In this document: in pieces, positions 1 to 64,000 of the stretch | How the letters are laid out: the number at the start of each line of letters is the position of its first letter | Numbering within the stretch: the first letter of the stretch is position 1 | Assembly (NCBI GenBank): GCA_934120675.1 | Contig: CAKOUU010000008.1 | Coordinates: 1,420-65,419 of the forward strand | DNA: 64,000 bases | Direction: 5' to 3' | Source of the DNA: an uncultured Clostridia bacterium | Lineage (GTDB): Bacteria; Bacillota; Clostridia; TANB77; CAG-508 | The notes under the pieces: model-generated | The model's input: the letters and a program-made list of their open reading frames with translations, nothing else | What the model was told of the DNA's origin: nothing | The model's database searches: none | Position numbers and translations under genes: made by a program

Positions 1-587
1 AAACAGATATCTTCACTATCTGGTTTATTTGCAACTTTTAAGTCGTTTTCTCTTGCTATTTCACGTATTTGCTCTTTGTCTGTGAAATCTGCTAATGGAA
101 ATAATACATGTTCTATTAATTCTTTTGGAATATTCCATAATACATAACTTTGGTCTTTTTTACCTGCTTGTGATTTTTTTAGTACCCATCTTCCATATTC
201 TTCGCTATATTCTGTTTTTGCATAATGTCCTGTCGCTATGTAATTACATCCTAGTTCCTTTGCTTTTTCCCACATAATTCCGAATTTCATATATTTGTTA
301 CATTCTATACATGGATTTGGTGTTCTGCAATTTGCGTAACAATCTATAAAATCATTTATTACATAGTCTTTAAATTGTTCTTTGCAATTATATGTAAAAT
401 GTGGAATTCCTATTGTTTTGCAAACATTTTTTGCGTCTATGTATGTGTTTATGTTACAACAACTGCTTCCTGCAAATAGTTCTAGTGTTATTCCTAATGG
501 CTCATATCCTTCTTTTTTTAGTAGTAGGGCTGATACTGAGCTGTCAACTCCTCCACTCATTCCTAATAATACTTTTTTGTTTTCCAT
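1..587 (-). CDS. mnmA: tRNA-specific 2-thiouridylase MnmA, N-terminal ~195 codons (gene continues past the window start)
   Basis: Own reverse-strand translation from ATG at 585-587: MENKKVLLGMSGGVDSSVSALLLKKEGYEP...CIECNKYMKFG...ATGHYAK...KDQSYVLW. It has the PP-loop SGGVDSS and the MnmA Cys context. It is absent from the ORF track because there is no stop inside the window. Confidence 0.9.
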   Translation of the reverse strand, partial: MENKKVLLGMSGGVDSSVSALLLKKEGYEPLGITLELFAGSSCCNINTYIDAKNVCKTIGIPHFTYNCKEQFKDYVINDFIDCYANCRTPNPCIECNKYMKFGIMWEKAKELGCNYIATGHYAKTEYSEEYGRWVLKKSQAGKKDQSYVLWNIPKELIEHVLFPLADFTDKEQIREIARENDLKVANKPDSEDIC

Positions 588-682
588 TTTTACCTCCAGT
601 ACTGTTACTATTAATTTGGAAACTTTTATTTATTTATTTAATTTTTATTGACATTTTTTTTTATAAGTGTTAATATAATAAT

Positions 683-758
683 ATAAAAGATAAGAGCGTA
701 GCCCTTATCTAGTCGTTTGGTGAGATTTGTCTGAGGGACAGATCTCTATTTTTCTTTT
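683..758 (+). ncRNA. Candidate cis-antisense sRNA (putative type I antitoxin), copy 1
   Basis: Plus-strand promoter TTGACA(648-653)-17 nt-TAATAT(671-676). Hairpin at 688-710. A 10-bp stem 722-731/737-746 is followed by TATTTTTCTTTT. One T.G pair makes the stem clean only on the + strand. The RNA would overlap the 3' end of the minus-strand ORF 705-866. Confidence 0.45.
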
Positions 759-866
759 AGCTGAATAATATCTAAATACATATTTGTGCTTTGAACACAT
801 ATGTATCAATAATGCAGTTCCTATAAAGAAAGCCATTATGATTAATAAAAATTCTATTAATTTCAT
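705..866 (-). CDS. 53-aa hydrophobic N-terminus / basic tail peptide, type I toxin-like, copy 1
   Basis: Own translation: MKLIEFLLIIMAFFIGTALLIHMCSKHKYVFRYYSAKRKIEICPSDKSHQTTR. SD AAAGGGG lies upstream. Minus-strand promoter TTGACT(1022-1027)-17-TACAAT(999-1004) gives a ~130-nt structured leader. The ORF is below the 60-aa ORF-track cutoff. It is a paralogue of 1610-1771. Confidence 0.5.
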   Translation of the reverse strand: MKLIEFLLIIMAFFIGTALLIHMCSKHKYVFRYYSAKRKIEICPSDKSHQTTR

Positions 867-1053
867 AGCCGTCAACCCCTTTCTTACGTAATTTACATTT
901 AGCTATATAAGCATAAATGCATAGATTAGCAAGCATATAACATAGGCTTACTAGTCTATGCACTTATGCTTGAAAAGGGCGACTTCCAAACTATCGCAAT
1001 TGTATCATGTCGTTTTTCAAAAGTCAATATTTACTATTAAATTTATTTTGTTT

Positions 1054-1521
1054 TTAATTACAACAATTTATATTTCCAGTTCCTGTGCTATCATTTTTCT
1101 CTAGCATATCTTCAATAGTATGCCAAGCCAAAAGAGCACATTTAACTCTTGCTGGCATATTAGAAACATTTCTAAAAGCTATTGCATCTTCCAATTTTTT
1201 AAGTTCTTCCTCATCAGTTATCTCTCTTTTTATCATTTCTATAAATGTTTTTATAATCTCTTTTGCTTCTTCAACTGTTTTACCTTTTAATGTATCTATC
1301 ATTATTGATGTTGATGCTTGTGATATTGCACATCCATGTCCTGAAAATGCCATATCTTCTATTTTATTTCCATTTAATTTTAATTGTAGTGTTATTTCAT
1401 CTCCGCAATTTGGATTATGCCCTACTTCACAGTAGTCTGCATTTTCTAGTTTCTTTTTGTTGTATGAATTCATACTGTGTTCCATTATTAGTTCATTGTA
1501 AACATCTGTTAACTCGTCCAT
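1054..1521 (-). CDS. sufU: SufU-type Fe-S cluster scaffold / sulfur acceptor
   Basis: 155 aa with NPNCGDEITLQLKL, GHGCAISQAS and PARVKCALLAW, the three conserved Cys contexts of SufU/IscU. It lies downstream of sufS. Confidence 0.85.
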   Translation of the reverse strand: MDELTDVYNELIMEHSMNSYNKKKLENADYCEVGHNPNCGDEITLQLKLNGNKIEDMAFSGHGCAISQASTSIMIDTLKGKTVEEAKEIIKTFIEMIKREITDEEELKKLEDAIAFRNVSNMPARVKCALLAWHTIEDMLEKNDSTGTGNINCCN

Positions 1522-1587
1522 TGAAATTTACCTTTCTTTTTTTATTAATTTATTGACAATTTTATTAATTAGTGTTAATATAATAAT

Positions 1588-1666
1588 ATAAAGAGACAAG
1601 AGCAAGCTCTTATCTCATGTGTGGGTGAGATTTATCCATGGGATAGATCTCTATTTTTCTTTTTTT
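1588..1666 (+). ncRNA. Candidate cis-antisense sRNA (putative type I antitoxin), copy 2
   Basis: TTGACA(1553-1558)-17-TAATAT(1576-1581). Hairpin at 1593-1616. Terminator stem GAGATTTATCC/GGATAGATCTC (1627-1651) is followed by a T-run. It has the same T.G wobble position as copy 1, and compensatory changes keep the stem. Confidence 0.45.
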
Positions 1667-1771
1667 GGAACAATATTTTAATGCATATCTCTTTTTAGAG
1701 CAAATATGTACTAGAAACGATAATCCTAAAAAGAAAGCTATTATTATTAATAAAATTTTTATTAACTCCAT
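1610..1771 (-). CDS. 53-aa hydrophobic/basic peptide, type I toxin-like, copy 2
   Basis: MELIKILLIIIAFFLGLSFLVHICSKKRYALKYCSKKRKIEIYPMDKSHPHMR, the C-terminal part of track ORF 1610..1870. A strong SD GAAGGAGG lies before the ATG at 1771. Promoter TTGACT(1930-1935)-17-TATAAT(1907-1912). Confidence 0.55.
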   Translation of the reverse strand: MELIKILLIIIAFFLGLSFLVHICSKKRYALKYCSKKRKIEIYPMDKSHPHMR

Positions 1772-1947
1772 AGCCGTTAACCTCCTTCTTTCGAGATTTA
1801 CATTTAAGTCATGAAAGACATAAATGCATAGATTAGCAAGCATATAACATAGACTTACTAGTCTATGCACTTATGCCTGAAGAAGGTTAACTTCCCAACC
1901 GAGAAGATTATAATATATATTTACTTAATAGTCAATATTTATTTGAA

Positions 1948-3168
1948 TTATTTTATATAATTTTTAAACATACCATAAGCCTTATCAAGTGCCTTAACCA
2001 ATTTATCTACATCCTCTTTTGTATTGTAGATGTAAAAACTTGCTCTACAAGTAGAATCAATACCTAAGAATCTCATAAGTGGTTGAGCACAATGATTTCC
2101 AGAGCGCACACATACACCTTCTGAATCTAAAATACTTGCAACATCATGTGGATGTACCCCTTTAATGTTGAATGAAATCACGCTTGAATGATTTTCTTCA
2201 TTTGGTGTTGTGTATAATGTTAGATAATCTAGTTTTGATAATTCTTGTCTTGCATATGATATTACTTCATGTTCAATTTCTTGTATTTTGTCATATCCTA
2301 AATTTTCAATATAATCAATAGCAGCACCTAAGCCAATTACGCCTTCAACATTTTGTGTACCAGCCTCAAATTTATTTGGAAGTGGTGCAAATGTTGTATC
2401 TTGTTCATAAACGTATTCTATCATATCTCCACCCATTAAAAATGGAGTCATTTTGTTTAGTATTTCTCTTTTTCCATATAATACGCCTATTCCAAGTGGG
2501 GCAAGCATTTTATGTCCTGAAAATACTAGAAAATCCGCATCTAAATCTTGAACATCAATTTTCATATGTGGTATGCTTTGTGATGCGTCAACTATTACTA
2601 CTGCACCTTTTTTATGCGCATATTTTATGATTTTTTTCACATTATTTATTGTTCCTAAAACATTTGAAACATGTGTAATTCCAACGATTTTTGTTTTGTC
2701 TGTAATTTTACTTTCTATTTCTTCGTCTGTAATTTCATAGTTTTCGTTAATGTACATGTATTTTAATTTGCTTCCTGTTTGCTTTGTCATTTTTTGCCAA
2801 GGAACCAAATTTGAATGATGTTCCATTATTGAAATTACTACCTCATCATCTTTTTTTAGGTTGTCCAAACCATATGAATATGCAATTAAGTTTAAACTTT
2901 CTGTTGCATTTTTTGAGAATATTATTTCTTCTCTGTGTTTTGCATTTATGAATTTTGCTATTTTTGTTCTTGTATTTTCGTATTGTTCAGTTGCTTCTAC
3001 ACTTAATGAATATGCCCCCCTGTGTGGGTTTGCGTTATATTTTTGGTAGAATTCTTCTACTGCTTTTATTACTTGAATTGGTTTTTGTGTTGTTGCTCCA
3101 CTGTCTAGATATGTTATGTTTTTATTTTCTAGTAGTGGAAAGTCTTTTTTTATTTGTTCTGTATTCAT
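1948..3168 (-). CDS. sufS: Cysteine desulfurase, SufS subfamily
   Basis: 406 aa with HHSNLVPWQ, the PLP-Lys context SGHKMLAPLGIGVLYG, and the active-site loop RSGNHCAQPL. Confidence 0.9.
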   Translation of the reverse strand: MNTEQIKKDFPLLENKNITYLDSGATTQKPIQVIKAVEEFYQKYNANPHRGAYSLSVEATEQYENTRTKIAKFINAKHREEIIFSKNATESLNLIAYSYGLDNLKKDDEVVISIMEHHSNLVPWQKMTKQTGSKLKYMYINENYEITDEEIESKITDKTKIVGITHVSNVLGTINNVKKIIKYAHKKGAVVIVDASQSIPHMKIDVQDLDADFLVFSGHKMLAPLGIGVLYGKREILNKMTPFLMGGDMIEYVYEQDTTFAPLPNKFEAGTQNVEGVIGLGAAIDYIENLGYDKIQEIEHEVISYARQELSKLDYLTLYTTPNEENHSSVISFNIKGVHPHDVASILDSEGVCVRSGNHCAQPLMRFLGIDSTCRASFYIYNTKEDVDKLVKALDKAYGMFKNYIK

Positions 3169-3171
3169 AAA

Positions 3172-3372
3172 TTATCTCCCATCATCTTCTATTTCTGATA
3201 TTTGTTGATTTTCGTTACATTCTTGTGTATATACAATTTTCTTTTCTTCTGAAAAAGCTTTTTCTATTTCATCATAATTTGGTTCAATAGGATTTATTTT
3301 AATGTTTTGGTATTTTATCATATTTTTCCATGTTCCCATAAATTCATCCATAAACTCTCTTGAATTCTTCAT
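3172..3372 (-). CDS. Hypothetical small acidic protein inside the suf operon
   Basis: 66-aa ORF packed between sufD (stop 3406) and sufS (start 3168). I recognise no motif. Confidence 0.4.
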   Translation of the reverse strand: MKNSREFMDEFMGTWKNMIKYQNIKINPIEPNYDEIEKAFSEEKKIVYTQECNENQQISEIEDDGR

Positions 3373-3405
3373 TAAATCTTTCTCCTTAAAATTACAATTA
3401 TATTA

Positions 3406-4248
3406 TTAATCTAACCTCTTATCAATTTCTTGTAAAATTTCTTCTCTCAATTCTTCATTTTCAATTTTCTCTAAAATTTGATTAAATCTAGCTCTAACCA
3501 TCAATTTCATAGCCTCTTTAAGTTCAAATCCTCTACTCATAATATAGAACAATTCTTTTTCTCCAATTTTTCCGGCTGAACTTGAATGGTTACCTTCAAC
3601 CTCTTCTTCAGAGCAAAGTAACATTGGTAAAGCAATTGATTTTGCTGTATCTGATAATAACATACAAGCCTCATTTTCATTTCCAGTAGCCTTTTTACAT
3701 CCTTTTTTAAAATCAATTGTTCCTTTAAAATGTTTTTTAGATGTATCCTTTAAAGCTCCTTGAACTTCTATATCAATATTAGATTTTTTACCTCTTAATT
3801 CACCTATATAATTTAAGTCAAAAACTTGATTTTCTTTTCCTAAATAAATTGTGTTTAGTTGATTATCACAATTATCCCCTTGTAAATTAGAATAATAATT
3901 TGTAATGCTGTGCTTTCCACCAAAATCAACAATTGTATAATTAATTTTTGCATTTTCTTCAAAATCATTTTCAATTGCTAAAAAGTTATTTGATTTTGTA
4001 TTCATTAAATTAACCAATACAATGTTTAATTCTGCATTTTTTTCAGCTCTTGCTTTTATTATCCCATTGTGATAATTTTCATTTTCTTGGTTTGAAATGT
4101 ATTTTATTATTATTGTTGATTTTGTGTTTTCATTTGCAATTATTTCTATATTGTCTATTAATACAGAATTTTCATTATCAAAATTAAAATCTATTTCCGC
4201 TTCTATTTTCTCTTCTTTTATATCAGAACATTCACATAATTTTGGCAT
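3406..4248 (-). CDS. sufD: SufD, core and C-terminal part (Fe-S assembly protein)
   Basis: 280 aa. The C-terminus SSSAGKIGEKELFYIMSRGFELKEAMKLMVRARF is typical of the SufB/SufD family. The N-terminal ~90 residues expected for SufD are encoded separately at 4295-4528. Confidence 0.8.
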   Translation of the reverse strand: MPKLCECSDIKEEKIEAEIDFNFDNENSVLIDNIEIIANENTKSTIIIKYISNQENENYHNGIIKARAEKNAELNIVLVNLMNTKSNNFLAIENDFEENAKINYTIVDFGGKHSITNYYSNLQGDNCDNQLNTIYLGKENQVFDLNYIGELRGKKSNIDIEVQGALKDTSKKHFKGTIDFKKGCKKATGNENEACMLLSDTAKSIALPMLLCSEEEVEGNHSSSAGKIGEKELFYIMSRGFELKEAMKLMVRARFNQILEKIENEELREEILQEIDKRLD

Positions 4249-4294
4249 AACCTCTTCATTTTGATTACTATTTATGTTTAATTTAATTTTTTGA

Positions 4295-4528
4295 TTAGCT
4301 CCGTGTTTTTACTTGATTTGTAAGTTCTTCACTTAAACCATAAACTAAATCTATATTTGTATTATCTGCATTTTGTTCTATATCTATTCTAGATGTGTCA
4401 CCAATTATTGTTACATTTTCAAATGATGGTATAACTTCTGGAACTTCAATATTTTCTAGTTTTATATTGTTTATTCTGAAGTTTTTTGCTGTTCTAACCG
4501 GTGTTTCATTTAATTTTAAACTTTCCAT
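4295..4528 (-). CDS. sufD: SufD N-terminal fragment (separate ORF, different frame from 3406-4248)
   Basis: 77 aa: MESLKLNETPVRTAKNFRINNIKLENIEVPE... resembles SufD N-termini. It ends at a TAA, 46 nt before the ATG of the downstream part. The two parts are in different frames. Confidence 0.55.
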   Translation of the reverse strand: MESLKLNETPVRTAKNFRINNIKLENIEVPEVIPSFENVTIIGDTSRIDIEQNADNTNIDLVYGLSEELTNQVKTRS

Positions 4529-4550
4529 TAATTTTTCCTTTCTGAATTTT

Positions 4551-4746
4551 TTCGGGATTTGGGGACGGGTCTTTAATCCCGAAATATTTTTCTTTCTTAT
4601 TCCTCAATTGTTATATATTAATATTTAAAGAAAAAGTCCCAAAGGAAGACCCAAAGTAGCATTTTTTCTGAAAATATTAATATATAACAATTGTAAAAAA
4701 AATTTATAAAAATTTTGGGATTAATGACCCGTCCCCAAATCCCGAA
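4551..4746. repeat. Composite nested palindrome: outer GGGGACGGGTC-loop hairpin pair, inner 22-bp perfect inverted repeat, 45-nt centre
   Basis: The outer unit 4551-4583 TTCGGGATTTGGGGACGGGTCTTTAATCCCGAA matches the reverse complement of 4715-4746. The inner repeat 4605-4626 CAATTGTTATATATTAATATTT matches the reverse complement of 4672-4693 at 22/22. It fills the sufB|sufD spacer. Confidence 0.85.
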
Positions 4747-4749
4747 TTT

Positions 4750-6150
4750 TTATCCTATTGCTCCTTCTAATTCTAAGTTAATAAGATTATTCATTTCAAC
4801 TGCATATTCTACTGGTAATTCCTTTGCTATTGGATGTGCAAAACCTCTTACTATCATAGCCTTTGCGTCTTCCTCTGATAGTCCTCTGCTCATTAAATAG
4901 AATATTGTTTTATCACTTATTTTCCCTATTTTAGCTTCGTGTGAAAATTCAACTTCATCTGTTCTTATGTCATTTGTTGGTATTGTGTCTGAAACTGATA
5001 TCTCGTCTAACATAAGTGATTCACATGATACTGATGATTTTGAATTTTTTGCATTTTCATTTATTCTTACCAAACTTCTATATGTGCATTTTCCACCGTT
5101 TTTTGATATTGATTTTGCATTTACAACACTTGATGTATTTGGTGCATTATGAATTACTTTAAATCCGTTGTCTAGGTTTTGTCCTCCACCCGCAAAAGAT
5201 ATTCCTGTAAATTCTGTTTTTGCACCTTCTCCATTTAGTATGCTCATTGGATATAGCATTGATATTTTTGACCCAAATGAACCTGATACCCAGTCCATTT
5301 TTGCATTTTTTCCTACTATTGCTTTTTTTGTATTTAAGTTAAGCATATTTTTTGACCAGTTTTCTATTGTTGAATATCTTAAATAAGCATTGTCTGCTAC
5401 ATATAGTTCAACACATCCTGCATGTAGATTTACTTTATTGTATTTTGGTGCTGAACATCCTTCTATAAAGTGTAAACTTGCTCCTTCTTCTACAATTATT
5501 AATGTGTGTTCAAATTGTCCAGCCTCTGGTGAATTTAGTCTAAAGTATGATTGCAATGGAACATCTACTTTTACTCCTTTTGGTACATATACAAACGAAC
5601 CGCCTGACCATACTGCTCCATGTAATGCAACAAATTTGTGGTCATATACTGGTACACATTTCATAAAGTGTGATTTTACTAATTCTGGATATTCTCTTAC
5701 TGCTGTTTCCATATCTGTATAAATCACACCTTGTTTTATTAATTCTTCTTTCATACTATGGTAAACAACTTCTGAATCATATTGTGCTCCAACACCTGCA
5801 AGTGATGTCTTTTCCGCTTCTGGTATTCCCAATTTGTCAAATGTATCTTTAATATCTTCTGGAACATCATCCCATGAACTATTTAATTTTGACTTTGGTC
5901 TTACATATGTTGCGATTTCGTCCATATTTAATTCTGATAAATCTGGTCCCCATGTTGGCATTTCTAAGTTGTTATATACCTCTAATGCTTTTAGTCTAAA
6001 CTCTCTCATCCAGTCTGGGTCGTTTTTTTGTTTTGATATTTCTTCTATTATTTCCGGTGTTAAACCTTTTTTTATTTTAAAGTCGTATTCATCTTTGTTT
6101 TTTATATCATAGATATTTCTATTTATTTCTTCTAAATTTGTTTTTGACAT
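4750..6150 (-). CDS. sufB: Fe-S cluster assembly protein SufB
   Basis: 466 aa with HTLIIVEEGASLHFIEGCSAP and GKISDKTIFYLMSRGLSEEDAKAMIVRGF. Confidence 0.92.
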   Translation of the reverse strand: MSKTNLEEINRNIYDIKNKDEYDFKIKKGLTPEIIEEISKQKNDPDWMREFRLKALEVYNNLEMPTWGPDLSELNMDEIATYVRPKSKLNSSWDDVPEDIKDTFDKLGIPEAEKTSLAGVGAQYDSEVVYHSMKEELIKQGVIYTDMETAVREYPELVKSHFMKCVPVYDHKFVALHGAVWSGGSFVYVPKGVKVDVPLQSYFRLNSPEAGQFEHTLIIVEEGASLHFIEGCSAPKYNKVNLHAGCVELYVADNAYLRYSTIENWSKNMLNLNTKKAIVGKNAKMDWVSGSFGSKISMLYPMSILNGEGAKTEFTGISFAGGGQNLDNGFKVIHNAPNTSSVVNAKSISKNGGKCTYRSLVRINENAKNSKSSVSCESLMLDEISVSDTIPTNDIRTDEVEFSHEAKIGKISDKTIFYLMSRGLSEEDAKAMIVRGFAHPIAKELPVEYAVEMNNLINLELEGAIG

Positions 6151-6233
6151 TTTATATAGTCCTTTCTAAAACTTGCATTTTATGTAAAATTGTGGTATAA
6201 TATTTTTATAAAAAACTTAAGGAGGTCACTTAT

Positions 6234-6452
6234 ATGAAAGAAAGTTATTTAACTCGGGGCATTTTTTATGGTATCGTAGGACTTATACTTACTATTTTTT
6301 CACTTTGTGTTTATTTTCTAGAGATACCTTTTATGTCCGAATCAATTAAGTTTCCTTGTACAGGATGCTTAGTTGCTATTGCAATATCTAATATTGTCAA
6401 GTGTATCATTTCTTTAGTATTTCACTATGACGCAACCTATTATCCATTCTAG
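6234..6452 (+). CDS. Small two-TM membrane protein, opposite strand, between sufC and sufB
   Basis: 72 aa. SD AAGGAGG lies 7 nt upstream. Promoter TTGCAT-17-TATAAT with a TG extension at about 6174-6202. A hairpin at 6460-6489 follows. Confidence 0.5.
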   Translation: MKESYLTRGIFYGIVGLILTIFSLCVYFLEIPFMSESIKFPCTGCLVAIAISNIVKCIISLVFHYDATYYPF

Positions 6453-6488
6453 GTGGCCGGGGTAATAATCATTTTTTTGATTATTACC

Positions 6489-7223
6489 CTATTTATATTG
6501 TGCATACCCATTTTCTTCAATTTCAGAAGCCAATTCTTGTCCTCCTGTTTTAACAATTTTTCCATTAACCAAAACATGAACATAATCAACTTTCAAGCTA
6601 TGCAAAATTTTTGTATTATGAGTAATAATTAAAACTGCATTATTCTCATTTTTAAACATCTCAATACCTTTTGAAACAGTCTTAATTGCATCAACATCAA
6701 GTCCTGAATCTGTTTCATCAAGAATTGCAAGTTTTGGATTTAAAACAAGCATTTGTAAAATCTCATTTTTCTTTTTCTCTCCACCTGAAAATCCAACATT
6801 TAAACTTCTTTCCATGTTTTTAGGATTCATATTTAATTCTTCCATATATTTTTTCAACTCATCTTTAAATTGAAATATTTTAACAGGTTGTCCTGTAATT
6901 TTATTTTTAGCATATTTTAAGAAATTTGTAACTGAAACTCCTGGTATTTCTTCTGGTAATTGGAATGACATAAATATTCCTTTTCTTGCAATTTCATCAG
7001 TTCTTGATTTTGTAATATCTTCACCATCAAATGTTATTGTTCCATTTGTTTTTGTGTATTCTGGGTTATTTAATATTGCATTTGCTGTTGTTGTTTTTCC
7101 TGAACCATTTGGTCCCATTATTACATGAATTTCTCCTCTTTTAATATTTAAATCTATTCCTTTTAATATTTCTTTTTCTCCTGCGTTTACATGTAAATCT
7201 TTTATTTCTAATAAATTACTCAT
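6489..7223 (-). CDS. sufC: Fe-S assembly ATPase SufC
   Basis: 244 aa with Walker A GPNGSGKTT, signature FSGGEKKKNEILQM and Walker B ILDETDSGLD. Confidence 0.92.
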   Translation of the reverse strand: MSNLLEIKDLHVNAGEKEILKGIDLNIKRGEIHVIMGPNGSGKTTTANAILNNPEYTKTNGTITFDGEDITKSRTDEIARKGIFMSFQLPEEIPGVSVTNFLKYAKNKITGQPVKIFQFKDELKKYMEELNMNPKNMERSLNVGFSGGEKKKNEILQMLVLNPKLAILDETDSGLDVDAIKTVSKGIEMFKNENNAVLIITHNTKILHSLKVDYVHVLVNGKIVKTGGQELASEIEENGYAQYK

Positions 7224-7227
7224 TGTT

Positions 7228-7704
7228 TTAAATCCTTTCTTTTTTTATTGTTCTCCTTGCACAACATCTACATTTTTCTTTATTGATATCATAATCACAG
7301 TCTAAATTTGTTAGTCCAAGTTCTTTATGCACATATTTTGCCAATTTGTTTATTGTCTTATCCGATATTGCTAATTTTATTTTTTCCGCTTCGCTTTTTG
7401 CTTCTTCTTCGTCTAAATTAAGTACATCTTTTAAAAACACATACATTATGTCATATGCTTCTAGAATTTTTTTTGCTAGGTCTTCACCTTTTTCTGTTAG
7501 TTCTATGGTTCCATATGATTCATAATTTACCAGTCCACTATCTTTTAAATTGTAAATTGCTTTGTTTACACTTGGTTTTGTACAGTTCATTTTTTTTGCA
7601 ATGTCTGTTACTCTTATGTTTCCATTTTGCTGTTTTAATATGTACATTGTTTTCAAGTATTCTTCTGATGATTTTGATATCATTTTTATCCTCTCTTTTT
7701 TCAT
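7228..7704 (-). CDS. DtxR/MntR-family transcriptional regulator with a C-terminal four-Cys tail
   Basis: SSEEYLKTMYIL...VTDIAKKMNCTKPSVNKAIYNLKDSGLV gives the DtxR-type wHTH and dimerisation helix. The tail is LDCDYDINKEKCRCCARR. The stop is 4 nt from the sufC start. Confidence 0.75.
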   Translation of the reverse strand: MKKERIKMISKSSEEYLKTMYILKQQNGNIRVTDIAKKMNCTKPSVNKAIYNLKDSGLVNYESYGTIELTEKGEDLAKKILEAYDIMYVFLKDVLNLDEEEAKSEAEKIKLAISDKTINKLAKYVHKELGLTNLDCDYDINKEKCRCCARRTIKKERI

Positions 7705-7762
7705 TTTTTTATTAATATTTTATTGTTTACATTATTTGAAAATTTATCTTTATATTTTAAAT

Positions 7763-7809
7763 ATGTTAACTACGGTTAACATTATACTCTCATATGTAAT
7801 GTTTGTCAA
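7763..7809 (-). promoter_or_regulatory. Promoter with an overlapping palindromic operator upstream of the DtxR-like gene and suf operon
   Basis: Minus strand: TTGACA(7804-7809)-17-TATAAT(7781-7786). This is immediately followed by the palindrome ATGTTAAC-TACG-GTTAACAT (7763-7782). Confidence 0.55.
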
Positions 7810-7886
7810 GGCTAACAGTCAAAAAAATGACACATTTTGCTAATTTTTAGCATGTGTCATTTTTATTTATATATTTCAATAAAAAA

Positions 7887-8504
7887 CTATAAGATATTAT
7901 ATTCCTTTAATGTTTGTACAACACTTTCAAAATTATCTGGTATTACTTTTTTTCCTTGTATTCCTAATTCATTTGCTGTTTTTATATTTTTAATATTATC
8001 ATCTATAAATAAACATTCTCGTGGTATTAATTTATATCTTTCTAATAAAGTATTATAAATGCCTACATATGGTTTTACTTGGTGTTCAATATATGAAAAT
8101 ACATAACCATCTACAAGATTAAATAGTTTGTTATCTTTTATGTGATTATAAGTATGTGAATTTATATTTGATAATAAATATATTTTATAATCTTTTTCTT
8201 TTAATTCTTTTATTATATCTATTACATTATCATTTATAAAACTATAATCATTATATCTATACCAAAATTTTTCAATTAATTCATCATTTATATGATTAGT
8301 TCTATCTTCAACAATTTCAATTGCTTGCTCTCTTGAAATAAAACCTGTATCTATTAATGAATATTGTAACCACTCTGGTGAATTAATTATATTGTTTATT
8401 ATAAATTGTTTTTCACTTTCTTTTTTTGTAAAATTAGGTATTACTTCTTTTATATCAAATTGTAAAATTACATTTCCTATATCAAATATAATATTTTTAA
8501 TCAT
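7887..8504 (-). CDS. HAD-superfamily hydrolase (subfamily IA-like)
   Basis: 205 aa with N-terminal IIFDIGNVIL, LLSNINS, and the C-terminal motif CLFIDDNIKNIKTANELG. Confidence 0.75.
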   Translation of the reverse strand: MIKNIIFDIGNVILQFDIKEVIPNFTKKESEKQFIINNIINSPEWLQYSLIDTGFISREQAIEIVEDRTNHINDELIEKFWYRYNDYSFINDNVIDIIKELKEKDYKIYLLSNINSHTYNHIKDNKLFNLVDGYVFSYIEHQVKPYVGIYNTLLERYKLIPRECLFIDDNIKNIKTANELGIQGKKVIPDNFESVVQTLKEYNIL

Positions 8505-8570
8505 TTTTTTCTCCTAAACTTTGTTCTATAATATAATTTTTTTTTATAATAATATTATATCTAAAATAAT

Positions 8571-11500
8571 CTATTTATTATTTAATTTATATGGAGGTGA
8601 TAATTTACTAATTCCAAAACATCCACCTGCAAATAGTAATTCACCTGTTTTAGGATTAACTTCTAGAGAATTTGTTTCAAAACCACCTTGTCTTCCTTGT
8701 TTTACAATAGAATTTGTTGTATTACTTGTTATAACTTGGAAAGATTTCCCTCCATCAACTGAACGATATAATGCACAATCATTTAAAAATGTATTTCCAG
8801 CTCCACCACAGTAAATTATATTAGGATCTATTGGGTCTACTGCAACCTTAGAAATGCAATACCCACCTTTTAAGTTTACAGGAGCTCTCTTATATTCGTC
8901 AACATATCTATTTAATACACATTCTACACTACCATCTTTTGTAGATGTTTTGTATAAATATCCACCTTCACATGCTGCATATGCCACTTCGTTTTTCCAG
9001 TCATATGCTACATCCATTACATGTGCTGATGCGTATTTAGGATTTGGTATAAATTCTGTATTATTTACTTTTTGCCAAGTCTTTCCATCATCATAAGATG
9101 TTACAATATATTTTCCAGTTTCGTCCATTCCATATAATTCTTTTTGACCTTTTGGGTTATGTGTATAAACATTTATACATCCATCCATTTTTGCCCAAGT
9201 ATGTCCACCGTCTTCACTTCTTAAGTCACATGCAAATAATACTTTTGGATTTGTTGGTGACTGGTATGATGATTCTATTCCTGCATTTATGTTTTCTTTT
9301 GTAAAATACATTCCTGTATCTACAATTGTTTTTCCACCATCAAATGTGATTTTCAATTTTCTTGGATTATGCCATGCATCTGAAACTCCAACAAAATATG
9401 TATTTTCATCTACTGCATACCCACCATAGCAGAAGCCACCCCATCTGTATCCTGACATACTAATATATTTCCAAGTTTTTCCGCCATCTGTTGTAACACA
9501 TCCATCATAATCTTGTGAGCCAAAATATATAATGTCTGGGTTATATACATTGTAGTGAACATTTCCTCCACTTAAAATTCCTGTAATTCCGTTGCTGTTC
9601 CATTTAAAAGTTTTTCCACTATCAGTACTTGAACTTGCATAATCTCCTTGTGTATGTATCCAAACTTTGTTTTCATCAACAGTACTCCACATAGGAATGC
9701 TCATTCTGTTATTATATGGCATAAAACTTAATTCATCTGATAATGTTGAAATTTTCCATGTCTTTCCGCCATCTATACTGTAATATGGATAATTTTGATA
9801 TGTTCCTTGTCTATCTATGACTATCATCTTATTTGAATTTAATGGACTTACTTTTATGTTCATTGGTTGTGTTGTTGGATATGAAGTTGATTCTATTTTA
9901 CTAAAAGTTTTTCTATCTTTTGAAATATGTACTCCATTATTATTGCAGTAATAAACATTTATTTTATTATTTTTTTGCGCTGTTAAATCTAGTCCTGTAA
10001 TAGTATCATTCACTATTTTTTCAAAGTTTTCACCTTTATCAGAGCTGTAATATATTCCATCTTTTCTTGAAACATATACATCCCCTGTATATGGATTTAT
10101 TTTTATTGTTCCATCACTTAAATCATTATTTACAAGATTCCAAGTATAGCCACCATCTGTTGTTTTATATAAACCCTTTTCGCTTTCTTCTAGATAATTG
10201 TCTTCTGTTTCATATGCTGTTGACCAATATGCAACCATACATCTATTTTTTTCTTGATTATATGATGATTCATCATATGCTATTGCTTCCCTTACATCTC
10301 TATGCCCTTTTACTAACATCATTTTAGTAAACTTCCATGATTTTCCCCCGTCTTCTGAAATATAAAGTCCATTTGTATTAAATGGTGAGCTATTTATTCC
10401 AACAGCTACAACATATGATGGATTTTTAGGATCTATTGAAAACGCTCCTACTCCTCTTGACTGTAATCCTGCATTTGATTGCTCCCAGTTTTGGCCTCCA
10501 TCTTCTGAACGATAAACTCCACCTACATCTGTTCCATATAATAACAATTTTCCGTCTTTGCTTATAGCCATTCCAATTGGCCATTGACATCCTTCTCCAC
10601 CTGTTGTGACTCCTTGTTTTTGCAACAATTCCTTTGAAACCATTGGCACTGCTGACCATGATGTTATATTTGTTACATTGTTTTTATCATAAGGACATTC
10701 TTTGTGTTGTTGTATCAATAATGATAAATCTATTATGCTTAATTTACTATCACTGTTCATGTCTGCTTGTTCTAATGATGTTACATTTTTTGATTTTATT
10801 AAATATTCTTGCATTATTTCTATATCTTCATCATCTATAACAGAACTTTGGTTTACATCTCCTAAAAATATTTCTGATGCTGCAAATACTGTACTTTGAC
10901 TTATTAGTATTCCACAAATTATAAGCATCATCATTGTTTTTCCACATTTTTTACTCTTATGGTAAAATACTATTGATAAAATTGCAAAAACAAATATTGA
11001 AATTAACAAAGCCCATCCTTTTCCTGTTTTAGGTAGAATATTTGGTAATATTTCTTTATGCTTTTTTTCTAGTTCCAAATCATTGTTATTTGTATTGTTT
11101 TTATTTTCTGAATTTGATGGTGTTTCAATTTTATTTTCTTCATCATTTTTTTCTGCTGACTTTTCTTTTATTAATATTTTCTGTGTTAATTTTTCATTTT
11201 TAAATTCTATATTTCCATCTGATGCTACTATTCCATCTATAGTTATTTCAGTATTTTCAATGTTTGCATTGTCTTTTGCTTTTAATTTTATTTTCAAAAT
11301 TTCTTTGTTTGTTTTGTCTTGCTTGTTAATTACATTGAATTCCTTATTATCTTTATTGTATTTTATGCTTTCCCAACCTTCTTTAGTTTCAAAATTACTT
11401 TCATCTATTTTTTCCCAAATATTTTCGTCATAATTTATTTTTGCTTGGAATGCATTGATTTGTTCCTCACTATTTATTTTTAATGTTACTGATGTTTCTT

Positions 11501-11660
11501 CTCCTTGTTTTATTTCTGTTTTCTCTGTTTCTAAACTGCAACTCAATGATTTTTCTGTTGCTTGTATTTTGTTATTGATTAATAAAGTTCCTGTAATTAT
11601 TAGTATTATTGTTATTAAAAAAACTACCCTTTTTTTCATTATTTTTCTCCCAAAATTCAA
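8571..11660 (-). CDS. Composite secreted protein in one ORF: signal peptide, cohesin-like module, LPKTG sorting signal, second signal-like segment, dockerin, BNR/Asp-box beta-propeller (GH74/sialidase-like)
   Basis: Cohesin-like INAFQAKINYDENIWEKI. LPKTG (nt 11022-11036) followed by WALLISIFVFAILSIVFY and HKSKK. MMMLIICGILISQSTVFA-ASE (from nt 10934). Dockerin loops DVNQSSVIDDED and DMNSDSKLSIIDL. At least 10 Asp-boxes (SEDGGQNW, SEDGGKSW, TTDGGYTW, SIDGGKTW, ...). Confidence 0.8.
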   Translation of the reverse strand: MNFGRKIMKKRVVFLITIILIITGTLLINNKIQATEKSLSCSLETEKTEIKQGEETSVTLKINSEEQINAFQAKINYDENIWEKIDESNFETKEGWESIKYNKDNKEFNVINKQDKTNKEILKIKLKAKDNANIENTEITIDGIVASDGNIEFKNEKLTQKILIKEKSAEKNDEENKIETPSNSENKNNTNNNDLELEKKHKEILPNILPKTGKGWALLISIFVFAILSIVFYHKSKKCGKTMMMLIICGILISQSTVFAASEIFLGDVNQSSVIDDEDIEIMQEYLIKSKNVTSLEQADMNSDSKLSIIDLSLLIQQHKECPYDKNNVTNITSWSAVPMVSKELLQKQGVTTGGEGCQWPIGMAISKDGKLLLYGTDVGGVYRSEDGGQNWEQSNAGLQSRGVGAFSIDPKNPSYVVAVGINSSPFNTNGLYISEDGGKSWKFTKMMLVKGHRDVREAIAYDESSYNQEKNRCMVAYWSTAYETEDNYLEESEKGLYKTTDGGYTWNLVNNDLSDGTIKINPYTGDVYVSRKDGIYYSSDKGENFEKIVNDTITGLDLTAQKNNKINVYYCNNNGVHISKDRKTFSKIESTSYPTTQPMNIKVSPLNSNKMIVIDRQGTYQNYPYYSIDGGKTWKISTLSDELSFMPYNNRMSIPMWSTVDENKVWIHTQGDYASSSTDSGKTFKWNSNGITGILSGGNVHYNVYNPDIIYFGSQDYDGCVTTDGGKTWKYISMSGYRWGGFCYGGYAVDENTYFVGVSDAWHNPRKLKITFDGGKTIVDTGMYFTKENINAGIESSYQSPTNPKVLFACDLRSEDGGHTWAKMDGCINVYTHNPKGQKELYGMDETGKYIVTSYDDGKTWQKVNNTEFIPNPKYASAHVMDVAYDWKNEVAYAACEGGYLYKTSTKDGSVECVLNRYVDEYKRAPVNLKGGYCISKVAVDPIDPNIIYCGGAGNTFLNDCALYRSVDGGKSFQVITSNTTNSIVKQGRQGGFETNSLEVNPKTGELLFAGGCFGISKLSPPYKLNNK

Positions 11661-11716
11661 ATTATATATTTATATCTTATCATAATAAAATATAAATTAC
11701 TATAATATAACAAAAA

Positions 11717-12055
11717 AAATAACACATTTATTAATTCTGTGTTTACAATTCACAGCTTTTAAAAAATTTTGTGTGCAAGTTGCCCCCCCTTAAGGGTTAT
11801 ATATATTTGATATTGTATTCGTTTGATTGAAGTGAAAAATAGAAAATCTTAAATAAATAACTGAGGAATGCTCACGGAAGAAATGTATATATGTATATTT
11901 CTGTCCTAAGTGAGAGAGGCTCAGTTTGATATTTTAGATTTTCTTTTTAAACGTAATGAACAGGATACAATATCAAATATATATAACCCTTAAGGGGGGG
12001 CAACTTGCACACAAAATTTTTTAAAAGCTGTGAATTGTAACATTATGTGTTATTT
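11717..12055. repeat. 339-bp nested palindrome with 76-bp perfect arms (MITE-like or cruciform element)
   Basis: 11743-11818 matches the reverse complement of 11965-12040 at 76/76 (TTACAATTCACAGCTTTTAAAAAATTTTGTGTGCAAGTTGCCCCCCCTTAAGGG...). The outer AAATAACACAT (11717-11727) pairs with 12045-12055. The 146-nt centre is itself an imperfect palindrome. Confidence 0.9.
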
Positions 12056-12060
12056 ATTCT

Positions 12061-12837
12061 TTATCCCAACGCAACATCCAATATCATCATAATTGTAAAA
12101 CCAATTGCTACACCAATAGTACCAATATTAGAATGTTCTCCTGCTTGTGACTCCGGAATTAATTCTTCTACAACGACGTAAATCATTGCACCAGCTGCAA
12201 AAGAAAGCAAATATGGCAAAATTGGAACAACTGCATTTGTAAGAAGTATTGTAATTAGCGCACCAATTGGTTCAACAATCCCTGACAAAGTACCATATAA
12301 AAATGCTCTTGACTTTGATACTCCTTCACTTTTTAATGGCATTGAAATAATTGCACCCTCTGGAAAGTTTTGTATAGCAATTCCAACTGCTAGTGCAAAA
12401 GCCCCTGCCATTGTAATTCCTGCATTTTGTGCTAGTGCTCCTGCAAAAGTAACCCCAACTGCCATTCCTTCTGGTATGTTGTGTAATGTTACCGCAAATA
12501 CCATCATTGTTGTCTTCTTCAACTTTGCTTTCATCCCTTCTGGCTTTTCACTTTCTAAGTGCATATGTGGGACTACACTATCTAATACTAAAAGAAACAC
12601 AATTCCTAATAAAAATCCTATTGCCGCTGGAATCCAAGCAACTTTTCCTTGTGTTTCTGTCATTTCTATTGATGGTATTAATAATGACCATACTGATGCT
12701 GCTATCATTACTCCTGATGCAAATCCTAATAAAATTTTTTCTACTTTTTTATTCATTTCTTTTTTCATTAGAAATACCATTGCAGCTCCAAGTGTTGTGC
12801 CTAAAAATGGTATTGCAAGTCCAATAACTAAATCCAT
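12061..12837 (-). CDS. zupT: ZIP-family divalent metal transporter (ZupT-like)
   Basis: 258 aa, polytopic, with HNIPEGMAVGV and QNFPEGAIISMPL, the ZIP signature helices. Confidence 0.85.
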   Translation of the reverse strand: MDLVIGLAIPFLGTTLGAAMVFLMKKEMNKKVEKILLGFASGVMIAASVWSLLIPSIEMTETQGKVAWIPAAIGFLLGIVFLLVLDSVVPHMHLESEKPEGMKAKLKKTTMMVFAVTLHNIPEGMAVGVTFAGALAQNAGITMAGAFALAVGIAIQNFPEGAIISMPLKSEGVSKSRAFLYGTLSGIVEPIGALITILLTNAVVPILPYLLSFAAGAMIYVVVEELIPESQAGEHSNIGTIGVAIGFTIMMILDVALG

Positions 12838-12934
12838 ATTTTTCCTCCTTGATTTTTTATTTTTTTCGTGCTATTATACTTGTTAGAATTAATTCATTTC
12901 ATATAATTAAATTTTGAAAGGTAGGTGTATCTTG

Positions 12935-13111
12935 ATGAGTAAAAAGACAAAAAACAAAAGACCTGCTGAGATGTTTGCTGAACGGCTTCGTATGTCAAAT
13001 TCAGATTTAAAGGTAATCTTAGCAATGGATCAGCTAAGACGTAAAAAGCAGGAAGAAAGATTATCCGATGAAGAAATCGTTTCTTCTAGCAAACAGATTT
13101 ATTATTTTTAA
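12935..13111 (+). CDS. Hypothetical small basic protein
   Basis: MSKKTKNKRPAEMFAERLRMSNSDLK... is the internal Met of track ORF 12914..13111, with SD GAAAGGTAGG upstream. Locally higher GC. Followed by a strong terminator. Confidence 0.4.
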   Translation: MSKKTKNKRPAEMFAERLRMSNSDLKVILAMDQLRRKKQEERLSDEEIVSSSKQIYYF

Positions 13112-13117
13112 TTCAGA

Positions 13118-13144
13118 CAGAGCCTACAATGTAGACTCTGTTTT
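13118..13144 (+). terminator. Intrinsic terminator between convergent genes
   Basis: Stem CAGAGCCTAC-AAT-GTAGACTCTG followed by TTTT. Confidence 0.6.
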
Positions 13145-14931
13145 CATAAATGCTCTTCAAGATATTCTTTTGAAATTTTTATAGTAGTTGGTCTTCCATG
13201 TGGGCAAGTATATGGATTATTCAAACTCAACAAACTTTGTATTAAATTTTCAACCTCTTGTTTACTTAAATCCATATTAGCCTTAACAGCAGCCTTACAA
13301 GCAACTGTCGCAATAAATCTTTCTTCAACATCTTTTATTGAAGTTCTCTCATTTGTTAACATCTCATCCAAAATATCCATAAAAATATTTTGAGTTTTCG
13401 CTTTATACTCTAAATCAGGTATTCCATTTATTTTGACTGAATTTTCTCCAAATAATTCTATATCGAATCCTGTATTTATAAGCATCTCCATATTGTTTTT
13501 AACAAATTCCATTTCTCTATGTGTTAAATTTATAACTTCTGGCAACAACATCATTTGGCTGTTTTGACTAACTTTTTGTTTATAGTTTTCTTTTATTTTT
13601 TCATATAAAACTCTTTCGTGTGCTGCATGTTGGTCTATTAAAAATAGTTCATTTTCAACTTCTATTACTATAAATGTTCGGAATAATATTCCTAAATATT
13701 TGTATTTTACAATTCTTGATTCTTCCCTTTTTCTTAATTCATTTTTTAAATTTGTATCTACCTTTTCAGTAATATTTTGTCCTTGATTTTCATATGTCAA
13801 GTTTATGTTTTTTTCTTCCTGATTTGAAAATTTATTCTTGAAACTATATTCTGTCTTTTCAGAGAATTCATTTGTTAAAAAATCTAACTCATTTTGAATA
13901 TATTCTTCGTTGTGTTCCTCATTTTCATTATTTCCCAAAAACTCAAATTTAAGCATTGTACTTTTTATTGCATGGTACAAAACCTTATAAATTTTATCCT
14001 CATCCTTGAACCTAACTTCCATTTTAGTTGGATGAACATTCACATCATAAAAATCTGCAGGCATATCTAAATTTAAAATATAAAAACCATATTTACCAAT
14101 ACCCACTCCACCTTTAAAAGCCTGGTCTGCACTATTGATTAATACATTATTTTTTATATTTCTTTTATTCAAAAATAATATCTGCTCTTTTCTATTATCT
14201 CTGGAAATCATTGTATTTCCTATCACACCTGTAACTTTGATATTGTCACTTTCGTAATTTACTTCGAGCAAATTTTCTTTTATTTCTTTGCCATACATTA
14301 AATATATGATATCTAAAATATTGCCATTTCCATTAGTAAAAAATACGCTCTTTCCGTCATTCAATAGTCTAAAAGATATATTAGGGTTTGCAAGTGCTAC
14401 CTTTTGAACCCAGTCTTTTATATATCTATATTCAGTAGTATCTTGCTTTAAAAATTTATATCTGACAGGCGTATTAAAAAATAGATTTTCTACTGAGATG
14501 GTTGTTCCAACTTGCATCCCACATTCTTCCGCTTTTATAATGTTTCCTGCTTTTGCAACTAATTTTGTTCCTGTAAACTCATCTTTTGTTTTAGACTGCA
14601 TTGTCAAAATTGATATTGCACTAATACTTGCTAACGCCTCTCCTCTGAACCCCATTGTATATGTTTTTTCCAAATCTTCAACTTTTCGTATCTTACTTGT
14701 AGCATGTCTTTCCAAAGATATTGCCATATCTTCTCGACCAATGCCTTTTCCGTTATCCGTAATTTTTATAAATGTTTTTCCGCCATTTTTAACTTCTATT
14801 ATTATTTTATTTGCACCTGCATCAATAGAATTTTCTACTAACTCTTTTACTACATTTGCAGGTCTTTCTATAACTTCACCTGCTGCTATTTTGTTTATTG
14901 TTAAATCATCTAATAAAACTATGTTTCCCAA
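13144..14931 (-). CDS. mutL: DNA mismatch repair protein MutL (full length, TTG start)
   Basis: 595 aa with [50 protein letters not shown], and the C-terminal endonuclease-domain context DQHAAHERVLYE. Confidence 0.92.
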   Translation of the reverse strand: MGNIVLLDDLTINKIAAGEVIERPANVVKELVENSIDAGANKIIIEVKNGGKTFIKITDNGKGIGREDMAISLERHATSKIRKVEDLEKTYTMGFRGEALASISAISILTMQSKTKDEFTGTKLVAKAGNIIKAEECGMQVGTTISVENLFFNTPVRYKFLKQDTTEYRYIKDWVQKVALANPNISFRLLNDGKSVFFTNGNGNILDIIYLMYGKEIKENLLEVNYESDNIKVTGVIGNTMISRDNRKEQILFLNKRNIKNNVLINSADQAFKGGVGIGKYGFYILNLDMPADFYDVNVHPTKMEVRFKDEDKIYKVLYHAIKSTMLKFEFLGNNENEEHNEEYIQNELDFLTNEFSEKTEYSFKNKFSNQEEKNINLTYENQGQNITEKVDTNLKNELRKREESRIVKYKYLGILFRTFIVIEVENELFLIDQHAAHERVLYEKIKENYKQKVSQNSQMMLLPEVINLTHREMEFVKNNMEMLINTGFDIELFGENSVKINGIPDLEYKAKTQNIFMDILDEMLTNERTSIKDVEERFIATVACKAAVKANMDLSKQEVENLIQSLLSLNNPYTCPHGRPTTIKISKEYLEEHL

Positions 14932-14981
14932 ATTTTATTCCATCTCTTTCTTAAATAACAAAATACTCACATTTTTCAACA

Positions 14982-17276
14982 CTATTCATTTCCCTTCAAA
15001 CTAGTTACCATATCAATTCTCTTAACTTTTCTTGATAAGACTTTGTTTACAATTATAGAAACCACAAGACTTCCAACAACTGCATACAAATAAGAAACTG
15101 GTTTTATATAAGCATTAAAATCATAATTCTCTCCAAGTGCTGATTTAAATATATAGTCTAACATCCAAAATCCAAGTGGCAAGCCAATAACAATTCCAGC
15201 TACAGTCAACCATAAATTTTGTTTAACAAATATATTTTTAATTTGTTTGTCTTTAAATCCCAATACTTTTAATGTTGCAAATTGATATTGTTTTTCTGTG
15301 AATGATAATATTCCTAAATTATAAATTATTACAAATCCTAATATGGCTGATACAACAATTAATAGAACTACCATTGTTTCCGTTGTTTCTAACATACTTT
15401 CCATTCCTTGTTTTAGTGTTGCTATACTTTGGATAGTATCTACTCCATCAATTGTTTTGGTATTAATTAAATTTTCATCTGTATAGACTGTATCTGCCTT
15501 GTATGTTAGTCCTAATGATTCATAATATTTTCTGGTCATATTTAATTGTTGATTTTGTGGGTCGCGGTTTAATCCAGCAATTTTGCAAGTGTACCAATTA
15601 TCATCTCCAAATATGTGCCATGTAATTTCATCTCCGACTTTTAATCCATATTTTTCAGATAGTTTTTCTGTAATGTAAATTCCATCATCTTTTAAATCCA
15701 TATATTCTTTATTGTGGTTTGTGTATTTTAATTTGTTTGGTGCGTCATTTACAGTTAAGGTATTTGTTTCTTTTTTGTCAACATTTTTTATTTCTATTCC
15801 AAATGATTCACTTGTTTCATTTCCATATTTTTCTGTAATATTAGTAAATTGGTCATCTGTGTAATTATTTGAAAGTGAAAGTTTATATTCAAAATTGCTT
15901 ATTTTATCAAATTCCCAACTTAAATATGATTTCATTGTATCCATCATTCCAAATGCGCATAACATAAGCATTGTACATCCTGTTATTCCTACAATTGCCA
16001 TCAAACTTCTACCTTTATTTCTCCCCACATCTCTTAAATTCCATCTTGTAGAAATTGATGCTTTTTTGAATATTCCCTTTGTTGTTAAATCAAATTTTGT
16101 GCTTTTAACCTTTGGTATTTCAATTCTTAGAGCTTCAACTGCTGATTCTTTTAATATACTTCTACAAGATAAATATGTTACAAGCGTGATTAATGCAACT
16201 ACTGCAATTGCTAGTATATACACAACTGGAATTAGTACTGTGTTATATACCGGTACTTCAAAGTAACTCATTTCCATATTTAAGAAAAATGTTCCTAATC
16301 CATATTTACCAGCCAAAAGTCCTACTACACTTGCAACTAAACTGATTATAAATCCATACCCAACATAATGATTTATTATTTTTCTATTTTTAAATCCAAG
16401 TGCTTTTAGTGTTCCAATTTGTGTTCTTTGTTTTTTTACAAATCTGTTCATCGTTGTTGTTACTGACAATACTGCTATAAACAAAAATAAAAATGTAAAT
16501 ACTCCTGAATATGTTGTTCCTTCTTCTATTTCTGAATTATATCCTTTGTATGAAACACTTGATTCTCTGTCTGTTACTGCTATTGCTGATTTTATATTAT
16601 TCTCTAAGTTTGCTTTTGTTTCTTGCGTTTTGTCTGTGTTGTCCACATCAACTATTATTTGATTAAAAATTTGTGGCATTCCTTGTGGTAATTCATTTAT
16701 TGATAAATACATATATCCATAATTTTTGTGTGTTGGGAATATTTCTGTATCATCTTTTACAAAATATACATGGTCTGGTGTATTTACTAATCCTGCTATT
16801 TTTTCTGTTATTTTCATATTTTGATATGTAACCGTTATTTCGTCTCCAACTTTTAAGTCTAGATTTTTAGCTAAATAGCTGTCAAACCATACTCCTTTTT
16901 TGTCTTTGCTAAATTCTTCACCATCTACAACATACATTTTTGAGATGTTGTTAGATTCTATAAAATTTGTATCTAATGTTACACCGTCTTTGTTTTCAAG
17001 CTCTGTTTTTATTGTTAACATTCTTTCTGCATCTTTTACATTTTCTGTATTTTTTACTTTCTCCAGGTCTTCTGTACTAAAGTTTTCACCTGATAACCAT
17101 ATATCTTGAAAATTGTTGTCTTTATAATATTTGTCTGCACTTTTTTCCATTCCATCCATATATGCGTGTATTCCTGCAAATACAAATACTCCTAAAAATA
17201 CCATTATGAAAATATTAAAAAATTGCATTTTGTTTTGTTTTATATCTCGTAATCTTTTTTTACTTAATCTTTTCAT
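14982..17276 (-). CDS. ABC transporter permease, double FtsX/MacB-type
   Basis: 764 aa. An N-terminal TM is followed by a large extracytoplasmic domain and FtsX-like 4-TM bundles, twice. It is coupled to the ATPase at 17330-18040. Confidence 0.8.
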   Translation of the reverse strand: MKRLSKKRLRDIKQNKMQFFNIFIMVFLGVFVFAGIHAYMDGMEKSADKYYKDNNFQDIWLSGENFSTEDLEKVKNTENVKDAERMLTIKTELENKDGVTLDTNFIESNNISKMYVVDGEEFSKDKKGVWFDSYLAKNLDLKVGDEITVTYQNMKITEKIAGLVNTPDHVYFVKDDTEIFPTHKNYGYMYLSINELPQGMPQIFNQIIVDVDNTDKTQETKANLENNIKSAIAVTDRESSVSYKGYNSEIEEGTTYSGVFTFLFLFIAVLSVTTTMNRFVKKQRTQIGTLKALGFKNRKIINHYVGYGFIISLVASVVGLLAGKYGLGTFFLNMEMSYFEVPVYNTVLIPVVYILAIAVVALITLVTYLSCRSILKESAVEALRIEIPKVKSTKFDLTTKGIFKKASISTRWNLRDVGRNKGRSLMAIVGITGCTMLMLCAFGMMDTMKSYLSWEFDKISNFEYKLSLSNNYTDDQFTNITEKYGNETSESFGIEIKNVDKKETNTLTVNDAPNKLKYTNHNKEYMDLKDDGIYITEKLSEKYGLKVGDEITWHIFGDDNWYTCKIAGLNRDPQNQQLNMTRKYYESLGLTYKADTVYTDENLINTKTIDGVDTIQSIATLKQGMESMLETTETMVVLLIVVSAILGFVIIYNLGILSFTEKQYQFATLKVLGFKDKQIKNIFVKQNLWLTVAGIVIGLPLGFWMLDYIFKSALGENYDFNAYIKPVSYLYAVVGSLVVSIIVNKVLSRKVKRIDMVTSLKGNE

Positions 17277-17297
17277 TTTTTATTACATTCCTCCTTT

Positions 17298-17329
17298 TGA
17301 GACACTTGGGACAGTCCAAAATTGTCTCA
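17298..17329. repeat. Hairpin TGAGACA...TGTCTCA containing GGGACAGTCCAAAATTGTCTCA (member of a two-copy motif)
   Basis: It lies between the ABC ATPase stop and the permease SD. A 22-nt core recurs at 62817-62838 with 20/22 identity. Confidence 0.6.
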
Positions 17330-18040
17330 TTACCATTTTACTTCATCAATATTTTTAGGATTCTCATTTGCTGTTACGCTTTCAATTTTTCCATTTTTTA
17401 CTCTTATTACAGTATCTGCTATCTCAGCAAATAAACTGTTGTGAGTTACTATAATTACTGTGTTTGCACCATTGTTTCCATCACATTGTTTCTTTAATAA
17501 TTTTAAAACTTCAACTCCCGTCTTAGAATCTAGTGCGCCTGTTGGTTCGTCACATAATAATAACTTTGGATTTTTAGCAATTGCTCTTGCAATTGAAACT
17601 CTTTGTTGTTCTCCACCAGATAATTGGTTTGGAAATTTATTCATATGTTGTTCAAGTCCAACTGCTTTTATTGCTTCTTTACTATCATTTCCACTTTTTA
17701 CTATATCTTTTACCAACTCTACATTTTCTAATACTGTTAATGTTGGCAATATGTTATAAAATTGAAAAATAAATCCTATGTTTTCTGCTCTGTAATCACT
17801 TAATTGACTTTCTGTATATTTTGAAATTTCTTCTCCATCAATTTTGATACTTCCTTCTGTTGGTGTATCCATTCCACCTATTAAATTTAATAATGTTGAT
17901 TTTCCTGCTCCTGATGGTCCAAGTATTACTACAAATTCTCCTTTGTTTATCTCCAAGTCTATGTTGTCTAGTGCTTTGAATTTATTTTCTCCTATTTTGT
18001 AAGTTTTACTTACTTTTTTTAGTTCTACTATTTTTTTCAT
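17330..18040 (-). CDS. ABC transporter ATP-binding protein (MacB/LolD-like)
   Basis: [38 protein letters not shown]. Confidence 0.9.
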
Positions 18041-18051
18041 AACTCCTCCTT

Positions 18052-18137
18052 AATGTGAAACTTATTTCATGTTTTCAAAATTATTATATATTTATATTAT
18101 ATTGTTGTCAATAGAAATATGAAATATTTTTCACATT
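18052..18137. promoter_or_regulatory. Divergent promoter region with two inverted 19-bp operator-like copies
   Basis: AATGTGAAACTTATTTCAT (18052-18070) matches the reverse complement of 18119-18137 at 17/19. The tetR promoter TTGACA(18141-18146)-17-TATAAT(18164-18169) is adjacent. Confidence 0.45.
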
Positions 18138-18201
18138 TATTTGACATTTGTTTTTTTTGCTATTATAATAGTGTTTGTATATTAGAAAGGATTTGTTTTA
18201 A

Positions 18202-18804
18202 ATGAAAATAAATGAAATTAGAGAACCTATTCAAAAACGTTCTATTGAGAAAAAAGAAAAAATAATAAAATCAGGTTTTGAATTAATCTGTGAGAAAGGA
18301 TATTACAATACTAATACAGCTGAAATTGCAAAGGCTGCAGGAGTTTCTACTGGTATTGTGTATCAATATTTTAAAGATAAACATGATATTTTAGTTGAGG
18401 GCATTAAAAGATATGCTAGTGATATTTTTTATCCTATGTTAAATGTAACATCAAATATCAAAATTGATAAGAATAACCTTGATTTTATTTTAAGAAATAT
18501 GATTAACGCCTTTGTTGAAAATCATAAACTTTCACAAATTGCTCATGAAGAAATTATGTCTATGACCCATTCTGATAAGGAAATTGCTGAATTTTTCCAA
18601 GAAAATGAAATGGTTATGACTAAAAATATTTCTAAAATTCTGGTAGATAATGGTTTTGATTCAAAAAATCTTGATGAAAAGGTTCATATTTCTATTCATT
18701 TGATTGATGATTTGTGTCATGAAATTGTTTATCATAAGCATAAAGATTTGGATTATGATGTTATGATTAATTTGGTTATTGAGAATATATTGAATTTTAT
18801 GTGA
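18202..18804 (+). CDS. TetR/AcrR-family transcriptional regulator
   Basis: 200 aa with the N-terminal HTH GYYNTNTAEIAKAAGVSTGIVYQYFKDKHDIL. Confidence 0.85.
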   Translation: MKINEIREPIQKRSIEKKEKIIKSGFELICEKGYYNTNTAEIAKAAGVSTGIVYQYFKDKHDILVEGIKRYASDIFYPMLNVTSNIKIDKNNLDFILRNMINAFVENHKLSQIAHEEIMSMTHSDKEIAEFFQENEMVMTKNISKILVDNGFDSKNLDEKVHISIHLIDDLCHEIVYHKHKDLDYDVMINLVIENILNFM

Positions 18805-18929
18805 AATTCTGGTATAATTCTAATATAATTTTTATTATTATGCCAAGTGCATATTTATTATAAATATAATATTATTTTAATATTATTTTGTTACAATTAA
18901 TTTGGTTTTGACAACGAAAGGAGATTCTT

Positions 18930-19394
18930 ATGAATGAAAAAGAACGGTCAGCAAAAAAAAATAAAGATGAAATAAACAAAAAGACAAACATTCAAGATTT
19001 AATTTTTTTTGATTTGTATCTAGCAGTTCCTTTGGGACTTGCATTTCTTCTCATTAGCGTAGCCACTAGCACTCCACTAAAAATTTATTTACCTATTATA
19101 TTGCTAGTTATAATAATATCAAATTTCCCCATGAAAAAATATTTGGAGAAGGAGACTGATATTGCTTACCTTTTCGTTACTGAAGAATATGTGGAAGTTG
19201 TTCCATTACAGCTTTCAAAATACAAGTATCTTCGTTTAATTGAAACAGATACTACAAAATTTTATGCAACTCTAAAAAACGGACTTGAAGTTACTGTTTA
19301 TATACAAATCAGTGCTGGCGAAAAACTCAAGTTTTTTGAAAACATACCTTATGTATATTGGGATTTTTATTACGCAATAATCAAACCCGAATAA
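18930..19394 (+). CDS. Hypothetical membrane protein
   Basis: 154 aa with two predicted TM helices after a Lys-rich N-terminus. SD AAAGGAG. A terminator follows. Confidence 0.5.
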   Translation: MNEKERSAKKNKDEINKKTNIQDLIFFDLYLAVPLGLAFLLISVATSTPLKIYLPIILLVIIISNFPMKKYLEKETDIAYLFVTEEYVEVVPLQLSKYKYLRLIETDTTKFYATLKNGLEVTVYIQISAGEKLKFFENIPYVYWDFYYAIIKPE

Positions 19395-19398
19395 CATT

Positions 19399-19436
19399 CC
19401 CCCGCAAAAAGTTTATTATAAGCTTTTTGCGGGGGG
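19399..19436. terminator. Bidirectional intrinsic terminator
   Basis: CCCCCGCAAAAAG...CTTTTTGCGGGGG, a GC-rich stem between convergent genes. Confidence 0.75.
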
Positions 19437-19474
19437 TATTCTTTTATTTTTACATCTACATTTCTATGCTACAA

Positions 19475-22081
19475 TTACTCTGTTCTTAATGCAATTACTG
19501 GGTCCTTTTTACTTGCAATTTTAGCTGGAATTAAACCTGCAATAATTGTCAAGAACATACTAATAAGAACTAATACAACACCAGCCTTAAATGGTACAGC
19601 AGTTGCCACTTTAACACCTGTTATAGCATAAATCATGCTATTTATTGGAAGTGTCAATAATACTGTAATTCCTATTCCTATAAGGCCTGATATTAAACCT
19701 ATAATCAAAGTTTCTGCATTAAATACTCTTGAAATATCTTTTTTTGATGCTCCAATTGCTCTTAATATTCCAATTTCTTTTGTTCTTTCTAATACAGAAA
19801 TATATGTTATAATACCTATCATTATTGAAGATACTATTAATGATATTGACACAAATGCAATTAATACATAACTTATTGTATTAATAATTTGGCTTACAGA
19901 TTTCATCATTGTTCCAACTATATCTGTATAGCTTATTGTATTTTCTTCTTTTCCGTCATCTCTTTGTTTTTGGTTATACTCTTCTATTGCGTTTGATATT
20001 TTGTCTTTAGCTTCAAAATCTTTTGGATAAATACTAATTGATGTTGGTGTATCAATATCAACTGCACCTAATTTTTGTAGATTTTTTTCATAGCTTGAGT
20101 CTTTATTTGCTGAATATGTTTCCATCATTTGGGCAATTTCTTCACTACTTAATTTGCTCATTGCCATTCTTTGTTCTGCTGTCAAATTCTCCATTGAGGA
20201 TGTATCTTCATCAGTTGGAAATTTCAAACCAGAAAATACATTTACATCTTTGTTTTCTTTTTGTTCTTTGATTATTTGTGCATCATTTGATTTTTCTACT
20301 ACATATTCTTTTAATTGTTTTGTATATCCTATGCCACTTGTAACAGAAGTACTTACAGCACTCTGTTCATTTTGTTTTATAATTCCAACTACTTTTACAG
20401 TTTCTGCATTATTAATTTTTTCTTTTAAATAATTATCGTCATTCTCTTTGTTTACCCATAATCCATTTTGTTTTTGATAATAGTCTGAATTTAATAATAA
20501 TTTAAATTGTAAATTTAAAAGGTCATCATATGAATATGATGTTGCTTCTTGATTTTCATCAAGTTTATCCCCATTTTCTACTGCTTTCCATTTATCTTTT
20601 AGTTCACTTTGATCTTTTAGTCCTAATGAATATAATGTGTAATCATCTATTCTTCCGTCTTCTTTTAACACTAAAACTACTTCATTATATTGTTTTGGCC
20701 AGTTTCCTTTTACTAAATCATATTGTGATTCTAATAATTGTTGATTATCTTGCATTTCAAAACATATATCAGTATTTGTCATCATTGAACTTCCAAATAC
20801 AGATGACATTGCTGAATTGTTTTGTGCTTCTATCATATCTCCCATTCCAAATGCGTTCATTACTGTACTTGGATTTACTCTTACAATTCCATTGTCTGTA
20901 TTTGCTCTGTATAAGTTTATATTCAAGTCATATCCATATTTTATGCTATTACTATTTTTTGTAATTTCATTATTCCCCTCATCTAGGTATTTCTTTAATT
21001 CTTTTAGGTTATTGCTTTGTTTTTTATTAGAAAGTGTTGTTATCATATCATTCATTATATCTGCTGAATATGCTCTTTCTTCTTCTCTATTTTCTGTATT
21101 AGATTCTGTATCATCTCCCATCATAGATTGCATTAAACTTGACATATCCACTGTTGACTCTTCTATTGTAATTGGGTATGATGAAAGTGTATCTTCCTCT
21201 ACTTTATCTATATAATTCTGTACACCTGTTGAAATTGCTAAAATTAATGCAATTCCTATTATTCCAATACTTCCTGCAAATGATGTTAATATTGTTCTTC
21301 CCTTTTTAGTCATTAAATTATTTAAACTTAATCGTAGGGCTGTAAGGAATTTCATTGATGTTCTTTTCTTTTTAGTATCTTGCTGTTTTTCTTCTTTTTG
21401 ATGTTCTATTGGGTCTGAATCATCTGTTATTTTTCCATCAAGTATTTTTATGATTCTACTTGAATATTTTTCTGCAAGTTCTGGGTTATGTGTAACCATT
21501 ATTATTAATTTATCTTTTGATATTTTCTTTAATATTTCCATTACTTGCACACTTGTTTTTGTATCCAATGCACCTGTTGGTTCATCTGCTAATATTATAT
21601 CTGGATTATTTACTAATGCTCTTGCTATTGCAACTCTTTGCATTTGCCCACCTGATAATTGGTTTGGCTTTTTGTGTATTTGTTCTTTTAGTCCAACTTC
21701 TTCTAGCGCTTTTATTGCTCTTTGTTTTCTCTCTTTTCTGGATACTCCTGATATTGTTAATGCAAGTTCAACATTTGATAATACTGTTTGATGTCCTATT
21801 AAGTTGTAACTTTGGAATACAAATCCTACTGAATAATTTCTATATGCGTCCCAATCTCTGTCTTTAAAGTCTTTTGTTGATTTTCCATTTATTATTAAGT
21901 CTCCTGATGTATATCTATCTAGTCCTCCTATAATGTTTAAAAGTGTTGTTTTTCCACATCCACTTTGTCCTAGTATTGAGACAAATTCTGATTCTCTGAA
22001 TTCTATGTTTATTCCTTTTAATGCTTCTACTTTTTCGTCTCCACTTACATATGTCTTTTTTATGTTTTTAAGTTTTAACAT
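19475..22081 (-). CDS. Fused ABC ATPase and FtsX-type permease (MacB-like)
   Basis: 868 aa with [37 protein letters not shown], then a large extracytoplasmic domain and a C-terminal FtsX bundle. Confidence 0.88.
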   Translation of the reverse strand: MLKLKNIKKTYVSGDEKVEALKGINIEFRESEFVSILGQSGCGKTTLLNIIGGLDRYTSGDLIINGKSTKDFKDRDWDAYRNYSVGFVFQSYNLIGHQTVLSNVELALTISGVSRKERKQRAIKALEEVGLKEQIHKKPNQLSGGQMQRVAIARALVNNPDIILADEPTGALDTKTSVQVMEILKKISKDKLIIMVTHNPELAEKYSSRIIKILDGKITDDSDPIEHQKEEKQQDTKKKRTSMKFLTALRLSLNNLMTKKGRTILTSFAGSIGIIGIALILAISTGVQNYIDKVEEDTLSSYPITIEESTVDMSSLMQSMMGDDTESNTENREEERAYSADIMNDMITTLSNKKQSNNLKELKKYLDEGNNEITKNSNSIKYGYDLNINLYRANTDNGIVRVNPSTVMNAFGMGDMIEAQNNSAMSSVFGSSMMTNTDICFEMQDNQQLLESQYDLVKGNWPKQYNEVVLVLKEDGRIDDYTLYSLGLKDQSELKDKWKAVENGDKLDENQEATSYSYDDLLNLQFKLLLNSDYYQKQNGLWVNKENDDNYLKEKINNAETVKVVGIIKQNEQSAVSTSVTSGIGYTKQLKEYVVEKSNDAQIIKEQKENKDVNVFSGLKFPTDEDTSSMENLTAEQRMAMSKLSSEEIAQMMETYSANKDSSYEKNLQKLGAVDIDTPTSISIYPKDFEAKDKISNAIEEYNQKQRDDGKEENTISYTDIVGTMMKSVSQIINTISYVLIAFVSISLIVSSIMIGIITYISVLERTKEIGILRAIGASKKDISRVFNAETLIIGLISGLIGIGITVLLTLPINSMIYAITGVKVATAVPFKAGVVLVLISMFLTIIAGLIPAKIASKKDPVIALRTE

Positions 22082-22096
22082 GAATTTCTCCTTTCC

Positions 22097-22407
22097 TTAA
22101 TTTATATTATTCACTATGAATTTAATAACTTCATCATCACTGTTTTTACTATTATTTTTTATTTTCTCTTCTTCTGATAGTTCTTCTACAAATAGACAAT
22201 TATCCATTCCTATTGTTGGCATATGTGCTACTTCATAGTATGATTTTGCTTTTATATATGCATTCTCAATTGCATTTTTCCCTGTTTCTTCTACTTTTAT
22301 ATTAATGTCTAAGTCTTTTAGTGTTAACAGTTCTATTCCTTTTTCTTCAAGTACTTTTTTGTATTTTTTACTTTTGCTGGATTTGTTGTTGCAAATAATA
22401 CTTTCAT
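22097..22407 (-). pseudogene. rdgB: Non-canonical purine NTP pyrophosphatase (RdgB/HAM1-like) N-terminal remnant, frameshifted and truncated
   Basis: Own translation: MKVLFATTNPAKVK then, after a 1-nt shift in an A-run, YKKVLEEKGIELLTLKDLDINIKVEETGKNAIENAYIKAK...TIGMDNCLFVEEL. This follows the RdgB pattern (ATxNxGKxxE...EETG...ENA...DDSGL) for only ~100 of ~200 residues. Confidence 0.55.
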
Positions 22408-22663
22408 TTTTATTTTCCTTTCAAATTTTTAGTTTTTATTAAATTCAATATTATTTATATCATAAATTTAGATTTTTTCATAGCTTTTTATAAAATTAAG
22501 AAGCTATGTTTTCATAGCTCCTCTAATGTTAGTTATTTGGCAGGTGTGCCAAATCCTGCATCTCTTTTGACCACTATGGTGTGTGGATGGCACTATTGTC
22601 CACTTCAAATAACTCTTTATATTGTACTTATATTATATAACTTTTATTCATTTTTGTCTAGGC

Positions 22664-22804
22664 TTAAATTTTTATAATTCTCTCCCACTCCAAATCTTCT
22701 TTTCCAAAATGTCCATAGTTTGTTGTTTTAGTATAAATAGGCTCTCTAAGTTTTAAATATTCAATAATACCATTTGGTGTTAAGTCAAATTTTTCTCTTA
22801 CCAT
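22664..22804 (-). pseudogene. metK: S-adenosylmethionine synthetase (MetK) C-terminal remnant, 46 codons
   Basis: Own translation: [46 protein letters not shown], which matches the conserved MetK C-terminus (...RPIY..TAAYGHFGR...WE...). No upstream MetK sequence is present. Confidence 0.6.
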
Positions 22805-23541
22805 ATTTGTTCAAATTTTTCATTAATATCTTCTTCAATATTTTCTGTTTCAGCTGGTTTTTGACTGTTTTCATTGTTTGTTATTTCAGTCGAATTTAAG
22901 TTAATTGTTTCTTCTTGTTTTTTCATTTGAACATAATTATCATTTAATTTGATACTTGGATTTTCTTCAACTTGTTTTTGTAAATCTTGTTGCATTTTTC
23001 TAAGTTGTTCAAGTACATCTGCAGTATTTATAGGGCCTCCTAAGCCTACATTTGTTTTTATTTTACTTTCTTGATCATTGTATTGTTCAATTTTTTTAGT
23101 CTCATTTTTTCTAAAATCAAATAATCCTTTTGATTCTTGTTTATCTAGTATATTTCCTGCTTCTACTACTATTTTATATCCTGTGTCTTGTGCTTCTGTT
23201 TTTGATATCATTTCTACATTTGCTATTGCTGCTATACTTGCTAATGCTTCACCTCTAAATCCCATAGATGTTACTACATCTAAGTCTTCTGCTTTTCTAA
23301 TTTTACTAGTTGCATGTCTTTCAAATGCAATCTCTAAGTCGTCTGGTGCTATTCCTTTTCCGTTATCTGTTACTTTTATGTATGATATTCCACCGTTTTT
23401 TATTTCTACTGTTATATTGTTTGCTCCTACATCTATTGAGTTTTCTACCATTTCTTTTATTACTGAAGCTGGTCTTTCTATAACTTCTCCAGCTGCTATT
23501 TTATTTATTGTTAAGTCATCTAGTAATACTATGTTTCCCAT
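22798..23541 (-). CDS. MutL N-terminal (GHKL ATPase) paralogue fused to an unrelated low-complexity tail
   Basis: Residues 1-135 parallel MutL at 13144-14931 ([25 protein letters not shown]..., [16 protein letters not shown]). The rest ([10 protein letters not shown]...NEKFEQIW) has no MutL features. It has its own SD TGGAGGT and an ATG start. Confidence 0.6.
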
Positions 23542-23770
23542 TTACTTGACCTCCATTTTTTATTTATGCTTATTATATCATTACTTTTTTTATTTTTTAT
23601 AGTATTTTTAAATTTTTTATAAATTTATTTTATAATTTGTTACATTGCAGTCTATAAAATTATTGTTTATAATAGGATTCCTTCTTTAAGTAGTTTTGTC
23701 CATTTAATTTGAATAAAAAGTAGCAAATGTCGAAAATTCTCATATAATAAAAATAAAGAAGGAAAACAAA

Positions 23771-24079
23771 ATGTTTGGAAGAAGAAAATGTTATTGTATG
23801 AATAATAATTATCAAAACAATTCATGTGAAGAACAAAGTGACATAATGTAAGACAAATACTCAAATGTAGCCAATACAAATTTTAGTTGTAATCAAAATG
23901 AATATATGGATTGTTGTGAATGTGGATTTGAAGAAAAAGATAATGTATTTCCAGAAAATCCAATGTTAGGTCAAAGTTATGTACCTATCCAATATATGGA
24001 TAAAACATTCAAACCAAATGATGTAAGAAAAAATTATTTAAAATTTGAAAATATAATGAAGGAATATGATAAAATTTAA
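23771..24079 (+). pseudogene. CotJA-like spore-coat-associated ORF interrupted by an in-frame TAA (23849-23851)
   Basis: Own translation: MFGRRKCYCMNNNYQNNSCEEQSDIM*DKYSNV...ENPMLGQSYVPIQYMDKTFKPNDV... The xxYVPxQ...FxP motif resembles CotJA. The expected downstream GTxFPEL motif is absent and no cotJB/cotJC genes follow. Confidence 0.4.
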
Positions 24080-24084
24080 ATAAC

Positions 24085-24125
24085 AAACTAGAAAAAAGAA
24101 AACAAAATTTTCTCTTTTCTAGTTT
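24085..24125. terminator. Hairpin between convergent ORFs
   Basis: AAACTAGAAAA...TTTTCTAGTTT stem. Confidence 0.45.
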
Positions 24126-24156
24126 GGTTTGAGTATTAGTCAGTTTAAAAATAATA

Positions 24157-24750
24157 TCAATGAATAATATGAGACCACCAACGGCAAAAGTGACTTGCAT
24201 ATTTCATTCCACCAGTACATTCAGTATCACATGTTTTACAACTTTTCCCAATCAATTCAATTAATTCCATAGTTTTTTCTTGTATAGTGTCTTTTCTTAT
24301 TGCTGATACTGTTTCGTAATGTGCAATAATATCGTTGTAACTTTCTGTGGTGTATATCTTAAGATTAAAAAATCCAAATCTATGTGCATCAGGATGATTG
24401 GTAACTTGATATCCGTTTTCATTGTAATGAATACCATCCATATCTATTGTATAGTTACCTATTTTCTTTGGATTATCGTAATCGGAAATTAACAAATTGT
24501 TTTCTGCTCTGTCATATGTTACAACATAGCGGAATTTATTATATCCTCTTTCTTCATCCGTTATAATTTTAGGTAATCTCTCATGTAAGCAACCTGATTT
24601 TATCTGTTTTTTCATATTGCTATATTCTTCTTCAGTTACATGACAAACTATTATTGGATTTGCTTTCCTATATTGTTCATCAATAAAATCATATAAAGAC
24701 ATATTTAATTCTTTGTCTTCATTTTCAAACATGACAATTATTTTATCCAT
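24157..24750 (-). CDS. Hypothetical protein with a Cys-rich C-terminus
   Basis: 197 aa. SD GGAGGAAAAA. C-terminal CKTCDTECTGG...FCRWW. I recognise no family. Confidence 0.5.
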   Translation of the reverse strand: MDKIIVMFENEDKELNMSLYDFIDEQYRKANPIIVCHVTEEEYSNMKKQIKSGCLHERLPKIITDEERGYNKFRYVVTYDRAENNLLISDYDNPKKIGNYTIDMDGIHYNENGYQVTNHPDAHRFGFFNLKIYTTESYNDIIAHYETVSAIRKDTIQEKTMELIELIGKSCKTCDTECTGGMKYASHFCRWWSHIIH

Positions 24751-25109
24751 AATTTTTCCTCCTTGTCAATTGACTTTCCATAGTGCATTGTTAATAGTTA
24801 CTCTATATTAAACTCCATAAGTTGCATATAGGAGATTATTAAATTAAATTATGTGAATTATATCATGTTTTGTGTAAAAGTCAACTATAACGAATGATTT
24901 AAGGTATAAAAAAGCTGATAATACTAGGTGGTTATAGTCTATCAAGATGAAACCAGTAATTTATTAGTAAAAATAAATTATCAAATTTTATAAATATTAT
25001 AGACAAATTAAAAATACTATTGTAAAATATTTGACATAGGAAATGATAATAAGCGGATGTGGTTTTGCCACCAATTTTACGAAGCTTCGTAGGAAAGGTG
25101 GTGATGTTT

Positions 25110-25223
25110 ATGGTTAAAGTGATACTATTTTTAATATTATCTTTAATGTTATCTTTAACATTAAACGTTGCCTTGACAGCAGTTCTTTATAAGAACTGGG
25201 TGGATAAGCAATTACATAAATAA
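25110..25223 (+). CDS. 37-aa hydrophobic peptide with an SD-sequestering leader hairpin
   Basis: Own translation: MVKVILFLILSLMLSLTLNVALTAVLYKNWVDKQLHK. SD GGAAAGGTGGTG. CCACC (25068-25072) pairs with GGTGG (25097-25101) around the palindrome TACGAAGCTTCGTA. Terminator AAACCATT...AATGGTTT at about 25229-25258. Confidence 0.35.
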   Translation: MVKVILFLILSLMLSLTLNVALTAVLYKNWVDKQLHK

Positions 25224-25269
25224 AAAAATAAACCATTCTGCTTAGCCGAGCTAATGGTTTATTAAATTT

Positions 25270-25923
25270 TTATTTATTTTCTTCTACCTTTATCTTTTCT
25301 AAATCTGCATCAAACATAGATGTGCAAATATAAGTTGATATTAAATAAACTCCCAATACAAATGGAATTGTAAACTTACCAACTGGCATTCTTGTAATAG
25401 CCATAATTCCAAGTAAAACCAATTGTGCTAAAACTATGATAACACCTGATTTTGCTAAAACTTTTAAAGAATTTAATTTGTAATATCTGATTGCCAAATA
25501 TACTAGAACAATTACTGTAGCTATTATAAATGGTGTTATATAAGGTTTTAATATATCTCTACCTCTAACATGAGCAATGTTTTCAATTGTAACATTTTCA
25601 GCTGTTAATTCTGTTCCATATTTTTCATTAACTTTTGAAATCAAATTTGCTTTTTGCTCCTCTGTTATTTCTGTTGTTGTTATACTTACTGCATCCTTAT
25701 ATACTTCTATTGCTTGAATCATTACTGGTTGTTTTCCAAATACTTCACTTGTTATACTTTTTATATCTTTTTCTTCAAATTTTTTTCCTATATTAAGTTC
25801 AACTTTTTGGCTATCTTGATATTTTAATTCAAATGCTATTCCTTTTGTTGCTATCATTATAGTTCCTAATATCAATATTATAGCAATTAATGCTATTAAA
25901 ATTTTTGTTTCTTTTTGCTTCAT
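25270..25923 (-). CDS. SecF-like membrane protein (divergent, short)
   Basis: 217 aa: N-terminal TM, an extracytoplasmic domain, then C-terminal TM helices. It lies adjacent to a SecD-like gene. The assignment rests on architecture only. Confidence 0.4.
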   Translation of the reverse strand: MKQKETKILIALIAIILILGTIMIATKGIAFELKYQDSQKVELNIGKKFEEKDIKSITSEVFGKQPVMIQAIEVYKDAVSITTTEITEEQKANLISKVNEKYGTELTAENVTIENIAHVRGRDILKPYITPFIIATVIVLVYLAIRYYKLNSLKVLAKSGVIIVLAQLVLLGIMAITRMPVGKFTIPFVLGVYLISTYICTSMFDADLEKIKVEENK

Positions 25924-25990
25924 AATTATACCTCACCTTCATTTTGTTCTGCTTAGTTTATCTTAATTTAAAATTATTTATAAATTTATT

Positions 25991-27397
25991 TTATTTACTT
26001 TCTTTTATTTTAAGTAAATTTCTTGTTACAATTGCATTGTATATTGCAATTATTACTAGTCCCCAGAATGATATCATTCCAAAACTGTTAATAGGCACCC
26101 ATTTTCCGAAACAAAATACTATTGCTATAATGCAAATTGGTAATATTCTATTAAAGAATTTTACATATGTTTCTGTTGTAGCTTTTCCAACTACATTTTC
26201 AACTTCTTCTTTGTTTTGTTTATTTATATTTTTTAGTAACATTGTTGTGAATATATAATCTAGTATTAACATTACAACAATTCCACATATTGATTCAATT
26301 GATATTGTTACATTTGTGTATCTTACTAATAAAGCATATATTGCTGATAACCCTATAAATGAAATTCCTGCTAATAATCCGTTTGTTTTATATTTAGCTA
26401 TTAAAACAACTATTCCTATAACTGAAATTACTGCTACAGCTATTGCTATATTACGCAAGTCTTGCTCTGTTATATCTGATAATATATATTGATTTTTTTC
26501 TAAGTCATATTTTACTGGTAAATTGCCACTATCTAATACTGTTGCAACATTTTGTGCTTGTGTTACATATCCATTTAATGTTGATTTGTCTGATGTTGCA
26601 CTTCCAACTGATAACTGTATTTTTCCAGTTGTAATTGCTTCATCAAAACTTGTTGACATTAATTCTTCGTCATCAATTTTCATTGTTATTTTCTTTCCTG
26701 TTGTTGATGCACTATCAGTTGTTTTATTTTCTGTATTAGTTGTATTTTCTGTGTTTGTTGCTTTTTCTGAATTTTCAGTTGATGTATTTCCTTCTGTTTC
26801 GTTTTCAACAGTGTTATTCTCTGTTGTATTATTTTCAGATTTTACATATGTTTTGCTTATATCTTCTAGCTTTTTCTTTCCATCTTTATTAAAAGCTATT
26901 TCCAAATATACTGATGTTCCTGATGATGTTGTGTTATATAATACACTTGAAGACTTTATATCATCATTATTCATTAATACTTCTTTTGTTTCACTATCTA
27001 ATATTTCGAATTTTCCTACTGTAGTCAAATTACTTACTATAGTGTCTGTATTTGAACCTTCTGGTACTTCTATAATCATTTCTCCCGTTGCTTTATTTAA
27101 AGAAATATTATATTCTTGTACATCTAATTTTTTTAATCTTCTTTCTATTACTTTTTTTGCTTTATTATAATTTTCTTCTGTTTTTGTTTCGTCAGAATTT
27201 TTTGAATTTAAAGCCAATTTTATTGTTCTTGCTCCATTTAATTCCATTGCATATGTGTAGTCTTTAACTATATTAGACATTTGATTTTTATTTTGTTTAT
27301 ATATTCCAAAAAATCCTACCATTGATACTAAAACAATTAGTAATATAATTGTTAATATCTTTATTGTTTTCATTACATTTTTTCTTTCTTTTTTCAT
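25991..27397 (-). CDS. SecD-like membrane protein (divergent) with a Thr/Asn/Glu-rich insert
   Basis: 468 aa: N-terminal TM, MELNGARTIKLAL (compare the SecD GLDLxGG strand), a C-terminal 6-TM-like region ending NAIVTRNLL, and the low-complexity stretch ENNTTENNTVENETEGNTSTEN. Confidence 0.4.
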   Translation of the reverse strand: MKKERKNVMKTIKILTIILLIVLVSMVGFFGIYKQNKNQMSNIVKDYTYAMELNGARTIKLALNSKNSDETKTEENYNKAKKVIERRLKKLDVQEYNISLNKATGEMIIEVPEGSNTDTIVSNLTTVGKFEILDSETKEVLMNNDDIKSSSVLYNTTSSGTSVYLEIAFNKDGKKKLEDISKTYVKSENNTTENNTVENETEGNTSTENSEKATNTENTTNTENKTTDSASTTGKKITMKIDDEELMSTSFDEAITTGKIQLSVGSATSDKSTLNGYVTQAQNVATVLDSGNLPVKYDLEKNQYILSDITEQDLRNIAIAVAVISVIGIVVLIAKYKTNGLLAGISFIGLSAIYALLVRYTNVTISIESICGIVVMLILDYIFTTMLLKNINKQNKEEVENVVGKATTETYVKFFNRILPICIIAIVFCFGKWVPINSFGMISFWGLVIIAIYNAIVTRNLLKIKESK

Positions 27398-27492
27398 TTT
27401 ACAAATCCCTCACTTTGCTCGTTTATTGTCGTCCAAAATCTTTTAATTTTGTATTCCAACTATTTAAATTTTTGTTTAGTATTTATTTAGTA

Positions 27493-28152
27493 TTATAATA
27501 ATTTTGTATCATTTATTATTAGTTCAAACCATATTTTTAAATATTTTGCTGCATATTTGCACATCATTGTTCTTTCCATAAATATTTCAAAGTAATCTAA
27601 TACTGGGCATATTTTTGTATCTATTGTTAAATTTAGTTTTATTTTTCTTTCTTTTTCATCCATGATTAAATCTGCATTTGTTACGGCATAATTTACTCTA
27701 TCGTGAATATCAAATGTTGATAAATTTTTGTTCACCACCCTATCTCTGTGTACGTCTGATTTGTCTGCTAATATTAGTGCAGCTGATATGTCACTTACTG
27801 CCGTTCCTGTTTTTTCGTCATGGTTTCCTATTGCCATCATTATTTCTGTTATTTCTTCTATTGGCATTCCCATTTCTTTTAAAATGTTGTATGCAAGTAT
27901 TGCCCCTGTGTGTGCATGGTCTACTCTGTTTACACAGTTTCCTATGTCATGCATATACCCAGCAATTCTTGTTAGTTCAACTGTTCTTTCTGGATAGCCT
28001 AATTTTTCTAGTATGTCTCCTGCTCTTTTTGATACTATTGATATGTGTCTGTGTCCATGTTCTGTGTATCCTATTGCATTTAGTTGTTTTTGTGCTCCTC
28101 TTATTAGAGCATCTAACTCTTTGTTTTCTTTAATATCTTTTAAAGTTATCAT
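27493..28152 (-). CDS. HD-domain phosphohydrolase
   Basis: GHRHISIVSKRAG...GYMHDIGN...HAHTGA gives the H..HD..D motif. Confidence 0.8.
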   Translation of the reverse strand: MITLKDIKENKELDALIRGAQKQLNAIGYTEHGHRHISIVSKRAGDILEKLGYPERTVELTRIAGYMHDIGNCVNRVDHAHTGAILAYNILKEMGMPIEEITEIMMAIGNHDEKTGTAVSDISAALILADKSDVHRDRVVNKNLSTFDIHDRVNYAVTNADLIMDEKERKIKLNLTIDTKICPVLDYFEIFMERTMMCKYAAKYLKIWFELIINDTKLL

Positions 28153-28383
28153 TTGTTCCCTCCTTTTTGTCTTTCTAGATTTTATATTAATTTAGTAAAA
28201 ATATCAACTGTTTTTTGTGAATTTTTGATATTTATTTGTTAATCTAATAATTAAAGTAAATAACTGCTATAATAAAAAATTCATTTTCTCTTGTATTTTA
28301 TGTCAATATCTGTTATAATTTAATTAGGTTATATTTAACCATTTTACCAATAAACAGTTATTTTTTTTAATGGAGGATTCATT

Positions 28384-28593
28384 ATGAGAGTATCAATTTA
28401 TGAACTTTACACAAAGCCTATTAAAAGATTACAGGCTCGGTTCTCGAGAAACTGTTCATTAGAATTATCTAATGGAAGAACTGTTGAATTCCAGAAAGGC
28501 CTGCATACAGGTTCTGCTGAACTACCACCAGGCCGTATGTCAAAAACAGAAGAACAGGAATATATTCATGCTCAAATGTTAATGGGAATTTAA
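28384..28593 (+). CDS. Hypothetical protein (locally higher GC)
   Basis: 69 aa. SD TGGAGGA. A strong terminator follows. No motif recognised. Confidence 0.4.
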   Translation: MRVSIYELYTKPIKRLQARFSRNCSLELSNGRTVEFQKGLHTGSAELPPGRMSKTEEQEYIHAQMLMGI

Positions 28594-28597
28594 TTCA

Positions 28598-28639
28598 AAG
28601 AATGCTATCTACAAATGTGGATAGCATTCTTGCTTTTTT
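28598..28639 (+). terminator. Intrinsic terminator
   Basis: AAGAATGCTATC...GATAGCATTCTT followed by a T-run. Confidence 0.75.
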
Positions 28640-28671
28640 ATGATTTTCAACAAAACAATAATTTTTCACCT

Positions 28672-28711
28672 TAATAAAAACAAAAATCAAAGTAATCTTA
28701 TTACTCTGATT
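28672..28711 (-). terminator. Terminator of the tRNA-Gly pair
   Basis: Minus strand: AATCAGAGTAAT-AAG-ATTACTTTGATT followed by TTTGTTTTT. Confidence 0.6.
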
Positions 28712-28719
28712 CTTATTTA

Positions 28720-28793
<74 letters not shown>

Positions 28794-28837
28794 AACTATG
28801 AAATTGTTATCAGTTTTCCACATATTATAAATAAATG

Positions 28838-28911
<74 letters not shown>

Positions 28912-29020
28912 ATTGTTCCTGACAGTTATAGATTATAAATGATTTTCTTATAACTGTCAAGACTTTTTTGAAAATATTTTAAATTTTTTTATATTTTTTA
29001 TCTTCAGTTTTTATTCTCTT

Positions 29021-30822
<1,802 letters not shown>

Positions 30823-30824
30823 TT

Positions 30825-31183
<359 letters not shown>

Positions 31184-31199
31184 TAATTTATACCTTTTT

Positions 31200-31226
31200 T
31201 TAGCAATTGTCAATAGAGTTTGCTAA
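31200..31226. promoter_or_regulatory. CIRCE-like element overlapping the groES -35
   Basis: TTAGCAATT-GTCAATAGA-GTTTGCTAA. The spacer carries TTGAC on the gene strand. Confidence 0.55.
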
Positions 31227-31385
31227 AATTCACATAAAATTCACATTTGACTATATATTATATGTCTATTTTAATTTTTATAGAACGTTTTTATAAATTA
31301 ACTTTTTATTTTATATTTTTTTAATAGTTTGCCTTTAAGTCAAAGAAAAAGAGCCCAGAATTCTCTAAGCTCTTTGATGGAGGCT

Positions 31386-31895
31386 TTATGCTTTTATATA
31401 AGTCTCTCCCTTTAAACCCAATTTTTGAGTTAGGCTGGTTAATGATCTTTGTGAAGAAATTGTATATTGTTGATATTTTTCATATATATACAATTCTATT
31501 TGCTCATAAGGTCTAGTTGGACCTTTACCAGCCCAATATTTCATCCCCATCCCAATTACAGTTCTTGGGAGTCCGTATATCGTGTTTAGCCTTTTCCTTT
31601 TTAGATTCTCTCCTTCAATCTTCTCGACAACAAAATAGTTGTACTGAGAATTTTCTTTTGGGAGCTCCTCTCTTAAAAACCTTTTCTTTTTCCTTTTTTC
31701 ACTTGACGTTATGTTGTCGTACTGACTTATTATACAGTCAATCTCATCTTCCATAAAAGACCGGATTACTAATCCATTTTCTATGTCCATAAAAAAGATT
31801 TGTTGTTCTCCTGTATCGCCATCCTCAATGATTATCTCATTTTCGGTTGTGTAGTAATTGTCATTTGGATTTTTTTTCATTTGTATTACCTCCAT
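31386..31895 (-). CDS. Hypothetical protein (locally higher GC)
   Basis: 169 aa. A terminator AAAGAGC...GCTCTTT lies downstream at about 31347-31375. No motif recognised. Confidence 0.5.
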   Translation of the reverse strand: MEVIQMKKNPNDNYYTTENEIIIEDGDTGEQQIFFMDIENGLVIRSFMEDEIDCIISQYDNITSSEKRKKKRFLREELPKENSQYNYFVVEKIEGENLKRKRLNTIYGLPRTVIGMGMKYWAGKGPTRPYEQIELYIYEKYQQYTISSQRSLTSLTQKLGLKGETYIKA

Positions 31896-31973
31896 AAATA
31901 TATAATTTTTATTATGTTTTAATTATAGCATATTCCCACAGAATTTGCAAATTATGTAAATTTCATACAACAA

Positions 31974-33593
<1,620 letters not shown>

Positions 33594-33599
33594 CTAAAA

Positions 33600-33655
33600 A
33601 AACCAGAATTAAGATTTTGTACGCAGTGCAAACTGCTACAAAATCTGATTTTTGC
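33600..33655 (-). promoter_or_regulatory. Terminator-like hairpin in the pyrG leader (possible attenuator)
   Basis: Minus strand: AGATTTTGTA-N15-TACAAAATCT, then TAATTCTGG and T7, directly before the SD AGGAGGAGG. Confidence 0.35.
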
Positions 33656-33869
33656 CATATTTATCTTCTACAGAAAGCTATCATACTATGATATCCTTCC
33701 TAGAATATAAAAATAAAAAAAGATTAAAAAAATTTTCCGGCAAATGCGGTTTTTTTTTTAATCTATTATTATTTTAACACTTGCCTTTTTATTTGGCAAG
33801 TGTTTTTCTTTTTATTTTATTTTTTTGTTACAATTTGGTTACAATTTACATCAGTCCATTAAATGTAAC

Positions 33870-34646
33870 TTATTGTTGCCCAACTCCATATTGTTTATAT
33901 AACCATGATGTATAATCAAATGGTGTTAAAGTATCTGGCATACCATAATCAACTCCGTATGTTTCAACTTTTATAGATGTAACTTTTGGTGGATTTACTG
34001 GTGTACTAACTTCTGCATTTTCTTTATTTTCTTGTCCTTCAGCAGCTTTAACTTCAACATTTTCAATTTGATGTACAACATCTAGGCCTTCTATAACTTT
34101 ACCAAATGCAGCATAATATCCATTTAGGTTTGTATTTTCTTTAGTCATTATGAAGAATTGTGAACATCCTGAGTTATAAGATTCTTCTTTTAAACTTGAA
34201 GAATATTGTGTATAATCAGCTCTAGCCATTGCAACTGTTCCTTCTTCAAATTTTATTGTATTTGTAACTCCATTTGATAGAAATTCACCTTTTATTGAAT
34301 AATCTTTATCTTCTCCACCATCTTTTAAATCACTCAATTTAGCACCTGTTGTTCCATCTCCATCTTTTGAACCAGTTTGAATCATAAAATCTTTTACTAT
34401 TCTATGAAATGTTGTTCCATCATAAAATCCTCTGTTTGCTAATGTTATAAAGTTTGCTACCGCTTCTGGTGCTTGGTCTGGATATAATTCCATTTTAATT
34501 GTTCCAAAATTTTCTACTTCCATTGTTGCTACTGGATTTTGACTTTTGAATGTTACTTTTTTATAATATCCAAATCCAACAACTCCTATTAATACTATTA
34601 TAGCTATCATTGCTACTATCCAAATAATTTTTCCTACGTTTTTCAT
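33870..34646 (-). CDS. Cyclophilin-type peptidyl-prolyl isomerase, membrane-anchored
   Basis: N-terminal TM, then MELYPDQAPEAVANFITLANRGFYDGTTFHRIVKDFMIQTG. Confidence 0.9.
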   Translation of the reverse strand: MKNVGKIIWIVAMIAIIVLIGVVGFGYYKKVTFKSQNPVATMEVENFGTIKMELYPDQAPEAVANFITLANRGFYDGTTFHRIVKDFMIQTGSKDGDGTTGAKLSDLKDGGEDKDYSIKGEFLSNGVTNTIKFEEGTVAMARADYTQYSSSLKEESYNSGCSQFFIMTKENTNLNGYYAAFGKVIEGLDVVHQIENVEVKAAEGQENKENAEVSTPVNPPKVTSIKVETYGVDYGMPDTLTPFDYTSWLYKQYGVGQQ

Positions 34647-34678
34647 TTTTTAACTATTTCTCCCTTCGCTTTTTTATT

Positions 34679-35764
34679 TTATTCGAACATGAATTGTTCT
34701 TGCATTCTTCTTAAAGACTGCCTAATTGTTCTTGCTCTAACTTCACCAATTCCATCTACCTCGTCCAAACTTTCTATATCAGCTGCAAGTACGTGTTGAA
34801 ATGATTTAAATGATGATACTAAGTTTTCAACTATATTTGATGGCATTCGTGGTATCTTATTAAGTATTCTGTATCCTCTTGTATATACACCAACTTCGTC
34901 ATAATTGTCAAATGTTTCATATCCTAATAATTTTGCAACTGTATTTTCTCTAGTCATTTCTTCATATTGCATTTTTGACAATTCTTCTATTACTTTTTCT
35001 GGTGTTTTCTTTTTTCTCGAAGATTTTGTTTGGACTATATAATCTTTTATGATTAGTTCTTCTTCTTTTTCTAGTCCACCCATAAGTTCCTGTAATTGCA
35101 TACTTACAAGTCTTCCATCAACACCTAATTCGTAAATTTGATTTTTTATTTCGTCTGCTATTCTTCTTACTCTTTCAGCTCTTTGTATTACATCAATTAC
35201 ATTTTTTAGTGTTACTATGTCATTGAATTCATATTCATTTAAGATTGAAAGTCTATTATCAAATACTTTTCTATATCTTTCAAGTGTTTGAATTCCTTGA
35301 TTTGCTTTATTTAATACTGCGTTTGTGTCTTCTAGTATATATCTAAAATCTCCTTTGAATATTGTGATAATATTTCTTCTTTGAGATATACTTATTACTA
35401 GTTCCCCTGTTTGTTTTGCTGTTCTTTCTGCTGTTCTATGTCTTGTTCCTGTTTCTCTTGTTTCTATTTCTCTTGAGGGTATAAGTTGTGCATTTGCAAA
35501 AAGTATTCTTTTTAAATCTCCACTTAAGACAATTGCTCCATCCATTTTGGCTAGTTCATATAATTTTGAAGATGTATATTCTTCGTTTATATAAAATCCG
35601 CCATCAACAATTTCTTTTATTACATCATTGTTGTCTGTTATAAGCAATAGTGCTCCTGTCTTTGCTCTTAATATGTTTTCCAGTCCATCTCTTATTGGTG
35701 TTCCTGGTGCTATTAATTTAAGTAAATCCGCTGTCAAGTTATTTACCTCCCTCACTAAAAGCAA
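34679..35764 (-). CDS. disA: DNA integrity scanning protein DisA (diadenylate cyclase)
   Basis: APGTPIRDGLENILRAKTGALL, DGAIVLS, RHRTAERTAKQTG, and a C-terminal HhH GIGEVRARTIRQSL. Confidence 0.92.
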   Translation of the reverse strand: MLLVREVNNLTADLLKLIAPGTPIRDGLENILRAKTGALLLITDNNDVIKEIVDGGFYINEEYTSSKLYELAKMDGAIVLSGDLKRILFANAQLIPSREIETRETGTRHRTAERTAKQTGELVISISQRRNIITIFKGDFRYILEDTNAVLNKANQGIQTLERYRKVFDNRLSILNEYEFNDIVTLKNVIDVIQRAERVRRIADEIKNQIYELGVDGRLVSMQLQELMGGLEKEEELIIKDYIVQTKSSRKKKTPEKVIEELSKMQYEEMTRENTVAKLLGYETFDNYDEVGVYTRGYRILNKIPRMPSNIVENLVSSFKSFQHVLAADIESLDEVDGIGEVRARTIRQSLRRMQEQFMFE

Positions 35765-37114
35765 CTTTTCATTGCTTCATTTATATCTTTCACACCTATT
35801 ATATCTAATTTAAATTTTTCTTTCAAGCCTTTTTTGTTACTTTCTGGAATTATGCATTTTCTGAATCCTAATTTTTCTGCTTCTTTTAGTCTTTTTTCTA
35901 TCATATTAATTCTTCTAACTTCTCCTGTAAGCCCAACTTCGCCCATTATTGCAACACCTTTTTCAATTGGCTTATTTTTATAACTAGATGCAGTTACCAT
36001 CAATATTCCCAAATCTATTGAAGGTTCACTTATTTTCAAACCTCCAACAACATTTAAATATACATCTTGATTTCCTAAGTTCATACCTGCTCTTTTTTCC
36101 AAAACAGCTATTAATAGTGCTAATCTATTGTAATCTATGCCATTTGCAGTTCTCTTTGGATATCCAAATACACTTTGAGATGTTAATGCTTGCAACTCTA
36201 CTAGCATTGACCTCGTTCCCTCCATGCATGATACAATACATGAACCTGGTGGATTATCTTCTCTTTCTGAAATCAGTACATCAGAAGGATTTGTTATTTC
36301 ACACATTCCTTCTCCCCTCATTTCAAACATACCAATTTCATTTGTAGAACCAAATCTATTTTTTACACCTCTTAATATTCTGTATGAAAAATATCTTTCA
36401 CCTTCCAAGTATAAAACAGTATCTACCATGTGTTCCAAAACTCTTGGCCCTGCTATGTTTCCGTCTTTAGTAACATGGCCTATGATTATTGTTGTTATAT
36501 TTCTTGATTTGCATACTCTCATTATTTGTGATGTTATTTCTCTTACTTGGCTTACACTTCCTGCCGCTGCTGAAATCTCTTCTGAATACATTGTTTGTAT
36601 CGAATCTATTATTACTAATTTTGGGTTTAAATTTATTATATTTTGGTTTACAACATCTATATCTGTCTCACCTAAGAATAGTATGTTTTCATTATTTATT
36701 CCGTAATCTATCTGCTCTAAGTTTTATTTGTTCTGCTGATTCCTCTCCTGAAACATATAAAACTTGTCCTTCTCCTTTTACTTTATCACATAATTGTAAA
36801 ATCAATGTGGATTTACCAATACCAGGTTCTCCACCTAGTAAAATTAATGAACCTTTTACAAGTCCTCCACCTAAAACTCTGTCTAATTCGTCAAATCCTG
36901 TTGATGTTCTTATTGTTTCTTTTGCTTCATATGAGTTTAATTTTTGTGGTATATTGTTTGTTCCTTTTTCTGCTTTTAATGAACTGTTTTTGCTTTCTAC
37001 TATTTTTTGTTCAAAAAAAGTATTCCAATTTCCACATGCTGGGCATTTTCCTAGCCATTTTCCTGATTCGTATCCGCATTCATTGCATACAAATACTGTT
37101 TTATTTTTTGCCAT
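35755..37114 (-). pseudogene. radA: DNA repair protein RadA/Sms, interrupted by a 1-nt frameshift near 36703
   Basis: The N-part (36692-37114) has the zinc ribbon CNECGYESGKWLGKCPACGNW and Walker A GGEPGIGKST and ends ...KLRADRLRNK*. The next frame continues ...GINNENILFLGETDIDVV...KLVIIDSIQTMYSEE into ORF 35755-36591 (KNRFG, Lon-like C-terminus). Confidence 0.85.
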
Positions 37115-37251
37115 TCCACTCTCTTTCCCTTCTAAACGTACACATTCGATTGAAAAATAAAATGTTTTATCAATCAGCAAAAAAAGTATAACACATATGA
37201 ATTTAATGTGCTATACTTTTTATAAATTTTCACTAAAAATTTACATTAGCT

Positions 37252-37572
37252 TTATTTTTTCTTTCCAAAAGTAACTTCTTGGAATAAAAAGTCATGAACT
37301 TTTTCCCAAGTAATTTCTTGATGTAAGAAATCATTTATTTCATCTTCAACTTTTTGTTGCTTTGGTGTTAATTCAACTTTTATTTCTTTATTCCAATCAA
37401 TATCTTGTAACCAGAATGCTTTGAATTTTTGCCAGAATCCAACTTTAGCAGGTAATGCTTCGTTTCTAATTGTTCCTGCATTTTCAACTACTGTATCATT
37501 GTTTATTTCTGCCCCTTCAAATGAAATTCCTCCAAATACTCCTGATGTACCTTCTTGATTTATTTCTGCCAT
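37252..37572 (-). CDS. Hypothetical protein
   Basis: 106 aa. SD AAAGGAGGAAAAG. No motif recognised. Confidence 0.5.
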   Translation of the reverse strand: MAEINQEGTSGVFGGISFEGAEINNDTVVENAGTIRNEALPAKVGFWQKFKAFWLQDIDWNKEIKVELTPKQQKVEDEINDFLHQEITWEKVHDFLFQEVTFGKKK

Positions 37573-37756
37573 TTGCTTTTCCTCCTTTGTACCAAAATAT
37601 TTTAGCTACTTAATTTATACTATAAAATACCATAAATATCAATATTTTTATATTAAGTTTTGATTACATTAATATTACATTTATGTTACATATATTATAA
37701 AATAATATTTTATAATATATACCAATATAAAAACCCTGTAAAATCTAACAACAAAA

Positions 37757-39094
37757 TTATAGCACTTCTCCAAAAATATGATCTTGCTCAGCTTTTTTAC
37801 AAATTACTTTTTCTATTTTATTGTCGATTTTTTTGTCTGTTTGGCAATATACTAAAATATAATTTTGTGTATGTCCTTTATATATTTTTTCTTTTTCTTC
37901 TTCAAACAAAACTTCCACTTCATTGCCAGTATATTTTTGGTTGTATTCCAATTCATTTTCATTTGATAATTCTAATAATTCTCTGCTTCTTTTTTCCTTA
38001 ATATCCCCACTAATTTGATTTGGCATTACTGCTGCTTTTGTTCCTTTTCGTGGAGAATATTTGAATACATGCATTTTATAAAATTTTATTTCTTTTAGAA
38101 ATTGATATGTTTTATTGAATTCTTCATCTGTTTCACCTGGGAACCCAACAATTATATCCGTTGTTAAATTTACATCTTTATATGCATTTCTTAATAATCG
38201 TACAATTTCTTTAAATTGTTCTGTTGTATATCTTCTATTCATTCTTTTTAGTGTTTCGTCACATCCACTTTGTAATGATAAATGAAAATGATGGCATATT
38301 TTTTCTAACTTTTTAAGTCTTTCTACAAATTCCTCTGTTATAAGTAAAGGCTCTATTGACCCTAATCTTATTCTTTGAATTCCCTGTATTTCGTTTATTT
38401 CTTCTAACAAATCAATTAATCTATAATTGGCTAATTCGCTATCTTTACTCATTGCAAAGTCTTTTCCATATGATGCTATATGAATTCCTGTTATTACAAC
38501 TTCTTTTATTCCTTTTGATGCAATTTGTGTAATTTCTGAAATTATACTTTCAGGCTTTCTGCTTCTTACTCTTCCACGTGCATAAGGTATTATGCAATAT
38601 GAACAAAATCTGTCACACCCATCTTGGATTTTGATAACAGCTCTTGTTTTTTCTGTATATGTAACATCACCAAAATCAGAAAATTCTTTTGAGTACATTA
38701 CATCATCTAATTCTACATTATTAATGTTGTTATTTATATATTCTTCAACATGTTTTACAACTTCAACTTTTTCATTGTTTCCTAAAACTAAATCAATTTC
38801 TGGAATTTTTGCTAATTCTTCTTTTGCAACTTGTGCATAACATCCAACAGCAACTACTATTGTTTCTGGATTTTTTTCTTTCATTCTTCTTAGCATTTGT
38901 CTTGATTTTCTATCTGACATATTTGTTACTGTACATGTATTTATAATACATATATCAGGCTTGATGTCTTCATTTTCTGATGTTATTTCTTCAATTATTT
39001 GATATCCTTTTTCTAGAAATTTTTGTGCCATTGCATTTGTTTCATATTGATTTACTTTACATCCCAATGTTACAAATCTTACTACTTTACTCAT
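37757..39094 (-). CDS. mtaB: Radical-SAM tRNA methylthiotransferase, MtaB/YqeV-like
   Basis: 445 aa with VRFVTLGCKVNQYETNAM (UPF0004), the CDRFCSYCIIP radical-SAM CxxxCxxC motif, and a TRAM-like C-terminus. Confidence 0.8.
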   Translation of the reverse strand: MSKVVRFVTLGCKVNQYETNAMAQKFLEKGYQIIEEITSENEDIKPDICIINTCTVTNMSDRKSRQMLRRMKEKNPETIVVAVGCYAQVAKEELAKIPEIDLVLGNNEKVEVVKHVEEYINNNINNVELDDVMYSKEFSDFGDVTYTEKTRAVIKIQDGCDRFCSYCIIPYARGRVRSRKPESIISEITQIASKGIKEVVITGIHIASYGKDFAMSKDSELANYRLIDLLEEINEIQGIQRIRLGSIEPLLITEEFVERLKKLEKICHHFHLSLQSGCDETLKRMNRRYTTEQFKEIVRLLRNAYKDVNLTTDIIVGFPGETDEEFNKTYQFLKEIKFYKMHVFKYSPRKGTKAAVMPNQISGDIKEKRSRELLELSNENELEYNQKYTGNEVEVLFEEEKEKIYKGHTQNYILVYCQTDKKIDNKIEKVICKKAEQDHIFGEVL

Positions 39095-39160
39095 TTTTTT
39101 CCTTTCATTTTTTACCCAACCAAAGAATAATTTCTTTTATTTTTTTAGATTTGTTCTTTT

Positions 39161-39227
39161 CAACCAATAAAGAACGTCCCCGTTGGTTTTTTCATTTTCG
39201 ACCAATTAAAGAACGTCCCCGCTGGTT
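39161..39227. repeat. Two tandem, same-orientation hairpin units with an AAGAACGTCCCC loop
   Basis: CAACCAATAAAGAACGTCCCCGTTGGTT (39161-39188) and CGACCAATTAAAGAACGTCCCCGCTGGTT (39199-39227), in the mtaB|mreB spacer. Confidence 0.85.
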
Positions 39228-39235
39228 CATATTTT

Positions 39236-40243
39236 TTATTTTGACCTTCCATCTAATTTATCTAAATTATCAAGTGCTTTTCCTGTTCCTAGTGCTACAC
39301 AAGATATTGAGTCTTGTGCTATCATTACATTTATTCCTGTTTTTTCTTGTAATAATTTATCTAGTCCATCTACTAAGCATCCTCCACCTGTCATATAGAT
39401 TCCTTTATCACTTATATCTGCAGCAAGCTCTGGTGGTGTTCTTTCTAATACACTATGAACTGCATCTACTATCATCATAGCTGGTTCAATCAGTGCCTCT
39501 AGCATTTCACTTGAATGAACAGTTATTGTTTTTGGTAAACCAGTTCCTAAATCTCTACCTCTTATATCCATCTCTGCATCTTGAATTTTAGGATATACAC
39601 ATCCTATATTTACTTTTAAGTCTTCTGCTGTTCTTTCACCTATTACTATATTGTGTTTTTTCTTTATATATTTTACTATGTATTCGTCAAACTTATCTCC
39701 TGCAACTTTTAATGATGTACTTACAACTGATCCTCCCAAAGATATTACGGCTATGTCTGTTGTTCCACCACCAATATCAACTACCATATTTCCACATGGT
39801 TTTGCTATATCTATTCCAGCTCCAATTGCTGCTGCAATTGGTTCTTCTATTAAGTAAACTTTTCTTGCCCCTGCTTGTATTGCTGCATCTATTACTGCTT
39901 TCTTTTCTACTTCTGTTACTTGTGATGGTATGCATATCATTATTCTTGGTGCAAATATTGATTTTCCACATACTTTTCCTATAAAGTGTTTTAACATTTT
40001 TTCTGTTACTGTATAGTCTGATATTACACCTTCTCTTAATGGTCTTGTTGCTACTATATTTCCTGGTGTTCTTCCTAACATTCTTCTTGCTTCTCCACCT
40101 ACAGAAAGTACGTCTCCTGTGTTTCTATCCACTGCAACAACTGATGGTTCTCTTAGTACTATTCCTTTTCCTTTTATATACACTATTACTGTTGCTGTTC
40201 CTAAATCTATTCCTACGTCTTGTCCAAATCCAAATTTTAACAT
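39236..40243 (-). CDS. mreB: Rod-shape determining actin homologue MreB/Mbl
   Basis: 335 aa with DVGIDLGTATVIVY, MVVDIGGGTTDIAVIS, and GIYMTGGGCLVDGLDKLL. Confidence 0.95.
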   Translation of the reverse strand: MLKFGFGQDVGIDLGTATVIVYIKGKGIVLREPSVVAVDRNTGDVLSVGGEARRMLGRTPGNIVATRPLREGVISDYTVTEKMLKHFIGKVCGKSIFAPRIMICIPSQVTEVEKKAVIDAAIQAGARKVYLIEEPIAAAIGAGIDIAKPCGNMVVDIGGGTTDIAVISLGGSVVSTSLKVAGDKFDEYIVKYIKKKHNIVIGERTAEDLKVNIGCVYPKIQDAEMDIRGRDLGTGLPKTITVHSSEMLEALIEPAMMIVDAVHSVLERTPPELAADISDKGIYMTGGGCLVDGLDKLLQEKTGINVMIAQDSISCVALGTGKALDNLDKLDGRSK

Positions 40244-40397
40244 GTAACTTCTTCCCTTCTTTTTTATTTTTGTTTCGCTTTTGTTACATTTTCGTTACGA
40301 TTATATTACAAATTGTTAATTTTATCAATACATTTCATTGAATTTTTTAATTTTTTATATTATAATAATTACAGTTTAATAATTGCTTTATAATTTT

Positions 40398-40571
40398 GTG
40401 TGAAGATATGTATTTTTTATAATTTTTTCGGTTTCAATATACAATAAAAGAATTTCTAAATAAATTAATGGCACTCTTCCACATTGTGAACTCTTTCCAT
40501 TAATTTATTTAAGAACTTCTAATATTGTTTCATTCACACTCAAAAATTCTAAAAAATACATATCTTCACAC
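40398..40571. repeat. 174-bp imperfect nested palindrome in the mreB / tsaE divergent region
   Basis: 40398-40427 matches the reverse complement of 40542-40571 at 29/30 (GTGTGAAGATATGTATTTTTTATAATTTTT). The inner AAATAAATTAATGG / CCATTAATTTATTT matches 14/14. The centre contains CACATTGTG. Confidence 0.85.
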
Positions 40572-40624
40572 ACTATTACTATATTGTGTTTATAAAATTT
40601 TTATAAAATTTTAGGAGAATTTAA

Positions 40625-41095
40625 ATGGAAAATTATATATATAATTCAAAATCAGAAAATGATACAAAAAAATTAGCTATTAAAATGGCTTCTATGTTAA
40701 AAAAAGGTGATTTAATTGTACTTTGCGGTGAATTAGGTTCTGGGAAAACAAAATTTACAGAAGGATTTTTAACTTACTTTGGTTTAGGAAATGAAATTTC
40801 TAGTCCTACATTTACAATTGTTAATGAATATAAAAAAGATGATATTAATATTTATCATTTTGATGTTTATAGATTAGAGGATTCTTCTGAGTTCTATGCA
40901 ATTGGTGGAGACGAATACTTTGAAAATGGTATCTGCCTAATTGAGTGGGGAGAATTAATTGAAGATGCACTTCCAAATGAATATATTAAAATTGATTTTT
41001 CAAGAGATGATTCAAATGAAAATGAAAGAATTTTAAATATTCAATCTATTGGCAACAAATATGATAATATTATTGATAGTTTGAAAGGAGAATAA
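40625..41095 (+). CDS. tsaE: tRNA t6A biosynthesis ATPase TsaE
   Basis: 156 aa with LCGELGSGKTKFTEGF and SPTFTIVNEY. Confidence 0.9.
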   Translation: MENYIYNSKSENDTKKLAIKMASMLKKGDLIVLCGELGSGKTKFTEGFLTYFGLGNEISSPTFTIVNEYKKDDINIYHFDVYRLEDSSEFYAIGGDEYFENGICLIEWGELIEDALPNEYIKIDFSRDDSNENERILNIQSIGNKYDNIIDSLKGE

Positions 41096-41097
41096 TT

Positions 41098-41826
41098 TTG
41101 AAAGTTTTAGCTGTTGATACTTCTAGTAAATTGTGTAGTGTTGCAATTTTAGAAGATACAAATTTAATTAAAAAATTAGAATTAGATAATGGTTTAACGC
41201 ACTCTGAAACATTGATGCCATTAATTAAACAATTGTTAAACGAATGTGAGTTAAATTTAAGTGATATAGATTTATTAGTTTCAGACATCGGTCCTGGTTC
41301 CTTTACTGGTATTAGAATTGGAGTTAGCACTTGTAAGGCTTTTTCAGATAGTTTGAACATCCCTTGCGTTGGAGTTTCTAGTCTTGAAGTTTTAGCTCAT
41401 AATATCAAAGATGATGGAATTATTTGTAGTACTATTGACTGTAAAAATGATAACTGTTATTTTGCTCTATATCAATTAAACAATGGTGTTTATAGTGTTT
41501 TAGAAGAACCTTGTGCAAAATCTGTTAACGATGTTTTAAGTTTATTAAAATCTGATTATAATACCACAAATGTTAATTTTGTTGGAGATGGAATCTCTTC
41601 TGCTCAATTATGTAATTTCTGTATTGATAAATTTAACGCTGACAAGTCTAATTTTGAAAGTTCTAAAGAAGAGTTCTGCTCTTATCTAAATATTGAAAAT
41701 TTGGGAATTGCAGGTTTCACAAAATTTATTAATACAAATAAAATTGGTGAAAATATTTTACCTTTATATTTAAAAAAGCCACAAGCACAAATTCAATTAG
41801 AGGCTAAATTAAAAGGAAACATTTAA
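41098..41826 (+). CDS. tsaB: tRNA t6A biosynthesis protein TsaB (TTG start)
   Basis: MKVLAVDTSSKLCSVAIL, GPGSFTGIRIGVSTCKA. Confidence 0.9.
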   Translation: MKVLAVDTSSKLCSVAILEDTNLIKKLELDNGLTHSETLMPLIKQLLNECELNLSDIDLLVSDIGPGSFTGIRIGVSTCKAFSDSLNIPCVGVSSLEVLAHNIKDDGIICSTIDCKNDNCYFALYQLNNGVYSVLEEPCAKSVNDVLSLLKSDYNTTNVNFVGDGISSAQLCNFCIDKFNADKSNFESSKEEFCSYLNIENLGIAGFTKFINTNKIGENILPLYLKKPQAQIQLEAKLKGNI

Positions 41827-41839
41827 TTTTCTAAATATT

Positions 41840-42310
41840 TTGTGTCTTAAGGAAGGAATGAGATTTATTATGGATTTAAAATTAAGCAAGATGTCTATTG
41901 AGGATTTAAAAAGTATAAAAAATGTTTTAGCTTCTGACTTTGATAATTTTTGGAGCTATGATGTTTTAGAGGAAGAATTAGAATGTGACAATTCTTATGT
42001 AATTGTTGCTAAAGCTGACGAAAATACTATCGTTGGTTTTGCTGGTTTAAAAGTTATTTTGGATGAAGCCGATATTATGAATATTGTTGTAAAAAAAGAT
42101 TTTAGACATAATGGTATTGGCTCTGTTTTGTTAGAAAATTTAATTAATTATTCTAAAGATTTAAATTTAAAAACAATTACTTTGGAAGTTAATGAAAATA
42201 ATCTTTCTGCTATTCGTTTATATGATAAGTTTTCTTTTGATAAATTGGGTATTAGAAAAAATTATTATGATGGAAAAAGTGATGCAATTATTATGAGTAA
42301 AAAACTATAA
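41840..42310 (+). CDS. rimI: Ribosomal-protein-alanine N-acetyltransferase RimI (start uncertain, possibly 41870)
   Basis: GNAT core IMNIVVKKDFRHNGIGSVLLENLI, in the usual tsaE-tsaB-rimI gene order. Confidence 0.8.
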   Translation: MCLKEGMRFIMDLKLSKMSIEDLKSIKNVLASDFDNFWSYDVLEEELECDNSYVIVAKADENTIVGFAGLKVILDEADIMNIVVKKDFRHNGIGSVLLENLINYSKDLNLKTITLEVNENNLSAIRLYDKFSFDKLGIRKNYYDGKSDAIIMSKKL

Positions 42311-42388
42311 AAAAATGTCCTTTTGGGGACGGTTCTGTTTGGGACATCGGTTCCATTTGAGACATCGTCTTTAAAAAGGACATTTTTT
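42311..42388. repeat. Long hairpin between convergent rimI and thrS with three GGGAC/GAGAC-type units in its interior
   Basis: The stem AAAAATGTCCTTTT / AAAAGGACATTTTT encloses GGGGACGGTTCTGTTTGGGACATCGGTTCCATTTGAGACATCGTC. Confidence 0.75.
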
Positions 42389-42391
42389 ATT

Positions 42392-44317
42392 TTATTTTGT
42401 TTTATTTTCTACTTCTTCTTTTATTCTTTCTACAAATGCATCAGCATCCATAGTTTCATTTTCTGCACTTTCTCTTGAACGAACAGAAACTGTATTTTCT
42501 TCAACTTCTTTTGCTCCAACAACTAACATATATGGAACTTTTTCAAGTTGAGCCTCACGGATTTTATATCCAACTTTTTCATTTCTATCGTCTAAAACTA
42601 CACGAATTCCAGCCTTGTGTAATTTTTCTTCAAGTGTTTTTGCGTAATCATGTTGTGCATCTGTAATTGGTAATATTTTTACTTGTGTTGGTGAAAGCCA
42701 TAATGGGAATGCACCTTTTGTTTCTTCAATTAAGAAGCACATAAATCTATCAAATGTTCCTAAAATTGCTCTGTGGATTACAACTGGTCTATGTTTTTCT
42801 CCATCTTCTCCAACATATTCTAGCTTAAATCTTTCTGGTAATAAGAAGTCTAATTGACAAGTTGATACTGTTACATCATGTCCAACTGCTGATTTTAATT
42901 GAACATCTAGTTTTGGTCCATAGAATGCTGCTTCTCCTTCTGCTTCGTAGAAGTTTATTCCTAATTCTGTTAAAATTTCTCTTAATTGGCCTTCTGCTTT
43001 TTCCCACATTTCATCATCATCAAAATATTTGTGTGTATCTTTTTTATCTCTTAGTGATAATCTAAATTCATAATCTTTAAATCCAAAATCTTTGTAAACT
43101 GATAATATCAATTGTACAACTTTTCCAACTTCTTCTTTAATTTGGTCTGGTCTTACAAAAAGATGAGCATCATTTTGACACATTTCACGAACTCTCTCTA
43201 AACCGCAAACGCTTCCACTATCTTCATATCTAAAGTCATGTGCTAATTCTCCAATTCTTATTGGTAAGTCTCTATATGAGTGCATTTTATTTTTGTATAT
43301 TAGCATATGGTGTGGACAGTTCATTGGTCTTAATACCATTTCTTCATTATCCATTTTCATAACAGGGAACATATCTTCTTTGTAGTGATCCCAATGTCCT
43401 GAAACTTTGTATAATTCTGTATTTGCAAGTGATGGTGTATATACATGTTGATATCCCATTTCAACTTCTTTATCTTGAATGTATCTTTCTAATAGTCTTC
43501 TTACTGTTGCACCATTTGGTAAATACATTGGAAGTCCTGAACCTACTAATGGGCTTGTCATAAATAATTCTAGGTCTTTTCCTATTTTTCTGTGGTCACG
43601 TTGTCTTGCTTCTTCTAGCTTTTGCATATATTCATCAACTTGACTTGCTTTTGGGAATGATATTGCATAAATTCTTTGTAGCATTTTATTATGCTCATCA
43701 CCTCTCCAGTATGCACCTGATGATGATAATATTTTAACAGCTTTTACTTTTCCTGTTTTCATTAAATGTGGTCCAGCACATAAGTCTGTAAAATCGCCTT
43801 GTTTGTAGAAGCTTATTTCTTCTCCATCTGCTAAATCATTTATTAATTCTTGCTTATAGGCCTGACCTTCCATTAATTTTAAAGCTTCTTGTTTTGGTAA
43901 TGAAAATCTTTCTATTTCAATATCTTCTTTAATTATTTTTTTCATTTCAGCTTCTATTTTTTCTTTATCTTCGTCTGTAAATGGTTTTTCCACATCAAAA
44001 TCATAGTAAAATCCATTTTCAATACTTGGTCCTATTGCAAATTTTACGTTTGGAAATAGTCTTTGTACTGCTTGGGCCATTATGTGTGATGTTGTGTGCC
44101 AATATGCTTTTTTTCCGTCTAAACTGCTGTCAAATGTTTCTATACTTAAGTTGCAGTCTTCTTGTAATTCATATCTTAGGTCTTTTACTTCTCCGTTCAC
44201 TATTCCGCAAGTTGCTACTCTTGCTAATCCTTCACTTATTTCTTTTGCTACTTCATATATTGTGCTTCCTTGTTCAACTTCTTTTATTGAACCATCTTTT
44301 AATGTTAATTTAATCAT
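42392..44317 (-). CDS. thrS: Threonyl-tRNA synthetase
   Basis: 641 aa with a TGS N-terminus (MIKLTLKDGS), the editing-domain HTTSH, and class II motifs (FRYEDSGSVCGLERVREMCQNDAH). Confidence 0.97.
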   Translation of the reverse strand: MIKLTLKDGSIKEVEQGSTIYEVAKEISEGLARVATCGIVNGEVKDLRYELQEDCNLSIETFDSSLDGKKAYWHTTSHIMAQAVQRLFPNVKFAIGPSIENGFYYDFDVEKPFTDEDKEKIEAEMKKIIKEDIEIERFSLPKQEALKLMEGQAYKQELINDLADGEEISFYKQGDFTDLCAGPHLMKTGKVKAVKILSSSGAYWRGDEHNKMLQRIYAISFPKASQVDEYMQKLEEARQRDHRKIGKDLELFMTSPLVGSGLPMYLPNGATVRRLLERYIQDKEVEMGYQHVYTPSLANTELYKVSGHWDHYKEDMFPVMKMDNEEMVLRPMNCPHHMLIYKNKMHSYRDLPIRIGELAHDFRYEDSGSVCGLERVREMCQNDAHLFVRPDQIKEEVGKVVQLILSVYKDFGFKDYEFRLSLRDKKDTHKYFDDDEMWEKAEGQLREILTELGINFYEAEGEAAFYGPKLDVQLKSAVGHDVTVSTCQLDFLLPERFKLEYVGEDGEKHRPVVIHRAILGTFDRFMCFLIEETKGAFPLWLSPTQVKILPITDAQHDYAKTLEEKLHKAGIRVVLDDRNEKVGYKIREAQLEKVPYMLVVGAKEVEENTVSVRSRESAENETMDADAFVERIKEEVENKTK

Positions 44318-44407
44318 TTTTATTCCTCCATTCTATCTCTTTGTCTCTTTGGGAATGAGTTAGCTGTTCGAGCAAAGCGAGTTACAGATAACTTAAGCTT
44401 TAGCTCT

Positions 44408-44445
44408 GTTCTGTTTGAGACATTGTTTCCAAATGAGACATATTC
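44408..44445. repeat. 38-nt repeat in the thrS 5' UTR, a direct copy of 42332-42369
   Basis: GTTCTGTTTGAGACATTGTTTCCAAATGAGACATATTC versus GTTCTGTTTGGGACATCGGTTCCATTTGAGACATCGTC: 31/38 identical, same orientation. Confidence 0.75.
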
Positions 44446-44454
44446 TCCCATGTT

Positions 44455-44706
44455 GGATTTTGTATTCTCATACAAAAACACTCCCATAGATTTTTACATC
44501 TATAGGAGTGCATTTATTACACGGTTCCATCCTAATTTTTACTTAATTAAAAGATTATAACGCATCTTACACGTTTGGCTTATTCACCAAAAACTTGAAG
44601 AGTTAGTTTTTCAAATATGTTTTCTTGAACAAGCTTTCAGCCACGGCTAGTTCTCTCTTTTTAGTAACCTTTATTTTACTTTTCTCTTACTTGTTTTTTC
44701 TTATTA
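44455..44706 (-). promoter_or_regulatory. T-box leader (Thr specifier) with terminator, upstream of thrS
   Basis: Minus strand: promoter TTGACT(44737-44742)-17-TAAAAT(44714-44719). AGAGAG/GCTGAAAG stem I elements. Candidate specifier GAAAAACTAA (ACU). T-box sequence AATTAGGATGGAACCGTG (44520-44537). Terminator CACTCCTATAG...CTATGGGAGTG followed by TTTTT (44472-44510). Confidence 0.85.
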
Positions 44707-44883
44707 TATTTTTATTTTAATACCTTTTTGCTTAAAAGTCAATTGATTTTTTGATTTTTTGATTTTTTCTTTTTAATCCTTACGTAATGAAATTTTACAT
44801 TAATAATTTTTTTTATTTTTAATAATTTCAGGCCATAACGGTGGGATGCCTATAAAATAGACATCCCCTTCATTCCTATCAGT

Positions 44884-45366
44884 TTACTTATCAAGCACTT
44901 CTCTGTATGTGATAACATAAGACTCACCATATATATAAGTGCTTAATCTAGTACTAATATCTACTATCTCATACTTATCAAAATCAAATAAATTATAAAA
45001 ACTTTGATATTCTGATTGTTTACGTGTTTTGTATAAGTAGTACTTATATGCTACAGCTTCATTTGCATTATCATCTTCTTTTTTACCATATGTTACAATA
45101 TATGATTCGCCATAGCAATATGTATCCATACCTGTTGTAATATCAATTATTTTATAGTTTGTATTATCAAAAGTTGTAAGGAATTTAAGGTATTCCTTAT
45201 CGTCTCTTGTACTATAAATTGATATTGAATTCAAGGATGAATCGTCTGTTTCTAATGTTGTATCACTTGTGTCATCAAGAGTTACTATATTACTTGATTC
45301 GCCACAAGAACAAAGTACTATGGTCATACATACAACCAATAAAAATAAATAATACCGTTTTTTCAT
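44884..45366 (-). CDS. Lipoprotein with an internal duplication
   Basis: Lipobox LCSCG after a signal peptide. YCYGESYIVTYGKKEDD and YIYGESYVITYREVLDK mark two repeated modules. Confidence 0.7.
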   Translation of the reverse strand: MKKRYYLFLLVVCMTIVLCSCGESSNIVTLDDTSDTTLETDDSSLNSISIYSTRDDKEYLKFLTTFDNTNYKIIDITTGMDTYCYGESYIVTYGKKEDDNANEAVAYKYYLYKTRKQSEYQSFYNLFDFDKYEIVDISTRLSTYIYGESYVITYREVLDK

Positions 45367-45553
45367 GAGATATTCCTCCTTACAATTGTTATATGAGTAT
45401 TAATTGTTACATGCTATTTTTATTGCATAGCTACAAAACCTAAATATATTATACTTTAAACTTACATAAATTTCAATTAATTTCAGTATTTTTTGATTTT
45501 TTCTTTATTTTGTGGTATAATTTAATTATCAATTACCCAAGGAGGAATTACAT

Positions 45554-45832
45554 ATGACATATGACGAAAACCAAAACCACTCCAAGAAAGATTTAGTTGA
45601 CATCTTGAAAATGGAATATTACGAAAACTACTACAGGAAAGATTCTATTGACATATCTAAAATGCCTTTAGAAAAATTAGAAACTTTACGGGATCTTGCT
45701 CGATATAGAATATCCCAAACTAATTTAGGTGATAAGAAAAAGTTGATTATTTTGAGGCAAGTGCTTTTAACTCTTAATCACCGCATTTTGATGAGAAAGT
45801 TGATTGAACATAAATATTCCGGTCTTTCTTAA
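45554..45832 (+). CDS. Hypothetical protein
   Basis: 92 aa. SD AAGGAGGAAT. A terminator follows. Confidence 0.5.
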   Translation: MTYDENQNHSKKDLVDILKMEYYENYYRKDSIDISKMPLEKLETLRDLARYRISQTNLGDKKKLIILRQVLLTLNHRILMRKLIEHKYSGLS

Positions 45833-45840
45833 AAGTCATC

Positions 45841-45870
45841 AATGCTCCCATATTTGGGAGCATTATTTTT
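45841..45870 (+). terminator. Intrinsic terminator
   Basis: AATGCTCCCA-TAT-TTGGGAGCATT followed by ATTTTT. Confidence 0.7.
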
Positions 45871-45893
45871 CTTATATATAATAATATTATTTA

Positions 45894-45969
45894 TGGAGCT
45901 TACAGCGAGGATTGAACTCGCGACCTCGGCCTTACCAAGGCCGCACTCTACCAACTGAGCTATGCAAGC
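45894..45969 (-). tRNA. tRNA-Thr (anticodon GGU)
   Basis: Hand fold: GCTTGCA/TGTAAGC acceptor, GCTC-AGTTGGTA-GAGT D-arm, anticodon loop TTGGTAA, T-arm GCGAG-TTCAATC-CTCGC, encoded CCA. 76 nt. Confidence 0.9.
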
Positions 45970-46060
45970 ATATAGATTGTTTCAAACTTTCACATAAGCT
46001 TTTGACAACCATTTTATAACAAACTGACAACTATAATAATTAATATCAATTTTAAAGTCA

Positions 46061-46096
46061 ATGCCCTATTTGGAACTAATATTCCAAAAAGGACAT
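46061..46096. repeat. Hairpin downstream of sigH sharing its stem with the 42311-42388 element
   Basis: ATGCCCTATTTGGAA-N6-TTCCAAAAAGGACAT. Compare ATGTCCTTTTGG...AAAAAGGACAT at 42314/42373. Confidence 0.55.
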
Positions 46097-46105
46097 TTTC
46101 AAATT

Positions 46106-46777
46106 TTAAAATAAATTTTTTATTGCTTTTTTTCTTATTCTTTGTATTGCATTATCAACTGATTTTATCGGTGTATCAAGCCTTTTAGCAATAACTTCAT
46201 AACTTTCACCTTGCATATATCTTTCCAAAACTTGTCCTTCAAATTTGCTTAAAGACTTATGCACAGCATTTTGTATTTCGTCAAATGATTCTTGTTTCAT
46301 TATTGTTTCTAGCGGATCTTCTATTGTATCTACTTCAAAAGTTTCAATCAATTCTGTACCATCTTCGTCGTTTTCGTACGCTGATGTATTTAATGACAAA
46401 TATGAATTAAGTGGCATATGCTTTTGCCTGTTAGAACTTTTTATTGCAGTTATTAATTGTCTTTCTATACATAAATTTGCAAATGTTTTAAATGTGTTTT
46501 GTTTACAATGGTCAAACCCTTTAATTGCTTTATACAAACCTATCATTCCCTCTTGGATAATATCTTCTCTTTCTGCTCCAATAATAAAGTATTTTCCGAC
46601 TTTTGAGTTTACTAAATCTTTATATTTATCTAGCAAAAATGATAAGGCTTGCTCGTCTCCATCTTTTATTTGAGATATTATTTGTTCGTCTGTTAAATTT
46701 GCATACTTTTCTGTTGTATAATATATGTTACTATTTTGCATATGTCTTAAATACCTCCGCTTGTTACTTTTAGTCAT
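46106..46777 (-). CDS. sigH: RNA polymerase sigma factor SigH (Spo0H)
   Basis: REDIIQEGMIGLYKAIKGFDHCKQNTFKTFANLCIERQLITAIKSSNRQKHMPLNSYLSLN and the C-terminal HTH SYEVIAKRLDTPIKSVDNAIQRIRKK closely follow the SigH pattern. Confidence 0.9.
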   Translation of the reverse strand: MTKSNKRRYLRHMQNSNIYYTTEKYANLTDEQIISQIKDGDEQALSFLLDKYKDLVNSKVGKYFIIGAEREDIIQEGMIGLYKAIKGFDHCKQNTFKTFANLCIERQLITAIKSSNRQKHMPLNSYLSLNTSAYENDEDGTELIETFEVDTIEDPLETIMKQESFDEIQNAVHKSLSKFEGQVLERYMQGESYEVIAKRLDTPIKSVDNAIQRIRKKAIKNLF

Positions 46778-46794
46778 TATATCTTTTAAAGTCC

Positions 46795-48486
46795 TTAAAA
46801 GTCAAGACTTTCTTTTAAAAATGTCCAAAAATTATCTGTTTCCATGCCTTTTTCCCAAGAGGCAACTCCAGCTAAATTATTATTTCTGATTAAGTTTATT
46901 TTTTCTGTTAATGATTTTTCATCTTCTATCCAAATTTTCTTTGTATATTGACCATCTTGGTATTCTACATAGTATTGTTTTAAGTTATCGTCCCATTGTT
47001 TTTCTACTCCAGCAGGAATTACATTATACATATTTTTTAATGATACTGTAGTTTGTTTTACAACTTTTCCTGAGCTGTCTTCTGTCCATAATCTTGTGTA
47101 TAGTGGAATAGCTAAAATAATTTTATCACTTTTTATTTCTTCTGTTTTTAAAAATTTGTTCAAGCTTACATTTACCCAGTCATATCCTGCTGTTGTTCCT
47201 GATTTATTACTTGATGTTCCATATTGGTCATATGCCATAAATATTATATAATCTGCAACATCTCCAATTACATTTCTGTCAAAACACATTGACCATGTTT
47301 CAGAGCCATCTGGTGCAGTAACATCAACAGATACTACAAGTCCCATATCTTTTAATCTAGGTGTTAATTCTATTATAAATCTAGAATACATATCTTTGTC
47401 TTCTTGTTTCATATTTTCAAAGTCTATATTTATACCATCTAATTTATATCTAACACAAGCAACTACTATTTCATTTATTAATTCTTGTCTTTTATTGTAG
47501 TCATTCATTATATCTGAAGTAACATTTATCATTCCATTTCCTGCATTTTGAACCATTGGCCATACTTTATATCCATTTGAATGTGCCCATTCTATATATT
47601 CTTGACCTGCTTGTCCTATATTTTCAGTTAGTTCTCCTTTTGAATTTAAGTGGAAGAATGCTGGTGATACAACATTTACGCCATCCATTGTAACCCCTGT
47701 TCTATCTGGAGCTGTTGCTACTTCTGAATAATAGTCCCAAACTAAATTTACTTTTCCATCTATTTGTTTTGATTCTTGCATTTCTTCTCTAACTACTACT
47801 GTATTTGCTATTTTGTTAGATTTTACAAAACCAACTTTTCCATTTTCAGTTCTTATTTTTGCATACCCTTTATCTTCTGAAACAACTATTACATAACTTC
47901 CTTTTTTTACTCTGTCTACTGTTTTTGCTATAAATTTTGTTGAAGATTTTACTGCTACATCTTTTGTTATTATTGCCTTTTTTTGTTCTTTTGATGTTGA
48001 ATCTATTGTTAATACTTTTGAATTTTCTATATATTTAATTTCTATTCCATATACATCTTCTAATTCTGTTATTGGAATATATATTGTTCCATTTCTGTTT
48101 TCCGCATGTGCATATGTATTTTTATTTGAACCATTTACATTCATTTTGTTTTCTTCTAAGCTTATTGTTGCTATTTTATTATTGTATGTTGTTACTATAT
48201 TATCATTTTCTTTGTCTTCATATATGTATTTATCAAAAAAGTTTCCTAAATCTTGTTTTGATATGTATATGTTGTCATTTTCTATTATGATTTCTTTCTT
48301 TAAGTTTGATGTTACATTTTTGTTGTTTATTACCAAGTTGATGTTTTTGTTTTTGTCTAGTATTATGTGATTATTTATGTTATAGGCTATAATTCCTATT
48401 AAAATTATTCCTATTATTGTTATAAATGTTTTTATTATTCTTTTTTTCTTTTTTTCTATTTGTTCTTTTGTCATTCTTTGTTTCAT
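46795..48486 (-). CDS. GH18-family glycoside hydrolase with an N-terminal anchor, stalk domain and SH3b-like domain (YaaH/YdhD-like)
   Basis: 563 aa with the GH18 catalytic motif GINIDFENM, an SH3-like KGSYVIVVSEDKGYAKIRTENGKVGFVKS, and an N-terminal TM. Confidence 0.8.
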   Translation of the reverse strand: MKQRMTKEQIEKKKKRIIKTFITIIGIILIGIIAYNINNHIILDKNKNINLVINNKNVTSNLKKEIIIENDNIYISKQDLGNFFDKYIYEDKENDNIVTTYNNKIATISLEENKMNVNGSNKNTYAHAENRNGTIYIPITELEDVYGIEIKYIENSKVLTIDSTSKEQKKAIITKDVAVKSSTKFIAKTVDRVKKGSYVIVVSEDKGYAKIRTENGKVGFVKSNKIANTVVVREEMQESKQIDGKVNLVWDYYSEVATAPDRTGVTMDGVNVVSPAFFHLNSKGELTENIGQAGQEYIEWAHSNGYKVWPMVQNAGNGMINVTSDIMNDYNKRQELINEIVVACVRYKLDGINIDFENMKQEDKDMYSRFIIELTPRLKDMGLVVSVDVTAPDGSETWSMCFDRNVIGDVADYIIFMAYDQYGTSSNKSGTTAGYDWVNVSLNKFLKTEEIKSDKIILAIPLYTRLWTEDSSGKVVKQTTVSLKNMYNVIPAGVEKQWDDNLKQYYVEYQDGQYTKKIWIEDEKSLTEKINLIRNNNLAGVASWEKGMETDNFWTFLKESLDF

Positions 48487-48917
48487 TTTTTCTTTTCCTT
48501 TCGCATATTTATTTTATACTTATACTATATCATAAGTTTTTAAGTTATAAAAGAGGTTTTTTATAATTTTCCGAATTTATAAAAACAAAAACTACCAATA
48601 TATTTCGTTATTGAAAAAGAGCAGGATATTTTCCTGCCCCTTTTTAATTATGCAACTAAACAAGCATCAATAAATTTCTGTGTAATGCTATACTTGACTT
48701 CTTCATCACACTTTAGAAATCCTTTTTCTGCCATTTCTTGCATCAATTCGATTTCCCGTGAACTTACACTGTTGTCGCACAAATCTTTGTATTCATCACT
48801 GGAAAAAGTCTGTTAATCATTGAAATTAAATGGTTAGTAGACTTTTATTTGCTTAACTTGACAAGTGTTGAATTTTATGTTAATGTATATGTTAACAAAC
48901 TTAAAGGAGGAAACATT

Positions 48918-49382
48918 ATGAATAAAAAAGCAAAATACAAGGAATTAGCAAAGAAGGCATTTCGGCAAGCTTTAAAAGAAGAAGAAGGTTTAATTTCTCT
49001 ACAAATTGATCCTTTGGTTCACCTCGACGAAGTTGATTTCAATAACAAGGAGGAATTTAAGGCATTTATGAATCGTTCTTGCCCATTCTTTATGGATATT
49101 GAAGATAAAGAAGGATGGCAAATTTGTATTGACACTTTACAAAAATTAGTTATACAAAAATATAACAATTTGGAAAACGAGGAATTAAAACCAACTCAAG
49201 CATTACAACTTATATTATTAATGGAAACATTTTCTAGTATGACATGGATACAAGATAATCTGAAAGAAAGATTGACAGAATTGCCAATGTCAACATATTT
49301 AGTATCTAAACTTTATATTATGCCAAATATAGTTCCAGAAGATTTTTTTGAGTTTTTCAAAGAATTAAATAAAGTATTTTAA
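48918..49382 (+). CDS. Hypothetical helical protein, tandem paralogue 1
   Basis: MNKKAKYKELAKKAFRQALKEEEG... SD AAAGGAGG. Shares YNNLENE.LKPTQ...ILLMETF and the ...ELNKVF end with 49494-49973. Terminator at 49391-49426. Confidence 0.6.
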   Translation: MNKKAKYKELAKKAFRQALKEEEGLISLQIDPLVHLDEVDFNNKEEFKAFMNRSCPFFMDIEDKEGWQICIDTLQKLVIQKYNNLENEELKPTQALQLILLMETFSSMTWIQDNLKERLTELPMSTYLVSKLYIMPNIVPEDFFEFFKELNKVF

Positions 49383-49493
49383 CTTTTTAGACACAAGAAC
49401 TTAAATTAAGTTTTTGTGTTTTTTTCTGTTAGCTTGAAAAATATCACATTTTATGTTAATATATGTGTTAACAAACTTAAAGGAGGAAACATT

Positions 49494-49973
49494 ATGGATA
49501 AAAAAGTAAAATATAAAAAATTAGCAGAGAGAGCATTTCGGCAAGCTTTAAAAGATGAAGAATATTCACATATATGCATAGATTCTCAAGTAGTATCTTT
49601 AATGCATAATAGCGACATCGAAAGGTATTATAATACCAAGAAAAAATTCAAAAAATTTATAAATGAATATTCTCCTTTTTTCATAGAAATTGAGTCTAAG
49701 AAAGACTTGCCAATTCTTTTAGAAAATTTGAAACGTTTAGTTATGCAAAAATATAACAACTTAGAAAATGAAAAATTAAAGCCAACTCAAGTTGCATTCA
49801 TTATATTATTAATGGAAACATTTGGGGACTTAACAATGGTACAAAATAACTTAAAGCAACGAGTTAACGATTTTCCTATTGCAGCATATGTAGTGGCACA
49901 ATTTTATATTATACCTGATATAGAACCTGAAGTCTTTGTAGAATTTTGCAAAAAACTAAATAAGGTATTTTAA
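49494..49973 (+). CDS. Hypothetical helical protein, tandem paralogue 2
   Basis: MDKKVKYKKLAERAFRQALKDEEY... Its leader (GTTAACAAACTTAAAGGAGGAAACATTATG) is identical to that of paralogue 1. Terminator at 49983-50018. Confidence 0.6.
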   Translation: MDKKVKYKKLAERAFRQALKDEEYSHICIDSQVVSLMHNSDIERYYNTKKKFKKFINEYSPFFIEIESKKDLPILLENLKRLVMQKYNNLENEKLKPTQVAFIILLMETFGDLTMVQNNLKQRVNDFPIAAYVVAQFYIIPDIEPEVFVEFCKKLNKVF

Positions 49974-50037
49974 CTTTTTTAGGCACAAGAACTTAGAATA
50001 TAGTTTTTGTGCTTTTTTCTTTTATAATATTGAACAA

Positions 50038-50209
50038 AACAGGTTACAGTTCAGTAAGAAATTTTGTAAATTTGCTTTAAATGTTGATATACTAATATTT
50101 TGCAGTAAAAGACCTATAGGTAGACCCCGGCTATGTTTTTTACAAAAAATATTAATATATCAACATTTATAATAATTAATTCCTATACTTTACTGAACTG
50201 TTACATGTT
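50038..50209. repeat. 172-bp nested palindrome related to the core of the 4551-4746 element
   Basis: The outer AACAGGTTACAGTTCAGTAA matches the reverse complement of 50190-50209 at 18/20. The inner 50079-50101 matches the reverse complement of 50146-50168 at 22/23. The centre contains ACCTATAGGT and AGACCCC. Confidence 0.85.
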
Positions 50210-50247
50210 TCCATTATAAAAAGGCAGATAGCCTGCCTTTTTTTGTC

Positions 50248-52377
50248 TTATTTTAAAATTCTAAGTGTATTAAATATTGTAATCAAAGTAACACCAACAT
50301 CAGCAAAAACTGCTTGCCACATATCAGCAACTCCTAATAAACTTAAAACTAAAGTCAATATTTTAACACCTATTGAAAAAATTAAATTTTGTTTTATAAT
50401 TTTATTTGTCTTTTTAGAAACTTCAATCGCATCACCAATTTTAGAAAGTTCATCTGTCATTATTACAACATCAGAAGCTTCTATTGCTGAACTCGAACCA
50501 ATTCCACCCATTGAAATTCCAACATCTGCTCTTGCTAGTACTGGGCTATCATTTATTCCATCACCAACAAATGCAACTTTTTGGTGTTCATCTCTTTTTG
50601 CGATTATTGTATCTAATTCATTGTATTTATCTTGTGGTAACATTTCTGATTTTACCGCTTTTATGCCAACTTCTTTTGCTATTTTTTCTGCAATTTCTTT
50701 TTTGTCACCTGTGAACATTTTTGTGTTTATTCCTAATCTATGAAGTTTTTCCATTGTTTCTTTTGTTGCTGGTTTTATTTCATCTGTTAAAACTATTTTC
50801 CCGACAACATTTCCGTCTATATTTAGGTATAGAACTGTTCCAACAATATTTTCTTTATCTGCATTTGTGAATTCTGCATTTCCAATTTTTATTGTCTTTC
50901 CTTCATATTGATATTGAATTCCTTTTCCTGAAACTTCTTCAAAATTTTCAACATTCTCTATTTTTAAATTTTTTTGTTCATTCTTATCTTTGTTTCCGTT
51001 TAAAATTTCGTTGTCATCTTTGCTAACTAATTTCAAATATTTTTTTAATATTGATTTTGCTATTGGATGATTTGAATTTTTTTCGCCCATTGCAAAATAT
51101 TTTAAAACATCTTGTTCTGTGTACATTTCATCAATTGCTTGTATTTCTGACACTGCAAAATTTCCTGTTGTAATTGTTCCTGTTTTATCAAATATAATTT
51201 CTTTGATATCTTTTATTCCATCTAAATAATCACTACCTTTAATCAATATTCCTTTTTTAGATGCCTTACCTATTCCTGAAAAATAACTTAATGGAACTGA
51301 TATCGCTATTGAGCATGGGCATGAAATTACTAAGAATATTAGTGCTTTATAAATACTTTCTTTGTAAGTTACCCCTGCTATAATTAGTGGCATAAATATT
51401 GCTACTAATAGTGCAAGCCCCATTACAACTGGTGTATAGATTTTTGCTGCTTTTGATACAAATGTCTCTGTTTTTGCTTTTTTGTCTGTTGCATTTTCAA
51501 CTAAGTTTAATATTTGACTTACTGTACTGTTTTCATATGTTTGCTCAACCTTTACTTCTATTAATCCATTTGTGTTTATGCTTCCTGATAGAACTTTGCT
51601 ATTTTCTGATACTTCTATAAGTTTGCTTTCACCTGTTAATGCTGAATTGTCAATTTGAGAATTTCCTTTTATTACAATGCCATCTAGTGGTATTTTTTCT
51701 CCTGTTTTTACAAGAATAATATCCCCTATTTTTACTTTGTCTGGTGTTACTTGCTCCCATTCTTCACCTTTTTTCAAGTTTGCATATTCTGGTTTTATAT
51801 TCATTAAATCTGATATTGATTTTCTTGTTTTATTAACAGCTTTTGATTCTAAAATTTTCCCTATTTCATATAGTGTAATTACCATTAGTCCTTCTGAATT
51901 TTTTCCAACTAAATATGCTCCTATTGCTGATACTACAATTAGCATATTTTCGTCTAATACTTTGTTTTTAAATAATTGTTTAAATCCTTTTTTAGCTGTT
52001 TTGTATAACAATATAACAAATGCTATTATTGTTAATATATTTGTTATAAGTGTTGATTTGCTTACTATTAAAGCTATTGCATATATTATAAGTCCTACTA
52101 TTATTCTCACAATATCTAGTTCATTGTGTTCTTCTTTTTCTTTGATCTTTTCTCCATCTTCTAAAACCTCAACATCTGGTTCTAATTTTTGAACTAATTT
52201 TGTTATTTCCTTTTTTGGACTTGGTTTGTCTGTTTTAAATGTTAATTTTAATGTTGAAAAATTAACAACTACATCTTCATATCCTTCTGTATTTGCTATT
52301 TCGTCTTCTACTTTTTTTGCACATGCTGCACAGTCTAACCCCTCTAATGTATATTTATAACTCTTCAATATGTTCAC
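50248..52377 (-). CDS. cadA: Heavy-metal (Cd/Zn/Pb-type) P1B-ATPase
   Basis: 709 aa with an N-terminal HMA GLDCAACAKKVE, the CPC motif SCPCSI, DKTGTIT, and GDGINDSP. Confidence 0.9.
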   Translation of the reverse strand: MNILKSYKYTLEGLDCAACAKKVEDEIANTEGYEDVVVNFSTLKLTFKTDKPSPKKEITKLVQKLEPDVEVLEDGEKIKEKEEHNELDIVRIIVGLIIYAIALIVSKSTLITNILTIIAFVILLYKTAKKGFKQLFKNKVLDENMLIVVSAIGAYLVGKNSEGLMVITLYEIGKILESKAVNKTRKSISDLMNIKPEYANLKKGEEWEQVTPDKVKIGDIILVKTGEKIPLDGIVIKGNSQIDNSALTGESKLIEVSENSKVLSGSINTNGLIEVKVEQTYENSTVSQILNLVENATDKKAKTETFVSKAAKIYTPVVMGLALLVAIFMPLIIAGVTYKESIYKALIFLVISCPCSIAISVPLSYFSGIGKASKKGILIKGSDYLDGIKDIKEIIFDKTGTITTGNFAVSEIQAIDEMYTEQDVLKYFAMGEKNSNHPIAKSILKKYLKLVSKDDNEILNGNKDKNEQKNLKIENVENFEEVSGKGIQYQYEGKTIKIGNAEFTNADKENIVGTVLYLNIDGNVVGKIVLTDEIKPATKETMEKLHRLGINTKMFTGDKKEIAEKIAKEVGIKAVKSEMLPQDKYNELDTIIAKRDEHQKVAFVGDGINDSPVLARADVGISMGGIGSSSAIEASDVVIMTDELSKIGDAIEVSKKTNKIIKQNLIFSIGVKILTLVLSLLGVADMWQAVFADVGVTLITIFNTLRILK

Positions 52378-52708
52378 TTCCTTTCTTTACGATTTGTTCG
52401 ATGTGTTCATCATCTAAACTGTAAAATATTGTTTTTCCCTCTCTTCTGAATTTTACTAATTTTGACTGTTTTAGTAATCTTAATTGGTGTGATATTGCTG
52501 ATTGCGTTGTTCCTACTATGTTTGCTATGTCACACACACATAGTTCTTCTTCTAGCAAGGCATATATTATTTTCATTCTTGTTGAATCTGCAAATACTTT
52601 AAATAACTCCGCTAAGTCGTATATAAAGCCATCTTCTGGCATTTTTTGTTTTACCTTTTTTACTGTTTCTTCGTGCAATATGTTGCACTCTGTAAAATTT
52701 TCTTCCAT
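52355..52708 (-). CDS. cadC: ArsR/SmtB-family metalloregulator (CadC-like)
   Basis: ELCVCDIANIVGTTQSAISHQLRLLKQSKLV. Overlaps the ATPase start by 23 nt. Confidence 0.88.
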   Translation of the reverse strand: MEENFTECNILHEETVKKVKQKMPEDGFIYDLAELFKVFADSTRMKIIYALLEEELCVCDIANIVGTTQSAISHQLRLLKQSKLVKFRREGKTIFYSLDDEHIEQIVKKGSEHIEEL

Positions 52709-52810
52709 ATTTATTGATGTTCCTTTCTTTTAAAGGTATAGAATTTAATTTGCATACTCATAATATCCAAATTTTTATTTTTCAACCCCTTAATACTAAT
52801 GCTATATGAT

Positions 52811-52832
52811 TATATGAATATTTGTTCATATG
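52811..52832. promoter_or_regulatory. ArsR/SmtB-type operator candidate
   Basis: TATATGAATATTTGTTCATATG, an imperfect TGAA...TTCA inverted repeat ~100 nt upstream of the cadC-like start. Confidence 0.5.
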
Positions 52833-53094
52833 TAGTTATATTATATTCTTAATAAAATTTTTTGTCAACATCTTTTTAAAGAAAAAATTTATAATTTAAA
52901 ATTTTGATAACATCCTACAATCAATAAATTTTAACATCATCTCAAATAAATTCTTAGTAAAATTTACTTAATAAATATCAAAATATTGTAGCACTAATCA
53001 AATTTATTGTAATAGTTCTATGATATTTATACCATACTATTTTTACAGTAATTATGACATAATTATCGCAACAATTATTTATGGAGGCTGTTAA

Positions 53095-53310
53095 ATGATT
53101 AAAGAATATCGAGTTAAAAATGGCTTTTCACAAGAAGAACTAGCCGAAAAAATAGATATCAGTTGGAGACATCTTCAACGTTTAGAACACAACGAATCAA
53201 AAACTACTGTTAAGACCTTGAAAAAACTTATAAAAGTTCTTAATATTTCCGATGAAGATATTATAAGATATTTAAAAACAGATGTTGATATTGAAGAAAT
53301 CGATTATTAA
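53095..53310 (+). CDS. XRE-family HTH protein
   Basis: 71 aa with FSQEELAEKIDISWRHLQRLE. Confidence 0.75.
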   Translation: MIKEYRVKNGFSQEELAEKIDISWRHLQRLEHNESKTTVKTLKKLIKVLNISDEDIIRYLKTDVDIEEIDY

Positions 53311-53315
53311 ATACA

Positions 53316-53353
53316 AAAATGAGATTAACTCTTTTGAATTAATCTCATTTTTG
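53316..53353. terminator. Bidirectional terminator (XRE gene / dnaJ)
   Basis: AAAATGAGATTAA...TTAATCTCATTTT. Confidence 0.7.
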
Positions 53354-53388
53354 GCATTCACAATATTTAACTATAAAATTTTTATACA

Positions 53389-54549
53389 TTATCCAAAAAA
53401 TCCTTTTTTCTTAACAGGTGGTTGTTCATTCATTGTTTTTGCAAGTTCAACAAGCAACTCCCTTTGTTCTTTAGTTAATCTCTTAGGTGTTTGAACCTGA
53501 ACCGTAAATACTAAATCTCCTTCAGATGTTGAATTTACATATTTAAATCCCTTATTTCTAATAGTAAACCTTGTACCTGTTTGAGTACCTTCTGGAATTT
53601 TATATTTTTCCTTACTTCCATCAACCATTGGTATTTCAAGTTCTGCACCAAGTGCTGCTTGAGTCATAGTAATTGGAATATCACATAAAACATTATTACC
53701 TTTTCTAGTAAATATGCTATGTTTTTTAATTCTTAATGTAATATATAAATCACCTTTAGGCCCACCTTTGCTACCAGGTTCGCCCTCTCCTCTTAATACT
53801 ACAGTCTGATTATCATCAATTCCTGCAGGAATTTTAACTTTTATTTTTGGTTGTTTTCTAATTGTTCCTTTACCTTTACAAAATTCACAAACCTCTGTAA
53901 TGATTTCACCAGTTCCATGACATTTACCACATGTTCTGGTTGTTTGAACTTGACCTAAAATTGTATTTTGAACTTGTGTTACCTGACCTGTTCCATGACA
54001 ATCCGGACATTTTATTGGGTTTGTTCCAGGTTTTGCACCAGTTCCATGACAATGTTCACAAGTCTCATTTCTGTTTATTACAACTTCTTTTTCAACACCT
54101 AAAAAAGCCTCTTCAAATGTAATATCCATATTTAGATTTAGATCTGCACCTTTTCGTGGTCCACTGTTTTTTCTAGCAGACTGTCTGCCACCAAAACCAC
54201 CACCAAAAAATGAAGAAAATATATCACCTAAATCTCCAAAGTCTCCAAAGCCATCAAATCCAGAAGTAGAATATGTATAATTTCCACCTCCAAATGGACC
54301 ACCAGCCCCTCCAAACCCTTGTGGATCAGCTGTTCCAAATTGATCATACATTTTTCTTTTTTGAGGATTAGAAAGTGTTTCATATGCTTCGTTAACTTCT
54401 TTAAACTTTTTTTCCGCTTCTTCTTTATTATCTGGGTTTGCATCTGGATGATATTTTTTAGCCATTTTTCTATAAGCCTTTTTTAATTCATCATCTGTGG
54501 CATTTTTATTAACACCTAAAACCTCATAATAATCTCTTTTATTAGCCAT
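53389..54549 (-). CDS. dnaJ: Chaperone DnaJ
   Basis: [13 protein letters not shown]...KKYHPD J-domain, a G/F region, and four CxxCxGxG zinc motifs. The start was chosen after GGAGG. Confidence 0.96.
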
Positions 54550-54566
54550 TTTTTCCTCCATAAAAT

Positions 54567-54652
54567 TTCGGGATTGGGGGACGGGTCTTTCATCCCGATT
54601 TTTTTATCATAAAAATTTTTCGGGATGAAAGACCCGTCCCCCAATCCCGAAA
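54567..54652. repeat. Inverted pair of GGGGACGGGTC-loop hairpins filling the dnaK|dnaJ spacer
   Basis: 54567-54598 TTCGGGATTGGGGGACGGGTCTTTCATCCCGA matches the reverse complement of 54621-54652 at 32/32. The spacer is a 20-nt AT palindrome. Confidence 0.9.
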
Positions 54653-54663
54653 TTTTTCAAATT

Positions 54664-56553
<1,890 letters not shown>

Positions 56554-56574
56554 TTATATTTTTAAAATTAATAA

Positions 56575-57081
56575 CTAATTTGCGACTACCACCATAGAAT
56601 GTCTAATAACCCTATGACCTATTTTGTAGCCCTTTCTATACTCTTGAACAATTTCTTTTTCTCCCTTAGAATCATCCTGAACACTGCTAACAGCTTCATG
56701 AAGTTCTGGATCAAAAATTTCTCCAAGAGCTTTGATTTCTTCTACACCTTTTGATTTAAGTACATCTTGAAATTGTTTTAAAACAAGTTCAACACCTTTT
56801 TTATAATTCTCATCTTGAGTCTCAACTTTTGCTGCATTTTCTAGGTTATCTAATATTGGAAGCATAACTTCCACAACATCACCTAAAATTGAATTATACA
56901 TGCCTTCTCTTTCTTTTTGACTTCTTTTTTTATGATTTTCAAATTCTGCTAAAATTCTTTTATATCTGTCTGTCAAATCATCTAATTCTTGTTGTTTTTT
57001 TTGTAATTCACTTTTTTCTTCATTAATTTTTTTAATTTCTTCTGTTACTTCTTGTTCAACATTTTCATTTTCTTTTCCCAT
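56575..57081 (-). CDS. grpE: Nucleotide exchange factor GrpE
   Basis: RILAEFENHKKRSQKE ... FDPELHEAV ... GYKIGHRVIRHSMVVV. The start is taken at MGKENEN after AAGAAAGAGG. Confidence 0.93.
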   Translation of the reverse strand: MGKENENVEQEVTEEIKKINEEKSELQKKQQELDDLTDRYKRILAEFENHKKRSQKEREGMYNSILGDVVEVMLPILDNLENAAKVETQDENYKKGVELVLKQFQDVLKSKGVEEIKALGEIFDPELHEAVSSVQDDSKGEKEIVQEYRKGYKIGHRVIRHSMVVVAN

Positions 57082-57179
57082 TTTATCGCCTCTTTCTTTA
57101 TTATTACACATTTAATTCAAAATCATTTCAAATAATTTTAAAATTTGCCAATGCAAAAATTATAATTATTTTTCAATCT

Positions 57180-58190
57180 CTATATTCCTTTATCTTTTAA
57201 CTTCTTATTAATATACTTCATGACCGAAATAACTTTTGAATAATCCATTCTTTTAGGGCCTATAATTCCAATAGTTCCCATATCTTTGTCACCAACTTTA
57301 TGTTTAAAAGTTATAACACTAAAATCTTTAAGCTCTTCCTTTTCATTTTCATCACCAATGTAAACATTGATATCTTTTGCAAATCCCGAATTTAATATGT
57401 CTGTCATTAAATCTTTTTCGTCAATTATATTTACGAAATTCTTTGCAACTGCTAAACTATTAAATTCTGGCAAATCAAAGGCTTTGTTTGCCCCCTCAAG
57501 ATATACTTGCCTATCTTCTGAAATGACTTTTTTGATTTGTTCTATAATTGGTTTTATAACTTTTACACTATATTTCATTTCATTTATTAGATATTCTTCT
57601 AATGGAACATCTATAATTTGAAGTGGTTGACCTTTCAGCTTTTGATTAAACATATAATTTACTGTTTCTACTTGTTTATCTGTTATGTCCTCATCAAATT
57701 TTATTATTGTTTCCTTTACCATTCCTGTGTTTGTCAATATAATTGCCATTAACATTCTTGGTCCTAGTAAAACAAATTTGATTTCTTCAATTAGCAAGTC
57801 TTGTGTGCTTGGCCCTATTGCTAATGTTGTATAATGTGTTATTTCCGAAATTGTTGTTGTTGCAATTTTTGTTAAATCTTCTATTTCATTTACCTTTGTT
57901 TCTAATTTGTCACTTATATATTTAATTTCTTCCATACTTATGTTGTCATCTTTTAAAAGTTCGTCTACATAGTATCTGTATCCTTTTTCTGATGGTATTC
58001 TTCCACTTGATGTATGTGTTTTTTCTAGATATCCTGCTTTTTCAAGGTCTGCCATTTCGTTTCTTATTGTTGCACTACTATATTGTAATTCTTCATTATT
58101 TGTTAGTGCATTTGAACTTACTGGCTCTGCTGTGTTTATATATTCTTCAACTATGGCTTGTAATACTTTCTTTTTTCTATCATCTAGCAT
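57180..58190 (-). CDS. hrcA: Heat-inducible transcription repressor HrcA
   Basis: LDDRKKKVLQAIVEEYINTAEPVSS...SSATIRNEMADLEKAGYLEKTHTSSGRIPS. Confidence 0.95.
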   Translation of the reverse strand: MLDDRKKKVLQAIVEEYINTAEPVSSNALTNNEELQYSSATIRNEMADLEKAGYLEKTHTSSGRIPSEKGYRYYVDELLKDDNISMEEIKYISDKLETKVNEIEDLTKIATTTISEITHYTTLAIGPSTQDLLIEEIKFVLLGPRMLMAIILTNTGMVKETIIKFDEDITDKQVETVNYMFNQKLKGQPLQIIDVPLEEYLINEMKYSVKVIKPIIEQIKKVISEDRQVYLEGANKAFDLPEFNSLAVAKNFVNIIDEKDLMTDILNSGFAKDINVYIGDENEKEELKDFSVITFKHKVGDKDMGTIGIIGPKRMDYSKVISVMKYINKKLKDKGI

Positions 58191-58203
58191 TTTCTCACCT
58201 CTT

Positions 58204-58230
58204 TTAGCACTCTTTTTGTTTGTTTGCTAA
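58204..58230. promoter_or_regulatory. CIRCE, hrcA-proximal
   Basis: TTAGCACTC-TTTTTGTTT-GTTTGCTAA. Confidence 0.75.
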
Positions 58231-58254
58231 TCTTGTTATATATTATATCCTTTT

Positions 58255-58281
58255 TTAGCACTTGTCAATACCTTTTGCTAA
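58255..58281. promoter_or_regulatory. CIRCE-like element overlapping the hrcA -35
   Basis: TTAGCACTT-GTCAATACC-TTTTGCTAA. The gene strand carries TTGACA and a downstream TATAAT. Confidence 0.6.
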
Positions 58282-58489
58282 ATTTTTTTGTGAATTTTTT
58301 GTGAACTCTTTTTAACAACAAAAAAAAGTTATAGATTTCAAATTTCTATAACTTTTTTCTGTTATTATATTTCAAACGATTTTACATTTCTTCTATAATT
58401 TTTTTATTTCTTCTTCATTTAAACCTGTTGCTTTTGAAATTTGTTCAATTTCCATTCCCATTTCTAATAATTTTTTTGCAGTTTTTATT

Positions 58490-58541
58490 ATACCGTTCTT
58501 TTATACCGTTCTTTTATACCGTTTTTCTATACCGCTCTTCA
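58490..58541. repeat. 13-nt tandem repeat x4 (ATACCGTTCTTTT-like) at the 3' end of the Rpn-family gene
   Basis: The units are 58490-58502, 58503-58515, 58516-58528 and 58529-58541. On the gene strand each reads c-GGTATAnAAgAA (Gly-Ile-Lys/Glu-Glu plus one extra nt). Confidence 0.85.
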
Positions 58542-59227
58542 ATTCCAGCTTTTTTACCTTTATTGTATCCAGCACTTTCTATTGATTTTTGATCTAATAT
58601 GTATTTTTCTCTTAACTCTGCTAGATATCTTTCATGTTCGTCATTACTTATTTTTTCTAATTCCTTTTTGGCTTTTTTTAATTCTGCATTTTCATCCATT
58701 TTTACCACCTCTGGATTTTCTATAAATTTTAACCACAAGTTCATTTTTTTTCTTTTATTTTCTTTGTATTTTATGAACTTCGGCATCTCGATTATATATA
58801 ATTCCATAACATCTGTCAAGATTATTTGGTGGTATTCTTCTTCTCTAATTTGCCATTTTGTTTGATATTTTGGTATTTCTTTTAATGATTCTAACTCATA
58901 ATCTGATATTAATATTACTATTGTTTTCTCTAACAATTCATAATCATTTCCTGATTTAATACTTGTACTATACATTTTACTCCAATAAAACATTATTCTC
59001 TTTTCTATATTACTATGATCTACTACTTGCATCTCTATATTGCAATTTATATTATTATCTATTTTAGCCCTTATGTCTAAAATCCCAACTTTGTCATCTA
59101 ATAAGTCTTTTTCTAATATTGTATTGTTGTCTAATTCTACATTTGTTATTTTCTTTTCCACTATTGAACTTATCAAAGAAGCTGTTATGTCTTCATTTCC
59201 TATATGTCCAAATATTCTTTTGAACAC
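58514..59227 (-). CDS. Rpn-family PD-(D/E)XK nuclease (putative transposase / recombination-promoting nuclease family)
   Basis: FKRIFG...ILDIRAKIDNNINCNIEMQ...IMFYWSKMY follows the family pattern. The frame is open upstream to ~59260 (IIAKLLNPKNDYV) with no ATG. The conserved C-terminal tail is out of frame downstream. Confidence 0.7.
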   Translation of the reverse strand: MFKRIFGHIGNEDITASLISSIVEKKITNVELDNNTILEKDLLDDKVGILDIRAKIDNNINCNIEMQVVDHSNIEKRIMFYWSKMYSTSIKSGNDYELLEKTIVILISDYELESLKEIPKYQTKWQIREEEYHQIILTDVMELYIIEMPKFIKYKENKRKKMNLWLKFIENPEVVKMDENAELKKAKKELEKISNDEHERYLAELREKYILDQKSIESAGYNKGKKAGIEERYRKTV

Positions 59228-59591
59228 ATAATCATTTTTTGGATTTAATAATTTTGCTATAATTTATCACTTCTTTCTTTTTTTGATTTTTGTTTTTGAA
59301 TTTTTGGCTGATTTGCCTTAAATTTGAATTAAAATATATCGCTTGAAATATAATGTAATTATATTAACATAAAAAGTTTATGTATGCAATACTTTTTTAA
59401 AATTATGTACTAATTTTTTGAACTAGGTAATTTTTTGTGAACAATAATATATAGAACAAAAGCAGACATTAATAACGTTAGCATTTAATAAAAAAACGGG
59501 CATTAATAACATTAGCTTATTTAAATAGAAAAATCTAAAACCTACAGTATCCACCGTAAAATTTTAGATTTTTTAATCTATTTTTATTCAA

Positions 59592-59963
59592 TTATAAATA
59601 TCTATCATTCTTAGAATTATAATTATCACCATATCTTTTTTTCAAATCTTCCACTAATTTAGAATCAGATTTATTACCAACACTTATAGGTTTAACATCA
59701 CAATGAAGCTGGCTCACAAATTTCTGTGCTAATTCATTTCGTCTTTGAGGATTCATTCCCTTTCTTCTTGCAATTCTCAAATAGCCATCATACTCTTCAA
59801 ATTTTCCAGCAGAAATTCCATCTTCTATAAAATCAATTGGAATTCCTGTATATGCACTTACTTGCACTTTTGTACTTTCAGGTTTTAAAGCAACATAATT
59901 TTTTACTCTTTCATAATATGATTTTTCAACATCCTTTTCCATCTCTTTTTCCTTCCTTTGCAA
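59592..59963 (-). CDS. Hypothetical protein
   Basis: 123 aa. A terminator hairpin at about 59540-59586 lies downstream. No confident motif. Confidence 0.5.
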   Translation of the reverse strand: MQRKEKEMEKDVEKSYYERVKNYVALKPESTKVQVSAYTGIPIDFIEDGISAGKFEEYDGYLRIARRKGMNPQRRNELAQKFVSQLHCDVKPISVGNKSDSKLVEDLKKRYGDNYNSKNDRYL

Positions 59964-60088
59964 CTTAAAAATTCATTTGTTTACTTATTTATATACTAAT
60001 ATCTTTTATTTTGTCAACACTTTTTATAATTTTTTATATCATTTATTTTCTTCTTGTTACAATTCACAGCCTTAGAAAATTACAACTT

Positions 60089-60934
60089 CTACTTAATTAT
60101 TATTGTTGAAATCAAAATTCCAACAGTCTGAATTGCAAATAAATTCAATATATTAGATGTAAGCAAATTATTAGTAGCCTCAACAACTCCAAGCATATCA
60201 TCTTCAACTTTTTTATAATGTCTTTGAGATTCAAAAAAAGTAATTAATTCTGGTAAACTCGTAACAAAACCTAATAAAATACCAACAATAACCTCAGAAA
60301 CTCCAAATATATTACACAAATTTTCAAGTGTATCTCCTAATAACTCTCCTATAAAAAATAATAAAATTCCTGTTATAATTAAAATTGATACATATAACAA
60401 CACTTTTTTAGGCTTCTTCTTTTCTTCTTTTCTTTCCGCTTCAATTTCTTCCTCAAGTTCCTCATCTTCGTTTTTTAAATATAATTTATGAACATGATTA
60501 TTTAAAACTCTAAATAAACTATACAAAATAATAAATAATGGCACTACTGCTAATTTTAATTCTATATCAAGTTTTAGAAAAACAATTGGTATTGCTATTG
60601 TAAAAAATACTAGTACTAAATCTGTTATTATGGCTCTATTTCGCAATTTTGATGTGTTTTTGTTTAACAAAATTGCACCTAAATATTGAATTAAGTTAAT
60701 TACATTCGAACTTAAAATGTTATAAACACTTGCAGCTGTTAAACCTCTTAGGCTTGATGTTATTATTGTTAATAGTTCTGGTACTGATGTTGCATATCCC
60801 GCTATATCTCCAACAGTTTTTGCTTTTAAGTTTAAAGCCTCCGCTAATTTTCTTAATGTCGTTACTAGTATATATTTTGAAATCAGTACTATTAATCCTG
60901 AATATATGATAAATTTTATTATTTCTAAAAGCAT
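60089..60934 (-). CDS. CaCA-family (Na+/Ca2+ exchanger-like) membrane protein
   Basis: Two alpha-repeat signatures, GYATSVPELLTIITS...SSNVINL and FVTSLPELITFFES...TSNILNL, separated by an acidic/basic loop. Confidence 0.7.
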   Translation of the reverse strand: MLLEIIKFIIYSGLIVLISKYILVTTLRKLAEALNLKAKTVGDIAGYATSVPELLTIITSSLRGLTAASVYNILSSNVINLIQYLGAILLNKNTSKLRNRAIITDLVLVFFTIAIPIVFLKLDIELKLAVVPLFIILYSLFRVLNNHVHKLYLKNEDEELEEEIEAERKEEKKKPKKVLLYVSILIITGILLFFIGELLGDTLENLCNIFGVSEVIVGILLGFVTSLPELITFFESQRHYKKVEDDMLGVVEATNNLLTSNILNLFAIQTVGILISTIIIK

Positions 60935-61128
60935 TTATTATCAGCTCCTTTTTGTTTTCTTTTTATATTTTTATCTTTTTCAATTTTTTTATTCTTTTTT
61001 CATCATAGATTTAACGTTACAATTCACAGTTTAAGAAATTTTTTATTTTGTAGATATTTACAAATCCATTTAAAAATGGTATAATTTGGAAGTGACTATT
61101 TATGATTTTTTGAAAGGAGTATCACAAT

Positions 61129-61356
61129 ATGAGAAAAGACAGCAAAGATTTAACTGAAATTTTTTCGGTTGGATCAAATGATTCCAATCCCTCTATTAAG
61201 GAAATACGGAGGAAAAAAACAGACAAAAACTCAAGCAGTGACATTGCTACTTATGAAGTAGTTGCTCACATTGAAAAAAATCAAGAAATAAAGATTGAGG
61301 ATAAAAGTTTATCCCCTGCAGAAATTGATTTTATACAACATCAATTTGGCAGATAA
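61129..61356 (+). CDS. Hypothetical protein
   Basis: 75 aa. Promoter TTTACA-17-TATAAT, SD AAAGGAG. Terminator at 61371-61417. Confidence 0.5.
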   Translation: MRKDSKDLTEIFSVGSNDSNPSIKEIRRKKTDKNSSSDIATYEVVAHIEKNQEIKIEDKSLSPAEIDFIQHQFGR

Positions 61357-61370
61357 GTTTTATTTTTCGA

Positions 61371-61417
61371 AAGTGCATATGTAAAATTTCAAAAAAACAC
61401 ATATGCACTTTTTTTAT
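61371..61417 (+). terminator. Intrinsic terminator
   Basis: AAGTGCATATGT...ACATATGCACTT followed by T7. Confidence 0.75.
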
Positions 61418-61516
61418 GTCAATTTTCCTTGATATTTAACCAAAAATATTATATAATGCCATAGAAAGAATCATAAAAGAAAAAAAATTATATAAATTAA
61501 ATTTTAGGAGGCAAAA

Positions 61517-62803
61517 ATGATAGATATCAAATTTTTAAGAGAAAATCCCGATGTTGTAAAACAAAACATCAAAAACAAATTTCAAGACGAAAAACTAGTA
61601 TTAGTTGATGAAGTTATTGATTTAGACATAAAAAACAGAGAAGCAAAATTAAATGGAGACAATCTAAGAGCAGAAAGAAAATCTTTAAGTGCAGAAATTG
61701 GTGGACTTATGAAACAAGGCAAAAAAGAAGAAGCAGAAAGCATAAAAGTAAAAGTTCAAGAAATAAATGCACAACTTGAAGAGAATGAAAAATTAGAAGC
61801 AAAATATGCTGAAGAAATAAAATCAAGAATGATGAAAATACCAAATATTATGGACCCATCTGTTCCAATTGGTAAAGACGACAGCGAAAATGTAGAAGTT
61901 CAAAGATTTGGTGAACCAGTTGTTCCAGATTATGAAATTCCATATCATGCAGACATTATTGCAAGATTTAATGGAATGGACAAAGAATCTGCAGGACGTA
62001 CAAGTGGCGTTGGTTTCTACTACCTAATTGGTGATGTTGCAAGGCTTCACGAAGCAATGCTTGCATATGCAAGAGATTACATGATTAACAACGGTTTCAC
62101 ATATGCTATACCACCATTTATGATTCGTAGTGATGTTGTAACTGGTGTTATGAGTTTTGAAGAAATGTATGATATGATGTACAAAATTGAAGGTGAAGAT
62201 TTATACCTAATCGGTACTTCTGAACACTCAATGATTGGTAGATTTAAAGACCAATTAATCAAAAAAGATGAACTTCCAATTAGCATGACATCATACTCTC
62301 CATGTTTCAGAAAAGAAATTGGTTCACATGGTCTAGAAGAAAGAGGTTTATACCGTGTTCATCAATTTGAAAAACAAGAAATGATAGTTTTATGCGAACC
62401 AGAAGATTCTATGAACTGGTACAATAAAATGTGGAAATTAAGTGTTGATTTATTTAGAAGTTTCAATGTTCCAGTAAGACAACTTGACTGTTGTTCTGGA
62501 GATTTAGCAGACTTAAAAGTTAAATCTTGCGATATTGAAGCATGGAGTCCTAGACAAAAGAAATACTTTGAAGTTTGTAGTTGCTCTAACTTAGGAGATG
62601 CTCAAGCAAGACGTTTAGGAATTCGTGTTAAGAGTGAAAAAGGAAACTATTTCTTACATACATTAAATAATACAGTTGTTGCTACGCCAAGAGGACTAAT
62701 TGCAGTATTAGAAAATAACTACAATGAAGATGGAAGTGTTACTGTTCCAGAAGTTTTAAGACCTTACATGGGTGGAACTGAAAAAATTCTTCCAAAAAAT
62801 TAA
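61517..62803 (+). CDS. serS: Seryl-tRNA synthetase
   Basis: 428 aa with MIDIKFLRENPD, a coiled-coil arm, class II motifs (FRKEIGSHG, LNNTVVATPR), and promoter TTGATA-17-TATAAT. Confidence 0.96.
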   Translation: MIDIKFLRENPDVVKQNIKNKFQDEKLVLVDEVIDLDIKNREAKLNGDNLRAERKSLSAEIGGLMKQGKKEEAESIKVKVQEINAQLEENEKLEAKYAEEIKSRMMKIPNIMDPSVPIGKDDSENVEVQRFGEPVVPDYEIPYHADIIARFNGMDKESAGRTSGVGFYYLIGDVARLHEAMLAYARDYMINNGFTYAIPPFMIRSDVVTGVMSFEEMYDMMYKIEGEDLYLIGTSEHSMIGRFKDQLIKKDELPISMTSYSPCFRKEIGSHGLEERGLYRVHQFEKQEMIVLCEPEDSMNWYNKMWKLSVDLFRSFNVPVRQLDCCSGDLADLKVKSCDIEAWSPRQKKYFEVCSCSNLGDAQARRLGIRVKSEKGNYFLHTLNNTVVATPRGLIAVLENNYNEDGSVTVPEVLRPYMGGTEKILPKN

Positions 62804-62812
62804 AATGAAACA

Positions 62813-62839
62813 AGTGGGACAGTGCAAAAATGTCTCACT
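62813..62839 (+). repeat. Hairpin AGTGGGACA-N9-TGTCTCACT after serS (second copy of the GGGACAGTSCAAAAWTGTCTCA motif)
   Basis: 9-bp stem with one G.T pair, so it folds cleanly only on the + strand. No adjacent T-run. Confidence 0.6.
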
Positions 62840-62952
62840 TTAATGTCAAAAAACGTCGAAAACAATATTTTTTATATTTGAGGGAGTAAAAGTTTGAAAA
62901 ATATTTGTGAGATAAATATTTTTAATCAAATTTTGTGCCTTGAAAGAAAGGA

Positions 62953-63546
62953 ATGTCAGTAAATATGATAGTAAATAATCCAAAATTTGAAGTATCAGCA
63001 GTAAGACCTGCTCAATATCCAAAAAATAATTTACCAGAAATTGTTTTAGTTGGTAAATCCAATGTTGGAAAATCAAGTTTTATAAACACCATGATAAACA
63101 GAAAAAAGCTTGCTAGAACAAGCAGTGAACCTGGAAAAACAAGACAAATTAATTTTTATAATATTGACGAAAAATTTTATTTTGTCGATTTACCTGGATA
63201 TGGATACAGTAAAATGTCTAAAAAAGAACAAGAACAAGTTGGTAAATTTATTGAGCAATATCTATTTAATAGAGAACAAATTTCTTTGATTATCTTTTTA
63301 GTAGATATCCGTCATTCACCTACTGAAAATGATAAACTTATGTACGATTACGTTATTCGTTCCGGTTTACCTTGTATGATTTTGGCAAATAAAGCTGATA
63401 AAATTGCTGTTACTAAAGTTTCAGATGTAGCTAGCAAATTACAAAAAACTTTAAATCCAATTGGTGATATTCCTACTTTTCCATTTTCTTCTGAAAGAAG
63501 AATTTATATGGATGATGTATGGAATGAAATTGAAAAATATATTTAA
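62953..63546 (+). CDS. engB: Ribosome-biogenesis GTPase EngB/YsxC
   Basis: GKSNVGKSSFIN, DLPGYGY, NKADK. Confidence 0.92.
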   Translation: MSVNMIVNNPKFEVSAVRPAQYPKNNLPEIVLVGKSNVGKSSFINTMINRKKLARTSSEPGKTRQINFYNIDEKFYFVDLPGYGYSKMSKKEQEQVGKFIEQYLFNREQISLIIFLVDIRHSPTENDKLMYDYVIRSGLPCMILANKADKIAVTKVSDVASKLQKTLNPIGDIPTFPFSSERRIYMDDVWNEIEKYI

Positions 63547-63663
63547 AAAAACGGGATTAGGGGACGGGTCTTCAATCCCGAATTTTTTTGTATATTGATA
63601 CATTTAGAAATATTTAATAAAAAAATTCGGGATTGAAGACCCGTCCCCTAATCCCGTTTTTTT
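63545..63663. repeat. Perfect 45-bp inverted pair of GGGGACGGGTC-loop hairpins between convergent genes
   Basis: 63545-63589 AAAAAAACGGGATTAGGGGACGGGTCTTCAATCCCGAATTTTTTT matches the reverse complement of 63619-63663 at 45/45. Confidence 0.9.
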
Positions 63664-63931
63664 AGCAACAACATTTTCTTTTTTTATCTTTCTTTCTATT
63701 ACAAATTAGTAATATAATAGATAAAATTAAAAGTAATCCCAAAACAACTGCTAAAACTATTATCGCTCCAAAAGATGCTACTATTTCAGATGCTATTGCC
63801 ACTGCACCAACTAATAGTCCAACAACAAATGAAAAAGCAATTGCTAATATTACTGTTATGATTCCAAAACATTTATTGTTATTGCATTTATCTTCTTTTT
63901 TGTCATAGCAAAATACTTCTTGTGGCTCCAT
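63662..63931 (-). CDS. Hypothetical membrane protein with a Cys-rich N-terminus and KKRKCCC C-terminus
   Basis: MEPQEVFCYDKKEDKCNNNKC..., two TM helices, then NRKKDKKRKCCC. The start is taken after AGGAGG. Confidence 0.5.
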   Translation of the reverse strand: MEPQEVFCYDKKEDKCNNNKCFGIITVILAIAFSFVVGLLVGAVAIASEIVASFGAIIVLAVVLGLLLILSIILLICNRKKDKKRKCCC

Positions 63932-64000
63932 AAAAGTCACCTCCTGCATAACACTTTTATTTGATGTGTTATACTATATATTATGTTGGACATAAGAAAA

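Follow-up and report, generated by a model that had tools for sequence, protein, structure and literature searches.

Our comparative analysis indicates that the window (the whole stretch of 64,000 nucleotides analysed, from an uncultured Clostridia bacterium) carries two copies of a cassette. It is probably a type I toxin-antitoxin-like module, autonomous and accessory, from a sequence family not described before. The type I-like architecture, already put forward in a preliminary description of this DNA, is strongly supported by comparison of more than 60 related copies, which display strand-specific units, a conserved ORF and covarying sequestration of the Shine-Dalgarno (SD) sequence. The same comparison established two predicted transcription units with their RNA structures, constraint on the coding sequence, an accessory distribution and remnants that retain only the antisense part. 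Both copies lie in the suf-mnmA gene cluster, arranged in the window as follows:

1 to 587, minus strand: mnmA, tRNA 2-thiouridylase (5′ part in the window; Pfam tRNA_Me_trans on orthologues), downstream neighbour of copy 1
644 to 1031: cassette copy 1, at the sufU/mnmA junction, with the same parts as copy 2
1054 to 1521, minus strand: sufU, NifU_N scaffold, lying downstream of copy 2 and upstream of copy 1
1549 to 1940: cassette copy 2, ~390 bp, at the sufS/sufU junction
1948 to 3168, minus strand: sufS, cysteine desulfurase (Pfam Aminotran_5 on orthologues), upstream neighbour of copy 2

Each copy contains two convergent promoters and two strand-specific terminators, and its two ends form an inverted repeat (ATATTGAC...GTCAATA(A/T)). 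The following parts were assigned:

1907 to 1935, minus strand: copy 2 toxin promoter, TTGACT-17-TATAAT, 11/12 matches
1879 to 1891, minus strand: copy 2 anti-SD (GUUAACCUUCUUC) at the 5′ end of the toxin mRNA, paired with 1776-1788 in the MFE fold
1816 to 1878, minus strand: copy 2 long 5′UTR hairpin, 24 conserved pairs (RNAalifold and pair counts)
1776 to 1788, minus strand: copy 2 SD (GAAGGAGG; the SD itself at 1781-1788) plus spacer, sequestered by the anti-SD
1610 to 1771, minus strand: copy 2 ORF of 53 aa, MELIKILLIIIAFFLGLSFLVHICSKKRYALKYCSKKRKIEIYPMDKSHPHMR (stop included)
1585 to 1616, minus strand: copy 2 toxin-mRNA terminator directly after the ORF stop, stem 1616-1593 followed by UUUAUAUU
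1553 to 1581, plus strand: copy 2 antisense-RNA promoter, TTGACA-17-(TG)TAATAT
1588 to 1666, plus strand: copy 2 predicted antisense RNA of ~75-79 nt with two hairpins (terminator stem and U-run; ends predicted)
1627 to ~1666, plus strand: copy 2 antisense terminator, stem 1627-1651 and T-run to ~1666
999 to 1027, minus strand: copy 1 toxin promoter, TTGACT-17-TACAAT
705 to 866, minus strand: copy 1 ORF of 53 aa, MKLIEFLLIIMAFFIGTALLIHMCSKHKYVFRYYSAKRKIEICPSDKSHQTTR, 58% identical to the copy 2 peptide
688 to 710, minus strand: copy 1 toxin-mRNA terminator stem
648 to 676, plus strand: copy 1 antisense-RNA promoter, TTGACA-17-(TG)TAATAT
683 to 757, plus strand: copy 1 predicted antisense RNA, ~75 nt
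722 to 746, plus strand: copy 1 antisense terminator stem

The two promoters that the preliminary description had placed in copy 2, on the minus strand (1935-1907) and convergent to it on the plus strand (1553-1581), were found in place and are conserved among copies. The toxin -35 ATTGAC and the (TG)-TATAAT box are constant over about 60 copies with a variable spacer, and the hexamers of the antisense promoter are present in nearly all of about 65 copies, toxin-dead remnants included; the full -35/-10 geometry, beyond the terminal hexamers, is kept. As a class, promoter-like sites between 500 and 2100 were not enriched (11 found vs. 11.0 expected), and terminator-like sites in the same interval numbered 4 vs. 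0.2 expected. Read on its own strand, the antisense terminator comprises 428 Watson-Crick, 48 G·U and 1 mismatched cell, in comparison to 49 mismatches on the other strand. This bias fits the plus-strand-specific terminator proposed earlier, and both details cited for it, a compensatory change between copies 1 and 2 (A-U vs. G-C) and a U·G pair common to the two, are real. The toxin terminator, with its short and interrupted U-tract, shows the opposite preference (55 G·U on its own strand vs. 3 on the other in 53 copies) and is more stable on the toxin strand in 52 of the 53. Counting the leader hairpin described below, three different helices have G·U patterns specific to one strand, which on comparative grounds show selection on RNAs from both strands.

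The predicted copy 2 mRNA of ~315 nt folds at -106.9 kcal/mol (z = -11.1). The local leader pairing reported before, CATAGACT with AGTCTATG, exists and turned out to be only the tip of a longer, conserved 24-bp hairpin (1816-1878), in which 99% of cells are paired, 10 pairs are compensatory and the G·U pairs are specific to the toxin strand. The anti-SD/SD helix consists of 13 pairs, and explicit pair counting revealed compensatory changes in 9 of them. Over the 5′UTR, 94.5% of cells are paired, compared with 33-47% when partners are slid, and 19 pairs are compensated; the observed values were reached in 0 of 500 shuffles. The anti-SD/SD helix was not predicted by RNAalifold on the 5′UTR alignment, since indels shift the subfamilies out of register, but single-sequence folds and explicit pair counting show it. 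A short (150-400 nt), structured mRNA with SD sequestration is thereby predicted, as in type I systems. Also beyond the preliminary description are the minus-strand terminator (1616-1593), the 13-bp anti-SD/SD helix (1879-1891 with 1776-1788) and the bias towards suf-mnmA junctions.

The SD and the 53-aa ORF at 1610-1771 are present as first placed, and the ORF is conserved. It is intact, with SD and start codon, in 53 of 58 near-full-length copies, and a second script found it full-length in 4 of the remaining 5. Nearly all copies that escaped a 5′ deletion have an intact ORF and a dN/dS below 1, with values of 0.37-0.49 outside and 0.07-0.14 inside the RNA overlap. Judged by these ratios, the ORF is under purifying selection. 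In the AF2 model, residues 2-26 form a TM helix and residues 29-44 a beta-hairpin. KD hydropathy over 19 aa peaks at 2.87 in copy 2 and 2.67 in copy 1, and the tails carry net charges of +8 and +6, respectively; this is a hydrophobic peptide of less than 60 aa with a predicted TM segment and a charged C-terminus, as in type I toxins. The fit is poorer in one subfamily (MELIEHLLMKLVSFGG...), whose hydrophobic segment is less pronounced (KD 1.74) and whose tail is almost uncharged (+1). A profile search gathered 28 clusters at 50% identity, all of which have the family motif LVHICSK...KRKIEIYP and keep the TM helix. His22 and Cys24 are invariant, the H-x-C-S-K motif at the membrane boundary is conserved and the C-terminal KRK[I/F]EIYP is very strongly so; conservation of the two motifs is more in line with a specific interaction than with generic damage to the membrane.

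On the opposite strand lies a putative antisense RNA gene with its own promoter and terminator, whose product would be complementary to the toxin mRNA. The copy 2 RNA covers codons ~36-53, the stop and the terminator of that mRNA, its 5′ half being complementary to the toxin terminator. Full complementarity follows from the arrangement in cis. Predicted duplexes have energies of about -140 kcal/mol for cognate and about -84 kcal/mol for non-cognate pairs; the copy 1 antisense RNA gives -144 kcal/mol with its own mRNA vs. -85 kcal/mol with that of copy 2. RNAalifold on the antisense strand predicted the terminator alone and not the 5′ hairpin, which, owing to A·C mismatches on this strand, is primarily the terminator of the toxin strand.

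The layout matches Gram-positive type I systems in an mRNA of 150-400 nt, anti-SD elements and a 3′-side antisense RNA that overlaps the ORF (PMC8594479; PMC6563280), and from it we infer transcription in vivo, toxicity, neutralisation and a decay mechanism for the cassette. The near-consensus sigma-A-type promoter would direct synthesis of the ~315-nt toxin mRNA on the suf-operon strand, and read-through from sufS would add to the transcript. The anti-SD at the mRNA 5′ end would pair with the SD region across the base of the long hairpin, so that a newly made toxin transcript would be poorly translatable. The convergent promoter would give rise to the ~75-nt antisense RNA, fully complementary to the toxin mRNA over its final ~18 codons, stop codon and terminator. 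By analogy with Gram-positive 3′-overlap systems, the duplex may trigger RNase III-type decay of the mRNA and/or hold the toxin mRNA closed, and in this way keep peptide synthesis off. If the labile antisense RNA disappeared, translation of the stable, structured mRNA would set in, and growth would be arrested by the membrane peptide.

Type I toxin-antitoxin systems are difficult to detect by homology. Scans of both peptides against Pfam and NCBIfam at E ≤ 10 returned only chance-level matches (LHC 0.22, Wzy 0.032, TrpE 0.13) and none to the known type I toxin families in these collections (Hok/Gef, Fst/Ldr, TxpA/BsrG, YonT, Ibs, TisB and others), and a PADLOC scan of both peptides gave no match. 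Rfam holds 13 families of type I antitoxin RNAs (PMC8594479). A cmscan of positions 1-4000 at E ≤ 10 yielded four chance matches (three miRNA, one algC), all with E of 2.3 or more, and the whole window had no match at the gathering score; no antitoxin family appeared in either scan. Searches of plasmid and phage collections found no homologue on any plasmid or cultured phage, which counts against the module reading: blastn with the cassette gave only short AT-rich chance matches, tblastn with the window peptide found nothing in 50,697 GenBank phage records, and tblastn with the peptide of locus L057 found nothing among plasmids. At the sequence level, the family is previously undescribed.

The hosts are uncultured, small-genome, low-GC Clostridia of the human and animal gut. 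In 37 of 58 sufU-anchored close relatives the cassette is missing from both junctions flanking sufU, and some of these encode a SufU 97-99% identical; empty sites show a tight sufS-stop/SD/sufU junction. Judged by this pattern, the cassette is accessory. The preliminary description had asked whether it could be a universal suf leader devoid of coding conservation, and this distribution, like the dN/dS below 1, speaks against it. About 90% of copies occupy one of three junctions of the suf-mnmA cluster, always in operon orientation, and 50 of 56 peptide-anchored genome loci lie within the cluster. Complete cassettes were also found outside suf (loci L051 and L055), and that of L057 is on a phage-like contig, adjoining lysis genes and an XRE repressor. 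Each locus or genome has only 1-2 copies, and no target-site duplication was seen at the cassette ends.

Seven decayed copies (L014, L016, L038, L042, L047, L116 and L119) have lost the toxin promoter, 5′UTR, SD or start codon, and all seven keep the antisense promoter and RNA. The reverse, an antisense part lost with the toxin kept, was not seen among the copies. This asymmetry supports the module reading and is statistically only suggestive, because it stems from ~5 independent events and the toxin part is a ~3x larger deletion target.

The placement of about 90% of copies in one operon and one orientation is not what one would expect of a selfish module and could reflect a role linked to suf. 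One such alternative, which we regard as unlikely, is that the cassette encodes a small, non-toxic membrane protein of sulfur/Fe-S trafficking (SufS-SufU-MnmA) under antisense control. Its His-x-Cys-Ser motif and basic beta-hairpin would then serve to bind a partner or a metal/sulfur species, and the antisense RNA would simply tune the level of the peptide. The 50 co-oriented loci of 56 in the suf-mnmA cluster are consistent with this, as is locus L017, where the cassette adjoins a reduced sufC/sufBD-like set plus mnmA. So are the invariant His22 and Cys24, the dN/dS of 0.07-0.14 in the C-terminal motif and the modelled tail, which is an ordered beta-hairpin rather than disordered. However, the cassette is missing from most close relatives, complete copies exist in unrelated contexts and on the phage-like contig, and the remnants without the peptide still carry the RNA gene. 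SD sequestration together with a dedicated antisense RNA is, moreover, typical of harmful products (PMC8594479). In other relatives the sufS|sufU junction is occupied by an unrelated hydrophobic-peptide cassette with a similar layout of toxin plus convergent promoter, the antisense RNA there being putative; this speaks for a permissive site and not for a function common to the two.

Only 12 nt separate the sufS stop from the copy 2 -35 box, with no terminator in between, and sufU starts only ~25-30 nt past the cassette without a promoter in this gap, hence sufU expression must pass through the cassette. As the toxin-strand terminator of copy 2 stands directly in front of sufU, read-through must be tolerated or exploited by the host. 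The same arrangement, including the short, interrupted U-tract of the toxin terminator and its complementarity to the 5′ half of the antisense RNA, would suit an operon-internal regulatory device, in which a strong promoter and a leaky terminator set sufU/mnmA expression, the ORF is a leader peptide and the antisense RNA, by pairing with the region of the terminator, governs how the polycistronic transcript is terminated or processed. We consider this distinctly improbable, given that empty sites are tightly coupled sufS-sufU junctions that work without the cassette, that the cassette is accessory and found also away from suf, and that a peptide and TM helix conserved in 28 clusters at 50% identity are unneeded for a leader peptide. 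A leader acting by Cys-codon attenuation, conceivable from the two Cys codons and the neighbouring cysteine desulfurase, was rejected because the TM helix is conserved at the protein level and the cassette is accessory. The inverted ends, the alternative intergenic sites and the presence/absence polymorphism might also recall a non-coding MITE-like repeat, with terminal repeats resembling -35 boxes by chance and the ORF and hairpins incidental, a reading that we reject as highly improbable since each terminus is the -35 box of a fully conserved promoter that keeps its whole -35/-10 geometry, there are 1-2 copies per locus or genome with no target duplication seen, ORF and SD are intact with dN/dS below 1 in nearly all copies not deleted at the 5′ end, and three helices show strand-specific G·U pairs.

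A rather doubtful proposal is that the suf-mnmA junctions of this clade are a dedicated landing site for type I-like cassettes, as at least two unrelated families occur at the sufS|sufU junction, and that the resident one, a selfish element, has been wired into operon transcription and co-opted into control of Fe-S biogenesis, as a stress-coupled growth brake or as an antisense-controlled sufU/mnmA valve. If true, suf induction (e.g., by Fe-S or oxidative stress) would produce read-through toxin mRNA, and the antisense RNA would pair with the terminator before sufU. Our literature search found no precedent for a type I system inside suf or essential operons. The unusual feature is an insertion hotspot in an essential Fe-S operon, with three alternative junctions and presence varying between near-identical strains, which offers a natural system for studying how modules are acquired and tolerated in essential operons and how coupling to a stress operon may give them a physiological role. 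A complete cassette was defined here purely by comparative evidence (promoters, strand-specific terminators, covarying SD sequestration and a conserved peptide), and the new models of its sequence and structure can be used to annotate sRNAs and small proteins in metagenomes of the gut. To our knowledge, very few type I systems are known in Clostridia beyond C. difficile.

Among known systems, E. coli zor/orz resembles the antisense-only remnants, in that antitoxin-only orz loci persist without a functional cognate toxin (PMC11264685); yet it is an unrelated family and its antitoxin is divergent, encoded off the toxin mRNA. In hok/sok and aapA1/IsoA1 an anti-SD likewise keeps the primary toxin transcript translationally inert (PMC8594479), and the conserved alternative local hairpin CAUAG/CUAUG of the cassette leader, the pairing noted in the preliminary description, could be a co-transcriptional intermediate. 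These systems differ in their long-distance 5′-3′ pairing, activation by 3′ trimming and antisense RNA on the 5′ region, whereas the cassette has its anti-SD at the leader 5′ end and its antisense RNA on the 3′ end. The par locus of E. faecalis (fst/RNA II) is likewise Gram-positive and compact (~400 bp), with convergent toxin mRNA and antitoxin RNA and a structured 5′ region of the toxin mRNA that limits translation. In par, a bidirectional terminator is common to both RNAs, the decisive interaction takes place at 5′ repeats outside the overlap, and the antisense RNA lies off the ORF (in part from PMC8594479). The cassette terminators, in contrast, are separate and strand-specific, the overlap covers the ORF 3′ end, and there is no match to the Fst family.

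The C. difficile modules CD2517.1-RCd8, CD2907.1-RCd9 and CD0956.2-RCd10, with their prophage homologues, come from the same class of hosts. Their toxins of 50-53 aa have a hydrophobic N-terminus and a Lys-rich C-terminus like the cassette peptide, and the modules are convergent overlapping genes with a long complementary region, some of them phage-borne (PMC6563280; PMC7699646). One distant cassette member lies on the phage-like contig of L057. Similarity to these modules was not detectable by tblastn against the GenBank phage records or in the profile search, which returned the cassette's own family only, and the cassette is not beside CRISPR arrays and prefers a housekeeping operon. B. subtilis txpA/RatA, bsrG/SR4, bsrE/SR5 and yonT/SR6 lie in prophage-like regions and not in a suf-mnmA operon, and no sequence relationship of the cassette to them was found (no relevant Pfam, NCBIfam or Rfam match at E ≤ 10); it differs also by its two separate strand-specific terminators and by a 5′ anti-SD that closes the 24-bp hairpin. 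At the same time, they share with the cassette a short toxin (<60 aa) that combines a TM segment with a charged C-terminus, and a convergent, 3′-side antisense RNA over the ORF end (PMC8594479). The mode of action expected to be common to both would be decay triggered by the duplex, to which an effect on RBS structure may contribute (PMC6563280).

Every gene in the first 6 kb of the window lies on the minus strand, and the suf-mnmA cluster found there carries the type I toxin-antitoxin-like cassette at two junctions:

4750-6150, minus strand: sufB, first in transcription order
3406-4248, minus strand: sufD, 3′ of sufB
3172-3372, minus strand: 66-aa acidic ORF (MKNSREFMDEFMGTWKNMIKYQ...) between sufD and sufS, at a junction that is variable in relatives
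1948-3168, minus strand: sufS, directly upstream of cassette copy 2
1549-1940: cassette copy 2, between sufS and sufU
1054-1521, minus strand: sufU, between copy 2 and copy 1
644-1031: cassette copy 1, between sufU and mnmA
1-587, minus strand: start of mnmA, last in transcription order

The two copies, the only ones in the 64-kb window, align end to end with 86% mean column identity. The window also contains ~45-nt GC-rich palindromic repeats (CGGGATT..GGGGACGGGTC..AATCCCG), mostly as inverted pairs, at 4545-4589, 4708-4752, 30673, 54561/54612, and 63544/63620. One pair encloses ~120 nt between sufB and sufD; the repeats may represent a REP- or MITE-like element or paired terminators. Further elements seen were an orphan structured RNA, the Rfam 'skipping-rope' motif RF02924 (22532-22613, minus strand; 68.2 bits vs. 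a gathering score of 36.7), and two 100% identical tRNA genes (28720-28794 and 28838-28912, minus strand; spacing reported as 118 nt).

The preliminary description of copy 2 had proposed two promoters, an ORF with its SD, and a plus-strand terminator, all of which were recovered in place; it had overlooked a second terminator, on the minus strand:

1935-1907, minus strand: toxin promoter TTGACT-17-TATAAT
1610-1771, minus strand: 53-aa toxin ORF, with SD GAAGGAGG
1616-1593, minus strand: toxin terminator, immediately 3′ of the ORF stop
1553-1581, plus strand: antisense promoter TTGACA-17-TAATAT, with TG upstream of the -10 box
1627-1651, plus strand: stem of the antisense terminator, then a T-run

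Promoter-like sites as a class were not enriched in the cassette region (11 found vs. 11.0 expected), so the case for both promoters rests on conservation: the toxin promoter, (A)TTGAC-17-(TG)-TATAAT, and the antisense promoter, TTGACA-17-TAATAT, are kept across about 65 copies with freely variable spacers. Terminator-like sites numbered 4 vs. 0.2 expected. Two hairpins lie between the ORF end and the plus-strand promoter, and each is strand-specific. Over nine consensus pairs in 53 distinct sequences, the antisense terminator read on its own strand gave 428 Watson-Crick cells, 48 G·U cells, and 1 mismatch cell, with compensatory changes at four pairs; on the toxin strand the 48 G·U cells become A·C mismatches. 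The toxin terminator shows 55 G·U pairs on the toxin strand vs. 3 on the opposite strand, and its hairpin is stabler on the toxin strand in 52 of the 53 sequences. These counts provide direct comparative evidence that selection acts on one terminator for each of two predicted convergent transcripts. The compensatory A-U/G-C change and the common U·G pair pointed out earlier in the plus-strand terminator were correct and generalise to other copies. The transcripts are predicted to overlap by ~75-80 nt, from the final ~18 codons through the stop codon and the toxin terminator, and the predicted fold of the antisense RNA comprises two hairpins and a U-tail. We regard the two-RNA architecture of the cassette as very likely.

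From its predicted start at ~1900 to the terminator, the toxin mRNA folds with -106.9 kcal/mol (z = -11.1). The SD plus spacer, GAAGGAGGUUAAC (1788-1776), is complementary to the 5′ end of this mRNA, GUUAACCUUCUUC (1891-1879), and pairs with it in the fold; this anti-SD/SD helix forms the base of a 24-bp leader hairpin. The strong leader pairing described previously (CATAGACT...AGTCTATG) is present and makes up only the apical part of that hairpin. Pairs were counted in 46 sequences, with partners slid by 1-3 columns and 500 shuffles as controls. In the leader helices 94.5% of cells were paired vs. 33-47% with slid partners, changes on both sides occurred in 19 pairs, and the observed values were reached by none of the 500 shuffles. 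Nine of the 13 pairs of the anti-SD/SD helix are compensated, examples of the variants among copies being GUUAAC/GUUAAC, GUCGCC/GGGGUUGAC, AUUGGC/GCCGAU, and CUAUCUAUCCCUC/GAGGGAGGAUAG. As read from its sequence, the toxin mRNA is built for translational silence. A conserved alternative pairing at the hairpin tip, CAUAG(ACU)...(AGU)CUAUG (1836-1856, minus strand; with counterparts in all copies), would use the 5′ arm of the long stem and so compete with it; it may be a metastable intermediate that forms during transcription. In two related loci, independent of each other (the second copy of L036, 3950-3975, and L054, 3905-3930), only the 24-bp hairpin is gone, precisely, so that GGCATAA is followed directly by ATGT; promoter, SD, ORF, and antisense gene are retained. 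Because of these two precise losses, either the leader hairpin is dispensable or palindrome excision is frequent. L082 (3098-3215) and L083 share an extra ~118 nt inside the toxin 5′UTR of a sufU-mnmA copy; this insertion has hairpins of its own and lies after the long hairpin, ahead of the SD.

An intact ORF with SD and start codon (49 ATG, 4 GTG) was present in 53 of 58 near-full-length copies, and a second script found a full-length ORF in 4 of the remaining 5. Pooled pN/pS and median pairwise dN/dS were 0.49 and 0.37 outside the RNA overlap, and 0.14 and 0.07 inside it, where pS was still 0.43. The low dN/dS with continuing synonymous change in the overlap indicates that the C-terminal motif is constrained as protein, not as RNA alone. 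By these measures the ORF is a real gene. Hydropathy and charge fit a peptide predicted to cross the membrane once and to end in a basic tail. In one subfamily (MELIEHLLMKLVSFGG...) hydrophobicity is lower and the charge close to neutral. AlphaFold2, run with the family alignment, predicted a helix (2-26) and a beta-hairpin (29-44) with a mean pLDDT of 82.7. The peptide family is small and narrowly distributed. Among 1.84 billion representative proteins, a profile search picked up only 28 clusters, all with the motif LVHICSK..Y.LKY.S.KRK[I/F]EIYP, and homologues in metagenomes formed 52 clusters, nearly all of 51-56 aa. A genome scan using one genome per species yielded 56 loci, whose sources were without exception uncultured gut Clostridia or 'Clostridium sp.' MAGs; in most the whole ~390-nt cassette was recognisable promoter to promoter, the others being 5′-truncated or more divergent.

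Fifty of these 56 loci lie in the suf-mnmA cluster, always in operon orientation, at the sufD-sufS, sufS-sufU (commonest), or sufU-mnmA junction, with two copies in some loci. Among the six outside, L017 adjoins a reduced sufC/sufBD-like set plus mnmA; cassette loci elsewhere are L051 (same MAG as the suf copy L049), L052, L053, L055, and L056. A complete, distant family member with a 62-aa peptide (L057:1015-1460) was located on the phage-like 38-kb IMG/VR contig IMGVR_UViG_3300045988_157821, with an XRE-type repressor on one side and endolysin, holin-like, and tail-fibre-like genes on the other. Since the peptide-anchored sample risks ascertainment bias, a second sample was anchored on SufU, and the 58 loci with complete sufS-sufU and sufU-mnmA junctions were counted. 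The cassette was absent from 37, at sufS-sufU in 11, at sufU-mnmA in 8, and at both in 2, and some loci whose SufU proteins are 97-99% identical differ in having or lacking it. At empty sites the sufS stop, SD, and sufU ATG fall inside 13-25 nt; at occupied sites the cassette is inserted exactly between stop and SD, no target duplication was seen, and the inverted cassette 'ends' are the two -35 boxes. Given this accessory distribution, the site structure, and the conserved ORF, we rejected a universal suf leader lacking coding conservation, the scenario that the preliminary description had set against its own reading.

The cassette before sufU has no terminator ahead of it and no promoter behind it; thus the toxin ORF belongs to the suf polycistronic transcript, and sufU expression must come via read-through of the toxin terminator. 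The U-tract of this terminator is short (UUUAUAUU), and the predicted antisense RNA is complementary to the terminator standing before sufU. Functional coupling of the cassette to Fe-S stress or to sufU/mnmA expression is, in our estimate, improbable. An unrelated ~460-nt insert occupies the same sufS-sufU junction in L111, L117, and L118 (L118:2030-2510). In L118 it carries SD GGAGG and a 34-aa very hydrophobic ORF MFISIILTLILLYISIIINITLLSIIFLILSNKK (2224-2328, plus strand), then a hairpin, with a convergent promoter TTGACA-16-TG-TATAAT (12/12 consensus; 2454-2427) on the opposite strand. This insert, too, resembles a type I TA-like cassette, one unrelated to the first. Other suf-mnmA junctions in relatives hold assorted co-oriented cargo genes (L001, L002, L004, L015, L019, L020, L022, L026, L027, L032, L037, L046, L066, L088, L094, L099, L112, L143), such as those for a kinase-like protein (~223 aa), a HAD-like protein (~204 aa), a membrane protein (~198 aa), and, at sufU-mnmA, a protein family of ~110-146 aa. 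In this clade the operon looks like a hotspot for insertion. Most simply, the junctions are permissive sites, and cassettes spread through recombination in the conserved genes on either side.

Seven copies lack toxin expression signals:

L014: antisense gene alone remains
L016: internal deletion of hairpin, SD, and start codon
L038, L047, L119: 5′-truncated, at sufD-sufS
L042: 5′-truncated
L116: deletion from anti-SD through SD

None of the seven has lost the antisense promoter or RNA, and the reverse, antisense lost with toxin kept, occurred in none of the copies compared. Such asymmetry fits the prediction for a toxin and its antitoxin; since the decayed copies go back to about five separate events, and the toxin part, being larger, is more likely to be hit by a deletion, it is suggestive, not decisive. 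A precedent for an antitoxin kept without its toxin is provided by orz-only E. coli strains (PMC11264685).

The main interest of the cassette lies in the hotspot within an essential operon and in the quality of the comparative evidence. Its type I TA-like reading is supported by comparison, with toxicity and neutralisation assigned by analogy: the peptide would be toxic, which we hold to be likely, if somewhat less so than the two-RNA architecture, the RNA would neutralise it, and the mRNA would decay by RNase III-type duplex cleavage. No sequence test run on the cassette or its peptides matched a named family; with its matching organisation, we accordingly class it as known in kind but new as a family, probably one of type I toxin-antitoxin-like modules. 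As in the Gram-positive systems TxpA/RatA, BsrE/G/H, YonT, and SprG/SprF, the predicted asRNA is encoded on the 3′ side, where it overlaps the ORF. An mRNA of 150-400 nt, anti-SD elements, and a terminator stem-loop are listed as general hallmarks of the class (PMC8594479), and the cassette matches them; its peptide matches the profile of clostridial type I toxins, described as 50-53 aa long with a TM segment at the N-terminus and a tail rich in Lys (PMC6563280).

What the first reader, a model, noticed from the sequence alone, without database searches (positions are those of the whole stretch)
4551..63663. Hairpin repeat family with a conserved GGGGACG..TCTT loop and two covarying stem classes, placed between cistrons of core operons
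At least 11 units are visible in this window.
- Class 1: stem (TT)CGGGAT(T)/(A)ATCCCG(AA), loop GGGGACGGGTCTT. Loci: 4551-4583, 4715-4746, 54567-54598, 54619-54652, 63551-63582, 63626-63657.
- Class 2: stem GAA(C/T)CAAT/ATTGGTTC, loop GGGGACGTTCTTAA. Loci: 30717-30750, 30789-30822, 39161-39188, 39199-39227.
- One hybrid: 30678-30710 has a class-1-like stem and a class-2-like loop.

The loop is kept while the stem is completely replaced but still pairs. That pattern suggests a structure-plus-sequence recognition element rather than an ordinary terminator, which would not conserve a 14-17-nt loop.

Most units occur as inverted doublets that are identical within a locus (32/32, 45/45, 33/34) but differ between loci. 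This is the REPIN architecture known for RAYT-mobilised REP elements, mainly in Proteobacteria. It also recalls the subterminal hairpins of IS200/IS605-type elements. No Y1 transposase is present in this window.

The positions are unusual: sufB|sufD, groES|groEL, dnaK|dnaJ, mtaB|mreB, and two convergent gene ends. Possible roles, all inferred:
- mobile REPIN-like DNA
- RNA stability or processing elements that set cistron stoichiometry
- binding sites for an RNA- or DNA-binding protein (the loops expose GGA)
Basis: partly seen in the sequence, partly recalled or inferred. Interest (0 to 1): 0.8.

Follow-up and report, generated by a model that had tools for sequence, protein, structure and literature searches.

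The report
REP-like hairpin repeats of gut Clostridia
The hairpins are a real, abundant family of small palindromic repeats in uncultured low-GC human-gut Clostridia; relatives carry a matching single-strand DNA transposase gene framed by the same hairpins, which extends a system known mainly from Proteobacteria to Firmicutes, in a variant form.

Summary
The window holds 12 hairpins with a GGGACG apex (0.09 expected by chance), plus two tentative GGGACAG ones.

The REPIN/RAYT reading is supported, and the missing transposase was found outside the window. In sister genomes (92-98% identical DNA), two paralogous Y1 HUH transposase genes (about 250 aa, 41-43% identical to each other) are each framed by inverted hairpins. 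One is framed by class-1 stems (CGGGATT) and the other by class-2 stems (GAACCAAT).

Six more homologs (38-55% identical) are framed the same way. Five of them keep the GGGACG apex but have lineage-specific stems.

The predicted fold matches the E. coli RAYT-REP complex (4ER8) best.

The repeats are:
- extragenic (143 of 162 clusters, in DNA that is about 80% coding);
- mostly paired G-strand-convergent (59 against 4 divergent and 1 tandem);
- polymorphic between strains. The groES-groEL spacer is empty in some, holds a class-1 doublet or triplet in others, and holds class-3 plus class-2 units here.

They differ from classical REPs in three ways: there is no GTAG foot, the conserved box sits near the hairpin apex, and the transposase carries a C-terminal HTH. 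The closest known kind is the TIRYT / subclass 2.1 group.

Mobilisation itself is inferred, not shown. Verdict: a new variant of a known kind.

The parts
4545..4589 (+). Class-1 unit (stem CGGGATT/AATCCCG, apex TGGGGACGGGTCTTT). Left arm of the doublet between sufB and sufD.
   Evidence: D3, I9
4708..4752 (-). Class-1 unit, slightly decayed (TGGGATT stem, GGTCAT). Right arm of the sufB|sufD doublet, 92% complementary to the left arm.
   Evidence: I9
4590..4707 (.). A palindromic insertion of about 117 nt nested in the doublet spacer. It is absent from the orthologous doublets of L053, L060 and L083. It is not a member of the family and is listed only as context.
   Evidence: similar copy at 50099-50167 (D15)
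30678..30710 (+). It lies next to the groEL ribosome-binding site. The same class frames RAYT orthologs in L114 and L116.
30717..30751 (+). Class-2 unit (stem GAA(T/C)CAAT/ATTGGTTC, apex GGGGACGTTCTTAA). Left arm of the groES|groEL doublet.
   Evidence: (I11)
30789..30822 (-). Class-2 unit, right arm of the groES|groEL doublet.
   Evidence: (I11)
39161..39188 (-). Class-2 unit in the mreB|mtaB spacer. It is tandem with the next unit, and its G strand is the mRNA strand.
39199..39227 (-). Class-2 unit in the mreB|mtaB spacer, in the same orientation. Orthologous units in L002-L005 keep the stems but have a decayed apex (AGGAACG).
42315..42347 (+). Atypical unit (stem ATGTCC/GGACAT, apex TTTTGGGGACGGTTCTGTTTG) between convergent genes.
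54561..54605 (+). Class-1 unit, left arm of the dnaK|dnaJ doublet.
   Evidence: (D3, I8)
54612..54656 (-). Class-1 unit, right arm of the dnaK|dnaJ doublet. The arms are 37/37 complementary.
   Evidence: (I8)
63544..63589 (+). Class-1 unit, left arm of the doublet between the convergent ysxC/engB gene and a 95-aa ORF.
   Evidence: I3
63619..63664 (-). Class-1 unit, right arm. The arms are 46/46 complementary. The 29-nt spacer is inverted in L014 and L032.
   Evidence: (I3)
17298..17329 (+). Tentative relative, class 5 (stem TGAGACA/TGTCTCA, apex TTGGGACAGTCC).
62806..62837 (+). Tentative relative, class 5 (stem TGAAACA/TGTCTCA, apex GGGACAGTGC), directly after the serS stop codon.

Best explanation
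The hairpins are REP-type palindromic units. Their inverted doublets are REPIN-like elements. They form a non-autonomous repeat family of a clade of uncultured, roughly 27-30% GC human-gut Clostridia (Clostridium sp. 28_17, Clostridium sp. CAG:389, Hadza MAGs).

Shown:
- Each stem class has a cognate gene for a roughly 250-aa Y1 HUH transposase (N-terminal RAYT-like core, C-terminal HTH).
- That gene sits at a fixed chromosomal site and is framed by units of its own class, G strand pointing inward. This is the orientation seen in the doublets.

Inferred:
- The enzyme binds the unit as a single-stranded DNA hairpin. It reads the stem as shape and the G-rich GGGAC(G) box near the apex as sequence.
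- It cuts and rejoins single-stranded DNA, probably at the replication fork, so units and doublets are copied or kept in intergenic DNA.
- The apex box does the job that the GTAG foot does in classical REPs.
- Arms of a doublet stay identical because they recombine or are repaired against each other. A spacer inversion between strains shows such an exchange.
- Doublets decay to single units by deletion between the repeated stems.
- Effects on mRNA, such as a stable 3' hairpin or partial termination inside operons, are likely by-products that selection may filter.
For: Family and abundance:
All are in seven related assemblies.
- The consensus from 166 unique class-1 units is AAAAWTT-CGGGATT-N-GGGGACGGGTCTT-Y-AATCCCG-AAAWTTTT.

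Location:
- 143 of 162 clusters are intergenic, although about 80% of the DNA is coding.
- Density is 1.4 per kb in tandem spacers, 2.0 per kb in convergent spacers and 0.38 per kb in divergent spacers.

Architecture:
- There are 89 single units, 64 doublets, 8 triplets and 1 quadruplet. Doublets are +/- in 59 cases, -/+ in 4 and ++ in 1; the median gap between +/- neighbours is 16.5 nt.
- A doublet folds as one hairpin of -55 kcal/mol, z = -15.8.

Turnover between strains:
- The groES|groEL spacer is 21 nt and empty in L002-L005. It holds a class-1 doublet in L001, L034 and L056, a triplet in L042, and class-3 plus a class-2 doublet in the window.
- Other differences are doublet-to-single collapse, a deletion remnant and a spacer inversion.

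Transposase:
- RAYT-1 (L064, L036, L090; degraded in L087) is framed by class-1 units.
- RAYT-2 (L072:1945-2718) is framed by class-2 units.
- Pfam Y1_Tnp scores 52.6 bits against a cutoff of 23. The best NCBIfam model is REP_Tyr_transpos at 64.9 bits, against 27.5 for IS200.
- HUH and Y-x3-N-P are invariant in 20 homologs.
- A profile search of PDB sequences ranks 4ER8 first, E = 7e-5.
- The AlphaFold model (pLDDT 91) matches 4er8_A best, E = 1.3e-6, target TM 0.73.

Generality:
- Homologs at 38-55% identity (L113, L114, L116-L119) are all framed by inverted hairpins. Five of the six keep GGGACG with new stems: GGGATTT, GGTTCAAC, GGAAAAG, TGAAACA.
- In L116, L118 and L119 those units recur elsewhere in the same locus.
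- Synteny is conserved: PSP1-ferredoxin-[RAYT]-PFOR down to 43% identity, and a site next to RNase J for the RAYT-2 type.
Against: - No transposition event, binding or cleavage has been observed. Mobilisation by the RAYT-like protein is inferred from association.
- No Y1 gene lies in this window, and I could not show one in this exact genome. The sister genomes that carry them are 92-98% identical in DNA.
- The only clean empty site, in L002-L005, is too diverged to define insertion boundaries or a target sequence.
- The defining GTAG of classical REPs is absent.
- The NCBIfam RAYT model scores below its cutoff, 64.9 against 80.
- One ortholog (L113) has a different apex, so the GGGAC box is not obligatory.
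- At the RAYT-2 position, L106-L110 have an unrelated 74-aa gene, although class-2 units exist in L106.
- The loci were collected with a class-1 pattern, so counts are biased towards class 1.
Confidence: 0.8

Rival explanations
1. The hairpins are primarily RNA elements: intercistronic mRNA stabilisers, processing sites or leaky terminators. They would set the ratio of groES to groEL, dnaK to dnaJ and so on. On this reading their spread reflects selection for that function rather than transposase activity.
For: - Units lie after gene 3' ends and inside operons.
- Single units between co-directional genes have the G strand in the mRNA 46 times against 15, p = 9e-5.
- As RNA the G strand is about 4-5 kcal/mol more stable than its complement because of G.U pairs: -24.1 against -18.6, and -12.8 against -8.5.
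- A/T runs flank the stems.
- REPs in E. coli are known to stabilise upstream mRNA (established knowledge).
Against: - Doublets put both strands into the same transcript, and they are 64 of 162 clusters.
- The same spacer is empty, or filled with different classes, in strains whose GroEL protein is identical. The element is therefore dispensable.
- A simple terminator scan calls none at dnaK|dnaJ or groES|groEL.
- No Rfam family matches.
- An RNA role does not explain why Y1 transposase genes are framed by the units in eight lineages.
- The sense bias is equally expected from targeting of the lagging-strand template.
- This can still be a secondary role.
Confidence: 0.12
2. They are fragments or miniature derivatives of an ordinary IS200/IS605 insertion sequence, or DDE-type MITEs. 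They would be mobilised by a multi-copy, horizontally moving transposase rather than by a resident RAYT-type gene.
For: - Y1 enzymes of IS200/IS605 also use subterminal hairpins. IS608 and ISDra2 TnpA are the next best structural matches.
- IS200-type tnpA genes exist in relatives: L003:14195-14641 and a fragment at L034:2011-2265.
Against: - The IS200-type genes are not shown next to the units. The L003 lineage has no GGGACG units in 21.6 kb, and the only GGGACG units found in L034 lie about 2 kb from its fragment.
- The hairpin-framed gene scores 27.5 bits on the IS200 model, against a cutoff of 55.
- It sits in the same synteny in lineages down to 43% protein identity. That indicates vertical, fixed-locus inheritance.
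- No terminal inverted repeats with target-site duplications were seen at polymorphic sites.
Confidence: 0.04
3. They are binding sites for a host DNA- or RNA-binding protein (nucleoid protein, CsrA-like regulator, gyrase or IHF-type factor). They would be kept by selection, and the nearby Y1 gene would be incidental.
For: - A short conserved G-rich box is presented on a variable stem.
- Classical REPs bind gyrase, Pol I and IHF (established knowledge; summarised in PMC2817692).
Against: - There is no position rule relative to promoters or ribosome-binding sites.
- Units are depleted in divergent (promoter) spacers.
- Presence varies between close strains.
- The framing of Y1 genes recurs in eight lineages with lineage-specific stems, which is hard to call incidental.
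Confidence: 0.04

Closest known systems
REP / REPIN-RAYT systems of Gammaproteobacteria (E. coli TnpA-REP with REP/BIME; Pseudomonas fluorescens REPINs; PMC3116915, PMC2817692, PMC5581495)
   Same: - Short extragenic palindromes in high copy.
- Inverted doublets that fold into one long hairpin.
- Single units arise as decay products.
- A resident Y1 HUH transposase gene is framed by its own repeat class.
- Several class-specific enzyme-repeat pairs occur in one clade.
- The gene is inherited vertically at a fixed site.
- The best structural match is 4ER8.
   Different: - There is no GTAG (or CGTC) tetranucleotide at the hairpin foot.
- The conserved box GGGAC(G) lies on the 5' side of the apex.
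- The enzyme is about 100 aa longer and carries a C-terminal HTH.
- The host is a low-GC Firmicute, and the stems are only 6-9 bp in very AT-rich DNA.
TIRYT / TIRtron elements (Di Nocera et al. 2013, PMC3733652), equated with TnpA-REP subclass 2.1 (Quentin et al. 2018, PMC6006769) and RAYT group 1 (Bertels et al. 2017, PMC5581495)
   Same: - RAYT-like core plus a C-terminal HTH (weak HTH_23 and HTH_28 hits).
- The flanking inverted repeats share a G-rich box. The published consensus is GGGGWSAS. Here GGGGACGG fits 7 of 8 positions, and GGGGACAC variants beside some units fit 8 of 8.
- Group 1 is reported to occur in Clostridia.
   Different: - The published cases are described as long terminal inverted repeats with low or moderate copy number. 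Quentin et al. found no REP-like hairpins next to subclass 2.1 genes.
- Here the flanks are compact self-complementary hairpins. They form abundant, dispersed REPIN-like populations with swapped stems.
- Membership of subclass 2.1 was not tested against that paper's sequences.
IS200/IS605 family (IS608, ISDra2)
   Same: Y1 HUH fold; recognition of imperfect single-stranded DNA hairpins; strand asymmetry. The orientation bias of single units is compatible with targeting of the lagging-strand template.
   Different: The gene is not multi-copy or mobile with its ends. It scores below the IS200 model cutoff and has no tnpB partner. The repeats spread without the gene.

Membership tests
REP/REPIN (Bertels & Rainey 2011; Nunvar 2010) | Short imperfect palindromes, many copies, overwhelmingly extragenic | tested here: met
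   At least 99 8-kb stretches match in 7 assemblies. There are 197 unique units. 143 of 162 clusters are intergenic in DNA that is about 80% coding.
REP/REPIN (Bertels & Rainey 2011; Nunvar 2010) | Two units in inverted orientation with a short spacer, able to form one long hairpin | tested here: met
   59 +/- doublets against 4 -/+ and 1 ++; median gap 16.5 nt. A doublet folds at -55 kcal/mol, z = -15.8.
REP/REPIN (Bertels & Rainey 2011; Nunvar 2010) | Conserved GTAG tetranucleotide at the 5' foot of the palindrome | tested here: not met
   The position profile of 166 class-1 units shows only A/T runs outside the stem. The conserved box is GGGGACG inside the hairpin.
REP/REPIN (Bertels & Rainey 2011; Nunvar 2010) | A RAYT gene framed by units of the same class (REPtron) | tested here: met
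   Met in relatives, not in this window. RAYT-1 is framed by class 1 in L064, L036 and L090. RAYT-2 is framed by class 2 in L072. Six more lineages show the same framing.
REP/REPIN (Bertels & Rainey 2011; Nunvar 2010) | Demonstrated excision or transposition, or replicator-like population structure within one genome | not testable with these tools
   Only between-strain polymorphism was seen. No complete genome or population data were at hand.
RAYT / TnpA-REP (class 2 of Quentin et al. 2018) | HUH motif and catalytic tyrosine in a Y-x-x-x-N-P signature | tested here: met
   N59-H60-x-H62 and Y120-I-H-x-N124-P125 are invariant in 20 homologs.
RAYT / TnpA-REP (class 2 of Quentin et al. 2018) | Y1 transposase fold closest to the solved RAYT | tested here: met
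   AlphaFold model with pLDDT 91.3. Foldseek ranks 4er8_A first (E = 1.3e-6, target TM 0.73), ahead of IS608 and ISDra2. The profile search also ranks 4ER8 first among PDB sequences.
RAYT / TnpA-REP (class 2 of Quentin et al. 2018) | Passes NCBI's curated REP_Tyr_transpos model (NF047646) | tested here: not met
   It is the best-scoring model, but at 64.9 bits against a cutoff of 80. Pfam Y1_Tnp is passed, 52.6 against 23.
RAYT / TnpA-REP (class 2 of Quentin et al. 2018) | Low copy number and vertical inheritance at a fixed locus | tested here: inconclusive
   The same synteny holds for orthologs at 55%, 47% and 43% identity. The RAYT-2 type lies next to RNase J in L072 and L117. Copy number per complete genome could not be counted.
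TIRYT / subclass 2.1 | C-terminal HTH extension | tested here: inconclusive
   The model's C-terminal ~110 residues (about 142-251) are helical. Weak Pfam hits to HTH_24, HTH_17, HTH_23 and HTH_28 occur in 2-6 of 19 homologs. RAYT-2 has a weak sigma-70 ECF family (TIGR02937) hit over residues 137-246.
TIRYT / subclass 2.1 | GGGGWSAS box in the flanking inverted repeats | tested here: inconclusive
   GGGGACGG fits 7 of 8 and GGGGACGT 6 of 8. GGGGACAC beside class-3 units fits 8 of 8. Sequences of published TIRYTs were not available for direct comparison.
IS200/IS605 | TnpA passes the IS200 model; the gene moves with its hairpin ends and is multi-copy | tested here: not met
   27.5 bits against a cutoff of 55. 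Synteny is fixed across deep divergence.
Intrinsic terminator | G+C-rich stem, loop of 3-8 nt, U tract directly after the stem | tested here: not met
   None is called at dnaK|dnaJ or groES|groEL. Units occur in both orientations inside operons.

The most novel reading that the evidence does not exclude
A whole clade of HTH-bearing RAYT-like transposases in low-GC gut Clostridia maintains REPIN-type populations through a different recognition logic from classical REPs. The logic would be an invariant GGGAC(G) box on the 5' side of the hairpin apex, read as sequence, plus a stem read only as shape.

On this reading, paralogous or diverging enzymes acquire private repeat populations simply by stem replacement: CGGGATT, GAACCAAT, GGAAAAG, TGAAACA and others.

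This would be the first clear REPIN-RAYT partnership in Firmicutes. It would also be the first for the RAYT group (group 1 / subclass 2.1) that published surveys describe as lacking REPs.
Probability: 0.45. Interest if true: 0.7.

Novelty: new variant of a known kind. Interest (0 to 1): 0.62.

Why it matters
REPIN-RAYT systems are the best-studied case of a long-lived replicator nested inside bacterial genomes, but they are known almost only from Proteobacteria. Published surveys found abundant REPs with only two RAYT groups. They found none next to the HTH-bearing subclass 2.1 (PMC5581495, PMC6006769).

This clade offers several things:
- An independent example in Firmicutes.
- At least seven natural enzyme-hairpin pairs with one shared box and different stems. 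That is a ready-made series for testing how Y1 enzymes split recognition between shape and sequence.
- Strain-level presence or absence in abundant human-gut organisms, which could serve as markers.

There are practical consequences too. These repeats break short-read assemblies: many homologs of the enzyme sit on contigs of about 1 kb. They also insert inside core operons such as groESL and dnaKJ, where they may change cistron ratios.

Tried and rejected
- PDB sequence search with a single RAYT-1 sequence found nothing. Only the family profile reached 4ER8.
I redid it with database proteins.
- The look-up of the window's EngB protein failed because it is not on record. The SerRS look-up gave related strains but not the window's own contig beyond 64 kb. 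So I could not show a RAYT in this exact genome.
- In those strains the RAYT-2 position holds an unrelated 74-aa gene.
- Defining the insertion target from empty against filled sites failed. The apparent empty site in L094 is a microhomology deletion remnant that keeps the last ~15 nt of a unit. The L002-L005 groES|groEL spacer is too diverged.
- The MAFFT alignment of all classes is ungapped, and the classes pair in different registers (i+j = 44 against 45). A single-structure covariation count would therefore mislead. I used per-unit stem calling with hexamer controls instead and built no covariance model.
- Identical whole doublets at different loci within one genome were not found. The repeats of identical doublets are orthologous sites in different assemblies.
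- Taxonomy look-ups failed on name syntax.
- Rejected ideas: CRISPR-like repeats (no arrays), Rfam RNAs, and association with the IS200-type gene of L003 (no GGGACG units in that lineage's 21.6 kb).

Full report
**Observation.**
- The apex pattern GGGGACGNNYCTT (up to 1 mismatch) occurs 10 times against 0.09 expected.
- The stem pattern GGGATN{12,20}ATCCC occurs 8 times against 0.10 expected.
- Of 14 GGGACG hexamers in the window, 12 sit at the apex of a hairpin. The twelfth, at 42315-42347, was not listed.
- Two further hairpins with a GGGACAG apex and a TGAGACA/TGTCTCA stem (17298-17329, 62806-62837) are tentative relatives.
- Doublet arms are 46/46 and 37/37 complementary at two loci, 95% at groES|groEL and 92% at sufB|sufD.
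- NCBIfam confirms the neighbours: SufB|SufD, GroES|GroEL, MreB|MtaB, DnaK|DnaJ, and YsxC/EngB converging on a small ORF.
- The window is 28% G+C. It is 100% identical to part of a 110-kb contig from a Hadza gut metagenome (L006). Neighbouring loci carry sporulation genes, so the host is an uncultured gut Clostridium-like organism.

**Anatomy.**
- A position profile of 166 unique class-1 units gives AAAAWTT-CGGGATT-N-GGGGACGGGTCTT-Y-AATCCCG-AAAWTTTT. There is no conserved tetranucleotide outside the stem.
- The 'loop' is not open. GGG(A) pairs with (T)CYY through G-C and G.T pairs around a 3-5 nt tip. The 3' side varies among classes (TCTT, TCCT, CCC) while GGGAC stays fixed.
- Because of the wobble pairs the two strands differ. 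As RNA the G strand is 4-5 kcal/mol more stable than its complement. As DNA the difference is small.
- At least six stem classes carry the same apex: CGGGATT, GAACCAAT, GGGAATT, TTGTCAA, TGAGACA, CGCCCAA.
- In all fetched DNA, 241 of 281 GGGACG occurrences sit on a stem of at least 6 bp, against 0-7% for ten control hexamers. The loci were chosen with a class-1 pattern.

**Distribution.**
All are in seven related assemblies: Clostridium sp. 28_17 (30), an uncultured Clostridium MAG (24), three Hadza MAGs (21, 10, 1), HGM13651 (12) and Clostridium sp. CAG:389 (1).
- Among 162 non-redundant clusters, 143 are intergenic, 15 touch a gene end and 4 lie in ORFs, in DNA that is about 80% coding.
- Units are rarer in divergent spacers (0.38 per kb) than in tandem (1.4) or convergent (2.0) ones. 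This is the published pattern for REPs (PMC3733652).
- There are 89 single units, 64 doublets, 8 triplets and 1 quadruplet. Doublets are G-strand-convergent in 59 cases, divergent in 4 and tandem in 1.
- The modal doublet is compact, about 70 nt with an 11-14 nt A/T spacer. It folds into one long hairpin.

**Turnover.**
- The groES|groEL spacer is 21 nt and empty in four contigs that encode the identical GroEL protein. It holds a class-1 doublet in three genomes, a class-1 triplet in one, and a class-3 unit plus a class-2 doublet in the window.
- Sister genomes show a doublet in one and a single unit in another at the same site. The breakpoints lie in the repeated stems.
- The spacer of the engB doublet is inverted between lineages while the arms stay put. 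This shows exchange between arms and offers a reason for their identity.
- At dnaK|dnaJ one genome (L010) has changed both arms in step.
- In the L002-L005 lineage, which has no GGGACG units in 21.6 kb, the old mreB|mtaB units keep their stems but the apex has decayed to AGGAACG.

**The transposase.** The window has no Y1 gene, but relatives do.
- In L072, whose end is syntenic with the window's right end, a 257-aa gene lies between two class-2 units upstream (G strand forward) and one downstream (reverse) that overlaps its stop codon.
- A 252-aa paralog, 41-43% identical, lies between a ferredoxin gene and a PFOR subunit gene in three genomes. It is degraded in a fourth. Class-1 units frame it in the same inward orientation.
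- Both pass Pfam Y1_Tnp. Their best NCBIfam model is the REP-associated tyrosine transposase, below its cutoff (64.9 against 80) but well above IS200 (27.5).
- Twenty homologs share invariant HUH and Y-x3-N-P motifs. The latter is the signature of the RAYT class in PMC6006769.
- A family profile finds E. coli TnpA-REP (4ER8) as the top PDB sequence.
- An AlphaFold model (pLDDT 91) matches 4er8_A best, ahead of IS608 and ISDra2 transposases.
- The C-terminal ~110 residues of the model (about 142-251) are helical and give weak HTH hits.
- A database search returned 235 homologs, all but two unnamed (one is labelled 'hypothetical protein'). Many sit on contigs of about 1 kb, as expected if flanking repeats break assemblies (this last point is an inference).

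**Generality.** I fetched six more homologs at 38-55% identity.
- Three sit in the same PSP1-ferredoxin ... PFOR synteny, and one sits next to RNase J like RAYT-2. This argues for vertical inheritance at fixed sites.
- All six are framed by inverted hairpins, G strand inward.
- Five keep the GGGACG apex with lineage-specific stems: GGGATTT, GGTTCAAC, GGAAAAG, TGAAACA. In L116, L118 and L119 the same units recur elsewhere in the locus.
- One (L113) keeps the GGGATT stem but has the apex GGGGCCACCACTCC.

**Mechanism.**
- Shown: the family, its architecture, its extragenic bias, its turnover between strains, and the recurrent class-specific framing of a RAYT-like gene.
- Inferred, from established knowledge of IS200/IS605 and E. 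coli TnpA-REP: the enzyme binds the G strand as a single-stranded hairpin, reads the stem as shape and GGGAC(G) as sequence, and cuts and rejoins single-stranded DNA at the fork.
- Single units between co-directional genes have the G strand on the sense strand 46 times against 15. This fits lagging-strand-template targeting, assuming genes are mostly co-oriented with replication. It fits selection for the more stable RNA hairpin equally well. I cannot separate the two.

**Rivals.**
- A purely RNA-level role is contradicted by several results. Doublets place both strands in the transcript. The element is dispensable in strains with identical GroEL. No terminators are called at the sites. No Rfam family matches. 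The role may still be secondary.
- IS200/IS605 fragments or DDE MITEs are unlikely. The IS200-type genes in L003 and L034 are not shown next to the units. The framed gene fails the IS200 model and has fixed synteny.

**Comparison with what is known.** The system works like REP/REPIN-RAYT, but it fails the GTAG criterion and the enzyme carries an HTH tail. The closest described kind is the TIRYT/TIRtron of Di Nocera et al., whose flanking repeats share GGGGWSAS. Quentin et al. equate it with subclass 2.1, and Bertels et al. with group 1. Group 1 is reported in Clostridia but without REP populations, and no REP-like hairpins were found next to subclass 2.1 genes (PMC3733652, PMC6006769, PMC5581495). 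Here GGGGACGG fits 7 of 8 positions of that box, and the flanks are compact hairpins that form abundant REPIN-like populations. I did not test membership against the published sequences. My literature searches found no description of such repeats in Clostridia.

**Verdict.** It is a new variant of a known kind, of moderate to good interest.

Noticed in passing
window 4248-4300 (sufD): sufD is split into two ORFs (4295-4528 and 3406-4248). The cause is a one-base difference in an A run relative to the intact orthologs in L060 and L083. It is either a real frameshift or an assembly error.
   Followed up: partly
window 4590-4707 and 50085-50170: A palindromic element of about 117 nt is nested inside the sufB|sufD doublet. 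Its arms are CAATTGTTATATATTAATATTT / AAATATTAATATATAACAATTG around a GTCCCAAAGGAAGACCC core. It is absent from three orthologous doublets. A 71%-similar copy lies near 50.1 kb. It may be a second small repeat family.
   Followed up: partly
window 63590-63618 vs L014, L032: The 29-nt spacer between the two arms of the engB doublet is exactly inverted between lineages. This shows recombination between the inverted arms.
   Followed up: yes
L107:2883-3028 (dnaK|dnaJ spacer): In one strain the class-1 doublet is replaced by an unrelated 137-nt sequence with its own terminal inverted repeat (TAAATCGAATCAAAAAC ... GTTTTTCATTTGATTTA). This spacer seems to be a hotspot for small palindromic insertions.
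   Followed up: no
window 22532-22613 (- strand): Rfam match to skipping-rope RNA (RF02924), 68.2 bits against a gathering score of 36.7.
   Followed up: no
window 11743-11844 / 11939-12040 and 40391-40460 / 40509-40578: Two long intergenic inverted repeats (102-nt arms at 89%; 70-nt arms at 77%), unrelated to the GGGACG family.
   Followed up: no
window 700-979 vs 1605-1886: A direct repeat of about 280 nt, 76-94% identical, spaced about 905 nt apart near the window start.
   Followed up: no
window 28720-28794 and 28838-28912: Two identical tRNA genes 118 nt apart, downstream of groEL. In other strains this region holds variable islands with a serine recombinase, TnpV and an IS200-type tnpA (L003-L005).
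   Followed up: partly
window 48843-49388 vs 49419-49979: Two adjacent paralogous ORFs (177 and 185 aa), 70-85% identical at the DNA level.
   Followed up: no
L036:7243-7393, L090:631-780, L114:2836, L117:5871: Class-3 units are often followed by a second hairpin-like box, AGGGACAC or GGGGACAC. This box matches the published TIRYT consensus GGGGWSAS exactly and may be a composite end.
   Followed up: partly

Follow-up and report, generated by a model that had tools for sequence, protein, structure and literature searches.

The window analysed here is a stretch of 64,000 nucleotides from an uncultured Clostridia bacterium (G000, contig C8, positions 1420-65419; positions below are window coordinates unless a contig, C, is named), whose 95%-complete assembly comprises 1.49 Mb in 38 contigs with 27.3% GC. 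It carries suf genes that are all on the minus strand: sufC (6489-7223), sufB (4750-6150; 466 aa, Pfam SUFBD_core 1.2e-83 and SufBD_N, 98% identity to the protein of the congener G016), sufD (3406-4528) and a sufS-like gene (1948-3168). sufD is read as two open reading frames of 77 aa (4295-4528) and 280 aa (3406-4248), with the Pfam SUFBD_core match (1.7e-56) on the second. Between the stop codon of sufB (4750-4752) and the start codon of sufD (4526-4528) lies a spacer of 221 nt (4529-4749).

A preliminary description of the sequence had seen a three-layer palindrome filling this spacer, which it gave as 220 nt; the palindrome is real and its coordinates are confirmed. The outer layer is, as had been proposed, a unit of a hairpin family that we call class 1 together with its inverted copy: a repeat search returned arms of 39 nt that are 92% complementary (4551-4589 and 4708-4746), each containing GGGGACGGGTC (4561-4571 on the plus strand, 4726-4736 on the minus strand). 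The left arm belongs to a plus-strand unit, antisense to the suf mRNA (4544-4591; nhmmer 49 bits at C8:5963-6010; predicted fold of -11.5 kcal/mol, z = -3), and the right arm to a minus-strand unit of the same sense as the suf mRNA (4706-4753; 48 bits at C8:6125-6172; -9.9 kcal/mol), which reads TAAAAATTC-GGGATT-TGGGGACGGGTCATT-AATCCC-AAAATTTTTA and whose stem lies 6 nt from the TAA stop of sufB. Inside these units are two AT-rich spacers (4590-4604 and 4694-4707), both of which align with a composite on contig C88 of another congener, G109. The middle and central layers form an inner hairpin element with arms at 4605-4635 and 4663-4693, delimited by the repeat search (31 nt, 94%) and by alignment of the family; the 22-nt perfect inverted repeat described earlier (4605-4626 and 4672-4693) is present and runs on to this greater length. 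The arms enclose a 27-nt apical loop (4636-4662, minus strand), placed by the conserved columns of the family alignment and by the similarity of the core to 50101-50146, whose mRNA-sense strand (..GCTACTTTGGGTCTTCCTTTGGGAC..) holds the family's conserved G-rich motif, TGGGGWC-N7-GGGWCTT. The segment next to sufD (4529-4543, minus strand) is a new leader with a Shine-Dalgarno sequence, AGAAAGGAAAAATTA, before the ATG, and is missing from the empty junctions of G016 and G109.

Folded as RNA, the whole spacer is predicted to form one hairpin of -92.2 kcal/mol, compared with -43.8 ± 4.4 for 200 dinucleotide shuffles (z = -11), so that the very long hairpin anticipated on the suf mRNA is borne out computationally. 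The final 24 nt, with the Shine-Dalgarno sequence and AUG of sufD, are unpaired in the MFE structure. A sigma-70 scan found no promoter in the spacer, and TTGACT/TATAAT candidates read by hand from the inner-family consensus were rejected for their spacing of 12-13 nt. An assembly artefact is unlikely, since the 70-kb contig extends past the palindrome on both sides and independent assemblies contain homologous composites.

We compared the junction within a set of 101 genomes sampled from the genus, G000 included; SufB and SufD were first located in 12 congeneric genomes, and five further genomes were compared by DNA. In nine of the 12, the sufB stop and the sufD start abut or overlap (TAATG or TAA-T-ATG); G016 (TAA-T-ATG), whose SufB is 98% identical to that of G000, is among the nine. 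The junction is empty in G109 too (TAG-T-ATG). In G096, the closest relative of G000 at this locus, with both flanks 95-96% identical, it holds only the class-1 hairpin pair with a 19-nt spacer. At least three other hairpin fillings are found in other species. G044 has a pair of a different hairpin, AACCAATGGGGACGTTG. In G047 a 70-nt middle is enclosed by two copies of a third hairpin, TGAGACAA..GGGACAG..TTGTCTCA, and G017 has the same hairpin type as G047, there supplying a new TGA stop four codons early. In G012 the filling measures 90 nt. In all filled alleles, a GAAAGGA-type ribosome-binding site separates the element from the ATG of sufD. These sequence comparisons indicate that the spacer is an insertion and that sufB and sufD abutted or overlapped in the ancestor. 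Since different hairpin classes occupy the same junction across species, it has been filled several times; at least four hairpin classes have independently refilled this one operon junction. The AACCAATGGGGACGTTG hairpin that fills the G044 junction belongs to a fourth family in G000, seen at 30790-30830 and 14 other sites, often as inverted pairs; it also fills a gap at C25:14859-14901.

The outer layer is a doublet of a REP-like family with the consensus TAAAAAWWY-GGGATT-kGGGGACGGGTCTyy-AATCCC-...TTTTTA. A search of the whole genome with nhmmer, using an HMM built from exact-core copies, found 75 units, arranged in 27 multi-unit groups and 18 singles. Their polarity is fixed: all 27 groups start with plus and finish with minus units, and minus never comes before plus. 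The groups are intergenic, bar one inside a reading frame proposed by a simple ORF caller, and lie at gene ends, with 1 of 45 between divergent starts; doublets or triplets are flanked by co-directional genes in 21 cases, by convergent genes in six and by divergent starts in one. Among 36 stop-adjacent units, 28 have a distance of 5-7 nt between stop and stem, most commonly 6, such that the TAA of the gene forms the base of the hairpin, and sufB agrees with this (TAA AAATTC GGGATT). Most doublets are tight, like the REPIN-like one at 54558-54661 with 2 nt between HMM matches, and the suf pair, with 114 nt between matches, is the second widest in G000. A further doublet lies between convergent genes at 63541-63666, with both stop codons 6 nt from the stems. 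Empty-site comparisons for the doublets at 54558 and 63541 gave no clean interruption; the gaps had been replaced. Of the exact core GGGGACGGGTCT there are 60 copies in G000, 64 in G044, 86 in G096 and 17 in G061; five other genomes have at most four copies each, the other 92 of the 101 have none, and a control pattern gave zero. The position and U run of a class-1 unit fit an intrinsic terminator; its stem has only 6-7 bp, its loop has 13-15 nt where such terminators have 3-8 nt, its folding energy is -10 to -11.5 kcal/mol, and it is not called by a terminator scanner.

Two side observations concern this family. The gene end orthologous to 63541-63666 has a common stem in G000, G016 (C3) and G109 (C7), TAA-N6-(C)GGGAT(T)/(A)ATCCC(G), with different loops (GGGGACGGGTCT, AAGGAGCCAATACTCC and GGATCTCC), which suggests either an old hairpin superfamily with loops homogenised within lineages or repeated re-colonisation. 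Furthermore, two wide class-1 doublets of G000 (C1:106567-106866 and C18:30598-30776) enclose one shared inner sequence that differs from the suf one (..AAATTTTCGCGCACGAACAAATTTACTGAAAA..), so class-1 doublets carry more than one kind of passenger.

The class-1 family is linked to a RAYT-type gene in two close relatives: inverted class-1 units bracket a 252-aa Y1_Tnp gene in G096 (C14) and G044 (C9). No cognate RAYT was found in the 95%-complete G000 assembly, and the orthologous G000 site holds a regulator-like gene and another ORF instead. The single Y1_Tnp gene found in G000 (C16:11586-12323, 246 aa) scores 31.9 bits with Pfam Y1_Tnp, above the 23-bit cut-off, and matches NCBIfam REP_Tyr_transpos with E = 1.3e-18 at 67.2 bits, below the 80-bit cut-off. 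Its protein contains the sequences HAH and YIHMNPVKAG. The gene is bracketed by inverted TGAGACAAGTGGGACAGTCC...TTGTCTCA hairpins (C16:11497-12451) of class 3, TGAGACAA..GGGACAG..TTGTCTCA, which is the hairpin that fills the suf junction of G017 and G047; class 3 has 10 copies in G000 and flanks orthologues of the C16 gene in six other genomes. The C16 protein also has a C-terminal extension of ~100 aa that looks like a helix-turn-helix, and G044 has a 100% identical copy of the gene. RAYT-like genes occur in 76 of the 101 genomes, with 1-6 divergent copies each, and each one that we examined has its own hairpin class. A (T)GGGGAC(G/A)G motif on the 5' side of the loop is common to all the hairpin classes. 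A class-2 hairpin, ATGTCyyTTTGGGGACGGTTCTGTTTGrGACATCGGTTCC, is found at 42316-42365 and about 16 other sites in G000, it too in plus-then-minus pairs, with the loop motif GGGGACGG in common.

REP and REPIN elements are associated with RAYT (TnpA_REP) Y1 transposases (Bertels & Rainey 2011, PMC3116915; Quentin et al. 2018, PMC6006769), and by structure and genomic distribution the outer layer is of this type. As in those systems, class-1 hairpins are short and extragenic, number in the tens, mostly form inverted doublets of fixed polarity that make a larger hairpin, lie at the 3' ends of genes and almost never between divergent starts, and flank a Y1 transposase gene in inverted orientation (in relatives); likewise, a genome has several hairpin classes and the arms change together. 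The differences are also clear. The host belongs to an uncultured gut Clostridia genus with 27% GC, the short stem (GGGATT/AATCCC) encloses a conserved loop of 13-15 nt and stands on a lower stem of A/T runs starting from the TAA of the gene, and G000 has class-1 repeats without a cognate gene. The 5' GTAG-type tetranucleotide of proteobacterial REPs is absent from the class-1 consensus (TAAAAAWWY-GGGATT); this tetranucleotide is specific to some RAYT groups. Unlike known RAYTs, the transposases of the genus are longer (about 250 aa with the C-terminal extension), reach 67 bits with REP_Tyr_transpos, below the cut-off of 80, and come in 1-6 divergent copies. Y1 subclasses with large C-terminal domains are reported not to be REP-associated (PMC6006769). 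Abundant flanking repeats are reported only for RAYT groups 2 and 3, the REPIN-rich groups being mainly proteobacterial, and the one group that reaches Clostridia has only low-abundance flanking repeats (PMC5581495). The present genus has a multi-class REP/RAYT-like system in uncultured human-gut Clostridia, a lineage where such repeats are little described.

The inner layer is a copy of a separate hairpin family. BLAST of 4598-4700 against the 100 congeners found full copies of ~90 nt in at least 11 of the 101 genomes: at least four in G016, two in G096, at least nine in G109, at least ten in G047 and five in G078, with others in G084, G031, G060, G044 and G100 and at C2:6534-6611 of G000. 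When 185,579 species representatives were scanned for an exact pattern, only 19 stretches were returned, every one from a gut 'Clostridium sp.' or an uncultured Clostridia MAG; the sources include Clostridium sp. CAG:389 and Clostridium sp. 28_17. A second full copy in the window lies between convergent genes (50079-50168, plus strand), inside a further inverted repeat of its own (GTTACAGTTCAGTAA ...). The resemblance of the suf inner repeat and centre to this element, first noted by eye, is one of true relatives: the local alignment scores 38 compared with 10.3 ± 1.6 for shuffles, far above an AT-rich background, and neither 2000 dinucleotide shuffles nor 5000 random 90-mers from the genome ever reached this score. 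For the core by itself the score is 14 against 6.4 ± 1.3 (a value reached by 4 of 5000 shuffles), and arm matches with at most four mismatches to AAATGTTGATATATTAATATTT number 35 compared with 13-21 in shuffles, which is not significant, so the kinship rests on the full-length alignment. The search for further copies that the preliminary description had called for thus found them both in G000 and in other species.

An alignment of 35 copies shows a conserved apical region (..AAAACATAgCTGGGGTCTACCATTGGGTCTTT..), a conserved ATATATTAATATTT stem and a proximal stem that co-varies (GTCAAA/TTTGAC, GAAAAA/TTTTTC, GAACAA/TTGTTC, GTAAAA/TTTTAC); the outer stems vary from copy to copy yet stay complementary, with arms of 11 to 76 nt. 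RNAalifold predicts 29 pairs, 21 of them with compensatory change. Counted over 1009 cells, 93.3% are paired, compared with 72% in shuffles and 37-47% in slid controls, and 211 cells carry two-sided changes against 11 with one-sided changes of the wobble type, values that none of 500 shuffles reached. Because G-U pairs are few among the departures, these sequence data argue that arm complementarity is maintained at the DNA level rather than by selection on an RNA fold. A family with a conserved loop and co-varying Watson-Crick stems also provides a clean natural data set on arm matching in hairpin repeats. The copies lie at gene 3' ends, with none between divergent starts, and in co-directional contexts the G-rich loop strand is in mRNA sense in 14 cases vs 2 (~12 vs 2 when orthologous loci are merged). 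This orientation bias could reflect the polarity of transcription or replication in a genome with a strong gene-strand bias, or it could be a sign of an RNA-level function.

The arms of the inner element hold only a 10-nt AT palindrome, which sets it apart from REPINs; no RAYT lies near its copies in G047, G109 or G078, and no transposase linked to the family was found. No gene-bearing full-length version came to light either, the half copies of G000 adjoining housekeeping genes rather than transposases, and the idea that the cores are miniatures of a DUF559 endonuclease cassette was dropped, PF04480 not being found in G000, G047, G109, G016 or G078. One empty-site comparison was informative: at C2 of G000, ~60 nt with ATATAT on both sides are present in G000, G044 and G096 and missing in G016 and G109. 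Similar attempts gave no clean junctions for the G016 composites, whose orthologous gaps in G000 hold unrelated hairpins, nor for 50079-50168, where one flank is no longer syntenic. Correia/NEMIS elements of Neisseria and other MITEs are palindromic non-coding insertions of ~100-150 nt between co-transcribed genes at AT-rich targets, and the suf composite resembles them in these respects. MITEs have conserved terminal inverted repeats and a variable interior; the inner family, in contrast, keeps its apex, with only the ATATATTAATATTT inner stem conserved and the outer arms varying, and no parent IS was found for it.

We consider it probable that the spacer is a composite of two non-coding mobile hairpin-repeat families of the REPIN/BIME-like kind, inserted between the sufB stop and sufD, and that any effects on suf are by-products; it looks like selfish inserted DNA rather than a purpose-built regulator of suf. 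The first layer would be a REPIN-like doublet of two inverted class-1 REP hairpins, presumably mobilised as single-stranded hairpin DNA by a RAYT-type Y1 (HUH) transposase. The second and third layers would together be one copy of the second, independently distributed family, with its conserved ~27-nt G-rich apical loop, conserved ATATATTAATATTT stem and variable outer stems. This inner element would have reached the AT-rich centre of the doublet either by landing there or by being copied en bloc with it from a composite donor, and its arms would be kept complementary at the DNA level, with no selection on RNA. Several observations count against this explanation: no class-1 RAYT was found in the G000 assembly, no transposase is linked to the inner family, proteobacterial REP hallmarks such as GTAG are lacking, the change between G096 and G000 is unclean, and the orientation of the inner element is biased 14 to 2.

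The proposal that one repeat family lies nested inside another, or that the element is modular, is supported by the differing copy numbers and species distributions of the two layers, by the doublet standing alone in G096 and by the end-to-end homologous composite at an unrelated locus of G109. Stepwise nesting fits the doublet-only allele of G096, the different species distributions, the lack of an inner part in most doublets and the ~60-nt insert between ATATAT sequences at C2 of G000. A possible but clearly less probable reading is that the palindrome arrived at the junction in a single copying event, as one BIME-type mosaic unit (REP, central motif, inverted REP), for example through gene conversion guided by the REP arms. 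The G109 composite at C88, which lies between a TAA stop and the ribosome-binding site of the next gene, has the same architecture, and the two align end to end at 81% over 185 nt, similar-length spacers included. In G016, where all inner copies are bracketed by inverted GGGATT..AATCCC hairpins, pairs of copies have common spacer sequence beyond the inverted repeat, and the suf junction is empty despite the near-identical SufB. Moreover, G096 and G000 differ by a replacement (a 19-nt spacer against 23 + 89 + 23 nt) and not by a clean insertion. A one-step origin fits poorly with the doublet-only state at the very same junction in G096, with the quite different distributions of the two families, with the tightness of most class-1 doublets, which have no inner part, and with the lack of class-1 flanks at most inner copies. 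Stepwise nesting and en-bloc copying are both forms of repeat-element dynamics. E. coli BIME-1/RIP consists of a REP, an L motif with an IHF site and an inverted REP (cited in PMC6006769), and the suf composite is similar to E. coli BIMEs in that a central motif, distinct and conserved, separates two inverted REPs, and in lying in gaps between cistrons and at the ends of genes; unlike in BIME-1, the central motif is itself a ~90-nt hairpin repeat with a separate distribution.

We raise more tentatively the idea that the inner element is a distinct type of non-autonomous hairpin, recognised by its apical loop and not by its termini, which would settle preferentially at the AT-rich apex of existing palindromes (such as REPIN centres or gaps between convergent terminators), be moved in trans by RAYT-like enzymes and have its arms regenerated by fold-back copying or intra-hairpin repair. 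Such regeneration would explain how arms can diverge between copies and yet remain perfectly Watson-Crick. The inner loop, TGGGGWC-N7-GGGWCTT, resembles the class-1 REP loop, TGGGGAC-GGGTCTT.

It is improbable that the hairpin has been selected to act in cis on the suf RNA and to set the SufB:SufD ratio, whether as an intercistronic stabiliser, as an attenuator or as an RNase III site. In favour of this reading, the very stable fold leaves the Shine-Dalgarno sequence and AUG of sufD free, the sense class-1 unit places a hairpin followed by a U run right after the stop codon, and the inner family is biased to the G-rich strand in mRNA sense. Nonetheless, the element is missing in most congeners and this one junction has at least five different fillings, there is no enrichment of wobble pairs (11 cells vs 211 two-sided changes), the same elements occur at unrelated loci, mostly between convergent genes, and sufD reads as frameshifted in G000. 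Rfam contained no matching family and gave only sub-threshold matches to generic microRNA-precursor hairpins. These comparative sequence data argue against a conserved regulatory role of the spacer. Reading the odd operon gap as repeat DNA advises against annotating a suf regulator there.

An equally doubtful reading, in which the inner palindrome is a DNA-binding platform (the operator of a dimeric regulator, or a nucleoid-protein site as in E. coli BIME-1) with the related palindrome AAATGTTGATATATTAATATATCAACATTT as its simplest form, draws on that perfect 30-bp core-less palindrome 76 nt upstream of a start codon (C1:47856 of G000), on single arms upstream of housekeeping genes and on two direct GGGWC motifs in the loop, but the genes beside arm copies have no common functional theme, for which reason the operator or regulon idea was rejected, the arms vary freely around a conserved loop, the reverse of an operator, the suf arm at up to four mismatches does no better than background (35 vs 13-21), and the spacer holds no promoter-like site. 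The AAATGTTGATATATTAATATATCAACATTT palindrome (C1:47852-47891) equals the 50079 element minus its core, between two copies of ATATTAATAT, and could be an unfilled target or a deletion product.

Under the preferred reading of the spacer as inserted repeat DNA, the consequences for suf are predicted by-products of the insertion: uncoupled translation of sufD and a likely RNase III or terminator site. The ancestral overlap of sufB and sufD implies translational coupling, which the insertion would remove, and translation of sufD would now rely on a Shine-Dalgarno sequence that is predicted to be free just 3' of the -92 kcal/mol mRNA hairpin. The sense class-1 unit, a hairpin that lies 6 nt past the stop and leads into a U run, may act as a partial terminator. 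The full hairpin would comprise long near-perfect duplexes of the kind cut by RNase III and is a likely substrate for it; Correia/NEMIS RNA hairpins are cut by RNase III, with altered expression of neighbouring genes. Compared with the intact 373-aa gene of G096, sufD of G000 is split by one extra A (AAGTAAAAACACGG in G000, AAGT-ACAATACGG in G096; 4250-4300); this may be a genuine frameshift, lying just downstream of the insertion, or a homopolymer error of the MAG. The insertion would break the sufB-sufD coupling and coincides with an apparently frameshifted sufD, and this may bear on decay of suf in this lineage.

The suf pathway seems to be variably present in the genus: in a first sample of 31 genomes (30 relatives and G000), 13 have a true SufB, the rest giving weak SufD-like matches or none. 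The gap between sufC and sufB is also unusual, measuring 338 nt in G000 (6151-6488) compared with 26 nt in G015, and it contains an antisense cassette. For the hydrophobic 72-aa ORF of this cassette (6234-6452, plus strand), no homologue was found in the suf loci of 12 relatives or elsewhere in G000. The cassette further includes a promoter-like TTGCAT-N17-TATAAT with a TG, a strong AAGGAGG site and a terminator-like hairpin (6459-6490).

Follow-up and report, generated by a model that had tools for sequence, protein, structure and literature searches.

A Clostridia open reading frame that joins a cohesin, an internal sorting signal and a dockerin as a putative self-docking surface-display precursor

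The stretch of DNA analysed here (64,000 nucleotides from an uncultured gut Clostridia bacterium; hereafter, the window) contains a single uninterrupted ORF on its minus strand (8571–11639) that encodes a protein of 1022 aa counted from the likely ATG, or of 1029 aa (8571..11660) if counted from a TTG. The ATG at 11639 appears to be the more likely start, since a Shine–Dalgarno sequence, GGGAG (11647..11651), can be read 7 nt upstream of it and since homologues all begin with MKK at the same methionine. Residues are numbered from this ATG throughout, so the numbers of the original prediction, which we revisit here, are higher by seven. The stop codon, likewise read from the sequence, occupies 8571..8573, and all features described below lie on the minus strand. 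From the N-terminus onwards, the protein comprises a signal peptide, a cohesin, an LPKTG motif, a first hydrophobic segment (TM1), a basic loop, a second signal-peptide-like segment (TM2) ending in VFA before an alanine, a dockerin, and a GH74-like double propeller. Thus, the combination originally described—one ORF with a cohesin, an LPXTG sorting signal, a second signal-peptide-like segment and a dockerin—does exist. No further cohesin, dockerin or LPXTG gene was found within the window. Searches for a sortase (tblastn with SrtA; scan for the TLxTC motif) detected none in its 64 kb, nor within 4 kb on either side of the orthologous locus in 11 genomes, a negative result that counts against the processing proposed below. 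The window also encodes MreB, which fits a walled rod.

Residues 1–27 (MKKRVVFLITIILIITGTLLINNKIQA, followed by TEK; 11559..11639) have the n-h-c layout of a Sec signal peptide, with an AF2 helix over residues 2–22; as read from the sequence, the segment ends in KIQA, placing I-Q-A at –3/–1. The module that follows (aa about 30–160; 11160..11552) matches the Pfam cohesin family PF00963 marginally (26.2 bits against a cut-off of 24.1; E 9.9e-6), and several orthologues likewise have precomputed PF00963 matches. AF2 predicted a beta-sandwich with pLDDT >90 over aa 30–160, and the top 23 matches in a Foldseek search of the PDB were all cohesins (best 2w1n, E 2.8e-8; TMt up to 0.80), including C. 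perfringens and cellulosomal representatives (2w1n, 2jh2, 2vo8, 5n5p, 4dh2; E 3e-8 to 1e-6). The structural models thus confirm a cohesin fold—a nine-stranded, jelly-roll beta-sandwich—for the N-terminal module, in agreement with an assignment that the original prediction had made contingent on just such a check.

The cohesin is followed by a disordered, hypervariable N/E/K/T-rich linker (aa 161–201; 11037..11159; pLDDT 32–44), whose length among orthologues ranges between about 40 and over 150 aa and which probably spans the wall. Next comes the LPKTG sortase motif (aa 202–206; 11022..11036), conserved in orthologues, with P203, T205 and G206 invariant in 22 aligned sequences. Across 58 sequences of the N-terminal region that precedes the cargo (hereafter, the cassette), with identities down to 23%, only four columns were invariant; two of these were P203 and G206, the P and G of LPxTG, sitting within an otherwise hypervariable linker, arguing that the sorting signal is under selection. 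TM1 (aa 209–226, WALLISIFVFAILSIVFY; 10962..11015), a putative stop-transfer segment that supplies the sorting signal with its hydrophobic stretch, was modelled by AF2 as a helix (208–228) and is conserved in all homologues. The basic loop behind it (aa 227–235, HKSKKCGKT; 10935..10961) has a net charge of +4 and may both complete the sorting signal as its charged tail and form the n-region of a second signal peptide. Among 49 divergent cassettes, the net charge of its counterpart ranged from 0 to +9 with a median of +5, one cassette being neutral and the other 48 positive. LPKTG, TM1 and HKSKK hence give the LPXTG, hydrophobic segment and positive tail of a sorting signal and, with the signal peptide and the cohesin, account for every part of the complete N-terminal sortase substrate claimed at the outset. 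This sorting signal is not at the extreme C-terminus: about 790 residues come after it.

TM2 (aa 236–253, MMMLIICGILISQSTVFA; 10881..10934), succeeded by A254, combines an h-region with a polar c-region and an AXA-type site, yielding a predicted signal peptidase I cut after VFA253, 47 residues downstream of the G of LPKTG. In the family of the window protein, the h-region of TM2 is short (about 11 aa) and the c-region polar, a design that looks typical of a cleaved signal peptide, not of a TM anchor. TM2 of Zmp-type cassettes (see below), at about 20 residues, could form a stable TM helix. A [VIATSLC]-x-A site was present at the TM2 end in 45 of the 49 divergent cassettes, compared with 22% of control windows, and the remaining four cassettes carried x-Y-G at this position. 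The dockerin started 2–11 aa past the site, mostly 4 or 8. An AF2 model of the 320-aa cassette reached a pTM of 0.61, above what the 130-aa cohesin alone could yield; this may be taken as a weak hint that the modules adopt a fixed relative position.

The type I dockerin (aa 258–314; 10698..10868) begins 4 aa downstream of the predicted cut. It scored 33.2 bits against PF00404 (cut-off 22.9), has sequence matches in the PDB (3ul4_B, E 1.2e-4; 6kg9) and an AF2 pLDDT of 85–94, and contains two canonical Ca-binding loops, DVNQSSVIDDED and DMNSDSKLSIID, as had been proposed. A conserved connector (aa 315–349, ECPYDKNNVTNITSW...; 10593..10697), of low pLDDT in the cargo model and with invariant residues C315, P316, Y317, D318 and K319, leads into the cargo, a GH74-like tandem beta-propeller with BNR/Asp-box repeats (aa 350–1022; 8574..10592). 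Pfam returned Sortilin-Vps10/BNR matches for the cargo. The best curated model, the NCBIfam F510_1955 glycosylhydrolase, scored 121.7 bits, below its cut-off of 175; the cargo did not qualify as a member by GH74 profile, and its profile matches to GH74 structures in the PDB were weak (E 1e-6). Its AF2 model was of moderate quality (pLDDT 66, pTM 0.64) and displayed the tandem seven-bladed propeller fold of GH74, with all of the top 18 Foldseek matches belonging to this family (E 1.2e-23 to 1.5e-17; TM 0.50–0.58). The double propeller anticipated by the original prediction was therefore recovered, at about 670 rather than ~770 aa and as a GH74-like rather than a generic BNR domain. In a profile alignment, YGTDVGGVYRS, the site of the TD371VGGxYRS motif, was set on ARTDIGGAYRW of OXG-RCBH; the residues T370-D371-V-G-G-x-Y-R are invariant and align with TDIGGAYR, a motif that we take to hold Asp35 of that enzyme. 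The alignment supports the presence of the first GH74 catalytic Asp in TD371VGG; for the second, the invariant D710/D712 of FGSQDYDG is no more than a candidate.

The original prediction had offered two readings of this ORF: loss of a stop codon between two ordinary genes, or a polypeptide made as one chain. The orthologue comparison it proposed revealed neither a stop codon nor a gap at the junction (nt 10935–10945). The frame ran through this position uninterrupted not only in the window but also at 11 independent loci from species-level genomes, as it did in over 100 full-length homologues (1018–1099 aa, 62–96% identity) assembled independently and drawn from NCBI, ENA, Logan and JGI. The junction does adjoin A-rich homopolymer runs, and a –1 shift there would yield a TGA overlapping an ATG, as expected if the open frame were an error of assembly or sequencing, or if a stop had been lost only very recently. 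However, alternate-frame stops are everywhere in DNA of 28% GC, and the architecture was retained in far more distant clusters, at least 44 of them. This family-wide conservation of the frame refutes a stop lost by artefact or recent accident, to which we assign a probability close to nil. An ancient gene fusion is a plausible origin of the arrangement, given that standalone cohesin–LPXTG anchors (255–290 aa) with related cohesins are common.

Two products might also arise if translation restarted at the three consecutive ATG codons that open TM2 in the window, in which case the locus would function as two overlapping genes; methionine is common at this position in close relatives as well. Yet no Shine–Dalgarno sequence was found ahead of the junction in the window or in several orthologues, a scan for promoter-like sequences gave no excess over shuffles, and a product starting at MMM would miss its positively charged n-region. 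Moreover, the junction offers no start codon in the orthologous loci L006 and L009 and neither ATG nor GTG in L008, and P0060 has no Met at the TM2 start; all four keep the architecture, rendering internal initiation very improbable. The startless junctions, together with the basic loop in 48 of 49 cassettes, the cleavage-type site in 45 of 49 and the placement of the dockerin, favour the other original reading: a single chain running N-out, TM, loop, TM, C-out, which sortase and signal peptidase would then cut. The sequences themselves show the single open frame and its conservation, and from the comparison we infer the topology, both cleavages and the cognate binding of cohesin and dockerin.

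The cassette is modular. At least 44 further clusters at 50% identity have it on other cargo, mostly Zmp-like peptidases of 2000–3400 aa; overall it heads M26/Zmp peptidases of 1400–3400 aa, the non-propeller cargo of P0253, and other cargo. M26 (HExxH) metallopeptidases form the cargo in P0155, P0160, P0167, P0173, P0175 and P0200, and many of the relatives that bear the cassette have a catalytic region with homology to ZmpA/B/C/D. In cultured Clostridium tertium, the cassette is borne by WP_271845996.1, annotated as 'ZmpA/ZmpB/ZmpC family metallo-endopeptidase'. Any LPXTG-like motif was missing from 18 of the 49 divergent cassettes, suggesting that sortase anchoring is not essential to the device in general; such versions would hold their cohesin by the TM1 membrane anchor. 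In addition, small relatives of 312–318 aa lack the hairpin and are secreted as a single chain that contains a dockerin along with a related cohesin, and hence a cohesin and a dockerin in cis need not mean cleavage.

We propose that the window protein is a self-docking surface-display precursor, that is, a Zmp-type N-terminal sorting cassette with an added cohesin–dockerin pair, a reading to which we give a probability of roughly 0.55. The signal peptide (aa 1–27) would begin Sec export, and the cohesin and the disordered linker would pass the membrane until LPKTG, TM1 and the basic loop, acting as an ordinary cell-wall sorting signal, stop the transfer. The basic loop and TM2 would then resume export in the manner of an internal signal peptide and bring the dockerin and the GH74-like propeller to the outside, leaving a helical hairpin with its short loop in the cytoplasm. 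Signal peptidase I would cleave after VFA253 and free a cargo with its dockerin within 4 residues of the new N-terminus; sortase would cleave between T and G of LPKTG and join the cohesin fragment to peptidoglycan; and a hairpin peptide of about 47 aa would be left in the membrane. Finally, the dockerin of the freed cargo would dock on the cohesin from the same precursor, resulting in non-covalent wall display at a 1:1 stoichiometry.

The hairpin might instead stay uncleaved, with TM1 and TM2 as permanent anchors, the cargo tethered to the membrane, and the cohesin—transferred to the wall or not—binding the dockerin either as a clasp in cis or in trans, thereby chaining or clustering molecules. 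AF2 does predict two helices, TM2 extends over about 20 residues in many cassettes of the Zmp type, and the LPXTG-less cassettes imply a membrane anchor for at least the cohesin half; the hairpin-free cohesin–dockerin proteins could self-associate, and self-assembly of proteins with both modules is known from the amylosome literature on R. bromii. However, the enrichment of a –3/–1 small-residue site at the TM2 end (45/49 versus 22%) is hard to explain if nothing cleaves there, the short h-region and polar c-region of the window family point the same way, and the streptococcal precedent considered below reports processing downstream of TM2. Since membrane-tethered cargo of 700–3000 aa would, in addition, lie beneath the wall, we regard an uncleaved hairpin as unlikely.

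Somewhat less probable again is that processing proceeds as in the proposed self-docking precursor with modules that are not cognate, so that the anchored cohesin takes up other dockerin proteins and the cargo dockerin binds a different cohesin, be it on that cell, on a second cell or on a further protein. Such an arrangement would resemble the C. perfringens glycosidase complexes, whose cohesins link different enzymes and are the closest structures to the one described here, and the abundant standalone cohesin–LPXTG anchors must bind dockerins encoded elsewhere. Against it, cohesin and dockerin have been inherited together in cis, irrespective of cargo, by at least 44 distant clusters; the window contains no second cohesin or dockerin gene; and an adjacent one-to-one pair is reported to bind in another organism of the Clostridium group (PMC13487519).

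The self-docking precursor has its nearest published counterpart in the streptococcal M26 zinc metalloproteases (IgA1 protease/ZmpA, ZmpB/C/D). According to PMC3518915 and PMC9637739, which both cite Bender & Weiser 2006 for the topology model, their LPXTG lies in the N-terminal region and is followed by two TM segments and by what is proposed to be a second signal-peptidase site. Observed processing downstream of TM2 is known for the pneumococcal IgA1 protease alone, whose localisation depends on the LPXTG region (PMC3518915, PMC9637739), and the mature pneumococcal enzyme was reported to be cleaved 56 residues downstream of LPXTG (PMC9637739), a spacing similar to the 47 predicted here. Shared features are thus the signal peptide, the non-C-terminal LPXTG—documented there, too—the two hydrophobic segments and the second signal-peptidase-type site. 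By contrast, the streptococcal proteins carry an M26 peptidase rather than a GH74-like cargo and have repeats and a G5 domain after TM2; the available text of both papers mentions no cohesin or dockerin and ascribes surface retention of the mature enzyme to no defined module pair. We detected no N-terminal homology to the streptococcal cassettes; NCBIfam Zmp models matched the catalytic part only. The remark in the original prediction that no such case had been described therefore needs qualifying: the topology has been published for streptococcal Zmps, and the literature searched yielded no pairing of a cohesin before the sorting signal with a dockerin right after the second cleavage site.

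Other known systems share parts of the design. Sortase-anchored single-cohesin scaffoldins, for instance Ruminococcus flavefaciens ScaE, and the standalone cohesin–LPXTG proteins of this analysis (P0147, P0207, P0217 and P0228) likewise run from a signal peptide through a lone cohesin and a linker to an LPXTG-type motif with its hydrophobic segment and charged tail, and their wall-anchored cohesin takes up a dockerin-bearing partner; their sorting signal is C-terminal, however, and the partner a separate gene, whereas in the window it is part of the same ORF. ClcC and ClcD of Cellulosilyticum lentocellum are encoded side by side, with the single cohesin and the dockerin-bearing glycosidase forming a 1:1 complex, but as two genes for two ordinary secreted proteins with no sortase signal or hairpin between them described in the abstract (PMC13487519). 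Monovalent adaptor scaffoldins (PMC11557425) and the modules of the C. perfringens GH84/GH33 toxin complexes (2w1n, 2jh2, 2vo8), the latter with the cohesin type structurally closest to ours, do have both modules in one ORF; these stay one chain and bridge other proteins, and it is the sorting signal, the predicted TM hairpin and the predicted signal-peptidase site between its modules that set the window protein apart. As for the cargo, GH74 xyloglucanases and OXG-RCBH (6p2l, 2ebs, 2cn2, 6mgl) share the tandem seven-bladed propeller, the Asp-box repeats and the N-terminal TD[IV]GG.YR catalytic-Asp motif, although identity to them is only 13–17% and the cargo passes no curated family model.

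More tentatively, and at slightly under even odds, the cassette may represent a widespread and hitherto unrecognised device of Clostridia for secretion and display, in which sortase and signal peptidase I split a polyprotein-like precursor. One product would be a cohesin anchored in the wall or the membrane, the other a cargo with the cognate dockerin at its start, and every molecule would thereby supply its own docking site. On this broader proposal, the N-terminal LPXTG region of streptococcal Zmp/IgA1 proteases would be a reduced relative, and gut Clostridia would display their giant Zmp-like proteases in the same way. How Zmps are retained once their anchor has been removed is left unexplained in the available text of PMC3518915 and PMC9637739; such retention would have a defined and testable basis if the anchored fragment bore a cohesin and the cargo, once cut, exposed a dockerin at its new N-terminus.

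To our knowledge, internal processing of a polyprotein by signal peptidase is rare in bacteria. Domain-based cellulosome censuses would misfile cassette proteins as adaptor scaffoldins, and annotation pipelines name only their cargo. A natural single-gene, 1:1 self-assembling display cassette would also be attractive for Gram-positive surface engineering. Lastly, the cassette heads at least 44 distant clusters, mostly M26/Zmp-like peptidases of 2000–3400 aa from the family that includes the IgA1 proteases, and may therefore be relevant to the way in which host-directed proteases and glycosidases are presented by gut Clostridia.

An uninterrupted ORF runs on the minus strand from a TTG at 11660 to 8571, where the original prediction had placed it. 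Its start codon is probably the ATG at 11639, 7 nt downstream of a GGGAG, which gives a protein of 1022 aa and shifts the residue numbers used originally by +7 relative to ours; the MKK at this position forms the N-terminus of every homologue. On this numbering, a signal peptide (aa 1–27, ..NNKIQA/TEK) precedes a beta-rich module (aa 30–160), a low-complexity, N/E/K-rich linker, the LPKTG motif (aa 202–206), a first membrane segment (TM1; WALLISIFVFAILSIVFY, aa 209–226), the basic loop HKSKKCGKT (aa 227–235), and a second membrane segment (TM2; MMMLIICGILISQSTVFA, aa 236–253). After the following ASEIFLGDVNQSS comes a dockerin with two Ca loops, completing what we call the cassette, then a conserved ECPYDK connector (aa 315–349; window 10593–10697, minus strand) and about 670 aa of Asp-box repeats, the cargo. 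Pfam recognized Cohesin (26.2 bits; cut-off 24.1) and Dockerin_1 (33.2 bits; cut-off 22.9), plus BNR and Sortilin-Vps10. The connector is among the most conserved stretches, with E-C-P-Y-D-K invariant and a second invariant Cys in GEGCQWP, and was poorly modelled by AlphaFold2; it might serve as a recognition element or as a neck stabilised by a disulfide.

AlphaFold2, run on aa 1–320 with 58 aligned sequences, returned an all-beta module over aa 30–160 (pLDDT >90), dockerin helices (pLDDT 85–94), two further helices at 208–228 and 233–249, and a disordered linker. The top 23 Foldseek matches of this model in the PDB were all cohesins, the best being those of C. perfringens (2w1n, 2jh2, and 2vo8; E 3e-8 to 1e-6), so that the cohesin fold on which the original prediction depended is borne out. 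The dockerin aligned with type I dockerins (3ul4_B, 6kg9). With a pTM of 0.61, the cassette model exceeded what the cohesin alone could yield, a hint that AlphaFold2 holds the modules in a fixed relative position. The cargo model (aa 321–1022) was of moderate quality (pLDDT 66, pTM 0.64), and its top 18 structural matches were all GH74 double propellers (E 1e-23 to 1e-17, TM about 0.55). Moreover, a family profile aligned the invariant YGTD371VGGVYRSEDGG onto ARTDIGGAYRWDAG of OXG-RCBH, a GH74 motif that carries the first catalytic Asp. No curated family model matched the cargo above threshold, and a PDB search with the single cargo sequence gave one weak match only. We describe the cargo as GH74-like.

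Two explanations had been offered for the continuous frame, namely the fusion of an anchor gene and an enzyme gene by loss of a stop codon, or synthesis as one chain. Among 5.8 billion proteins searched, we found more than 100 full-length relatives (1018–1099 aa, 62–96% identity) from NCBI, ENA, Logan, and JGI assemblies, every one of them fused; shorter database entries were contig-end fragments or frameshifted calls. Likewise, the stop or gap that might have been expected at the junction in orthologues was absent from all eleven full loci recovered from uncultured gut Clostridia, including Clostridium sp. CAG:575, CAG:389, and 28_17 (one genome per species scanned), in each of which the frame is open. 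These independent homologues and loci rule out a sequencing error or lost stop codon. Separate translation of the cargo half from an internal start at TM2 fares no better: a start codon is absent there from two of the loci (L006, L009), ATG/GTG from a third (L008), and Met from the homologue P0060, and no Shine-Dalgarno-like sequence was found before TM2 in the loci and homologues compared, arguing that the cargo half is made only within the same chain. Artefact and internal initiation are therefore essentially excluded, and the favoured reading is that of a single chain (probability about 0.97).

Several other features of the junction were considered. Were the frame to slip by –1 within the A-runs of the loop codons (AGT AAA AAA TGT GGA AAA ACA; window 10935–10960, minus strand), the first half would terminate at a TGA overlapping ATGATGATG of TM2. 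We judged this overlap coincidental, rather than the vestige of two genes with a classic ATGA arrangement, because alternate-frame stops are dense throughout this AT-rich DNA. A lipoprotein signal at TM2 (L-I-I-C) was also rejected, as the I at –1 is at odds with a lipobox and the Cys is not conserved. A promoter and terminator scan gave no excess above shuffled sequences.

Among 22 orthologues, a linker hypervariable in both sequence and length contrasts with the invariant P203, T205, and G206 and an almost invariant K204; in the 58-sequence alignment, which reaches down to 23% identity, the only four invariant columns are Y70, W89, P203, and G206. TM1, the K-rich loop, and TM2 are kept throughout the orthologues and loci, as is a small-x-small site (VFA/AS, VYA/TD, VLA/TE, FAFA/NAS, and others). 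By this pattern of sequence conservation, the junction region is under selection. Searching 1.84 billion representative proteins with a profile built on positions 1–377, which span signal peptide to dockerin, gave 158 matches at E<=1e-30, many of them 1000–3400 aa long and aligning the full profile at their N-terminus. Those inspected had an invariable order of cohesin, LPXTG-like motif, TM1, basic loop, TM2, A-x-A, and dockerin. Dockerin-anchored inspection yielded a census of 49 cassettes, 44 of them outside the window protein's own family (a strict regular expression alone recovered only 7). An LPXTG-like motif occurs in 31 (LPQTG, IPKTG, FPKTG, LPYTG, SPKTG, xxTGD, and others) and is absent from 18, including P0171, P0175, P0177, P0182, P0187, P0191, P0200, P0201, P0224, and P0238. 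Loop net charge ranges from 0 to +9 (median +5). In 45 of the 49, TM2 ends in a [VIATSLC]-x-A site at most 18 residues upstream of the dockerin, as against 22% of random windows from the same proteins; the other four have x-Y-G at the end of TM2. The dockerin starts 2–11 residues past the site, mostly 4 or 8.

The cassette carries diverse cargo. M26 IgA1-specific metallopeptidase domains occur in five cassette proteins (P0155, P0160, P0173, P0175, and P0200), P0160 and P0167 have partial NCBIfam matches to ZmpB/A/C/D, and the cargo is non-propeller in P0145 and in P0253, where the dockerin was the only Pfam detection. The cluster of P0167 includes WP_271845996.1, a protein of 3417 aa annotated 'ZmpA/ZmpB/ZmpC family metallo-endopeptidase [Clostridium tertium]', and thus the cassette is present in a cultured organism. 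In P0151 (2056 aa) the cassette is internal (aa 1038–1379), preceded by about 1000 aa of LRR (EndoS-like LRR) and followed by a BNR propeller, so that the wall-anchored half would be a large LRR protein. Anchors also commonly stand alone, as proteins of 255–290 aa in which the cohesin is followed by an xPxTG motif, a TM segment, and a short tail of charged residues. No dockerin gene adjoins one of these, P0147, whose neighbours encode an LtaS-like enzyme and RNase III, and its context is hence mute on a two-gene ancestor. The upstream LtaS/sulfatase-like membrane enzyme gene (L013:3-2081) has an in-frame stop near its called 5′ end, and its start is probably miscalled. Also common are secreted proteins of 312–318 aa (P0346, P0252, P0358, and P0357, on long NCBI/ENA contigs) in which a closely related cohesin, up to 56% identical to that of the C. 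tertium-type cassette, is joined by a short beta domain and, at the C-terminus, a dockerin; they lack both LPXTG and hairpin and are possible self-associating adaptors.

The window itself (26–33% GC) is housekeeping chromosome, encoding the Suf system, MutL, GroEL, DnaK/DnaJ/HrcA, MreB, CTP synthase, ThrRS, and SerRS. Apart from this ORF, nothing in its 64 kb encodes a cohesin, a dockerin, or an LPXTG protein, and no sortase gene was found there or in the locus flanks. At 46795–48513 (minus strand) lies a GH18 protein (chitinase/endo-beta-N-acetylglucosaminidase-like) with an N-terminal copper amine oxidase N1 domain, listed as cell-wall-interacting (PMC11557425), a second predicted surface glycosidase that would be anchored differently. 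Within the otherwise well-annotated housekeeping region, Pfam matched nothing at E<=1e-5 in a 472-aa ORF (25991–27409, minus strand). On the minus strand also lie a tandem pair of tRNA-Gly(TCC) genes separated by 45 nt (28720–28911) and a gene for tRNA-Thr(GGT) (45894–45969). Between about 60000 and 64000, GC skew changes sign, with a cumulative minimum near 62 kb, and genes switch from minus to plus strand (SerRS, 61508–62803); these changes might mark an origin or a terminus of replication.

The original prediction knew of no described case of such a chain. For the topology this does not hold: a hairpin with double processing is the established model for the streptococcal zinc metalloproteases (Zmps; PMC3518915, PMC9637739), in which an atypically N-terminal LPXTG follows the signal peptide and, according to Bek-Thomsen et al., localisation is correct only with the LPXTG region. 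PMC9637739 states that the mature pneumococcal enzyme is cut 56 residues beyond its LPXTG; the cut predicted here, after A253, lies 47 residues past G206. In the best-supported reading, the N-terminal signal peptide would drive Sec export, LPKTG, TM1, and the basic loop would halt transfer, and the loop with TM2, laid out n-h-c like a signal peptide, would restart it, a hairpin that we consider very probable. Signal peptidase I would cut after VFA253, leaving A254 as the cargo N-terminus (tryptic peptide ASEIFLGDVNQSSVIDDEDIEIMQEYLIK), and sortase would move the cohesin fragment onto peptidoglycan; both the cut and, in the window protein's family, the anchoring are likely. Where a cassette has no LPXTG, TM1 would anchor the cohesin fragment in the membrane as a type I protein, with no link to the wall.

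The freed, dockerin-first cargo would then be captured by the cohesin. Such cognate binding is plausible, and somewhat favoured, given that in Cellulosilyticum lentocellum an adjacent 1:1 cohesin-dockerin pair binds (PMC13487519). The partners could also be non-cognate, but the two modules are strictly co-inherited and the window holds no further cohesin or dockerin for either to engage. Another possibility is that the hairpin anchor stays uncut, with the modules clasping in cis or chaining in trans; this would leave the conserved –3/–1 site unexplained. A recent genomic classification of scaffoldins, based solely on domain content (PMC11557425), would place the window protein either with the monovalent adaptors or with the non-SLH anchoring scaffoldins.

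Since 18 of the 49 cassettes lack an LPXTG-like motif, our favoured reading of release and capture points to a conserved core made up of the cohesin, the hairpin with its cleavage site, and the dockerin, with wall linkage optional. In the open-access full texts searched, no sorting region of this kind is described as preceded by a cohesin and followed by a dockerin, and this self-docking cohesin-dockerin version of the Zmp topology, together with its spread among Zmp-like proteases and glycosidases of Clostridia, appears to be new.
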